From assembly GCA_963813525.1 (NCBI GenBank), contig CAWEZI010000005.1, positions 174,798-198,797 of the forward strand: a DNA stretch of 24,000 bases, in the 5' to 3' direction. The DNA is from an uncultured Acidimicrobiaceae bacterium (lineage in GTDB: Bacteria; Actinomycetota; Acidimicrobiia; Acidimicrobiales; RAAP-2). The notes beneath the pieces were generated by a model, which was not told the origin of the DNA, searched no databases, and saw nothing but the letters and a program-made list of their open reading frames with translations. Shown piece by piece: positions 1 through 24,000 of this stretch (position 1 is the stretch's first letter; every line of letters starts with the position of its first letter). A program made the position numbers and the translations under genes.

Positions 1-102
1 GCCCTGGTGGAGACCGGGCGGCAGGCCGACGGCTCGGTGGTACTCCCCGAAGTGCTGGCTCCCTACCTCGGGGGCCAGCTGGTCATCGCCAGCCGGCAGT
101 GA
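1..102 (+). CDS. serS: seryl-tRNA synthetase, C-terminal end (partial, starts upstream of window)
   Basis: Frame 1 is open from the window edge to TGA at 100-102. The translation ALVETGRQADGSVVLPEVLAPYLGGQLVIASRQ fits the conserved SerS C-terminal pattern ADGSV-x-(I/L)PExLxPYxGG, recalled from memory. Confidence 0.7.
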   Translation, partial: ALVETGRQADGSVVLPEVLAPYLGGQLVIASRQ

Positions 103-210
103 GCCGACCCACACAGCCGGCGTTGGCCTAGCGGAGCGCCTTGTCGCACCCACCGCGCGGTGTGATAGCACCGACGCACGCTTGCGGCACCGGCGCTGCG
201 GCGGTCCCGG

Positions 211-1080
211 TTACTGGCTGGCCGCGTCGCGGGGGACGTCGAAGCGGTAGCCGACACCACGGATGGTGGTGATCAACTTGGGCGAGGAGGGGTCCTCCTC
301 GACATGACTGCGCAGTCGTTTGATATGGACGTCGAGGGTCTTGGTGTCACCGAAGTAATCGGAGCCCCAGATCCGGTCGATGAGGACATCGCGGGTCAGG
401 AGACGTCCTGCGTTCTCCATCAGCAGCGAGAGCAGCTCGAATTCCTTGCGGCGCAGGTGGACGTCCTGGCCGCGCACGAACACCAGATGGCGGTCGGGAT
501 CGATCTGGATGCCACCGGCGTCCAGGACCGCATTGGCCGGGAGACCGACGTCGCCGTTGCGCACCGTGCCGGCCAGACCACCCATGGCCGGGTGATTCAC
601 TGCGGCGGCGTCTCCGGGCCCACCGATCCCTCCCGCCCCTCCGAGCCCTCCCGGCCCTCCGTCGGTCGCCGGCGTCCGGCGCAGGACGGCACGCATCCGG
701 GCGACCAATTCGCGTAGGCGGTAGGGCTTGGAGACATAGTCGTCAGCGCCCACTTCGAGACCTACCACGGTGTCGATCTCCGTTCCCTTGGCCGTGACCA
801 TGATGATGGGAACGGCCGAGCGGGCTCGGATCGAGCGGCACACATCGATGCCGGACAGACGGGGCAGCATGAGATCGAGCAGTACCAGATCCGGTTCGAC
901 GGCGGCGAACAGGCGGAGGGCCTCGTTGCCGTCCCGGGCCACCGAAACGTCGAACCCCTCGCGACCGAGCCCGATGACCAGAGCATCTATGAACGACTCG
1001 TCGTCCTCGGCCAGCAAAACCTTGGTCTGCAGTACTTCGGGCGCCGGGGGTGCCGCCGCCGCCGCCGTCTTCTTGCTCAT
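211..1080 (-). CDS. regX3: OmpR-family response regulator, RegX3-like, with unusually long Gly-rich interdomain linker
   Basis: 289-aa ORF. The receiver domain (LLAEDDES...DLVLLDLMLP...VPIIMVTAKGTEIDTVVGLEVGADDYVSKPY) is close to RegX3 as I remember it. The C-terminal winged HTH reads LTRDVLIDRIWG...TLDVHIKRLR...IRGVGYRF. The ATG overlaps the stop of the upstream kinase gene (ATGA at 1077-1080). Confidence 0.9.
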   Translation of the reverse strand: MSKKTAAAAAPPAPEVLQTKVLLAEDDESFIDALVIGLGREGFDVSVARDGNEALRLFAAVEPDLVLLDLMLPRLSGIDVCRSIRARSAVPIIMVTAKGTEIDTVVGLEVGADDYVSKPYRLRELVARMRAVLRRTPATDGGPGGLGGAGGIGGPGDAAAVNHPAMGGLAGTVRNGDVGLPANAVLDAGGIQIDPDRHLVFVRGQDVHLRRKEFELLSLLMENAGRLLTRDVLIDRIWGSDYFGDTKTLDVHIKRLRSHVEEDPSSPKLITTIRGVGYRFDVPRDAASQ

Positions 1081-2315
1081 GCCGAGTACTCGGGGGGGCT
1101 GGGAAGGATGAGAGTGAACGTCGACCCCTCGCCTTCGCGTGAGTCGACCTCGACGTGCCCCTGGTGGTTGCTGGCCACGTGACGGACGATCGACAGCCCG
1201 AGGCCGGTGCCCCCCGATTCGCGACTGCGACCGTGGTCCACACGGTAGAAGCGCTCGAAGATGCGTTCGAGGTCGCGCGCCGGAATGCCGACGCCGGTAT
1301 CGGCCACGGTCAGCTGCACGTGGCCGTCGGAGCGGTCCCCGGCCACCTTCACGGTGCCGTCCTCGTACGAGAAGGTCACGGCGTTCTCGAGCAGGCTGTG
1401 GATGGCCGAAACCAGCTGGCGGCGGTCGCCCAGCACGTACACCGGAGGTTCTGGCTCATCGAGCTCGATGGTAATGCGTCTCTGCTCGGCCGCCGATCTG
1501 ACCCGCTCGATGGCTTCAGCCATGACCAGGTTGATGTAGATCGGCTCCCGTGGTGGGGACTCCTCCGATTCGATACGGCTGAGGTCGAGGAGGTCGTCGA
1601 TGATGCGGCTGACCCGGAAGGCCTCGGCGTTGATGCGCAGGGCCAGGCGCTGGGCGACAATGGCGTCCCGCTCGACGGTGAGGGTCTCGGCCAGCAGACC
1701 GAGGGCGCCGATGGGGGTCTTGAGCTCGTGGCTCACGTTGGCCACGAAATCCCGACGGATCTCCTCGAGTCGTCTCCGCTCGGATATGTCCTCGATGATG
1801 GCGATCACACCGAGAGGCCGTCGCCCGTCGTCGACCAGTCTCGTCCGCACATTCAGCGTCTGACGTGGCGGTCCGTACAGATCGAGGGTGCGTTCGGCCG
1901 AGCCGTCCTGCCAGGCGTTCTCGAGCATTTCGGTTACCGCCTGAGCGGCCAGGGCGTCACCGTGACGGTTGTTCATCAGGGCATTGGCGCGGGCGTTGCG
2001 AAAGGCCACGTCACCGTTCTCGTCGCAGACGATGACCCCCTGGGGCAGGGTATCGAGAGCCCGACGCAGACGAATGGCGTCGGAGCTGGCCTCGGTGACC
2101 GCTTCGGCCGCCTCGCCGGTGACCTTCTCGAGGTGGCCGAGGACGGGCTCGACCCCGCCATCGTCGGGGGGCTCGACCCCGAGGCGGTTGGACAGAGCGG
2201 TGAGCCTTTGCTGAAGAGCCCGACGCCCGGCCCGCCGCCCCAGCCGGGCAGCGATGTACACGGCCAGGACGGCCACCACCCCCAGGACCACGTACCCGAT
2301 GACGTAAGGCTTCAC
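1077..2315 (-). CDS. senX3: sensor histidine kinase, SenX3-like (N-terminal TM, PAS-like region, HisKA, HATPase_c)
   Basis: 412-aa ORF with H-box FVANVSHELKTPIG, N-box LLENAVTFS, G1 DTGVGIP and G2 GGTGLGLSIV. It has an N-terminal hydrophobic helix and is translationally coupled to the response regulator. Confidence 0.9.
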   Translation of the reverse strand: MKPYVIGYVVLGVVAVLAVYIAARLGRRAGRRALQQRLTALSNRLGVEPPDDGGVEPVLGHLEKVTGEAAEAVTEASSDAIRLRRALDTLPQGVIVCDENGDVAFRNARANALMNNRHGDALAAQAVTEMLENAWQDGSAERTLDLYGPPRQTLNVRTRLVDDGRRPLGVIAIIEDISERRRLEEIRRDFVANVSHELKTPIGALGLLAETLTVERDAIVAQRLALRINAEAFRVSRIIDDLLDLSRIESEESPPREPIYINLVMAEAIERVRSAAEQRRITIELDEPEPPVYVLGDRRQLVSAIHSLLENAVTFSYEDGTVKVAGDRSDGHVQLTVADTGVGIPARDLERIFERFYRVDHGRSRESGGTGLGLSIVRHVASNHQGHVEVDSREGEGSTFTLILPSPPEYSA

Positions 2316-2395
2316 GGCCTAAGCATGACAGGCCGGTGACTCCACCGTGGGCTTCCTCCGCCCACACCGTCTGTAATGAAAAACCATGAAAAGTA

Positions 2396-2424
2396 TTGAA
2401 ATGCCGTTTGTGGTTCTCTACTGT
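2396..2424 (+). promoter_or_regulatory. candidate sigma-70-type promoter giving a leaderless transcript for the T4SS-like operon
   Basis: TTGAAA (2396-2401), a 17-nt spacer, then TACTGT (2419-2424), which fits TANNNT. The ATG at 2432 lies 7 nt after the -10 and has no SD, the usual geometry for actinobacterial leaderless mRNAs. The patch is AT-rich within GC-rich DNA. Confidence 0.4.
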
Positions 2425-2431
2425 GAATTCC

Positions 2432-2845
2432 ATGACCTCGACGCCCCTGATTCCGACCTCCGCTGCCTTCGCCCACTTCCTCGCGGCTTCATCGATCTGT
2501 CGTCCCGCCCCGGTCGTCGCGCCCACTTCGGGTGTGACCGGTGTGGTTCATGCCGTACTGACCGCCACCTCCAATCTTCAGCTCACACCGGACACCGGCG
2601 CACTCCCGGGCGGGGACGTCCTCCAGAAGTTGATGAACGGCCTGGACGGGTGGGCCCTGGCTCTATCCCTGGTCGGTCTGGTGGTCGGGGCGGCGGCCTG
2701 GGCCCTCGGCTCGCACGGACAGAACTACCAGCAGAGTTACGTCGGCCGTCGTGCCGTGCTCATCTCCGGGTTCGCTGCTTTGTTGATCGGGGCAGGTCCG
2801 GGCATCGTCAACTTCTTCTTCAACACCGGACAGGGCGTCCACTGA
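2432..2845 (+). CDS. small membrane protein with two C-terminal TM helices, VirB2/TrbC pilin-like in topology (T4SS-associated)
   Basis: The ORF-track frame runs 2396-2845. I prefer the ATG at 2432 because 2396 is the putative -35. TM segments are WALALSLVGLVVGAAAWALG and AVLISGFAALLIGAGPGIV, after an N-terminal leader-like region. It is the first gene of the coupled operon (TGA 2843-2845, next ATG 2847). Confidence 0.6.
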   Translation: MTSTPLIPTSAAFAHFLAASSICRPAPVVAPTSGVTGVVHAVLTATSNLQLTPDTGALPGGDVLQKLMNGLDGWALALSLVGLVVGAAAWALGSHGQNYQQSYVGRRAVLISGFAALLIGAGPGIVNFFFNTGQGVH

Positions 2846-2846
2846 G

Positions 2847-3614
2847 ATGACCGGCATCGGGGGGTTGCCGATCGTGCCGGATGTGTCCTGTCCGTCGGTG
2901 GCTTCTGCCTTGGCCACGTCGGGACTCAGCACCGCCTGCAAGGTCACCTCGTCAGTCACATCGGCGGTCACCTCATCCGCCGTTTCCTCCGTCGCCTCAT
3001 CGCTGGCCGGGCTCGGAGTGGACAGTGTGCTCAATGCCGTCGGTAGTTGGGTCACCGCCGGGGCCAGCTGGCTGTTGGCTCAGATCGGCGCCGTCATCAC
3101 CAGCACCACCTCTGTGGATCTCGGAGCTTCGTGGTTCTTATCCAACTACGCCACGATGGTGGCCCTGGCCGGCGTGGTCATCGTCCCCATGCTGCTGCTC
3201 GGGATCATGCAGGCCGTCTACAGGCAGAACGGCTCGATGCTGATCCGCTCGGTGCTGGTCAATGTGCCCCTGGCCCTGCTGCTGACGGCAGTGGCCGTAA
3301 AGCTGGTGTCGCTGGGACTGGCGTTGACCGACACCATGAGTGATGTCGTCTCGCACGGGGCGGGGGTCGACGCCGGGCGATTCCTCTCGGAGGTGAGTGT
3401 CGGTTTGTCCGGGTCTGGCACCGCTCAACCCGCCGTGCCCACCTTCGTCCTGTTCATCGCCGGCCTGGTGGTCGTATTCGGTGCGCTGATGGTGTGGGTC
3501 GAGCTCCTCATCCGTTCCGCCGCCATCTACGTGGCCGTGCTCTTCCTGCCGCTGGTGTTGGCCAGCCTGGCCTGGCCCGCTATAGCCCACTGGTGCCGTC
3601 CACTGTTTACATAG
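2847..3614 (+). CDS. VirB6/TrbL-like polytopic membrane protein, 5' fragment (host codons 2847-3599; last 4 codons plus stop come from the inserted element)
   Basis: Multiple TM helices. The sequence ...AAIYVAVLFLPLVLASLAWPAIAHWCR is followed by PLFT-stop, read from element DNA. The natural continuation RLVDTLVALILGKFVIV... is found in frame at 17647 onward. Confidence 0.8.
   Translation: MTGIGGLPIVPDVSCPSVASALATSGLSTACKVTSSVTSAVTSSAVSSVASSLAGLGVDSVLNAVGSWVTAGASWLLAQIGAVITSTTSVDLGASWFLSNYATMVALAGVVIVPMLLLGIMQAVYRQNGSMLIRSVLVNVPLALLLTAVAVKLVSLGLALTDTMSDVVSHGAGVDAGRFLSEVSVGLSGSGTAQPAVPTFVLFIAGLVVVFGALMVWVELLIRSAAIYVAVLFLPLVLASLAWPAIAHWCRPLFT
3596..3600. other. attL crossover core (CCGTC) of the integrated element
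   Basis: CCGTC is identical at 3596-3600 and 17643-17647, and the bases immediately flanking it differ on both sides. Host-type coding sequence stops here. Confidence 0.75.
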
Positions 3615-3668
3615 ATACCTTGGCTTGGTAAGGTGGCCCTGCATGGAAACCAGCCATGACCAGGAAGA

Positions 3669-5165
3669 ATGCGAGCCGGCCCGGTGTCCGTCATGAGAGC
3701 GGCGATCTACTGTCGCATCTCGTCGGACCGGGACGACACCAAGCTCGGCGTGGAGCGGCAGGAGCAGGACTGTCGCCAGCTGTGTGCAGACGAGGGCTGG
3801 ACGATCGTCGGGCCATACATCGACAACGACATCTCCGCCGCCGACCCGACGAAGGTCCGGCCGGAGTACCGGCGCCTGCTGAAGGACATCGAAGGCGGGA
3901 TGGTAGACGCGGTGGTCGTGTGGGCTGAGGACCGCTTGCACCGGCAGCCGATCGAGCTGGAGGAGTTCGTCAAGACGTGCGACCAGGCGGGAGTGACCAA
4001 GCTCGTGACCGTGTCGGGGACGATCGACATGGGCACCGGCGACGGCATGATGATCGCTCGCATCAAGGGAGCAGTCGCCGCTGAGGAAGTCCGCAAGATG
4101 AAGCAGCGGGTTATGCGGCGCAAGCTCCAGAAGGCGCAGAACGGGGAGTACGCCGGTGGGCTCCGACCGTACGGCTTCGATGCAGACGGCGTAACGCACA
4201 AGCTCGACGAGGTCGAGCTGATCCACGAGGCCATGAGACGGGCACTGGAGGGAGAGAGCCTCCGGTCGGTGTCTGAGGACTGGAACAGCAGAGGTCTCCA
4301 GACGGTCCGCGGCAAGCGCTGGTCCCCGACGATGGTCAAGCGGCTGCTCGTGTCGCCTCGCATGGCGGGACTTCGCCAGCACCAAGGAGAGATCATCGGA
4401 GATGGGGCATGGGAGCCCGTGATCGACCGAGCGACGTGGGAGCAGCTCTGTGCAGTACTACTAGATCCGTCCAGGCGGAAGCCTCCAGCTTCACGCAAGT
4501 ACCCTCTCGTCGGAGTCCTGGTCTGCGCGCAGTGTGGGTCAGACATGAAGGCGATGCCGAACGGTGGGCGTAGGCGCTACGGCTGTAAGTCGGAGACCGG
4601 CGGTTGTGGGAAGACCTACGTCCTAGCGGACCCGATTGAGAGCGTGGTCTACGGGACGATCGTCCCACTGGCGGACTCGCCCGCCTTGAGAGACGCGGCG
4701 CTAGCGGAAGAGGAGAGCACGGCCGAGGAAGCCCGCTCCCTGGTGATGGAGAACGCCGCCGACGAGAAGATGCTCACCCAACTAGAGGACGATTACGCCG
4801 ACCGGACTATCGACAAGAAGGCATACATCCGGCAGAGCAGGCGCCTGCAGGATCGCATCGAGAAGAGGGACGGTCGGCTGACGGCGATGCGAGGGCAGTC
4901 CGCTCTCGATCGGCTCGGTGGTCACGTAGCGGAGCGGTGGGACGAGATGAGCGCAGAAGACCGCCGGATGATAGTGCTGGCGGTCGTGAACCAGGTGACG
5001 GTTGGGGCGCAGCTCGTGAAGGGCTCCAACAGGTTCGACCCGAAGCGGCTGGGATGGAGCTTCCGCTACGAGCAGCTGTCGAAAGTAGCCAGCAGCGGAG
5101 GTCTGATGGGTTGGCCGCCTAAGCCGTTCGACCTCGAAGAGGCGAGGCGCTTGCTGCTCGGGTAG
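3669..5165 (+). CDS. large serine recombinase (integrase)
   Basis: The canonical N-terminus MRAAIYCRISSD (catalytic Ser) begins at the ATG at 3693, which is probably the true start; the track start is 3669. Resolvase catalytic domain, recombinase domain, zinc ribbon CAQCGSDM...YGCKSETGGCGKTY and a C-terminal coiled-coil region are present. The gene lies directly inside attL. Confidence 0.93.
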   Translation: MRAGPVSVMRAAIYCRISSDRDDTKLGVERQEQDCRQLCADEGWTIVGPYIDNDISAADPTKVRPEYRRLLKDIEGGMVDAVVVWAEDRLHRQPIELEEFVKTCDQAGVTKLVTVSGTIDMGTGDGMMIARIKGAVAAEEVRKMKQRVMRRKLQKAQNGEYAGGLRPYGFDADGVTHKLDEVELIHEAMRRALEGESLRSVSEDWNSRGLQTVRGKRWSPTMVKRLLVSPRMAGLRQHQGEIIGDGAWEPVIDRATWEQLCAVLLDPSRRKPPASRKYPLVGVLVCAQCGSDMKAMPNGGRRRYGCKSETGGCGKTYVLADPIESVVYGTIVPLADSPALRDAALAEEESTAEEARSLVMENAADEKMLTQLEDDYADRTIDKKAYIRQSRRLQDRIEKRDGRLTAMRGQSALDRLGGHVAERWDEMSAEDRRMIVLAVVNQVTVGAQLVKGSNRFDPKRLGWSFRYEQLSKVASSGGLMGWPPKPFDLEEARRLLLG

Positions 5166-5197
5166 GCGTTGGCGGGGTAAGTGGGGGCATCGTAGGT

Positions 5198-5243
5198 GCT
5201 CGCAGGGGAGCGAAGAGAGATCCAGACAAACTCCCCCGCGAGC
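5198..5243 (+). terminator. stem-loop downstream of the integrase gene (possible terminator)
   Basis: GCTCGCAGGGGAG (5198-5210) pairs with CTCCCCCGCGAGC (5231-5243) at 12/13 positions with a 20-nt loop. There is no U-tract. Confidence 0.3.
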
Positions 5244-5458
5244 ATCCTGTAGAGGACATCGGCAAGCGCACGGAGACCTTGAGCGTGACCCGCTGGCACG
5301 CAGGGTCACTCGTGAGGTCCTGGCTGTGAGTCGATGTAGGTCTACGTCACCCTGCTGGGCACCCGCGCCGGGCGTACGCCAGGTGCAGCTTCCACCACCG
5401 CACGGAGGTAACTAGGGGTTAAAAAGTGCCTCTGACCTGCGAGTTTGCAGTAGTTGCG

Positions 5459-5467
5459 TGTTAAAAT
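5459..5467 (+). promoter_or_regulatory. candidate extended -10 promoter element for the rightward replication/early operon
   Basis: TGTTAAAAT (TGn + TAAAAT) sits in the only AT-rich patch of the 5166-5509 intergenic region, about 45 nt upstream of the SD AGGAGA and the ATG at 5510. Confidence 0.3.
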
Positions 5468-5509
5468 AAATCAGGAACTAGACCACAAGCACCACAGAGG
5501 AGAACCACC

Positions 5510-5704
5510 ATGTCACGAGAAGTCCAAGCGTTAACGCTCTCGCAAGTCGCCGAGCGGCTCAACATCACGTACGCCACCGTTTACGCAATGGTGCACGACG
5601 GCCGTCTGCGGTCGTTTCGGCTCGGTAACGGCAGCCACGCGCGATTTCGGGTCACGGAAGAGGACCTCACGGCGTTCGTCATGCGAGACATGGCGCAGCC
5701 GTGA
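5510..5704 (+). CDS. excisionase-family (MerR-like) helix-turn-helix protein; candidate recombination directionality factor or regulator
   Basis: 64 aa. LTLSQVAERLNITYATVYAMVHDGRLRSFRLG...RFRVTEEDLTAFV is the classic HTH_17/Xis-type pattern. A strong SD, AGGAGA, lies 6 nt upstream. Confidence 0.8.
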   Translation: MSREVQALTLSQVAERLNITYATVYAMVHDGRLRSFRLGNGSHARFRVTEEDLTAFVMRDMAQP

Positions 5705-5729
5705 GTCAAGGACAGCGACCAAGGAGACG

Positions 5730-5939
5730 ATGAAGATGAGTGATGGGAACAACCTGGCCATCGCACTTGCGAAGCGCGTCATCGACGTTCTCCACAATGA
5801 GCATGGGATGGAGCCTGGGATGGAGAGGCGCGCAGCGTTGAGTGACGTGATGGACCGCCTCGACTTCCTCTACGCGTCGACAGATTGGGAGATCCACGAG
5901 GCGATCGCCGCCTACTTCCGTGAGCGAGAGGAGACGTGA
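5730..5939 (+). CDS. hypothetical small acidic protein
   Basis: 69-aa ORF with SD AAGGAG at 5721-5726; the ATG at 5736 has better spacing than 5730. The stop overlaps the start region of the next gene (GTGATG at 5936-5941). Confidence 0.55.
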   Translation: MKMSDGNNLAIALAKRVIDVLHNEHGMEPGMERRAALSDVMDRLDFLYASTDWEIHEAIAAYFREREET

Positions 5940-7354
5940 TGGAGGACGACATCGACCCGAAGGCAGAGCGTGGCGACACGCAGCTCGCGCTAGCCGCCGC
6001 CGCTGTCGAGACGTTGCGTGGTCGAGCTGTATGGCGACAGACCCGCCGTGAGTGGTGGATGCGGGCCAAAGACGACCCATCGATGGTCTGGACGGAGGAA
6101 GACCGCGAAGGCGTAGGAATCGCGGTTCGCGATGTCGTCTTCGCGGCCAAGCCAGCCGCCGTTGCCGGAACCGTCGACGCTGTGAAGCGACTCGCCAGGC
6201 TAGAGCTGAGCGTGAGCGAGAGCGTCTGGGACCGACACCCGTGGCTGATGCCTTGCGCCAATGGCGTGCTCGATCTGCAGACTCAGACGCTGCTGAAAGA
6301 CCCAGCGCCCGAGCTGTACATCACGAAGGTGGCTCCCGCTGCCTATGACCCAGGTGCCGAACGTGACCTCGTTGAGGCGCACGTGAAGATGCTCTTCGAG
6401 GGAGACGAGGATCTAGCGCACTGCTTTCAAAAGCAGGTAGGCGCGGCGCTTGTGGGAGACGCAGAGTCCGAGAAGCCACAAGTGTTCGTCGTCCTCATCG
6501 GTCCATCCGGTGGTGGCAAAGGTACGACGACGCACGCACTCAGTAAGGCGCTGGGGAGCTACGTATCGTCCTTCAACGCCGGGGACTTCGTGAAGAAGAA
6601 GACCGAGCGCCACCTCGCTTGGATGCGGGACTTCGACGGAGTTCGCATCGCCGTCATTGAGGAGCTGAAACCCCAGCCACTGGACGTTGGCTTGGTCAAG
6701 AAGCTGAGTGGAGGCGACACGCTCGTCGCGAACGAGATGAGGATGGCCGACAGCAAATGGGTGCCGTCTCACACGATGTTCTTCACTTCGAACGTCGCTC
6801 CGGACTTTGACGGCGATGTGGTCGGTATTCCCCGCCGCTACGTACCGCTGGCCACCGGCCCGCAACGCCAAGACCCGGACGGAGACTACGTGAAGCGAGT
6901 GCTCCGTCAGAGCGAGGGATGGCTGGCGTGGGCGATCGAGGGCACGCGGATGTGGCTGGAGGAAGACGACGGTGGACTCATCACCCTGCCGAAGCGAGTG
7001 ATCGAACTCCGAGACTCGCACATCGTGGACGACGACCCGTTCTCTGAGTTCATCACAGAGTGGATCGAGGTACGTCCAGACAGCGCCTGCTGGCGCGACC
7101 AAGTGCACAGCGCCTTCCAGCGCTGGTCGATCGACCAAGGCGACTACAAAGTACGCGTTGGCAGTGACCCGCGCTGGAAGGCACTCCACACCCGGCTCGA
7201 CATGATCCCAGGCGTCACCCAGAAGCGGTCAAGCACACAGCGCGGGTGGGCCGGCATCCACGTGCGAGACCTCTCGCTGAGCGAACACTTCGGCGCGACC
7301 GGCCACAGCTCGCCACTGCAAGAGCTAGCTGACGGCCTCACTCGCAGGGGCTGA
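5939..7354 (+). CDS. phage/plasmid primase-helicase, P4/D5 family (D5_N plus SF3 NTPase domain)
   Basis: PCANGVLDLQTQTLLKDPAPELYITKVAPAAYDP is the D5_N signature. Walker A is LIGPSGGGKGT and Walker B-like is RIAVIEEL. SD AGGAG lies 5 nt before the ATG at 5939; the track start is the GTG at 5936. I see no separate primase catalytic domain in the short N-terminus. Confidence 0.88.
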   Translation: MEDDIDPKAERGDTQLALAAAAVETLRGRAVWRQTRREWWMRAKDDPSMVWTEEDREGVGIAVRDVVFAAKPAAVAGTVDAVKRLARLELSVSESVWDRHPWLMPCANGVLDLQTQTLLKDPAPELYITKVAPAAYDPGAERDLVEAHVKMLFEGDEDLAHCFQKQVGAALVGDAESEKPQVFVVLIGPSGGGKGTTTHALSKALGSYVSSFNAGDFVKKKTERHLAWMRDFDGVRIAVIEELKPQPLDVGLVKKLSGGDTLVANEMRMADSKWVPSHTMFFTSNVAPDFDGDVVGIPRRYVPLATGPQRQDPDGDYVKRVLRQSEGWLAWAIEGTRMWLEEDDGGLITLPKRVIELRDSHIVDDDPFSEFITEWIEVRPDSACWRDQVHSAFQRWSIDQGDYKVRVGSDPRWKALHTRLDMIPGVTQKRSSTQRGWAGIHVRDLSLSEHFGATGHSSPLQELADGLTRRG

Positions 7355-7588
7355 CACTCAAGGCTGACATTCGGTGACAGCCGTGTCAGCGCAAAGACAG
7401 CCTTTGAGTCCGAGGCTGACACCGCTATCGGATATGGGTAGGGCATGTTTGTGGGTACTTAGTGTCAGGTATGTCAAGTAGTTCTACAGGTTGACGAGAG
7501 ATTCCAGAGAAGCAGTCCCTTGAATACGAGATGTTCCCGGGAGTTACTCCCACTGCGAACCCAGCAAACTACCTGACACACCTGACAC
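7351..7588. repeat. iteron array (CTGACAC / GTGTCAG), putative origin of replication
   Basis: Exact CTGACAC at 7351, 7416, 7573 and 7582. The reverse complement GTGTCAG at 7383 and 7462. Variants CTGACAT at 7364 and GTGACAG at 7374. The array begins at the 3' end of the primase-helicase gene in otherwise non-coding DNA. Confidence 0.6.
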
Positions 7589-7673
7589 CGCTGAGCAGGG
7601 TACAGCGCTCTGACCTGGTACTTCGCGCTCGCGTGCGTGATACGATGGATCCCCCGGATTTGGAGGTTCTCAC

Positions 7674-7847
7674 ATGGATAAGCAGTTCAACGTAGGCGCA
7701 CGCGTCCTCGTTCAGCCCTACGGGATGGTAGGTGACGTGGAGGCGATCGGGCGAGGATGCGCTCGGGTGCGGGACGTGAAGTTGAACCGCAATGGCCGCC
7801 GCTCGTTCTACCACTTCCCTCTCGACTTCTTGAAGTTGGCCGTCTGA
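7674..7847 (+). CDS. small protein (57 aa), SH3/KOW-like by pattern
   Basis: ATG at 7674 with SD GGAGG 7 nt upstream. Product is MDKQFNVGARVLVQPYGMVGDVEAIGRGCARVRDV.... It is below the ORF-track size cut-off. The stop overlaps the next ATG (TGATG at 7845-7849). Confidence 0.5.
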   Translation: MDKQFNVGARVLVQPYGMVGDVEAIGRGCARVRDVKLNRNGRRSFYHFPLDFLKLAV

Positions 7848-7969
7848 TGGTGGCGGACGTGAGGCTGCCCTCGCTGTTCAGACCGAGGCAGAGGCCAGTG
7901 GAGCTGTGGCGGGAGATTCGAGACCATCGAGACGTGGCTCGCTTGTACGTACAGGTGCTGTGGACGTGA
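7847..7969 (+). CDS. small hypothetical protein (40 aa)
   Basis: The ATG overlaps the upstream stop. Third-position GC is about 80 percent by my manual count, the strongest coding bias in this segment. Confidence 0.45.
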   Translation: MVADVRLPSLFRPRQRPVELWREIRDHRDVARLYVQVLWT

Positions 7970-7982
7970 CGGTCGAAGCGAC

Positions 7983-8348
7983 GTGCGCACACTTCGAGGC
8001 AGGCGTGAGATGTGGCCTTCCTTCGATCGGAGGCTCTTGTCGTTGCGCAGAGCACTCGCGACCTCGCACCTGGGTTCGCACGAACAGATTGGAGACAGCG
8101 TGAACGTGTACTGCTTAGGTGGTCTCGTTGGTGAGCTTCTGTCCGTTGAGAACGGGACGGCTCGCGTGAAGTTGGAGAACGGCTCCGTGTTGGAGACCCG
8201 AGAGGAGCACGTTCGTGAGGTCGACGGACAGTTCAACGTGGCGGGAAACGGCGACTGGGCGCAGCCCGCAGATGGAGAGGCGAGCAACGTCATCTCGTAC
8301 CCGCTACCAAAGCCGACGCCCGCTTGGGTTGAGGAGCTCATCGCGTGA
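7983..8348 (+). CDS. hypothetical protein with SH3/KOW-like core paralogous to the 7674 gene (start uncertain: GTG 7983 or ATG 8010)
   Basis: IGDSVNVYCLGGLVGELLSVENGTARVKLENG aligns by eye with VGARVLVQPYGMVGDVEAIGRGCARVR of the 7674 product. The C-terminus is acidic. Confidence 0.5.
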   Translation: MRTLRGRREMWPSFDRRLLSLRRALATSHLGSHEQIGDSVNVYCLGGLVGELLSVENGTARVKLENGSVLETREEHVREVDGQFNVAGNGDWAQPADGEASNVISYPLPKPTPAWVEELIA

Positions 8349-8769
8349 CTTCAGCCGGGGCACGCGCTGCTGCCATTGGAGGACAGACCTCTTGGGGCCA
8401 GGATGCGCACATCGCGTGGCGGGTACCTGGTATGCGTGTGCGGGGCATGTCATACGTGCTGACGTGGATGCGTCACGTGCCATCACGCGAGTGGGCCAGT
8501 TGCCGGCCGATACGCGTGCACCGAGTGCGACGACCAGTACCCTTTCGTATGTTCCCCGCATCATGTGCGCACTGGAAAGTCCGGGGGATCCGCGGGGACA
8601 CACGAGCGCCCAACGAGAACACAGGTTCACGTTACGAGCCACACGTCGCTCCAAGTGCACACCGCGTGAGACGTGAGACCGTCCCCCGAGGCCACCAGGC
8701 TTGCCCAGAGACCACCAAGTGCCCTCGATTGATGCTCACTAGCCGGTCTGGCTAATCAACCAGCACAGG

Positions 8770-9285
8770 ATGACCAAGGAGAAGATGACCATGACTGCTC
8801 AACTGCCCGTTCAGTACGTCGAGGACGGGCTCGTGATCGTGCTCGATCGTCGTCACGCGCGCTCACTCGTTCGCGCTCTCCGTTCATACGAATCGTCGCT
8901 GCTGCAGGATGGTCGACTCGACTTGGCAGACGAACTTGGGGAGATGTGGAAGTCGTTTCATCTCCACGTCGACCTCATCGAAGAAGTCGAAGACATCTTG
9001 GAGAGCCACGAAGCCAACGAGTCTGTACAATCTGATCAGCAGCCCTGGTCGGTAGCTCGCTTGGTCGCGGTCACTGGCCTCACGAAGCGCACCGTGAACC
9101 GCCGATGCGCCGAAGGCAAGTTGCGTGCGACGAAGGTTGGCGGCGAATGGCGAGTTGACCACGCTACGGCTGTCGGTTTCGTTGAGGACTGCAAGCGAAG
9201 TGCTGCAGAGCAGGACCCGATCCGCACCTCGACGATGCGCCCCGAGTCCGGCCACTTCGCCACACCTCACTACCCCTCCCGATAG
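8770..9285 (+). CDS. DNA-binding protein with C-terminal excisionase-type HTH (possible packaging/small-terminase-like or regulatory role, unproven)
   Basis: 171-aa ORF. WSVARLVAVTGLTKRTVNRRCAEGKLRATKVGGEWRVDHATAVGFV is an HTH_17-type motif. SD AAGGAG at 8776-8781 favours the ATG at 8785 or 8791 as the true start. Confidence 0.7.
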   Translation: MTKEKMTMTAQLPVQYVEDGLVIVLDRRHARSLVRALRSYESSLLQDGRLDLADELGEMWKSFHLHVDLIEEVEDILESHEANESVQSDQQPWSVARLVAVTGLTKRTVNRRCAEGKLRATKVGGEWRVDHATAVGFVEDCKRSAAEQDPIRTSTMRPESGHFATPHYPSR

Positions 9286-9293
9286 GAGAACCA

Positions 9294-9446
9294 ATGCCGT
9301 CCTCACCGGACAACACCGACCTGTCTGCGTACCAGGCTCAGGCCGACGCACGACAGGCCGCACAGCACACCGACATCCATGCGCGAACAGCTCCTCCCGA
9401 ACCCGAACCCGTTCCCGTCGCCGTCCCCGAAGTGGAGCCAAGTTGA
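9294..9446 (+). CDS. small Pro/Ala/Glu-rich protein (50 aa)
   Basis: SD AGGAGA at 9284-9289, ATG at 9294. The stop overlaps the TTG of the next ORF (TTGA at 9443-9446). It is below the ORF-track cut-off. Confidence 0.4.
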   Translation: MPSSPDNTDLSAYQAQADARQAAQHTDIHARTAPPEPEPVPVAVPEVEPS

Positions 9447-9679
9447 AGCGAACGACCGGGACGCGAACCGACAGAATCATTCGCGCTATCACCCCCGACC
9501 TACGTACCTCTCCGACCGGCACCACCGGCCCGGAGACGACCGTCTTGCGCACGACCGGCAAGGTCGCCAAGGACGACGGCACGCGGGCCATCAGCGTCAC
9601 CATCGACGGCAGCCCGGCCGTGCTCACCCTCAACAGTCACGATCTGGTGAAGCTGCTCGGCTCCACCCCACCTAAGTAG
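9443..9679 (+). CDS. small hypothetical protein (78 aa) immediately upstream of the capsid gene
   Basis: The frame is shared with track ORF 9125-9679. A TTG start is coupled to the upstream stop. Product ends ...TTVLRTTGKVAKDDGTRAISVTIDGSPAVLTLNSHDLVKLLG. It finishes 9 nt before the capsid gene ATG, and the intervening sequence contains the capsid SD. Confidence 0.4.
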   Translation: MKRTTGTRTDRIIRAITPDLRTSPTGTTGPETTVLRTTGKVAKDDGTRAISVTIDGSPAVLTLNSHDLVKLLGSTPPK

Positions 9680-9688
9680 GAGCAACGC

Positions 9689-11056
9689 ATGTCTCTCAAT
9701 GATGTCCTGATCGCCCGCCGAGCGGACGCACTCGAAGCCGCAAGTCGCCTGTCCGAAGAGGCCACGAAGCGTGGTGCCCTCCGCGACGCTGCCAATGAGC
9801 AGGCGATGGAAGACGCACTCGACACGGTCGTCGACACGGACGCAGCCTTGCGGGCGCTCTCCAACGTGAAGGTGCGCAAGGAGCCCCGCGTCTACGAGCG
9901 TGACTCCCGCCATTCGTACTTCTTCGACCGCGCAGCCGCCATTTCCTCGACGCCGATCCCCGGTCTGTCCGACCACGCAGCGAACGAGCGTCTCGCCCGT
10001 CACGAGCAGGAGGAAGCCGTCGAGCAGTCGACCGCGTTCCGCCAAGGCAAGGCGGCCCGTACTCTCGGCGCCTCAGGTGTGATCGTCAACGACTCGTCTT
10101 CGTACGCCGGTCCGGACGGCTCGATCCAAGCCCGTACAGGTGACCTCACCTCTGCGATCGCAGGTGGCCCCGTCCCAACGTGGATCTTGGACGAGTACTA
10201 CGGCGCACTGTACGCAGCGTCGCCGCTGCTGGCCCGAGTGAAGAACCTGCCGCTCCCTCCGACCGCGTTCAGTGTCACCGTCCCAGGCTTCACCGGAGCG
10301 GACGTCACGTTCGACCCGGTCGTGACGGAGAACACCGGCGTCGACGACATCATGGGGACGACCTCCGAGGACGTGACACACGACGTCTCGAGCTTCGCCG
10401 GGCAGACGATCATCAGCCAGCAGCTGCAGGACAGAGGCCCCTCATTCGACCTGTTCATCACGCAGTCCTTCGCCGAAGCGACCGCCGCCTCCATCGAAGC
10501 GCAGCTGGTCAATGGCGACGGCAGCGACAACCAGTTCCTCGGACTTCTCAACGTCCCCGGACTCGTGCCGCTCACGCCCGGCGGCCCAGGTCTCGACGTT
10601 GTTGGGTTCGCCCAGCAAGTCGGCAACTTGGTCGGCGCAGTCGCGGACACTCGCAATCGCATGCCGTCGATCATCGCGATGCGGCCGTCGCGGTACGCCT
10701 GGCTGGCCGGCATTCCCAACTCGAATGGAGTTTCGAACCAACTGCTGGGACTCGGAGGCGTGACGGACTCGGACAACGATCTCTACGGCCCGCTCGGCGG
10801 GGTTGGAGTCGTCCTTACCAACGCCATCCCGAACGACCTCGGAGACGATAACAACCAGGACGCAGTGCTGGTCCTTCGAGTGCAGGACATCCTGCTCCTC
10901 GTGTCTGACCCCATCTTCACCGTCTACGAGCAGACCTACGCAAACCAACTGAGCGTCATCCTCGGCACTCACGGTTACGCGACCGCCGTCACCGACCGCT
11001 ACCCGCTGGGCATCGGTGCACTGACCGGCGCTGGCCTCGAAGTCCCGACCTACTAG
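9689..11056 (+). CDS. phage major capsid protein, HK97 fold, with N-terminal coiled-coil scaffold (delta-like) domain
   Basis: 455 aa. The N-terminal ~110 aa are helical, Ala/Glu/Arg-rich and delta-domain-like. The body carries the HK97-family signature region AASIEAQLVNGDGSDNQFLGLLNVPGL (compare E..xLNGDG....GLL). SD is GGAG. Third-position GC is strong, roughly 75-80 percent by manual count of the 5' end. Confidence 0.85.
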   Translation: MSLNDVLIARRADALEAASRLSEEATKRGALRDAANEQAMEDALDTVVDTDAALRALSNVKVRKEPRVYERDSRHSYFFDRAAAISSTPIPGLSDHAANERLARHEQEEAVEQSTAFRQGKAARTLGASGVIVNDSSSYAGPDGSIQARTGDLTSAIAGGPVPTWILDEYYGALYAASPLLARVKNLPLPPTAFSVTVPGFTGADVTFDPVVTENTGVDDIMGTTSEDVTHDVSSFAGQTIISQQLQDRGPSFDLFITQSFAEATAASIEAQLVNGDGSDNQFLGLLNVPGLVPLTPGGPGLDVVGFAQQVGNLVGAVADTRNRMPSIIAMRPSRYAWLAGIPNSNGVSNQLLGLGGVTDSDNDLYGPLGGVGVVLTNAIPNDLGDDNNQDAVLVLRVQDILLLVSDPIFTVYEQTYANQLSVILGTHGYATAVTDRYPLGIGALTGAGLEVPTY

Positions 11057-11063
11057 GAGCAAC

Positions 11064-12026
11064 ATGGACAACCACACACGACGCAGGCTGATGCGCGAAG
11101 CAGGTCTCCCGACCGATGGCACTGAGTGGCGGTCTGCGGGGAACCCTCGACAGCTCGCTGCCGAAGCCCAAGGCATCGAGTACCGGGCCGTTCAAGCCCT
11201 GCACGCTGACTCAACGGACGCTTCTGTCCGCGAGCTTCAAGCGCATCTTCGCTTTGCCAAGCTGCACCCTCCATCAACGCGCACTCGCCTTCCCTGGCTC
11301 TCGACTTTCACGGACGAGAACTCCGCCAAGCTGCGCAACATCGAGGTGAACAGCGCTGCCACCATCGTCGAGCTGGTCCAGCGCGGTTCTACTCCTGCCC
11401 AAGCAGCTCGCGTCGTCACCTCACAGACCCGCCAACTGTACCGAGACGAAGCCGCTGCCGAAGCCATCTGGCTCCGAGTAGCGGAACTTGCCGAGCACAA
11501 GACGAAGCGCAACGAGCGGAAGGGCCGACGCAAGTCCTTCGCCGAACGACCGCGCCTCGTTCAAGAGGGCTGTCAAGCGTCTCGATGCCGCTCCGAAGCC
11601 ACCGCTCGTTTCGGATGTCGGCTTCGTCTCAGTCGACGGTCCTGCGTCCCCGACAGCGGGTCGTCAGAGCATCCGCAACAACTCGTCCAGCCGCCCACTC
11701 GGCGGCCATCGAAGAGGATCACAATCATGAGCTGCGTCATCAGCGTTCCAGCAGGTTCAACGGCGGTGGCCAGCGGAGTCGTCCTCGACAACGAAGTACC
11801 GCTCACCACCCACACCGGGGTGTGCACAGGGTCTTCCGGCATCGAGTCAGGAGCATGTACGCTCGACGTCAGCCAAGACGGAGTGGAGTGGATCAGCACC
11901 GCGCTCGCCGCTACCGCCTCTACGGTCACCAAGGCGACAGTCACGGGCGCTTACCGCTTCGTGCGAGCTTCCATCGGCACCACCATCGAAGGCGGTTCCG
12001 TTGAGGTGACGGTGGCTTCTGTCTAG
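11064..12026 (+). CDS. hypothetical protein(s): a 320-codon open frame that may be two genes or a fusion (N-terminal HTH-like part; C-terminal beta-rich ~99-aa part with its own SD/ATG at 11727)
   Basis: SD GGAG precedes the ATG at 11064. The N-part contains NSAATIVELVQRGSTPAQAARVV (HTH-like). In segment 11520-11726 third-position GC is equal in all three frames (about 64 percent), and all three frames are open from 11585 to 11727. SD GAAGAGGA precedes the ATG at 11727, giving MSCVISVPAGSTAVASGVVLD...VEVTVASV. Confidence 0.5.
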   Translation: MDNHTRRRLMREAGLPTDGTEWRSAGNPRQLAAEAQGIEYRAVQALHADSTDASVRELQAHLRFAKLHPPSTRTRLPWLSTFTDENSAKLRNIEVNSAATIVELVQRGSTPAQAARVVTSQTRQLYRDEAAAEAIWLRVAELAEHKTKRNERKGRRKSFAERPRLVQEGCQASRCRSEATARFGCRLRLSRRSCVPDSGSSEHPQQLVQPPTRRPSKRITIMSCVISVPAGSTAVASGVVLDNEVPLTTHTGVCTGSSGIESGACTLDVSQDGVEWISTALAATASTVTKATVTGAYRFVRASIGTTIEGGSVEVTVASV

Positions 12027-12052
12027 AACGCCGGAGCGGTTCACCCCCGGTA

Positions 12053-12088
12053 GCGGGCGGTTGGTGATTGGTCTCGCGGGCCGCCCGC
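12053..12088 (+). terminator. GC-rich stem-loop after the capsid module (possible terminator)
   Basis: GCGGGCGG (12053-12060) pairs with CCGCCCGC (12081-12088) with a 20-nt loop, 27 nt after the stop at 12026. There is no U-tract. Confidence 0.3.
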
Positions 12089-12360
12089 AACTTCGCCTGT
12101 CGAACCTCCCTCCTTGGTCAACGACAGACGACGACAGGTTCCTTTCCCCGTCGCAGCGTTGAAGCGCGGCCGAGGCGTCACGAACCTCTGCTGATGACTC
12201 CGCACTCTCACGCCCGGTCATCATTCACGTGGCCGGGCGTGAGTGGTCCCTCGGGATGGTCCCAGTCTGGCGTCTGGGGACAGATTGTGGTTCCTATCGC
12301 CGTCCCGATTCCTCAGTCACTCCGGTGGCCCGCCAACTACTGAGCCCATCCTTGCCATCC

Positions 12361-12400
12361 ATGAACACCATGAAGACCATGAAGACCATGAAGACCATGA
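12361..12400 (+). repeat. 9-bp tandem repeat ATGAAGACC (about 4.4 copies), each unit carrying an ATG in frame with the downstream gene
   Basis: The sequence is ATGAACACC ATGAAGACC ATGAAGACC ATGAAGACC ATGA. It ends 38 nt upstream of the SD-supported ATG at 12439. Confidence 0.9.
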
Positions 12401-12438
12401 TATCCTTGGATTGTTGGAATCTAAGGATAGGAGCAGAT

Positions 12439-12759
12439 ATGGATAAAGCAGTTCCGAACGGGCTGTGCTGGTGCGATTGCGGGGGGCATCCGAACTCGGG
12501 CTCCTTCTTTCTCCCCGGCCACGACAAGCGAGCCGAGCGGTACTTGGCGATCATCGAAAACTCGGAGCCCATCGCTGACCGCCTGGCAGCCAAGGGATAC
12601 ATTCCCGGAAAGAAGAGCTTGCGAGATGACACGTTGGAGGCCGACGACTCCTACGAGGAGTGCGGTCGCCTGACGCTCGACGGCGATCCGTGTTTGGTCA
12701 TCGGGAAGGGCATCGGGATGCGCCGGCATCGGGCCGACGACACTCGCCACACCGTGTAA
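12439..12759 (+). CDS. small Cys-rich protein with CWCDCGG...FFLPGHDKR motif (putative zinc-binding, function unknown)
   Basis: 106 aa. SD GGATAGGAG at 12424-12432, ATG at 12439. The motif LCWCDCGGHPNSGSFFLPGHDKRAE resembles a recurrent uncharacterised CxCGCG...F.PGHD.R family that I recall from actinobacteria and their phages. A terminator hairpin follows. Confidence 0.65.
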   Translation: MDKAVPNGLCWCDCGGHPNSGSFFLPGHDKRAERYLAIIENSEPIADRLAAKGYIPGKKSLRDDTLEADDSYEECGRLTLDGDPCLVIGKGIGMRRHRADDTRHTV

Positions 12760-12784
12760 CCGCTCGCAAAAACAAGCAGTAACG

Positions 12785-12816
12785 AGAAGGGCCGTGCCTC
12801 CGGGTGCGGCCCTTCT
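12785..12816 (+). terminator. intrinsic terminator-like hairpin (could act bidirectionally)
   Basis: AGAAGGGCCG (12785-12794), a 12-nt loop, then CGGCCCTTCT (12807-12816): a perfect 10-bp stem followed by GTCGTTCTCGTT. It lies 26 nt after the stop at 12759. Confidence 0.55.
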
Positions 12817-12890
12817 GTCGTTCTCGTTAGCAGGTAGCCTCGTTTTCGAGGTGGCAAGTCCGGGATTGTTAGGGCACGGCGAGGGTCTAT

Positions 12891-13046
12891 ATGGCTGGCG
12901 AGAAGGTCAATGTCCAATCAAATGGCAAACCTCCTCCACGGTGGCGGTGGATATGCACCTGCGGGAACATTGGGAAGTGGGCGACCTACGCTCAGGCGAA
13001 GGTCCGAGGAGAGTCTCACCTCGGAAGTCATCGACTCCGTGATTGA
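12891..13046 (+). CDS. possible small protein (51 aa) with WICTCG motif
   Basis: ATG at 12891 preceded by GAGGG 5 nt upstream. Product is MAGEKVNVQSNGKPPPRWRWICTCGNIGKWATYAQAKVRGESHL.... It is below the ORF-track cut-off, has weak codon bias, and is convergent with vsr. Confidence 0.25.
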   Translation: MAGEKVNVQSNGKPPPRWRWICTCGNIGKWATYAQAKVRGESHLGSHRLRD

Positions 13047-13051
13047 AGCGG

Positions 13052-13501
13052 TCAGGTTGGGCGACGGCTCCGTACAGCTCTAGCAATTCGATCGGCTGCT
13101 TCAGTCGCGGATTCGTGCTCCCACACCCGAATCGGCAGCCACCCAGCCTCGATGAGCCGCTCGTCCGTGTCTGCGTCCCGTTCGCGGTTACGCTCGATCT
13201 TCTCAGGCCAGTACCAACCGTTGACCTTGTGCTCACGCCGCCCGTGCTCCGGGCATCCGTGCCAGAAACACCCGTCGGCGAAGGCGGCGACGCGGGCCTT
13301 TCTGAATACAAGATCTGCTGTCCTGCGCAGTTCGGGCAATGGACGAACGTTGACGCGATATCGGAGCCCGTTGGCATGAACCGCACGGCGGAGCGCCAGC
13401 TCGGGCTTCGTGCCCCGCGACAACTGTGCCTGCATCTTTCTCCGCACGAGCGGCGAACTCGCGAATGGCAGTCGCGGATTCTCCAATGTTGAGCCTGTCA
13501 T
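13052..13501 (-). CDS. vsr: very short patch repair endonuclease (Vsr)
   Basis: 149 aa with TKPELALRRAVHANGLRYR...ADLVF...AAFADGCFWHGCPEH...W..KIERNRERD...GW..IRVWEHE, the canonical Vsr motif set. The start overlaps the upstream stop (TAATG). Confidence 0.92.
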   Translation of the reverse strand: MTGSTLENPRLPFASSPLVRRKMQAQLSRGTKPELALRRAVHANGLRYRVNVRPLPELRRTADLVFRKARVAAFADGCFWHGCPEHGRREHKVNGWYWPEKIERNRERDADTDERLIEAGWLPIRVWEHESATEAADRIARAVRSRRPT

Positions 13502-13818
13502 TACCGCCGAGGTTTGCGTGGCGACCCAGGCTTATACGAAAACACTCCAGGCCGGACTCTCTGGAAGCGAGCATCGTTCCAAAGTGCGGTGTAGACGTTT
13601 TTGCGCCTCTCCTTCAACGTGTCCCCACGCAACACAGCGCCTCCGTGGCGAAGGACAGTCCAGAAGTCATCCATGGATAGCTCGGAAAGCCCGTGCTCAG
13701 TGATATAGTCGATGAAGATCTGACGAATCTCTTCCCTGCTCATGTAGTTCGTCGTGTCGACGAAGTTGTCGATCTCATTGAAGTCAATCAAAAGCCCGTC
13801 TCCAGCAGTTTTTTCCAC
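13501..13818 (-). CDS. small HARE-HTH-like protein embedded in the RM operon (start GTG 13818 or ATG 13743)
   Basis: MSREEIRQIFIDYITEHGLSELSMDDFWTVLRHGG...KNVYTALWNDARFQRVRPGVFSYK fits the HARE-HTH pattern (...L..D.RF..v..G.y.l) as I remember it. With the GTG start it overlaps the upstream gene by 31 nt. Confidence 0.6.
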   Translation of the reverse strand: MEKTAGDGLLIDFNEIDNFVDTTNYMSREEIRQIFIDYITEHGLSELSMDDFWTVLRHGGAVLRGDTLKERRKNVYTALWNDARFQRVRPGVFSYKPGSPRKPRR

Positions 13819-14663
13819 ATGTCGTCACCTGGTTGGATCTGGTACTGGGATCTGAAGTCGGATGCCAGTTCCGTCTTTTTCCCTTTCAACAGGTCATCGA
13901 TCGGTTTGCCGGCCTCGGCGGCGAACATTGCTTCACCTTCGGCCATTCCGTTGAAGATATCGACGTGGGCGTCCTCGTAGCCGGCCAGCCAATCCCAGAA
14001 CTCTCTGCCAACAAGGATCGCCACCTTGTCGTCGGGATAATCGCCTTTGACAATGTCGGGCTTATTGGAGAGCTGCTCTCTTCGCCCATAGCTGACTGCG
14101 TAGATGACCGGATCATTCCCATGCGTAACAAATCCGGCGACGTTTGCATGCATTTGGTGTGCCATCGTGTCGTTGATCGTCATGGGCCCAGCCTTTATCG
14201 AGACCAAGTGCCTTTTTACCTCACCTGTGGCCGGGTTCGGCTTTGTGGCTTCCTTGTCGATTTCCTTGAAAGCTTCCCACTGGTGATCATCCTCACGCTC
14301 GGGAGGTGTAATCGCTCCGAAAAGAGGCGGCAGGTACAGGTCAACTAACCAGCCGTACGCCGTTTCGTTCCCTGCCACGAGAGTGGCATTGACCACGTAT
14401 TCGATTACGTCTTCAGGAGTGTCCAAGCCGTGTATCTGCCGGATCGTTCTAAGCATCAAGATGTTTAGGCTGAGATCCTTCAGCTTGAGCTTTTTGATTT
14501 TCCCATAGCGCCTTGTCAGAAAGTCGCGAGTCTCGCCCGCAACGAGCGTTCGGATCTTCGCTCGCCGTTCTTCGAGCGGCAATGCGGCAGCAGCTTGTCC
14601 GAGGGCCACTCGAGCAGCTTCTCCTGCCTTGACTGCGTCGGATCGCTTCTTTGGACCGGCCAT
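13788..14663 (-). CDS. putative type II restriction endonuclease partner of the adjacent m5C methyltransferase
   Basis: 291 aa. SD GGTGGGAG lies 4 nt before the ATG. It is located between the MTase and vsr on the same strand. A possible PD-(D/E/S)xK-like element is IDKEA...EVKRHLVSIKAGP (SxK as in the Cfr10I-type variant). The assignment rests on context plus a weak motif. Confidence 0.55.
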   Translation of the reverse strand: MAGPKKRSDAVKAGEAARVALGQAAAALPLEERRAKIRTLVAGETRDFLTRRYGKIKKLKLKDLSLNILMLRTIRQIHGLDTPEDVIEYVVNATLVAGNETAYGWLVDLYLPPLFGAITPPEREDDHQWEAFKEIDKEATKPNPATGEVKRHLVSIKAGPMTINDTMAHQMHANVAGFVTHGNDPVIYAVSYGRREQLSNKPDIVKGDYPDDKVAILVGREFWDWLAGYEDAHVDIFNGMAEGEAMFAAEAGKPIDDLLKGKKTELASDFRSQYQIQPGDDMWKKLLETGF

Positions 14664-14726
14664 GTGGCTCCCACCTCAATCCCAACCTTTGGGAGCCTAG
14701 TGACTGAGCGGGAGGGAGACTGGTGA

Positions 14727-16040
14727 CTACGCGGAGACGGTGCCCGCTTGGTAGTACCTTGACCTTGAGTTTTCGTCTTTGGACGACCAGACGAAGGCCT
14801 CGCCGGCCTTCCACCATCGCCTTGTTCTGACGTGCGAGCCCAGGTAGATCTTCCTAAACTGCTCTGCATCCGCCGGTGGCCGTCGTCGACGGGTTCCAAG
14901 CACTTCCAGCCTGTCGGCTACCAGGTCCGCGGCGATACGACCAAGCCGCGCCGGAACTGCGTTGCCTGCCTGCTCGTACTGCTGCTGCGTGGACCCGGAA
15001 AATACCCAATCGCGGGGAAACTCCTGGATCGCTGCGTATTCGGCGATCGAGAGTACGCGAACCTCATCGGGATGGCACATCGAGGTGCTGGCGTGATTGG
15101 GCATGGTGGTCAAGGTCGGACAGGGCAGGTCCCAGCTAAGCCGTCGCCACCACCCAGACCGGCCACCTTTTGCGTCGTACGCTCGACCCATCGACTCTCG
15201 CGCTACATCGGGAGGCAACGTGCGCCAGTTTCCGCCGGGCGGCACCATTGCCAAATACGACTTCTTCCGCGGGCTGAAGTCAAGCAGCGTGGGCGACGGT
15301 TCCTTTAGATGGCCTATGGCATCGAACAACGTGCGGTGCGGCAAAAGTGAACTTTCACCTCGGTTGATTCGCTCAGGCGGTCCATGCGTCGCCCCCGGAA
15401 AATCAATGACATCTCCGAGACGATTGCCGACCATGAGCACGCGCTCTCTCAGCTGAGGTGCTCCATAGTTGACGGCGTTAACTTCGAAGCAGTCGATCCG
15501 GTATTTGCCGTCCGAGAGCCGAAACAGGTCTTCGGCCCAGCGTTCCACGACGGAGCCCGGAACCTCGTCGGTCTGCAGCGGCGCACCACCCTTTGCCGGC
15601 CGCTCCGCTATGGGGCGGTGACGGAGGGCCGCAGACAGAAGTCCGCGAACGTTCTCCAAGACGAAGTATTTGGGACGCAGAGCAAGAACCCAGTCCATAT
15701 AGTTCCAAAGAAGCTCGCCCCTTGAATCCTCCACGGACTTACGCCGACCTGCTGTGCTAAAAGCCTGGCATGGTGGTCCACCGACGAGCAGATCGAGTTG
15801 TCCAGCTCGCAAACCGAGCTCTTTCATCATTCCCGATGCTGATACGCCTCGAATGTCGCCCTGAATGATTTGCGTCTGAGCCGACCCAATGCGTCCTGCA
15901 TCTCGGTTAAGTCCAATCGTCTCGCAGAACACTGGGTTGACCTCAAGGCAAGCCAGAAGCTCGAAACGCTTGGTTTCGTGAATTCCGACATCCAATCCAC
16001 CGGCACCTGAGAACAACGAGAGCGAAGTGAATCTGTCCAC
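14727..16040 (-). CDS. DNA (cytosine-5)-methyltransferase
   Basis: 437 aa with motif I LFSGAGGLDVG, motif IV GGPPCQAFS, motif VI ENV, motif VIII QLRERV and motif X GNAVP. The start codon is GTG. Confidence 0.95.
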   Translation of the reverse strand: MDRFTSLSLFSGAGGLDVGIHETKRFELLACLEVNPVFCETIGLNRDAGRIGSAQTQIIQGDIRGVSASGMMKELGLRAGQLDLLVGGPPCQAFSTAGRRKSVEDSRGELLWNYMDWVLALRPKYFVLENVRGLLSAALRHRPIAERPAKGGAPLQTDEVPGSVVERWAEDLFRLSDGKYRIDCFEVNAVNYGAPQLRERVLMVGNRLGDVIDFPGATHGPPERINRGESSLLPHRTLFDAIGHLKEPSPTLLDFSPRKKSYLAMVPPGGNWRTLPPDVARESMGRAYDAKGGRSGWWRRLSWDLPCPTLTTMPNHASTSMCHPDEVRVLSIAEYAAIQEFPRDWVFSGSTQQQYEQAGNAVPARLGRIAADLVADRLEVLGTRRRRPPADAEQFRKIYLGSHVRTRRWWKAGEAFVWSSKDENSRSRYYQAGTVSA

Positions 16041-16154
16041 TTATGCCCCTTGACCTGGTACGAGACCTTTAGACATGGGCATACGTCTGACTCTATCCCG
16101 TGGCTATGTCACGGTCGTGGCAAGCGCGGCGTCAGTCGCCGTAACTGGCCCGTT

Positions 16155-16397
16155 CTACGAGAACGGGCTTCCGCCAGCCTTTGCAGTGCCCGTACCCGTC
16201 CGCCCGCTTCGTCCCTGAGGCTTGTTGATGCTCTTGCAATCTGGACCCAAGCGATGGAAGAGCAAAGCTGAATCCTCATCCTCAACTTCGGTGTCGAACC
16301 GAATCCGCTTTGAGCAGAGAGGACATGAAGTAGTCACCTTGACTTGTCGGGGCTTCGGATCGTCTGCCACTCCGGCAACGCTAGCGCAGCCATGCAC
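16155..16397 (-). CDS. possible small protein with CPLC...H...C zinc-knuckle-like spacing (start uncertain)
   Basis: 80-aa track ORF (GTG start) between the TM peptide gene and the MTase gene. Only modest codon bias and no clear SD. Confidence 0.3.
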   Translation of the reverse strand: MHGCASVAGVADDPKPRQVKVTTSCPLCSKRIRFDTEVEDEDSALLFHRLGPDCKSINKPQGRSGRTGTGTAKAGGSPFS

Positions 16398-16409
16398 CTA
16401 ACATTCGGG

Positions 16410-16574
16410 CTACAGATCGCGCAGGAAAGCGGCGACTGTAAGCGCCGACGTGACCAACAGGATTGGGTCAACCCGCTTGCCGGTGGCCGCCTTGTAAACG
16501 GTGAACGCCGCAAGACCCGCTCCGACCCATCTCCAAGGGTGTCCGTCGTCTGATGCGACTGCTGTTCGTGGCAT
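16410..16574 (-). CDS. small hydrophobic protein (54 aa, two short hydrophobic segments)
   Basis: An excellent SD, GGAAGGAG, lies 6 nt upstream of the ATG at 16574. Product is MPRTAVASDDGHPWRWVGAGLAAFTVYKAATGKRVDPILLVTSALTVAAFLRDL. It is below the ORF-track cut-off. Confidence 0.5.
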   Translation of the reverse strand: MPRTAVASDDGHPWRWVGAGLAAFTVYKAATGKRVDPILLVTSALTVAAFLRDL

Positions 16575-16634
16575 CTTTCACTCCTTCCCTGTTTAGTTGT
16601 CCCTCCGCTTCACTATGCCGGATGGGTGTGACGC

Positions 16635-16654
16635 GCCCGCCGGTTCAGGCGGGC
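16635..16654 (-). terminator. short GC hairpin between the 17093 gene and the TM-peptide gene (attenuator/terminator candidate)
   Basis: GCCCGCC (16635-16641), a 6-nt loop, then GGCGGGC (16648-16654): a perfect 7-bp stem with no U-tract. Confidence 0.25.
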
Positions 16655-16691
16655 TGCTGGAACATCAGTTGTGGTTGGGCCGGCCGTTGGT

Positions 16692-17093
16692 TCACTCGGA
16701 AGCTCGCTGAGACCGATGGTCCTGTCCCAGTGCTTGCCACCGCCCGGTAGCCCCCAGGCCCGGGAACTGGACCTCGGCGTTGAAGGCCACGACCAGTCGT
16801 TGGTCGGCGCCCTCGACAGCACCGGGTGGTCGGCCTGTCTCCATGTCCGCTTCGAGACGAATGATCGGCTCACCTCCGTCCTCCCGCTCAAGGAGCATGG
16901 TGACGTGGTGTCGTCGGTTGGTCTCGGTCCAAGGAATGAGGATCGTCAGTCCGATGCCCATGTGAAACGGCGGAGCTGGCTGTCCAGGCATGACCACCTG
17001 GTTCAAGTCGGTCCAACCGCCGCCCATCAGGTAGAGGAGACCGTTCTGGGATTCGGCGTGGTTGGCCAGGATGAGGGTTTCAATTTGGGGCAT
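16692..17093 (-). CDS. uncharacterised conserved protein (DUF6941-like pattern), C-terminus possibly frameshifted
   Basis: SD GAAGGAG precedes the ATG at 17093; the track ORF extending to 17564 is an upstream artefact. MPQIETLILANHAESQNGLLYLMGGGW...IPWTETNRRHHVTMLLEREDGGEPI...GRPPG matches an actinobacterial family of unknown function, from memory. The family-like C-terminus is encoded in the -1 frame after 16766 (see findings). Confidence 0.65.
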   Translation of the reverse strand: MPQIETLILANHAESQNGLLYLMGGGWTDLNQVVMPGQPAPPFHMGIGLTILIPWTETNRRHHVTMLLEREDGGEPIIRLEADMETGRPPGAVEGADQRLVVAFNAEVQFPGLGATGRWQALGQDHRSQRASE

Positions 17094-17259
17094 CGGCGGA
17101 TGCTCCTTCTTGTCGGGTGTGTACGATCTGTACAACAGTAAGTCTACGGGCGTCCACAGGTCGATGCAAGGAATGTGGACGCGGGCCTTCAGAATTGCCG
17201 GGAACTGCCCGATGACGCCTGATAGAACAGGGGTTAACACGGGCGATGGAGGAGACAAG

Positions 17260-17574
17260 ATGCCAGCGGCGACGGGGGCGAAGGGTGCAGAGGAGACCAA
17301 GAAAGGGGCGTCCGAGCTGATCTCGGTGCGCATCCCGACGGAGGAGGCCGAGCGTCTCCAGCAACTGGCAGCGGCCGAGGGCCAGTCGGTGTCCGAGATC
17401 ATCAGGCGGGCGGTCTCGATGCTTCTCCGCCCGTCAGTCTCGATCGACAGGGTCTCGTCCAACGCCAAGACCATGACGGTCCGGCACGTATACAGCAGCT
17501 CCTTCACAGAGCAGCTCCCGGTCCCGGACAGGCCCCCGCAGACGGTGCAGAACACCAGCTCCACAACGACTTAG
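17260..17574 (+). CDS. ribbon-helix-helix (CopG/Arc-type) DNA-binding protein
   Basis: SD GGAGGAG precedes the ATG at 17260. ELISVRIPTEEAERLQQLAAAEGQSVSEIIRRAVSMLL is a textbook RHH motif. It is the last gene of the element and reads outward toward attR. Confidence 0.75.
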   Translation: MPAATGAKGAEETKKGASELISVRIPTEEAERLQQLAAAEGQSVSEIIRRAVSMLLRPSVSIDRVSSNAKTMTVRHVYSSSFTEQLPVPDRPPQTVQNTSSTTT

Positions 17575-18741
17575 GGAGGACTGGGCCTCCCGAGGCTTGA
17601 TTCGGGCGGGGAGCAATCAAGATACCTGACTGAACACTCGACCCGTCGACTGGTCGACACCCTGGTCGCCCTCATTCTCGGGAAGTTCGTCATCGTCGCC
17701 GTACTGAGCCTGGCCGCCGGTGCCTTGGCCGGCGGCACAGGAGCGACGGCGAATGGTGGCGGTGGGGGTGCGGCAGGCGCCGGTGGAGGCACGGCTGGCG
17801 GTGAGGGCGGTGGCTTCGCAGCCGTTTTGGGTGGCACCGCCCTTCTCCTCCTCGCCGCGTTTGCGCCGTGGGCCCTCTTCCGCCTCCTGCCCTTCATTGA
17901 AGCGGGCGCTGTCGGTCACCTTGAGGGGCTCAGCCATCGCGCCCGACAAACAGCGGCCACCCCCGTCAGGGGCTTGGCTGTTGTGGCCATGCGGTCGTCA
18001 GCGGCTGGAGCGGTCATCGGTGCCGGCAGTGGTGTCGCCGGCGGGTTGATCGGCTCGGCCGTCGGATCACTCGGTGCGGGCGATTCGGGCGGATCGGGCG
18101 GAACCGCCGGTGGACTCGGCGCCGGAACTGCCGGCGGTCCCGGTGGCGATGGACCGCCTGGAACTCGGCCTGATCCCGAGCCGTCCTCCGCCGAAAGGAC
18201 CGGGGTGGGGACTTTGGATTCTCCGGGACACGGGATACCGGCATGGGCGGTGCATCCGCAAGCAACCGCTGCCGCCCGTCGTCACTTTGGTCACCTCCTC
18301 TACGGAGAAGGGGCCGGTGGACCAGAGGCAGATCCAACCCGTGCCGAACAGATGTCATTGCCTTCGTCCGGGCCGGTCGGATCGTCCCTTCCGGGTCCGG
18401 CCGGGGTGGATGGGGCAATTTCGAGTAGCAGTGGCAGTGGCAGTGGCAGTGGCAGCGGCTGGGGCAGTGGCAGTGGCAGTGGCAGTGGCTGGGGCAGTGG
18501 CAGTGGCATCGGCACGGCGGGCGGCACGGCGGGATCCGGCCCAGCGTTTGAGGTATCCCGGTCCCCCGATCCGGCGCCAAGGCACGCCCTGCGACCCGAC
18601 GTGATCGGCCATGACGAATTGGGTGTGCGGTTGATTCCCGCGCAGCGGTTACCGGGTCCTCCTCCGTTGCCGGCCGTTTCTCCCGGTGATCCATCGCCGA
18701 CGACACCCACCGACGATCCACTCCTGGGCGCCGGACCGTGA
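17575..18741 (+). CDS. VirB6/TrbL-like membrane protein, 3' fragment (host-derived from 17648; open frame begins at 17575 right after the RHH stop codon)
   Basis: The frame reads ...STRRLVDTLVALILGKFVIVAVLSLAAGALAGG..., then further TM helices (FAAVLGGTALLLLAAFAPWALF), then a long Gly/Ser/Pro-rich tail. The track start is the TTG at 17725. The stop overlaps the next gene start (GTGA at 18738-18741). Confidence 0.75.
   Translation, partial: GGLGLPRLDSGGEQSRYLTEHSTRRLVDTLVALILGKFVIVAVLSLAAGALAGGTGATANGGGGGAAGAGGGTAGGEGGGFAAVLGGTALLLLAAFAPWALFRLLPFIEAGAVGHLEGLSHRARQTAATPVRGLAVVAMRSSAAGAVIGAGSGVAGGLIGSAVGSLGAGDSGGSGGTAGGLGAGTAGGPGGDGPPGTRPDPEPSSAERTGVGTLDSPGHGIPAWAVHPQATAAARRHFGHLLYGEGAGGPEADPTRAEQMSLPSSGPVGSSLPGPAGVDGAISSSSGSGSGSGSGWGSGSGSGSGWGSGSGIGTAGGTAGSGPAFEVSRSPDPAPRHALRPDVIGHDELGVRLIPAQRLPGPPPLPAVSPGDPSPTTPTDDPLLGAGP
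17643..17647. other. attR crossover core (CCGTC)
   Basis: It is identical to 3596-3600. Host coding sequence resumes in frame: CGT CGA CTG GTC GAC = R R L V D. Confidence 0.75.
18424..18509 (+). repeat. hexanucleotide (GGCAGT)n tract encoding an (SG)n-W repeat inside the VirB6-like C-terminal tail
   Basis: AGTAGCAGTGGCAGTGGCAGTGGCAGTGGCAGCGGCTGGGGCAGTGGCAGT... translates to SSSGSGSGSGSGWGSGSGSGSGWGSGSGIG, with a higher-order 30-bp unit ending in GGCTGG. Confidence 0.9.
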
Positions 18742-20402
18742 CCACGGAGCACCGGGCGACCGATCGGGTCCGGTACCGGTTCTCCCCACTCGAGCGGCGC
18801 GGTGTGATCGCCGGATGGCGGGGTGGGCAGATCGCCGCCGTCGCCGCCGGACTGGTCGTGGGGGTGCTCGCCGTTCGGTCCCGGCCATCCGCAGGAGGCG
18901 TGGCAATGGCGGTGGTCGGTACGGGCGTTGGCGTGGCCGTGGCGTTCTGGCCTGTTCAGGGTCGAACGGGCGACCAGTGGTTTCCCCTCGTACTTCGATG
19001 GGCGTGGACCGGAGGTCTGGGGGCCCGCCGTCAGTTGGCGCAGGCTCCGGGGAACGGACACCGGCTCATCGTGGCCGCCCCTGGTCGGGGCCAGCACCCG
19101 CTCGGGCAGGCGCCTGACCAGAGTGAGGGAGTCCGGCGAAATGAGGCCATCGATGTACGGAGAGTTCCGGAAGCCTTTCGCTCTTTGGGTCGGCGCACCG
19201 TCTTCGATGGGATTGACATCGTGGCCGTTCCGTTGGGCGGGGATCCTTCAGCCCCAGAGCTCGGTGTCGTGGTCGACGGCCCCTCCCGAACAGCCACTGC
19301 CGTACTGGCCGTGCGGGGGCACAGCTTCGCCCTCCTGGGTCCGAGCGACCAGGACGCCCGCATCGGGGCGTGGGCCCGAACGCTGTCGTCGATGGCCAGG
19401 GAAGGTTCGGAGGTGCATCGGGTCCAGTGGATCGAATCGTGCCTGCCGGACGACGGTACAGCTGTTCGTCGCTACCGGGCCGACCATGCCCTACTCGGCC
19501 CGGATTCGGCCGCGGGTCGGTCCTATCAGGCGCTGGTGGACGGAGCCGCACCGGTGACCCGACGCCACCGGGTCTATGTGTCCCTTTCCGTGCGGACGTC
19601 TCGCCCGTTCCGGGCGGGCCGCTCGGGACGAAAGGGGGCGGCGGCGACGGCCGATGTCTTACCTCGCGAAATCGACATGTTGCATCGGGCACTCGACGGA
19701 GCTGACATAACCGTCGACGGCGTACTTGGTCCCGGAGCCTTGACCCGAGTGATAGGCGAGGCCATCGCGCCTGTCGACGCCAACTCTGATGGTGCCGGCA
19801 CTGCCGGTTCCGGCATCACCGATCCCGGCGATCGCTCAGACAGGCGGATGGGCGGACAGGCCGCTCGTCCGGACGACGCACCAGCGGGCCGATGGCCTTG
19901 GCCTGTAGCCATCGAACCGTCCTGGGATGCCGTGCGCACCGACGGCACGTGGCACGCCATCTACTGGATTGCCGAATGGCCCCGGGTCGAGGTGACTCCT
20001 GACTTCCTCGGGCCGCTGCTGTTCTCGCCGCTGCGACGCTCACTCAGCCTGGTCATGGAGCCGGTGAGCCCGCTGCGCGCTGCGCGGCAGGTGGCCCAAG
20101 CCCGGACAGCCGATCTGGCCGACGGCGAGCTGCGCCGACGAGGAGGGTTTCTGGTTACCGCCAGCCACCGCCGACAAAAGGAAAGCGTCGAGGACCGGGA
20201 CACCGAGCTGGCCGACGGACACGCCCAGTACCGATTTTCGGGATACTTGACGGTTACTGCTGACACGAGGTCGGAGCTGGCTGCAAGCTGCTCCTCGGTG
20301 GAACAGGCAGCTGGTCAGTCGGGCCTCGAGCTCCGCCTTCTCTACGGCACTCAAGACGCAGCGTTTGCCTGTTCGCTACCGCTGGGTCGCGGCCTTTCGT
20401 GA
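18738..20402 (+). CDS. SCO6880-like protein (VirB3/VirB4 N-terminal-like T4SS component)
   Basis: 554 aa. The N-terminus YRFSPLERRGVIAGWRGGQIAAVAAGLVVGVL plus a second TM matches the PrgI/SCO6880-type start, from memory. It is coupled to both neighbours by 4-nt overlaps. Confidence 0.75.
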   Translation: MTTEHRATDRVRYRFSPLERRGVIAGWRGGQIAAVAAGLVVGVLAVRSRPSAGGVAMAVVGTGVGVAVAFWPVQGRTGDQWFPLVLRWAWTGGLGARRQLAQAPGNGHRLIVAAPGRGQHPLGQAPDQSEGVRRNEAIDVRRVPEAFRSLGRRTVFDGIDIVAVPLGGDPSAPELGVVVDGPSRTATAVLAVRGHSFALLGPSDQDARIGAWARTLSSMAREGSEVHRVQWIESCLPDDGTAVRRYRADHALLGPDSAAGRSYQALVDGAAPVTRRHRVYVSLSVRTSRPFRAGRSGRKGAAATADVLPREIDMLHRALDGADITVDGVLGPGALTRVIGEAIAPVDANSDGAGTAGSGITDPGDRSDRRMGGQAARPDDAPAGRWPWPVAIEPSWDAVRTDGTWHAIYWIAEWPRVEVTPDFLGPLLFSPLRRSLSLVMEPVSPLRAARQVAQARTADLADGELRRRGGFLVTASHRRQKESVEDRDTELADGHAQYRFSGYLTVTADTRSELAASCSSVEQAAGQSGLELRLLYGTQDAAFACSLPLGRGLS

Positions 20403-21880
20403 GCCCGTCGTCCTTTCGGGTTCCCGCGCACGTAGCTACGACTCGGCATCTCTGTGCTGCTTACCCCTTGGTCTGTGAGGCCGGCCTGGGCCACGAAGGA
20501 GTTCTGATCGGTCGGGACGTCCTCGGTGGGTCATTCGTGTACGACCCGTTCATCCTTTACCGGCGAGGCGTGATCACCAATCCGAACATGGTGGTGATCG
20601 GTCAGATCGGCCGGGGAAAGAGTTCTTTCGTCAAGACGTACCTCTGGCGGCAGGCCGTATTCGGTCGGCGCGCCTGGGTGGTGGATCCGAAAGGGGAGTA
20701 CGGCCCCCTGGCCCGGGCGTGGGGCGTGGAACCGGTGGCGCTGCGTCCGGGAGGGTCGGTCCGGCTCAACCCGCTCGACACCGAGGAAGCACTCGACGGT
20801 ACGGGTGACCCCGCCGTCGCAGGCGGTAAGCAAGCCAGCGCCCTAACCGCTGAGGAAGGCACCGCGGCAACCGCTGAGGAAGGCACCGCGGCAACCGCTG
20901 AAGGCATCGCCGATGCCGCGGAGGGCGTCGCGGCTGCCGCGGGAGGAGCGACGACAGGAGGGGCGGGATGGGATGCGCAACGGGGTCCGCAACCGGACGC
21001 CGCCATGCGCCGTCGGGTCATGCTGACGTCGTCGCTGGCTGTGGCGTGCCTCGGTCGGGACCTCGTGCCCAAGGAACGGGCGGCGATCGATGTGGCGCTG
21101 GCCGAGGCGACACGGAAGGCCGAACGCACCCGTATGCCCGCGCCGACCCTTCCCCACGTTGTGGATGCACTTCTCGAACCGGCGGTCGACGCCGCCTCGG
21201 TACTTCGAACCACCCCGGATGTTCTCGCCGAGGACGGGCGGGACGTCGCCCTGGAGCTACGGCGACTGGTGCGCGGGGACTTGTGCGGCATGTTCGATGG
21301 GCAGACGACCCCTGGGCTTCGGCTCGACGGACCTCTGGTCGTTCTGGACCTTTCCGCTGCCTACCACTCTCCGGCACTGGGAGTCCTCATGGCCTGCGCG
21401 GCAGCGTGGCTGCAAAGCGCGGTTCGGGCTCAGAATCGCAACCGCATCATTCTTGTCGTTGATGAAGCGTGGGCCATTCTCTCCAACCTCGGCGTGGCCC
21501 GCTGGCTGCAGACATCCTGGAAATTGTCGCGGGCGATGGGGGTGGCCAATATCGCGGTCCTGCACCGTCTGTCGGATCTCCACGCGGTCGGATCCAGCGG
21601 TTCCGAACAGGTCAGTCTGGCCGAAGGCTTGCTGGCCGATTCCGAGACTCGGGTGGTTTACGCCCAGTCTCCTGGTGAGGTGGCACGCACAAGCGAACTC
21701 TTAGGGCTCACCGCAACCGAGGCGGATCTCGCCAGTCAACTCCGTCGGGGTATGGCTCTGTGGAAGGTGGGTCGTCGGTCGTTCCTTGTCGAACATCGTC
21801 TGGCTCCTGCCGAGTCCGCGATCACCGATACCGATCAGGCCATGAACGACGACGACGTCGTTCTACCTGATGCCCGATGA
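20399..21880 (+). CDS. VirB4/TraC-like conjugation ATPase (ATP-binding protein)
   Basis: 493 aa. Walker A is GQIGRGKSSFVKT and Walker B is RIILVVDEAW. GTG start overlaps the upstream stop, and the gene's own stop overlaps the next start (ATGA). Confidence 0.85.
   Translation: MSPSSFRVPAHVATTRHLCAAYPLVCEAGLGHEGVLIGRDVLGGSFVYDPFILYRRGVITNPNMVVIGQIGRGKSSFVKTYLWRQAVFGRRAWVVDPKGEYGPLARAWGVEPVALRPGGSVRLNPLDTEEALDGTGDPAVAGGKQASALTAEEGTAATAEEGTAATAEGIADAAEGVAAAAGGATTGGAGWDAQRGPQPDAAMRRRVMLTSSLAVACLGRDLVPKERAAIDVALAEATRKAERTRMPAPTLPHVVDALLEPAVDAASVLRTTPDVLAEDGRDVALELRRLVRGDLCGMFDGQTTPGLRLDGPLVVLDLSAAYHSPALGVLMACAAAWLQSAVRAQNRNRIILVVDEAWAILSNLGVARWLQTSWKLSRAMGVANIAVLHRLSDLHAVGSSGSEQVSLAEGLLADSETRVVYAQSPGEVARTSELLGLTATEADLASQLRRGMALWKVGRRSFLVEHRLAPAESAITDTDQAMNDDDVVLPDAR
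20845..20906 (+). repeat. 24-bp in-frame tandem repeat (about 2.6 copies) inside the VirB4-like ATPase gene
   Basis: AACCGCTGAGGAAGGCACCGCGGC occurs at 20845-20868 and again at 20869-20892, followed by a partial, diverged copy. It encodes TAEEGTAA TAEEGTAA TAEG within an Ala/Gly/Glu-rich insert. Confidence 0.9.
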
Positions 21881-23493
21881 GCGTGGGAACTGACATCAGC
21901 ACCGCCGTCGGCGTCGGTGCTTTCCTCGGCGCGGGTCTGATCGGCAACGATCGCGCTTGGCTCGGACGGGTTGGGCTGTCGGGCCACCACTCCGGTGCCT
22001 GGCGTCCGGGTCTCCCCCCTCCTGGACGCCAGGCACCTCCCACAGGCGCTCGGCGCGGCCTTCGAGCCCTCCGGTCCACAAGTGCAACCGACCGAACGGC
22101 TCGCTGGGCCCGGGCTGCGGACCTGCGACCGTTGGTGGTGGGCAAGGTTGCGGGAGCCGACTCTCCGCCGGCCGGACGGTTGGTCCTCGGAAGGATGGGA
22201 AGGCGCCTGATCGCCACTGAGCGAGCCCAGTCCGTCATCGTCATTGGGCCGACTCAGTCGCGCAAGACGTCCGGCTTTGCCGTGCCGGCCATCATGGGCT
22301 GGGAGGGGCCGGTCATCGCGGCCAGCGTCAAGTCCGATTTGCTTGAGCACACCGTCGACCACCGGAGTCTGGTGGGAGCTGTCTGGTGCTTCGATCCCGC
22401 CGGTTCCACCGGTAGGGCGTCGGCGTCCTGGTCGCCGCTGCCCGCCTCACGCACATGGCCGGGGGCCCGCCGAGCGGCCTCGGCATTGACAGAGGTAGCC
22501 AAGTCGTCTGCCGGTTCGATGACCGACGGCGACTTCTGGTACGCAACGGCCGCTCGAATGCTGGGACCGCTCCTCTTCGCCGCGGCCTTAGGTGGCGGCG
22601 ACATGGATGATGTCATCCGCTGGGTGGACACCCAGGAAGAAGACGAGGTACTCCATTTGCTCGAAGGCACCGGAGTGGAGCCTGCTCTGCACGTTGCCCG
22701 TTCCTTGTTCGGGAAGGAGGAACGTCAGCGCAGCTCCATCTACACAACTGTAGAGACCATTCTCGAGCCTTTTGCCGGTCTCGTCCCTTCGTCACGGTCA
22801 TATGAGGGAGCCTCGACCTGGGCCGGTCCTGCCACTTCTCCTGTGCATCCTCCCGCTGGTGGAGAGATCGATCCTGCCACTCTGCTCCATGGTACGAACA
22901 CGCTCTATCTGTGCGCTCCGGCTCACGACCAACGGCGACTGATGCCGCTGTTCGTATCGGTGATTCGCCAGATCGTCGAGTACGCCTACGATCACGTGGC
23001 TCGTAGCCGACGACCACTGGAGCCACCGCTTCTCATCGTGCTCGACGAGGCGGCAAACATCGCCCCGTTATCGGATCTCGACTCACTGGCAGCCACTGCT
23101 GCGGGTCACGGGATTCAGTTGGTCACTGTCTGGCATGACATGGCTCAGATCCATGCCCGCTACGGCCAGAGATCTACCACCGTGGTCAATAATCACCGCG
23201 CCAAACTGTTTCTGTCGGGAATCTCGGACCCCTCGACGCTTGACTATGCCAGTCATCTCATCGGCGAAGAGGAGGTCGTTCTTCCGTCGGTAACGCTTGG
23301 AGGTCGTGGTCCGAACGGCGGCCCAAGCACAACTCATTCGCAATCCGTCCGTCGATTGGCGGCCCCCGATGTTCTGCGCCGAACCCCTGCGGGAGAGGCG
23401 GTGCTTCTCTACGGTGACCTACCACCAGCGCGACTGCGACTTCGAACATGTTTCGAGATGAAGGACCAAAAAGGTCGTACGGGCTCAGAGTGA
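21877..23493 (+). CDS. type IV coupling protein (VirD4/TraG-like, TraM-recognition-domain ATPase)
   Basis: 538 aa. Walker A is VIGPTQSRKTSG and Walker B is LLIVLDEAANIAPL, followed by HGIQLVTVWHDMAQI. It is the last gene of the coupled operon. Confidence 0.85.
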   Translation: MSVGTDISTAVGVGAFLGAGLIGNDRAWLGRVGLSGHHSGAWRPGLPPPGRQAPPTGARRGLRALRSTSATDRTARWARAADLRPLVVGKVAGADSPPAGRLVLGRMGRRLIATERAQSVIVIGPTQSRKTSGFAVPAIMGWEGPVIAASVKSDLLEHTVDHRSLVGAVWCFDPAGSTGRASASWSPLPASRTWPGARRAASALTEVAKSSAGSMTDGDFWYATAARMLGPLLFAAALGGGDMDDVIRWVDTQEEDEVLHLLEGTGVEPALHVARSLFGKEERQRSSIYTTVETILEPFAGLVPSSRSYEGASTWAGPATSPVHPPAGGEIDPATLLHGTNTLYLCAPAHDQRRLMPLFVSVIRQIVEYAYDHVARSRRPLEPPLLIVLDEAANIAPLSDLDSLAATAAGHGIQLVTVWHDMAQIHARYGQRSTTVVNNHRAKLFLSGISDPSTLDYASHLIGEEEVVLPSVTLGGRGPNGGPSTTHSQSVRRLAAPDVLRRTPAGEAVLLYGDLPPARLRLRTCFEMKDQKGRTGSE

Positions 23494-23505
23494 TACGCCG
23501 CACTC

Positions 23506-24000
23506 TCACTCCTGTTGTCGTCTCCAGCTCTCCCGACCGTCGAGGCTGTCGATCCCGAGCCCTGGTTCATGCCCGAAAGCGGGTGGGGGAGTGAAGGACC
23601 ACGCGGGAGTGCCGTTTTCGGCGGTACCAGTCCGGATGAGGTCCCATCCCTCGTAGGTCTTGAGGAAATGGTGGTGGTGACAGAGCCGGGCCAGATTGTC
23701 GAGGGCGGTCGGTCCACCTTCGGCAAAGGGGACGATGTGGTCGATCTCGAGGCCTGTGGAGAGGCCACAGCCCGGGACCACGCAAGCGGGGTCCCGGTGG
23801 AGGAGTGCGGTGCGCAGGGACCGGTTGATGGTGCGCCCGAAGTGGGAGACGGCCCGGATGTCGCCGGCCTGGTGGAAGAGGTAGCGCAGGTAGGAGTCGT
23901 CGGTCATGGACCGGGCCATGGGGACCGGGATGGGACCGACGTTGTCGATGGCACAGCACTCCCCGGGGTGTGCCCGGCCCCGGAGGAGGGCGGCGAGGTC
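23506..24000 (-). CDS. HNH endonuclease, DUF222-type, C-terminal part (gene continues beyond the window)
   Basis: LRTALLHRDPACVVPGCGLSTGLEIDHIVPFAEGGPTALDNLARLCHHHHFLKT is the HNH core. The frame stays open upstream of the M at 23919 to position 24000 (DLAALLRGRAHPGECCAIDNVGPIPVP...), which is typical of the DUF222 region. Confidence 0.85.
   Translation of the reverse strand, partial: DLAALLRGRAHPGECCAIDNVGPIPVPMARSMTDDSYLRYLFHQAGDIRAVSHFGRTINRSLRTALLHRDPACVVPGCGLSTGLEIDHIVPFAEGGPTALDNLARLCHHHHFLKTYEGWDLIRTGTAENGTPAWSFTPPPAFGHEPGLGIDSLDGRESWRRQQE

Follow-up and report, generated by a model that had tools for sequence, protein, structure and literature searches.

A mobile element of about 14 kb that carries a large serine integrase is inserted site-specifically into a single gene of the window (the whole 24,000-nucleotide stretch of DNA that was analysed). 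The insertion is familiar in kind, being a gene-splitting serine-integrase element. The interval 3601–17642 probably represents an intact integrative mobile element, placed by its own integrase in a CmdD-like gene and with a putative satellite-type life cycle.

Junctions, attachment sites and integrase

The same five bases, CCGTC, are present at both junctions (3596–3600 and 17643–17647). This core measures exactly 5 bases: it extends leftward by 0 bases and the flanking letters differ on both sides, which is what the preliminary description had reported. With one core copy left out, the insert covers 3601–17642 (14,042 bp), and its GC content is below that of the flanks. The left ORF ends with ...AHWCR-PLFT*, running on to 3614 through four foreign codons (PLFT) and a stop, as had been described, and the right frame reads ...STR-RLVDTLVALILGKFVIVAV. 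Joining 2847–3600 to 17648–18741 gives 754 + 1094 = 1848 nt, that is 615 codons and a terminal stop, with 0 internal stops; both the arithmetic and the translation agree with the uninterrupted 615-codon ORF proposed earlier.

A 5-bp match by itself is trivial, and it is the external loci that rule out chance. In the metagenomic locus L001, the two flanks of the window are contiguous (left to 10754, right from 10755) with 99.7% and 98.5% identity, and the predicted attB is identical at 75/75 nt. The flanks likewise adjoin without a gap in L002 and L003, so that empty alleles lacking the element are present in three related loci, at flank identities of 99.7%, 95.6% and 91.8%. Consistently, all of the aligned orthologues (28/28) run unbroken through ...AHWCRRLVDTL...; a natural protein end near ...AHWCR, which the preliminary description had named as the outcome contrary to its reading, was seen in none of them. 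The junctions are thus precise to the base pair, as claimed before, on the basis of the core, the restored frame and the empty allele in L001. The insertion is polymorphic between near-identical strains when these sequences are compared, and the near-identical flanks of the filled and empty alleles point to a recent insertion event.

The attL site (3571–3630) consists of the B arm, the core at 3596–3600 and the P' arm, and the same junction was found in L007, an independent read-set assembly (ERR12035940), with 99.9% identity over 2,088 nt. The attR site (17613–17677) consists of the P arm, the core at 17643–17647 and the B' arm, as defined by the junction sequence and the att comparison. The junction search suggested in the preliminary description was answered in part: the empty attB allele exists in L001, while the attP junction was absent from assembled data. 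For the excised form, the 27-mer of the P' arm was not matched exactly by any JGI metagenome contig, nor in IMG/VR, and no attP or attB junction was found beside the filled allele in the assembled data searched.

The reconstructed attP is ...CTGAACACTCGAC-CC-GTCCACTGTTTACA... and attB is ...CCCACTGGTG-CC-GTCGACTGGTCGAC.... Around CC, the half-sites of attP are symmetric at 9/12, 13/20 and 17/25 positions, whereas other core dinucleotides taken as the centre reach 2–4 of 12 and 4–7 of 25, and when about 23,800 control positions across the window were scored, 0 attained 17/25. The 9/12 inverted repeat around a non-palindromic CC within the core, noted earlier, therefore stands and extends to 17/25 with longer arms. 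The symmetry of attB around CC is weaker (6/12 and 11/25). CC is likely the crossover dinucleotide.

The integrase gene (3669–5165, plus strand) encodes a large serine recombinase of 498 aa, or of 490 aa if the alternative start at 3693 is used. The protein contains the Pfam domains Resolvase (E 8e-30), Recombinase (E 3e-14) and Zn_ribbon_recom (E 5e-8), and matches the PHROG 95 integrase (E 8e-107) and the PDB integrase 9iu2, a solved 500-aa protein (E 1e-27). Its assignment as a large serine integrase in the preliminary description is borne out by this three-domain set. The catalytic motif Y-x-R-[IV]-S is present (AAIYCRISSDRD), with Y14, R16, I17 and S18 invariant among the closest relatives. 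Two copies of the integrase, P0121 and P0251, are identical to that of the window. The gene lies directly inside attL, again as described before, with its start 69 nt (ATG 3669) or 93 nt (ATG 3693) past the core. The att sites of phiC31/Bxb1-type phages are short and quasi-palindromic with a non-palindromic central dinucleotide, and these phages insert inside host ORFs. The integrase here shares the domain architecture of such actinobacteriophage enzymes and is about 35% identical to Mycobacterium prophage serine integrases. Unlike in those phages, it resides on a 14-kb element without most virion genes, and the target gene is new.

Downstream of the integrase, the gene at 5510–5704 (plus strand) encodes a 64-aa HTH_17, excisionase/AlpA-like protein (Pfam HTH_17 E 4e-10; PHROG excisionase families). 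An HTH_17 gene is also found downstream of the integrase in L008 and L009. By its position, the 64-aa protein is a candidate regulator or directionality factor.

Gene content and probable satellite nature

The next gene, at 5936–7354 (plus strand), encodes a D5_N primase/helicase (Pfam D5_N; PHROG DNA primase E 1e-52) and represents a replication module. An HK97-type major capsid protein of 455 aa is encoded at 9689–11056 (plus strand), as recognized by Pfam Phage_capsid, the PHROG major head protein family and TIGR01554 (53 bits against a cut-off of 27.5); it shows 26% identity to mycobacteriophage capsid proteins. The capsid gene is preceded by a gene for a 171-aa protein with a weak HTH_17 motif (8770–9285, plus strand; Pfam E 2e-4) and followed by a gene for a conserved 320-aa protein, ORF11064 (11064–12026, plus strand). 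The C-terminal domain of ORF11064 (about 95 aa) is common to stand-alone proteins of about 105 aa, with 49 representative homologues, and PHROG comparison linked it only weakly with major tail proteins, at their C-termini.

On the reverse strand, a C5 cytosine DNA methyltransferase (14727–16040; Pfam DNA_methylase E 2e-45, PADLOC MTase_II E 4e-81), an EcoO109I-like type II restriction endonuclease (13788–14663; Pfam RE_EcoO109I, PADLOC REase_II E 2e-16) and a Vsr very-short-patch repair endonuclease (13052–13501; Pfam Vsr E 3e-16, PADLOC Vsr) together form one type II R-M block according to Pfam and PADLOC. A 290-aa DUF6941 protein (Pfam E 2e-9) is encoded at 16692–17564 (minus strand). ORFs of 177 aa (7808–8341, minus strand), 136 aa (8345–8755, plus strand) and 176 aa (12229–12759, plus strand) had no family matches, and five ORFs of the element are without annotation. 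Searches with Pfam, PHROG and NCBIfam detected no terminase, portal, protease or tail genes in the element, and none of its unassigned ORFs is long enough for a large terminase. Family searches detected no relaxase, oriT-type or mobilization protein, and the element had no DNA-level match to known phages or plasmids. The capsid gene, the primase and the R-M system had been overlooked in the preliminary description.

A sister element in L012 shares the layout of integrase, primase, HTH gene, capsid gene, ORF11064 and reverse-strand R-M system despite 22–57% protein divergence. The amino acid identity between the two elements is 78% for the primase, 50–67% for the capsid protein and 46% for ORF11064. 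The L012 integrase is only 43% identical to that of the window and its R-M system is different; a 177-aa weak-HTH_17 gene occupies the position of the 171-aa protein gene. The family is rare, comprising the window element, L012 and a fragment in L095. Another capsid-bearing element, in locus L096, occupies the same target site.

Judging from gene content, the element is probably a capsid-encoding phage satellite, because it encodes a capsid protein, a primase and an R-M system. Capsid-forming PICIs (cfPICIs) are defined by 9 or more out of 11 core components, among them terL, terS, head-tail adaptor and connector, and protease, and by lacking tail and holin genes; their median size is 14 kb (de Sousa et al. 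2023, PMC10085698). The window element resembles cfPICI and P4-like satellites in its size of about 14 kb, in the succession of integrase, AlpA/HTH regulator, primase and then capsid, and in its defence-type cargo. In contrast to the cfPICI core set, only about 4 components were detected (integrase, HTH regulator, primase and capsid), and a serine rather than a tyrosine recombinase is used. The P4-like markers psu, sid, delta and ash gave no PHROG or Pfam match, although a D5_N primase is present; this is weak evidence because these markers diverge quickly. The Streptomyces satellites MulchRoom and MiniFlayer likewise combine an actinobacterial host and a small genome with their own major capsid protein. 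They carry terminase, portal, scaffold and adaptor genes, no primase, and a tyrosine integrase or none (deCarvalho et al. 2023, PMC10690885), so the window element, with a primase and without packaging genes, is the reverse.

In the life cycle proposed from these genes, the integrase would cut both attP and attB at CC with a 2-bp stagger, and excision would require a directionality factor, for which the HTH_17 protein is the candidate. The excised element could replicate through its own D5_N primase/helicase and be packaged as a phage satellite, using its own HK97-type capsid together with the terminase, portal and tail of a helper phage. The R-M and Vsr module may serve as defence or addiction cargo.

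Three other origins were weighed against this intact, satellite-type element. A defective prophage remnant, that is a decayed larger temperate phage which is now immobile and has permanently inactivated the gene, is improbable. Its capsid gene without terminase, portal, protease or tail genes is what such decay could leave, and neither JGI metagenome contigs nor IMG/VR yielded an attP form. However, all major ORFs are intact, random decay would not leave a compact layout that is kept in L012 despite the protein divergence, and filled and empty flanks are less than 1% divergent, which points to a recent event. An integrative mobilizable element (IME) that moves through the very T4SS-like machine it interrupts has a precedent in streptococci, where serine-integrase IMEs sit in traG (VirD4), maff2 and snf2 of Tn5252-superfamily ICEs and where it was proposed that excision restores function (Coluzzi et al. 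2017, PMC5357655). Here too, a T4SS-like cluster is hit, and the situation resembles the streptococcal one in the site-specific disruption of conserved T4SS genes, the correlation of integrase family with target, and several sites per gene set (PMC5357655). Unlike the streptococcal IMEs, the element carries a capsid gene and a primase but no detected relaxase, oriT-type or mobilization protein, so it appears to depend on phages and not on conjugation, with the capsid gene suggesting phage-mediated transfer; the host cluster is a chromosomal cmd-type cluster of Acidimicrobiia in conserved synteny, without relaxase or ICE boundaries. Transfer as an IME is therefore very unlikely. An assembly chimera of two unrelated contigs within the gene has only the general fallibility of metagenome assemblies in its favour and is hardly conceivable, since both junctions fall at the same host-gene base, share the core and restore the frame exactly, attL recurs in an independent assembly of different reads (L007), capsid and integrase are both on record on one 3.4-Mb contig, and the same junction occurs in five other lineages.

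The split gene and its host cluster

The N-terminal half of the split membrane protein (residues 1–251) is encoded at 2847–3600 and the C-terminal half (residues 252–615) at 17648–18741, both on the plus strand, as assigned by rejoining and orthologue alignment. Matching the rejoined protein to NCBIfam SCO6881 gave E 4e-7 over residues 59–373, which span the junction, with 29 bits against a cut-off of 325. The gene is syntenic with a SCO6880/CmdC-family gene directly followed by a VirB4-like ATPase gene. From this measurable affiliation, the split gene appears to be SCO6881/CmdD-like and the second of five genes in a chromosomal cmd-type T4SS-like cluster. The insertion point lies in the highly conserved motif H248-W-C-R|R-L-V-D, and W243, P244, H248, W249, R251, R252, L253, V254, D255, T256 and L257 are invariant among the 28 orthologues.

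The earlier label 'VirB6/TrbL-like' could not be confirmed, as the rejoined protein has neither a Pfam TrbL match nor a PDB profile match. No Pfam match at E≤1 was obtained for it or for 27 orthologues, and the PDB profile search returned nothing relevant. PF19590 is listed for some orthologues in a precomputed table, but our own Pfam search did not reproduce it. The protein is polytopic with five to six hydrophobic segments, and its gene lies two upstream of the VirB4-like ATPase gene. The AF2 model was of low quality (pLDDT 50, pTM 0.24), and Foldseek against PDB gave no meaningful match.

The cluster begins with a small DUF6112-type protein (2386–2850, plus strand; PF19607 on the orthologue in L001–L003 and L096), and the stop of its gene overlaps the start of the split gene. 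Behind the split gene follow, all on the plus strand, the SCO6880/CmdC-family protein (18738–20402; NCBIfam SCO6880_fam, 258 bits against a cut-off of 60), the VirB4-like, CmdB-like ATPase (20399–21880; NCBIfam VirB4-like families, PDB 4ag5 VirB4 E 2e-13) and a VirD4/TraG-type coupling protein (21877–23493; Pfam T4SS-DNA_transf E 4e-27, TraG-D_C). The host flank to the left encodes an OmpR-type response regulator (211–1080, minus strand; Pfam Response_reg and Trans_reg_C) and a sensor histidine kinase (412-aa ORF, 1077–2315, minus strand), which corresponds to a HisKA/HATPase_c gene in the syntenic loci L001–L003. In these loci, the neighbours are serS, the two-component system, a P450 gene and a luciferase-like gene, indicating conserved chromosomal synteny. 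Neither the window nor the ±10 kb covered in L001–L003 contained a relaxase or ICE integration module. Of the 'T4SS operon' described before, the VirB4-like and VirD4-like ATPases remain, but the locus is a five-gene cmd-type chromosomal cluster with no relaxase in view. It shares with the Streptomyces cmd cluster the families of the VirB4-like ATPase, the SCO6880/CmdC-like protein and the SCO6881/CmdD-like membrane protein, and differs in gene order and in the extra VirD4-like gene. The Streptomyces cmdABCDEF/SCO6878-6881 cluster is developmentally regulated, and an SCO6881 null mutant is stated, as unpublished data, to have shown neither a sporulation nor a pigment phenotype (Xie et al. 2009, PMC2782261).

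With the element in place, the CmdD-like protein would be cut short after about four of six predicted membrane segments, and the downstream cluster genes would be moved 14 kb from their promoter, behind convergently oriented genes. As the protein is truncated and the rest of the cluster is separated from its promoter, the T4SS-like system is probably off in this state. Precise excision would restore both the CmdD-like gene and the cluster.

Recurrent targeting of the cluster

The same codon is used by six integrase lineages, in both orientations and with unrelated cargo. Integrases 48–63% identical adjoin it in L008/L009, L010/L011, L016, L096 and L098. The integrase gene is co-directional with the host operon in the window and L096, 25–93 nt past the truncated ORF, and divergent in the other 4/6 lineages. 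In three genomes, the VirB4-like gene is interrupted through a second integrase family; both insertions occur together in L009 and L016, and the VirB4 site distinguishes L008 from L009. In every occupied lineage, the halves of the split gene and the cluster are intact ORFs, which suits recent insertion and, equally well, selection for restorable function. Among the closest relatives of the integrase, unrelated targets are used as well, for instance ComM. Most likely, the site is chosen by the integrase clade rather than through host domestication, because the DNA is highly conserved and the loss is tolerated.

In the skin element (SpoIVCA, sigK), SPbeta (SprA, spsM) and the Listeria prophage phi10403S (comK), a large serine recombinase or a phage integrase lies inside an ORF that excision restores exactly; these elements are fixed or near-fixed in their species and excise as part of a host programme. 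Heterocyst nif/hup genes bear multiple intervening elements. Work by Kunkel in 1990 and Rabinovich in 2012 is reportedly the source on gene-splitting switch elements. That the window element is such a programmed switch, with regulated excision turning the T4SS-like cluster on, is unlikely. Excision would restore the ORF just as exactly, one codon is occupied in six lineages with intact gene halves, and the double insertions of L009 and L016, with the second family in the VirB4-like gene, resemble the multiply interrupted heterocyst genes. The developmental regulation of the Streptomyces cluster (PMC2782261) and the proposal by Coluzzi et al. for streptococcal elements (PMC5357655) fit as well. 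Operon read-through could drive the integrase in the window and L096, where it is co-directional and 25–93 nt downstream, but such coupling is not conserved because the integrase is divergent in 4/6 lineages. Unlike the known switch elements, the insertion is polymorphic, being absent from the 99.7% identical L001 as well as from L002 and L003, and both cargo and orientation vary between lineages; L008 and L009 are also unlike at the VirB4 site. Moreover, far from being stripped down, the element retains its autonomous replication, capsid and R-M genes, no attP/attB junction was found beside the filled allele in assembled data, and the closest integrase relatives also hit ComM.

A broader and speculative idea, to which we give little credence, is that the cmd-type cluster of Acidimicrobiia is a landing pad, either switched by up to two or three serine-integrase elements or silenced by satellites and restored upon their leaving. 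If so, the former would parallel, in actinobacteria, the multiply interrupted heterocyst nif/hup genes or Bacilli sporulation genes, and in the latter satellites would silence a DNA-translocation machine, for example against rival elements or helper-independent DNA entry. The sites concerned would be the CmdD-like gene, the VirB4-like gene and possibly the CmdC-like gene. In the window, the VirB4-like gene contains the target site of the second serine-integrase family at about 21473–21500, in its unoccupied form.

Precise insertion into a conserved membrane-protein gene

The sequence CCGTC is present at 3596-3600 and at 17643-17647, and identity stops at five bases on either side. The left ORF (2847-3614) terminates in ...LAWPAIAHWCR and then runs into PLFT and a stop, and the right-hand frame entering from 17575 reads ...STR-RLVDTLVALILGKFVIVAV. 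When 2847-3600 was joined to 17648-18741, an ORF of 1848 nt was obtained, which contains 615 codons plus a stop and no internal stops. The shared 5-bp core, the junction frames and the rejoined ORF of the preliminary description were all reproduced from the sequence. Since a 5-bp repeat alone is insignificant, the external evidence is decisive. The preliminary description had proposed a search for empty-site alleles, and these were found. In three related metagenomic loci (L001, L002 and L003), both flanks of the insert are directly abutted. The left flank in L001 extends to 10754 and the right flank starts from 10755, with 99.7% and 98.5% identity, and the flanks in L002 and L003 abut likewise at about 95% and 90% identity. 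The attB predicted in silico was equal to L001 at 75/75 positions. The attL junction and the integrase recur with 99.9% identity in a Logan assembly made independently (L007, ERR12035940), and the capsid and integrase genes are recorded together on one 3.4-Mb contig. An assembly chimera is excluded by the abutted flanks, the attB match, the attL of L007 and the single 3.4-Mb contig. These results show that the insertion by a serine integrase at a conserved motif is precise, reversible in principle and polymorphic between near-identical strains.

Of 8,000 candidates scored against the rejoined protein, more than 1,200 are homologues at E<=1e-5. Those with a named source are from Acidimicrobiales MAGs, and the best one is 99% identical with full coverage. 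Natural protein ends near ...AHWCR, which would point to two separate genes, were absent from an alignment of 28 orthologues; all of them (28/28) are continuous across the junction. The junction locates within the most conserved stretch of this alignment, where W243, P244, H248, W249, R251|R252, L253, V254, D255, T256 and L257 are invariant. The hydropathy of the rejoined protein indicates five to six membrane segments and a 240-residue Gly/Ser/Pro-rich tail, and the break is in a basic HWCR|R loop, immediately ahead of the membrane segment at about 257-275. In the C-terminal tail (about 18400-18650), GSGSGSGW-type low-complexity repeats were observed; the tail is predicted to be disordered, and its length varies between close orthologues (615 aa versus 571 and 605 aa).

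The preliminary description named the split gene VirB6/TrbL-like. A single membrane-protein gene is indeed split, but the family name found no support in profile searches and is not adopted here: Pfam gave no match for the rejoined protein or for 27 orthologues, and a PDB profile search of the split protein returned nothing. The NCBIfam SCO6881 family matched the split protein below the threshold, with an alignment that spans the junction. An AF2 model from the 28-sequence alignment was too weak (pLDDT 50), and its Foldseek comparison with PDB was meaningless.

Attachment sites, integrase and recurrence at one codon

The attB and attP junction sequences were reconstructed as GGTGCCGTCGACTGG and CGACCCGTCCACTG, respectively. 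Large serine integrases commonly use short imperfect inverted repeats flanking a non-palindromic 2-bp crossover. The reconstructed attP, ...CAAGATACCTGACTGAACACTCGAC-CC-GTCCACTGTTTACATAGATACCTTGG..., is a quasi-palindrome, and its arms around CC match at 9/12, 13/20 and 17/25 positions, which confirms the half-site symmetry of 9/12 noticed earlier. The 17/25 symmetry was reached by none of about 23,800 other positions in the window, and the remaining core dinucleotides in attP gave 2-4/12 and 4-7/25. Weaker symmetry was observed for attB around the same CC (6/12 and 11/25). This pattern is in agreement with the expectation for large serine integrases, and we infer that the crossover is at CC. 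The palindromic CG in the core would explain integration in both orientations, but it was rejected as the crossover (4/12 and 7/25 versus 9/12 and 17/25 for CC).

The integrase (3669-5165) has a complete three-domain architecture in Pfam, and the YCRIS motif of its catalytic region is invariant among relatives. Its identity to actinophage serine integrases is about 35%, and an integrase of 500 aa with a solved structure was matched at E 1e-27. IMG/VR contained only distant integrases (33-37% identity) and no relatives of the capsid and primase. A locus scan for integrase relatives was performed with a four-sequence alignment, as a 14-sequence set was too diverse. Five other lineages have integrases with 48-63% identity right next to the codon of the orthologue at which the window gene is split. 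The integrase of L096 (58%) adjoins the N-terminal half and is co-directional with the host gene, as is that of the window. The integrases of the other four, L008/L009 (63%), L010/L011 (57%), L098 (55%) and the Acidimicrobiaceae MAG chromosome L016 (48%), are beside the C-terminal half and divergent. The junction register was compared for the window, L008, L010 and L016 only, and in these four junctions the element arm ends in ...CACT(C/G)G(A/T)(C/G), followed by CC (TC in L008) and then by the host B' half-site. The attL of L096 is CACTGGTG-CC-ATC.

The half-sites are near-symmetric, and the central dinucleotide alone sets the polarity of serine-integrase recombination. The simplest reading of the two orientations would be a natural polarity flip, with the dinucleotide relative to the integrase gene being CC in the window class and GG in the other class; because the other lineages offer one junction each, we infer this flip rather than observe it. 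The cargo is unrelated across the lineages at this codon. L008/L009 contain a small resolvase and ORFs without assignment, L016 contains a Prim-Pol primase and an IS21 copy (a Mu-transposase-like and IstB pair), and L096 contains an AAA_25 helicase, a sigma factor and a different capsid gene. Other close integrase relatives were found at other sites in L099, L097 and L015. In L099 (8646-11536) the integrase adjoins a ComM/Mg-chelatase gene upstream of dprA, and in L097 (10001-11512) it is surrounded by genes for a kinase, HU and ParA and has no cmd genes in its vicinity; these two are 54-56% identical to that of the window. All four natural att sites (attB, attP, attL and attR) are fully resolved here for a new serine integrase belonging to an uncultured actinobacterial class, and this set is possibly of use for genome engineering; the clade of relatives on the same 30-bp target in both orientations is material for studying the evolution of target choice and polarity.

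Gene content of the element and its relatives

The GC content of the 14,042-bp insert (3601-17642) is below that of its flanks. Values of 53-59% over the restriction-modification (R-M) genes (13500-16500) compare with 60-65% elsewhere in the element and 65-70% in the flanking host DNA, and the drop suggests that the R-M block was acquired separately. Besides the integrase, the element encodes an HTH_17/excisionase-AlpA-like protein (5510-5704), a D5_N primase/helicase (5936-7354), a 171-aa weak-HTH protein (8770-9285), an HK97-type major capsid protein (9689-11056) and a conserved ORF without a name (11064-12026). Two ORFs without family match are located between the primase/helicase and 8770, and a further one after the conserved ORF. 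Vsr, an EcoO109I-like endonuclease, a C5 methyltransferase and a DUF6941 protein are encoded on the opposite strand. The capsid protein scored above the TIGR01554 cut-off and is 26% identical to mycobacteriophage capsids.

Genes for terminase, portal, protease, tail or lysis functions were not detected in the element, and none of its remaining unassigned ORFs has the length that a large terminase requires. The unassigned ORFs had no matches in relaxed scans with Pfam, PHROG, NCBIfam and PADLOC, and a deep HMMER search with ORF 11064 yielded no more than a small family for its C-terminal domain, which points weakly to phage tail proteins. The element has no DNA similarity to known phages or plasmids. 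A tRNA-targeting island was ruled out, because no tRNA or Rfam family is present in the window.

A sister element with unchanged gene order was found in L012 (2382-16500; ENA ERZ25039553 contig_48742), located at another chromosomal site between an NlpC/P60 gene and an AMP-binding gene. Its primase is 78%, its capsid 50-67% and its ORF 11064 homologue 46% identical to those of the window element. Its serine integrase is only 43% identical and its R-M pair is different (an N6_N4 methyltransferase and NA-iREase1). A primase-profile scan of metagenomes gave one 2.2-kb fragment. If the element were a randomly decayed prophage, no particular set of genes should be kept; the conserved replication and capsid core in L012, with exchangeable integration and defence modules, argues against this.

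From this gene content, we lean with modest confidence towards a phage satellite that has its own capsid protein and borrows everything else. The integrase would cross over at CC, and excision would require a directionality factor. The excised element might then be replicated by its own primase and packaged as a satellite, and the R-M system may serve as defence or addiction cargo. The cfPICI definition includes at least 9 of 11 core components, among them terL and head-tail adaptors (PMC10085698), and the element falls below it. The Streptomyces satellites MulchRoom and MiniFlayer have packaging genes and no primase (PMC10690885), whereas the element is the opposite. The compact arrangement of a serine integrase, a D5-type primase, a single capsid gene and swappable R-M cargo matches no described satellite family and is new, possibly an undescribed satellite layout. 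Few satellites are known in this phylum.

Another compact capsid-bearing element was observed in two further loci (L013, 5500-18700, and L014). Its capsid is 34% identical to that of the window, and it contains an AAA_25 helicase, a Peptidase_S78 prohead protease, SocA_Panacea and a tyrosine integrase. Next to it are FtsK/SpoIIIE and RepSA genes, as typically seen in actinomycete integrative conjugative elements.

The cmd-type cluster as a repeated target

Downstream of the split gene are a clear SCO6880-family gene and genes for a VirB4-like ATPase, which also matches PDB 4ag5, and a VirD4/TraG coupling protein. SCO6878, SCO6880 and SCO6881 resemble cmdB, cmdC and cmdD of Streptomyces cmdABCDEF, which encodes a VirB4-like ATPase and membrane proteins and is required for normal sporulation and chromosome segregation (Xie et al. 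2009, PMC2782261). In L001-L003, the cluster has serS and a two-component system on one side and P450 and luciferase-like genes on the other, and no relaxase or integrase is near it. The VirB4-like and VirD4/TraG genes agree with the T4SS operon proposed before, but the cluster is chromosomal and cmd-type with no relaxase nearby. The most fitting description is a conserved T4SS-like (cmd-type) cluster of the chromosome rather than a demonstrated conjugation apparatus. Nesting of the element in an ICE was also rejected: neither a relaxase nor an ICE boundary can be seen, and the synteny of the chromosome is retained. Between L096 (1-2000) and the window (1077-3600), the histidine kinase adjoining the cluster is 90% identical, the DUF6112 protein 47% and the CmdD-like protein 65%; compared with the neighbouring chromosomal genes, the cluster appears to change far more rapidly, by divergence or by exchange.

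The VirB4-like gene is a second target. In L001 (about 14600-14680), L009 and L016, it is broken directly after the Walker-B motif (VVDEAWAILS|), and each break is followed by an element end that is conserved (ATTCAGCTAAACTACTGCTC) and by a serine recombinase of a second family, which starts with VYARISD. This site is intact in the window (about 21486, ~21473-21500, within 20399-21880), L002, L003, L008, L010 and L015. L008 and L009, otherwise near-identical contigs, differ at this site, and both L009 and L016 contain the CmdD-like and the VirB4-like insertions.

As long as the element is integrated, the cluster would be silenced: the CmdD-like protein is cut short, and 14 kb, including about 4.5 kb of convergent genes, separate the downstream genes (18738-23493) from their promoter. 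Regulated excision could then turn the cluster on as a host-programmed switch. Coluzzi et al. (PMC5357655) described serine-integrase elements of streptococci within traG (VirD4), maff2 and snf2 of ICEs and proposed that they excise when conjugation is induced, so the switch is a legitimate hypothesis with precedent. Several observations are compatible with it: excision would restore the ORF exactly, both gene halves have stayed intact in every occupied lineage, one cluster is interrupted by two elements, and two lineages have the integrase in the same direction as the operon. However, the insertions are not fixed, cargo and orientation differ between lineages, the element retains autonomous functions, and integrase relatives use unrelated targets. 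No excision product was found in assembled data: an exact search with the element-side arm GTCCACTGTTTACATAGATACCTTGGC, which would detect attL or attP, gave 0 matches in JGI metagenome contigs and IMG/VR. We consider a host-programmed switch quite unlikely.

Gene-splitting serine-integrase elements, including those in T4SS genes, are already documented, and the principle is not new. New are the specific integrase with its att set, the integrase clade aiming at one codon of the cmd-type cluster in both orientations, and the second integrase family aiming at the VirB4-like gene of the same cluster. A conserved, functionally obscure cluster is struck repeatedly by mobile elements at two ultra-conserved motifs, and this insertion hot spot could help to explain its role or show that its loss is harmless.

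A third insertion site may exist in the SCO6880-like gene. In L015 (9658-11377; CAWIBX010000003.1, an Acidimicrobiaceae MAG), a 48%-identical integrase abuts a SCO6880-like C-terminal fragment (residues 434-554), and about 7.5 kb lies between this fragment and the VirB4-like gene. In the doubly interrupted L016 (4695-7688; 14378-16611), about 3 kb of extra DNA was observed between the SCO6880-like and VirB4-like genes.

Follow-up and report, generated by a model that had tools for sequence, protein, structure and literature searches.

A candidate helper-dependent phage satellite with its own capsid gene, integrated in a conjugation gene of a high-GC actinobacterium

The DNA analyzed here, a stretch of 24 kb that we refer to as the window, carries a mobile element of 14 kb (about positions 3601–17647) integrated within a conjugation gene of the SCO6881 family. 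A preceding sequence-only reading had closed the element at 12026; we have moved this right boundary to about 17647, where the split SCO6881 gene rejoins. Host gene and element ends are as follows.

2847–3600, +: 5′ part of a SCO6881-family membrane protein gene (T4SS conjugation cluster), the interrupted host gene
3596–3605: candidate attL core CCGTCCACTG, matching the attR candidate CCGTCGACTG at 9 of 10 positions
17643–17652: candidate attR core CCGTCGACTG, pairing with the attL candidate
17648–18741, +: 3′ part of the SCO6881-family gene, in-frame continuation (...RLVDTLVALILGKFVIVAVLSLAAG...)

The ORF at 2847–3614 takes its stop codon from the element. Rejoining 2847–3600 with 17648–18741 yields a single NF047967 SCO6881_fam stretch (residues 59–373) that spans the junction at residue 251, and joining the attL and attR candidates restores the reading frame (...AHWCR-RLVDTLVALILGKF...). 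Downstream of the 3′ part there is a gene of the SCO6880 family (258 bits), along with genes for a VirB4-like ATPase and a coupling protein of VirD4 type. The large serine integrase of the element inserted it into this SCO6881-family gene, which belongs to a conjugative T4SS cluster. Its left part holds the integration and replication module.

3669–5165, +: large serine integrase (Resolvase 104 bits, Recombinase 53 bits, Zn_ribbon_recom 34 bits)
5510–5704, +: HTH_17 excisionase-like protein, candidate recombination directionality factor (PF12728, 40.3 bits, cut-off 27)
5730–5939, +: 69-aa ORF with a coding GC-phase pattern (0.61/0.37/0.79), overlapping the helicase start
5936–7354, +: D5_N/P4-type primase C-terminal SF3 helicase, predicted replication initiator (PF08706, 53 bits)
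7351–7588: cluster of seven CTGACAY iterons, candidate replication origin, from site counting over the window

The order integrase, Xis-type HTH protein, small ORF is as first read. Against PHROGs, the integrase matches phrog_95 (E = 7.6e-107) and the Xis-type protein the excisionase families phrog_66 and phrog_2907; the 69-aa ORF returned no family match in Pfam, PHROGs or NCBIfam. The helicase scores 132 bits against TIGR01613 (cut-off 109) and aligns with positions 434–828 of the 855 of phrog_1156 (E = 1e-52). Its earlier designation as a P4/D5 primase-helicase holds for the D5_N/SF3 helicase but not for the primase, no such domain being detected with Pfam, PHROGs and NCBIfam profiles. The iterons claimed to follow the helicase gene were found again, with 7 of the 10 CTGACAY sites of the window packed into 238 bp. 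A sister element, L001, shows the same gene order with, in addition, an HNH-like gene and a P27-type small terminase (TerS; phrog_83, E = 4e-8). Its integrase is 43% and its helicase 78% identical to ours (dN/dS for the latter 0.15), the DNA through 7588 is 73% identical, and six of its nine CTGACAY sites lie directly 3′ of the helicase gene, at the equivalent location. Between iterons and cargo the following features were found.

7674–7847, +: 57-aa conserved small protein with a coding GC-phase pattern and an L001 homologue
8010–8348, +: 112-aa small protein with a coding GC-phase pattern, called in the Logan contig L004 (identical)
8349–8769: stretch without coding signature, GC being flat over the three codon phases
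8770–9285, +: 171-aa protein, excisionase-type HTH weakly matched (HTH_17 at 21.7 bits, under its cut-off of 27; TIGR01764 22.7 bits)
9294–9446, +: 50-aa ORF of uncertain coding status, called in L004, with atypical GC phase
9443–9679, +: 78-aa ORF directly upstream of the capsid gene (GC3 0.85)
9689–11056, +: major capsid protein of the HK97 family, extended at its N-terminus (PF05065, 40.5 bits, cut-off 24.2)
11064–11730, +: ORF A, element-specific helical protein with a 1-nt frameshift near 11541–11545
11727–12026, +: ORF B, 99-aa β-jellyroll (galactose-binding-like) head-module protein (AF2 pLDDT 97.7)

The 57-aa protein is 58% identical to L001 6653–6820. The 112-aa protein gave no family match in Pfam, PHROGs or NCBIfam and, read by eye, appears β-rich and SH3/KOW-like. 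Segment 8349–8769 occupies the position where L001 carries its HNH-like and TerS genes; no gene is called there in L004, the phage database gave no match, and a search for residual similarity to the L001 HNH or TerS found none. The HTH protein at 8770–9285 is present as claimed, its match being a weak one; it also matches phrog_66 and phrog_1840, and the L001 protein at the equivalent position reaches 26.6 bits against HTH_17. We read it as a putative regulator, with a small-terminase-like role as a conceivable alternative. No homologues were found for the 50-aa ORF, and the 78-aa ORF is weakly similar to L001 9591–9968 (E = 2e-4).

That the 455-aa protein is an HK97-family capsid protein was borne out by PF05065 and TIGR01554 matches above curated cut-offs (the latter 53 bits, cut-off 27.5), next to phrog_2263 (E = 8.6e-19). 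It is 50–67% identical to the L001 capsid, 30% to that of a complete phage, L065, and 26% to those of mycobacteriophages such as Baka, Thibault, Optimus and Bipper. The closest relatives (at least 34% identity) all stand in portal-less contexts; the more distant ones belong to ordinary TerL-portal-S78-capsid-connector-tail modules, those at 25–33% being located in complete phages. The N-terminus is extended relative to phage capsid proteins and the TIGR01554 alignment begins at residue 24, which makes the delta-like scaffold domain proposed before plausible. The 320-aa ORF formerly placed at 11064–12026 is not one gene but two. Beyond about 11545 the conserved frame of ORF A shifts to +1, closing at a TGA that overlaps the ATG of ORF B. 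ORF A has as its sole homologue the L001 protein P0012 (E = 4.5e-27, 50% identical), and its AF2 model shows confident long helices limited to residues 77–160. ORF B, 72% identical to its L001 counterpart, has 47 homologues, mostly stand-alone and of about 105 aa. In complete phages its homologues lie immediately 3′ of the capsid gene, as one that is 53% identical does in L065; some homologues match DUF6385, F5/8 type C or the C-terminus of phrog_9522. Foldseek aligns its model with carbohydrate-binding modules, XepA/YomS and many small phage proteins, and we consider ORF B a candidate capsid decoration protein.

Pfam, PHROGs and NCBIfam profiles matched nothing in the window to a portal, large terminase, protease or tail gene, and phmmer with portal, S78-protease and TerL seeds gave no match there either; the claim that these genes are missing stands. 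The same seeds recover portal, protease and TerL at over 30 loci whose capsid proteins are related to this one. The profile searches matched none of the small ORFs to a portal, terminase or protease, and no connector gene is recognizable in the element, though the ORFs of 50, 57, 69, 78, 112 and 171 aa could hide divergent packaging proteins. A further relative, L059, again has no portal; its helicase is 46% identical, and it carries an HNH-like gene together with a capsid protein that is only distantly related. The right part of the element holds the defense cargo and further ORFs.

12352–12759, +: Cys/His-rich ORF of about 135 aa with an N-terminal MKT repeat (GC phase 0.52/0.46/0.76)
13052–13501, -: Vsr very-short-patch repair endonuclease (TIGR00632 114.6 bits, cut-off 97.9; PF03852)
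13501–13818, -: 105-aa ORF between the Vsr and endonuclease genes
13788–14663, -: EcoO109I-like type II restriction endonuclease (PF14511 31.9 bits, cut-off 22.5)
14727–16040, -: C-5 cytosine DNA methyltransferase, Dcm methylase (PF00145 156 bits; TIGR00675 151 bits)
16692–17105, -: DUF6941 protein (PF22091 38.5 bits, at residues 163–271 of a long ORF)
17290–17574, +: right-end protein, possibly of ribbon-helix-helix type (GC3 0.89; motif ISVRIPTEEAERLQQLAAAEGQSVSEIIRRAV read by eye)

Profiles for Vsr, the endonuclease (also PADLOC REase_II, E = 2.4e-16) and the methylase (PADLOC MTase_II, E = 3.7e-81) confirm the defense-type character attributed to this region; L001 carries another restriction-modification cargo at the same position. 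The Cys/His-rich ORF, which contains 4.7 copies of the 9-bp repeat CCATGAAGA at 12359–12400, found no family match in Pfam and NCBIfam profile searches, and such searches gave nothing significant for the 105-aa ORF. The 290-aa form of the DUF6941 ORF is probably over-extended, GC phase favoring the short form, and no profile confirms the ribbon-helix-helix identity of the right-end protein.

We consider it probable that the element is an integrative, helper-dependent phage satellite of PICI-like or phiRv-like type, in keeping with the earlier reading of this compact, conserved, portal-less capsid element, and it most likely belongs to the satellite type previously proposed for mycobacteria. 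Some results count against this assignment: we identified neither a small terminase nor a cos or pac site, and neither a master repressor nor an anti-repressor target; the family has few members, with some 10 relatives of the capsid and 9 of the helicase among 5.8 billion proteins; and a delta-like extension without a cognate protease means that maturation would need a compatible helper protease. The frameshift in ORF A and the lack of a coding signature in 8349–8769 further suggest that the element may be partly decayed. Both observations, the latter concerning some 420 bp where L001 has its HNH-like and TerS genes, would also suit an ordinary temperate siphophage that kept integrase, replication and capsid genes and lost its other morphogenesis genes together with particle mobility, as would the occurrence of capsid relatives at 25–33% identity in complete phages. 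We judge such a history unlikely. The compact order recurs in L001 and partly in L059, at 43–78% amino-acid identity and dN/dS of 0.15–0.5; selection has maintained the module, and independent random decay would not have kept such an order. Moreover, the closest capsid relatives are all portal-less, and the element ends are clean with the host frame restored.

We give little credence to an integrative defense island in which the capsid homologue acts mainly against phages, poisoning or redirecting assembly like the capsid homologue Ccm but without transfer, alongside restriction-modification. Ccm does block helper phage reproduction (PMC5052747), and both the restriction-modification and Vsr cargo and the lack of an own packaging gene would fit; however, integrase, Xis, helicase and iterons suggest a mobilizable, self-replicating element, the TerS and HNH-like genes of L001 make sense only for packaging, and known interference by capsid homologues happens inside satellites rather than replacing transfer. 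Highly improbable, in our view, is a helper-free shell, either an HK97 particle that is self-sufficient without tail and portal or a compartment resembling an encapsulin, comparable to the mini HK97 elements called "twilight" in a preprint (bioRxiv 10.1101/2025.06.18.659913). The elements described there measure about 9 kb and have capsid, integrase and helicase or RepA but no terminase, portal or tail; L001 also carries a sigma70_r2-like small ORF. Yet the capsid protein matches Phage_capsid and TIGR01554 rather than encapsulin families, its relatives and the adjoining ORF B derive from head modules of ordinary tailed phages, and the TerS and HNH-like genes of L001 operate with a large terminase and portal.

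As a helper-dependent satellite, the element would be triggered by a helper phage to excise through integrase and Xis and to replicate from the iterons through its helicase. Its capsid protein would assemble on the helper portal, either by itself or together with that of the helper, the way Ccm does in SaPIbov5, to give satellite-sized shells that the helper protease would mature and ORF B would decorate, with ORF A possibly serving as a size-determining or scaffold-like factor. Helper terminase would then package the DNA and helper tails complete the particle. L001 would supply its own HNH-like protein and P27-type TerS, whereas the present element would rely wholly on helper packaging specificity. 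The restriction-modification cargo may protect the host and favor retention of the element.

The earlier view that its gene content sets the element apart from known satellites found no support, as four precedents exist (PMC5052747/PMC8569155, PMC10085698, PMC10654092 and PMC12822802). By gene content and order, the element resembles phiRv1 and phiRv2 of Mycobacterium tuberculosis and related mycobacterial candidate PICIs. All are 10–14 kb long, belong to Actinomycetota and lack portal and tail genes; the genes that they share, for a large serine integrase, a small Xis with HTH, a "primase" of P4/D5 type (about 470 aa) and an HK97-type capsid, run in one direction. SatelliteFinder calls phiRv1 and phiRv2 PICIs (PMC10085698), and the Hatfull laboratory defines mycobacterial candidate PICIs by integrase plus major capsid protein (PMC10654092). 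The proposed mirroring of phiRv1 holds for the order integrase, Xis, primase-type helicase, capsid, but for phiRv1 Rv1578c is described as a terminase and Rv1577c as a prohead protease (PMC12268328), neither detectable here, so the present element is the more reduced one; it also differs from phiRv1/phiRv2 in its SCO6881 target and in adding ORF A, ORF B and the restriction-modification and Vsr cargo. Cos-type SaPIs encode a single HK97-fold capsid homologue, Ccm, that changes the size of the capsid and hampers the helper phage (PMC5052747, PMC8569155). With SaPIbov5, which obtains portal, protease, terminase and tails from its helper, our element shares the lone capsid homologue and no sequence relationship; SaPIbov5 has a Firmicutes host, a tyrosine recombinase integrase and Stl-type regulation, as opposed to the serine integrase here, where the capsid gene moreover comes with genes for a helical protein specific to the element and for a protein of decoration type. 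Cf-PICIs also have their own HK97-type capsid, and the HNH-like and TerS genes of L001 recall them (bioRxiv 10.1101/2022.09.08.507074), but cf-PICIs take nothing except tails from others, since portal, protease, connectors and terminase are all encoded in their own complete set for head and packaging; of such a set the element has just capsid and ORF B. The EPIPs of Mycolicibacterium aichiense (Mycobacteriaceae), experimentally isolated and about 11 kb long, are satellites that together with a helper prophage give rise to small capsids (PMC12822802). They resemble the element by gene content in their serine integrase, HTH protein and major capsid protein, and add TerS, head-to-tail adaptor and stopper, scaffolding and tape measure proteins, none of which we found. 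P4 has no capsid gene and a tyrosine integrase, against the capsid gene and serine integrase here; Sid, Psu, Delta and Eps homologues and the primase half of P4 alpha are absent from the element, which nevertheless shares with P4-like satellites a defense cargo hotspot, an integrase, an HTH protein of AlpA/Xis type and, next to an origin, a helicase domain of P4 alpha type.

The element occupies about 14.05 kb (3601–17647) and splits a gene of an actinobacterial conjugative T4SS, as follows from cores shared by its two ends, a reading frame restored upon joining them, and neighbouring T4SS genes. The ORF at 2847–3614 encodes a membrane protein with its stop codon supplied by the element, and the frame of the interrupted gene picks up again at about 17648 as ...RLVDTLVALILGKFVIVAVLSLAAG.... 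Both junctions (3596–3605 and 17643–17652) contain CCGTC[C/G]ACTG, and the roughly 14,047 bp that separate these cores, together with the serine integrase, agree with the size (about 10–15 kb), integrase and att sites of a phage-inducible chromosomal island (PICI). Joining the junctions brings ...AHWCR and RLVD... together in frame, with ...CACTGGTGCCGTCGACTGGTCGAC... as the predicted repaired site, and the rejoined protein matches the SCO6881 family (NCBIfam) in a single HMM stretch, residues 59–373, spanning the junction at residue 251. This NCBIfam match provides the junction support; a tblastn search of the rejoined protein against plasmids gave no match. The SCO6881 gene should stay inactive for as long as the element remains inserted. 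The sequence-only reading had placed a capsid-bearing mini-element at 3601–12026: its start was right, but 12026 is the end of the core only. Rfam and tRNA scans found nothing, and a promoter and terminator scan gave no signal above background. Every plausible gene between 3669 and 12026 is on the plus strand, and the features are as follows.

3669–5165, plus: large serine integrase
5510–5704, plus: HTH_17 excisionase-type protein, 64 aa
5730–5939, plus: 69-aa ORF, overlapping the helicase start
5936–7354, plus: D5_N/SF3 helicase, 472 aa
8770–9285, plus: 171-aa protein
9689–11056, plus: HK97-family major capsid protein (PF05065, TIGR01554, phrog_2263)
11064–11730, plus: ORF A
11727–12026, plus: ORF B
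12352–12759, plus: Cys/His-rich ORF with an N-terminal MKT repeat
right third: Vsr (TIGR00632 profile, 114.6 bits)
right third: EcoO109I-like type II restriction endonuclease (REase; RE_EcoO109I, 31.9 bits; PADLOC REase_II, E=2.4e-16)
right third: Dcm methylase (156 bits)
16692–17105, minus: DUF6941 protein, about 137 aa
downstream of the insertion: SCO6880-family gene (258 bits)
downstream of the insertion, in a cluster reaching 23493: VirB4-like ATPase and VirD4-type coupling protein, the latter with its best plasmid match (40% identical) from Iamia

Profile searches uphold the integrase, Xis-type HTH protein, small ORF, helicase and capsid protein that had been named from the sequence. The integrase combines the Resolvase catalytic domain, the Recombinase domain and the zinc beta-ribbon (Zn_ribbon_recom) of large serine recombinases, all above the Pfam cut-off, and matches phrog_95 at E=7.6e-107. 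The helicase matches PF08706 and TIGR01613 ('primase_Cterm', 132 bits); its alignment is confined to the C-terminal halves of primase PHROGs 770–855 positions long, and no primase domain was detected in it with Pfam, PHROGs or NCBIfam. The protein comprises only the D5_N and SF3 helicase portion of P4-alpha-type primases, and priming could come from host DnaG or from the 69-aa ORF. Directly 3' of the helicase gene, within 7351–7588, lie seven of the ten CTGACAY sites of the whole 24-kb window, and the sister element L001 has six of its nine at the equivalent place; across this non-coding stretch the two elements are 73% identical, and the iterons proposed earlier are thus real. The HTH_17 protein, and the helicase followed by its seven iterons, correspond to the AlpA/Xis-type regulator and the primase-replicase with adjacent origin of PICIs. 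The divergent master repressor of PICIs was not found between the integrase and xis genes.

The capsid protein exceeds the curated thresholds of PF05065 (40.5 bits against a cut-off of 24.2, residues 161–400) and TIGR01554 (53 bits against 27.5, residues 24–407), which together cover most of the domain and place it in the HK97 family; it also matches phrog_2263 (E=8.6e-19) and is 26–30% identical to annotated phage capsid proteins. Its N-terminus is extended by about 55 residues relative to these proteins, and the TIGR01554 alignment begins at residue 24; from alignment and extension an N-terminal delta (scaffolding) domain is a plausible candidate. An encapsulin was considered and rejected because the profiles that match are those of phage capsid families and the neighbouring gene derives from a phage head module. 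The protein is rare, with ten matches among 5.8 billion clustered proteins, and its best matches in GenBank phages are 26% identical, in mycobacteriophages such as Baka, Thibault, Optimus and Bipper.

No ORF between 5730 and 12759 matched a portal, terminase, protease or tail gene in Pfam, PHROGs or NCBIfam. As a positive control, portal, S78-protease and TerL seeds from phages with related capsid proteins (loci L056, L057 and L002) were run with phmmer against all ORFs of at least 50 aa in 60 loci; the same search returned the expected TerL-portal-protease-capsid order in more than 30 IMG/VR loci and no portal, S78 protease or TerL anywhere in the 24-kb window. The absence of portal, large terminase, protease and tail genes noted from the sequence is upheld by the profile searches, and for portal, large terminase and protease by phmmer as well. 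TerS, Rpp and Ppi were likewise not detected in the element (Pfam, PHROGs and NCBIfam; similarity search with the L001 TerS), and with regard to the PICI packaging or hijacking module (TerS, Rpp, Ppi, or a capsid-size factor such as CpmAB or Ccm) the element has a capsid homologue that may play a Ccm-like role, while L001 has a P27-type TerS.

The 171-aa protein shows a sub-threshold excisionase-type HTH only (its L001 equivalent reaches 26.6 bits), and a small-terminase-like role is possible. Ahead of it, the roughly 420 bp at 8349–8769 lack a codon-phase GC signature and have no gene called in an identical short-read contig; Cys-rich reading frames are seen there, including one of 88 codons with an internal TGA (8403–8668). 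L001 has its HNH-like and TerS genes at this position. The stretch may be gene debris or a cis-acting region, perhaps for packaging; remnants of the two L001 genes, sought in 7850–8790, gave no similarity at E<5 except a Cys-rich patch at E=1.4. In the phage database no match was found for the intergenic region, for the element as a whole or for ORF B.

What had been read as a single 320-aa protein (11064–12026) is in fact two genes. The homologous region of L001 is divided by a stop codon, and in the window the reading frame that corresponds to L001 passes from 0 to +1 near 11541–11545, such that NDRASFKRAVKRLD...GFVSVDGPASP pairs with ERRAAMKAAVKRIE...PFAVTVGGPTSD of L001. This +1 frame stops at a TGA overlapping the next ATG (ATGA, 11727–11730). 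ORF A is therefore frameshifted by one nucleotide, which fuses it to ORF B in the annotated ORF and is either a real mutation or a sequencing or assembly error, and ORF B is, on this reading of the two sequences, a distinct and translationally coupled gene. Apparent frameshifts are also seen in L001, in its capsid gene (near 11011) and in ORF B (near 12545).

For ORF A, a full HMMER search yielded the L001 protein as sole homologue, a word-based search with the 320-aa ORF having returned the query alone. Single-sequence AF2 modelling of the 320-aa ORF gave a pLDDT of 46.5 with a helical hairpin (residues 77–160) as the sole confident part, and in view of this low confidence the model was not taken into a fold search. 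A diverged S78 protease was rejected as the identity of ORF A, there being no similarity to the L002 protease or the other seeds. PDB sequence searches with ORF A and the 171-aa HTH protein gave nothing useful. The family of ORF B has 47 representatives, most of which are about 105 aa long and stand alone. The AF2 model of ORF B is of very high confidence (pLDDT 97.7) and shows a beta-jellyroll of the galactose-binding/CBM type; Foldseek pairs it with carbohydrate-binding modules, with XepA/YomS of prophages and with numerous small phage proteins that are uncharacterised. Some homologues of ORF B match DUF6385, F5/8 type C or the last 100 positions of phrog_9522 ('major tail protein'). In a complete phage that encodes portal, S78 protease, head-completion and tail-tube proteins and a 499-aa capsid protein 30% identical to that of the window, a 53%-identical ORF B homologue directly follows the capsid gene, ahead of the connector genes. 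From this context and the fold results ORF B is thus a head-module gene, most plausibly for a capsid decoration protein, rather than a tail component in its own right.

L001, from a 68-kb metagenome contig, is the closest relative and has the gene order of the window, iterons after the helicase and an HTH_17 protein before the capsid gene included. Identities are 43% for the serine integrase, 78% for the helicase, 58% for the 57-aa ORF, 50–67% for the capsid protein, 50% for ORF A and 72% for ORF B. Values of dN/dS, rough because dS is saturated, are 0.15 (helicase), 0.17–0.46 (capsid), 0.21 (ORF B) and 0.28 (ORF A), and on this sequence comparison the genes are kept under purifying selection. 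Between its helicase and HTH protein L001 additionally encodes an HNH-like protein (weak match) and a P27-type small terminase (phrog_83, E=4e-8; Terminase_4, E=0.0025), and a similarity search found neither in the window. In a third relative, L059, a 46%-identical helicase occurs together with an HNH-like gene and a capsid protein that is only distantly related, and there is no portal. Capsid relatives at 34–36% identity (L002, L050, L055) stand in portal-less contexts that have nothing else in common with the window; those at 33% or less belong to ordinary siphophages. Profile searches of genome contigs with capsid and helicase alignments found no relative. L002 (JGI Ga0255363_100040, 5534–18698; capsid 34% identical) has its S78 protease gene after rather than before the capsid gene and carries an AAA_25 helicase, a SocA_Panacea protein and a tyrosine integrase; portal and TerL were not found in it.

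The defence-type cargo expected from the sequence is confirmed by profile as Vsr, REase and Dcm, the adjacent REase and cognate-type methyltransferase making up a type II restriction-modification system. GC is at its minimum here (0.53–0.58), in a window that is otherwise GC-rich (0.60–0.70). At the equivalent position, downstream of the head genes, L001 (13332–14684) and the window (13500–16000) hold unrelated restriction-modification systems, that of L001 comprising an N6_N4 methylase and NA-iREase1 after ORF B; judged from these two sequences, the site resembles a cargo hotspot. A 23-bp tandem repeat (GGGAGACTAGTGACTAAGCGGGA, 1.9 copies, with ACTAGT) runs from the 3' end of the methylase gene into the methylase-REase gap (14691–14734) and may be a regulatory site of the system. 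Four point seven copies of the 9-bp repeat CCATGAAGA (12359–12400) encode MKTMKTMKTM at the start of the Cys/His-rich ORF, with several in-frame ATGs, and could change in length by slippage. The 290-aa minus-strand ORF is probably an over-extended DUF6941 gene; an overlapping plus-strand frame (about 17290–17574, GC3 0.89) was identified by eye as a possible ribbon-helix-helix protein, with no profile confirming it and nothing useful from a PDB sequence search.

The likeness to phiRv1 and phiRv2 proposed from the sequence holds in part. These elements of about 10 kb carry serine integrase, Xis, P4-type primase and capsid genes in one orientation (gene list from PMC12268328), an arrangement repeated here. 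phiRv1 is described with a terminase (Rv1578c) and a prohead protease (Rv1577c), both encoded ahead of its capsid gene, whereas the present element yielded neither by Pfam, PHROGs or NCBIfam, or by phmmer with S78-protease, TerL and TerS seeds, so that four of six features match. In capsid-forming PICIs (cf-PICIs) the capsid gene is joined by genes for a portal, a protease, head-tail connectors and the terminase subunits; none of these was detected here. From the P4-like core set (Sid, Psu, Delta, Eps, AlpA, alpha, integrase) the element has only the integrase, an HTH protein and a helicase of the alpha C-terminal type; Sid, Psu and Delta had no match in PHROGs or Pfam. The gene content had been taken to be unlike that of known satellites, but there are precedents: SatelliteFinder classes phiRv1/2 as PICIs (PMC10085698); mycobacterial candidate PICIs are defined by the Hatfull laboratory through integrase and major capsid protein, one of those shown having a serine integrase (PMC10654092); EPIPs, 11-kb satellites isolated from Mycolicibacterium with serine integrase and capsid protein, form small capsids (PMC12822802); and a 2025 preprint describes metagenomic mini HK97 elements, tailless and portal-less (bioRxiv 10.1101/2025.06.18.659913). 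In cos-type SaPIbov5 the HK97-fold capsid homologue Ccm takes up the pentamer positions of small T=4 capsids, and it blocks the helper (PMC5052747, PMC8569155). Because of these precedents a capsid-bearing mini-element without other virion genes is of a known kind. Four things set this element apart: its head genes are reduced in the extreme to that of the capsid protein and one head-module gene, its sister by contrast has kept an HNH-like gene and TerS, one restriction-modification system has been swapped for another at a cargo site that stays the same, and the insertion is into a conjugation gene.

We consider the element probably a satellite. The integrase and Xis-like protein would excise it, its own SF3 helicase would replicate it from the iterons, and it would supply capsid protein and ORF B, with portal, protease, terminase and tail taken from a helper phage; by analogy, the lone capsid protein might act like Ccm. 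The HNH-like and TerS genes of L001 would suggest that the family packages by a cos-type, HK97-like route. ORF A, element-specific, helical and placed between two head genes, is speculatively a candidate size-determining or scaffold factor. We propose only tentatively, as a rather unlikely elaboration, a strategy intermediate between Ccm-type PICIs and cf-PICIs, in which the capsid protein with its delta domain, the phage-derived decoration protein and ORF A would build a whole small shell and the helper would give portal, maturation protease, terminase and tail; the sister lineage may then record how HNH-like and TerS genes were gained or lost step by step.

A decayed prophage remnant, to which the missing morphogenesis genes and the ORF A frameshift could be ascribed, has to be set beside the purifying selection on the genes shared with L001, and we regard it as unlikely. 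Slightly less likely still is a defence-only island, with the restriction-modification genes on its side and the integrase, Xis-like protein, helicase and iterons on the other. The bolder reading, that portal-less and tailless particles form without a helper as the metagenomic mini HK97 elements might suggest, we find very improbable next to the satellite model.

If active, the element would carry the range of capsid-encoding satellites beyond mycobacteria into another actinobacterial lineage. It also lies, as a probable satellite, within a conjugative T4SS gene that it disrupts, and exemplifies the exchange of restriction-modification systems at a fixed position. The capsid-only element, the sister with capsid, HNH-like and TerS genes, the portal-less element with protease after capsid, and complete phages form a natural series that could reveal how head and packaging genes are lost or gained by satellites. 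This leaves current views standing: both capsid homologues and defence cargo are already established in satellites. In the surroundings of the insertion, the SCO6881 protein ends in a long tail of low complexity, rich in Gly/Ser and with GSGSGW repeats, and upstream of the T4SS cluster (211–2315, minus strand) lie genes for an OmpR-type response regulator and a PAS histidine kinase.
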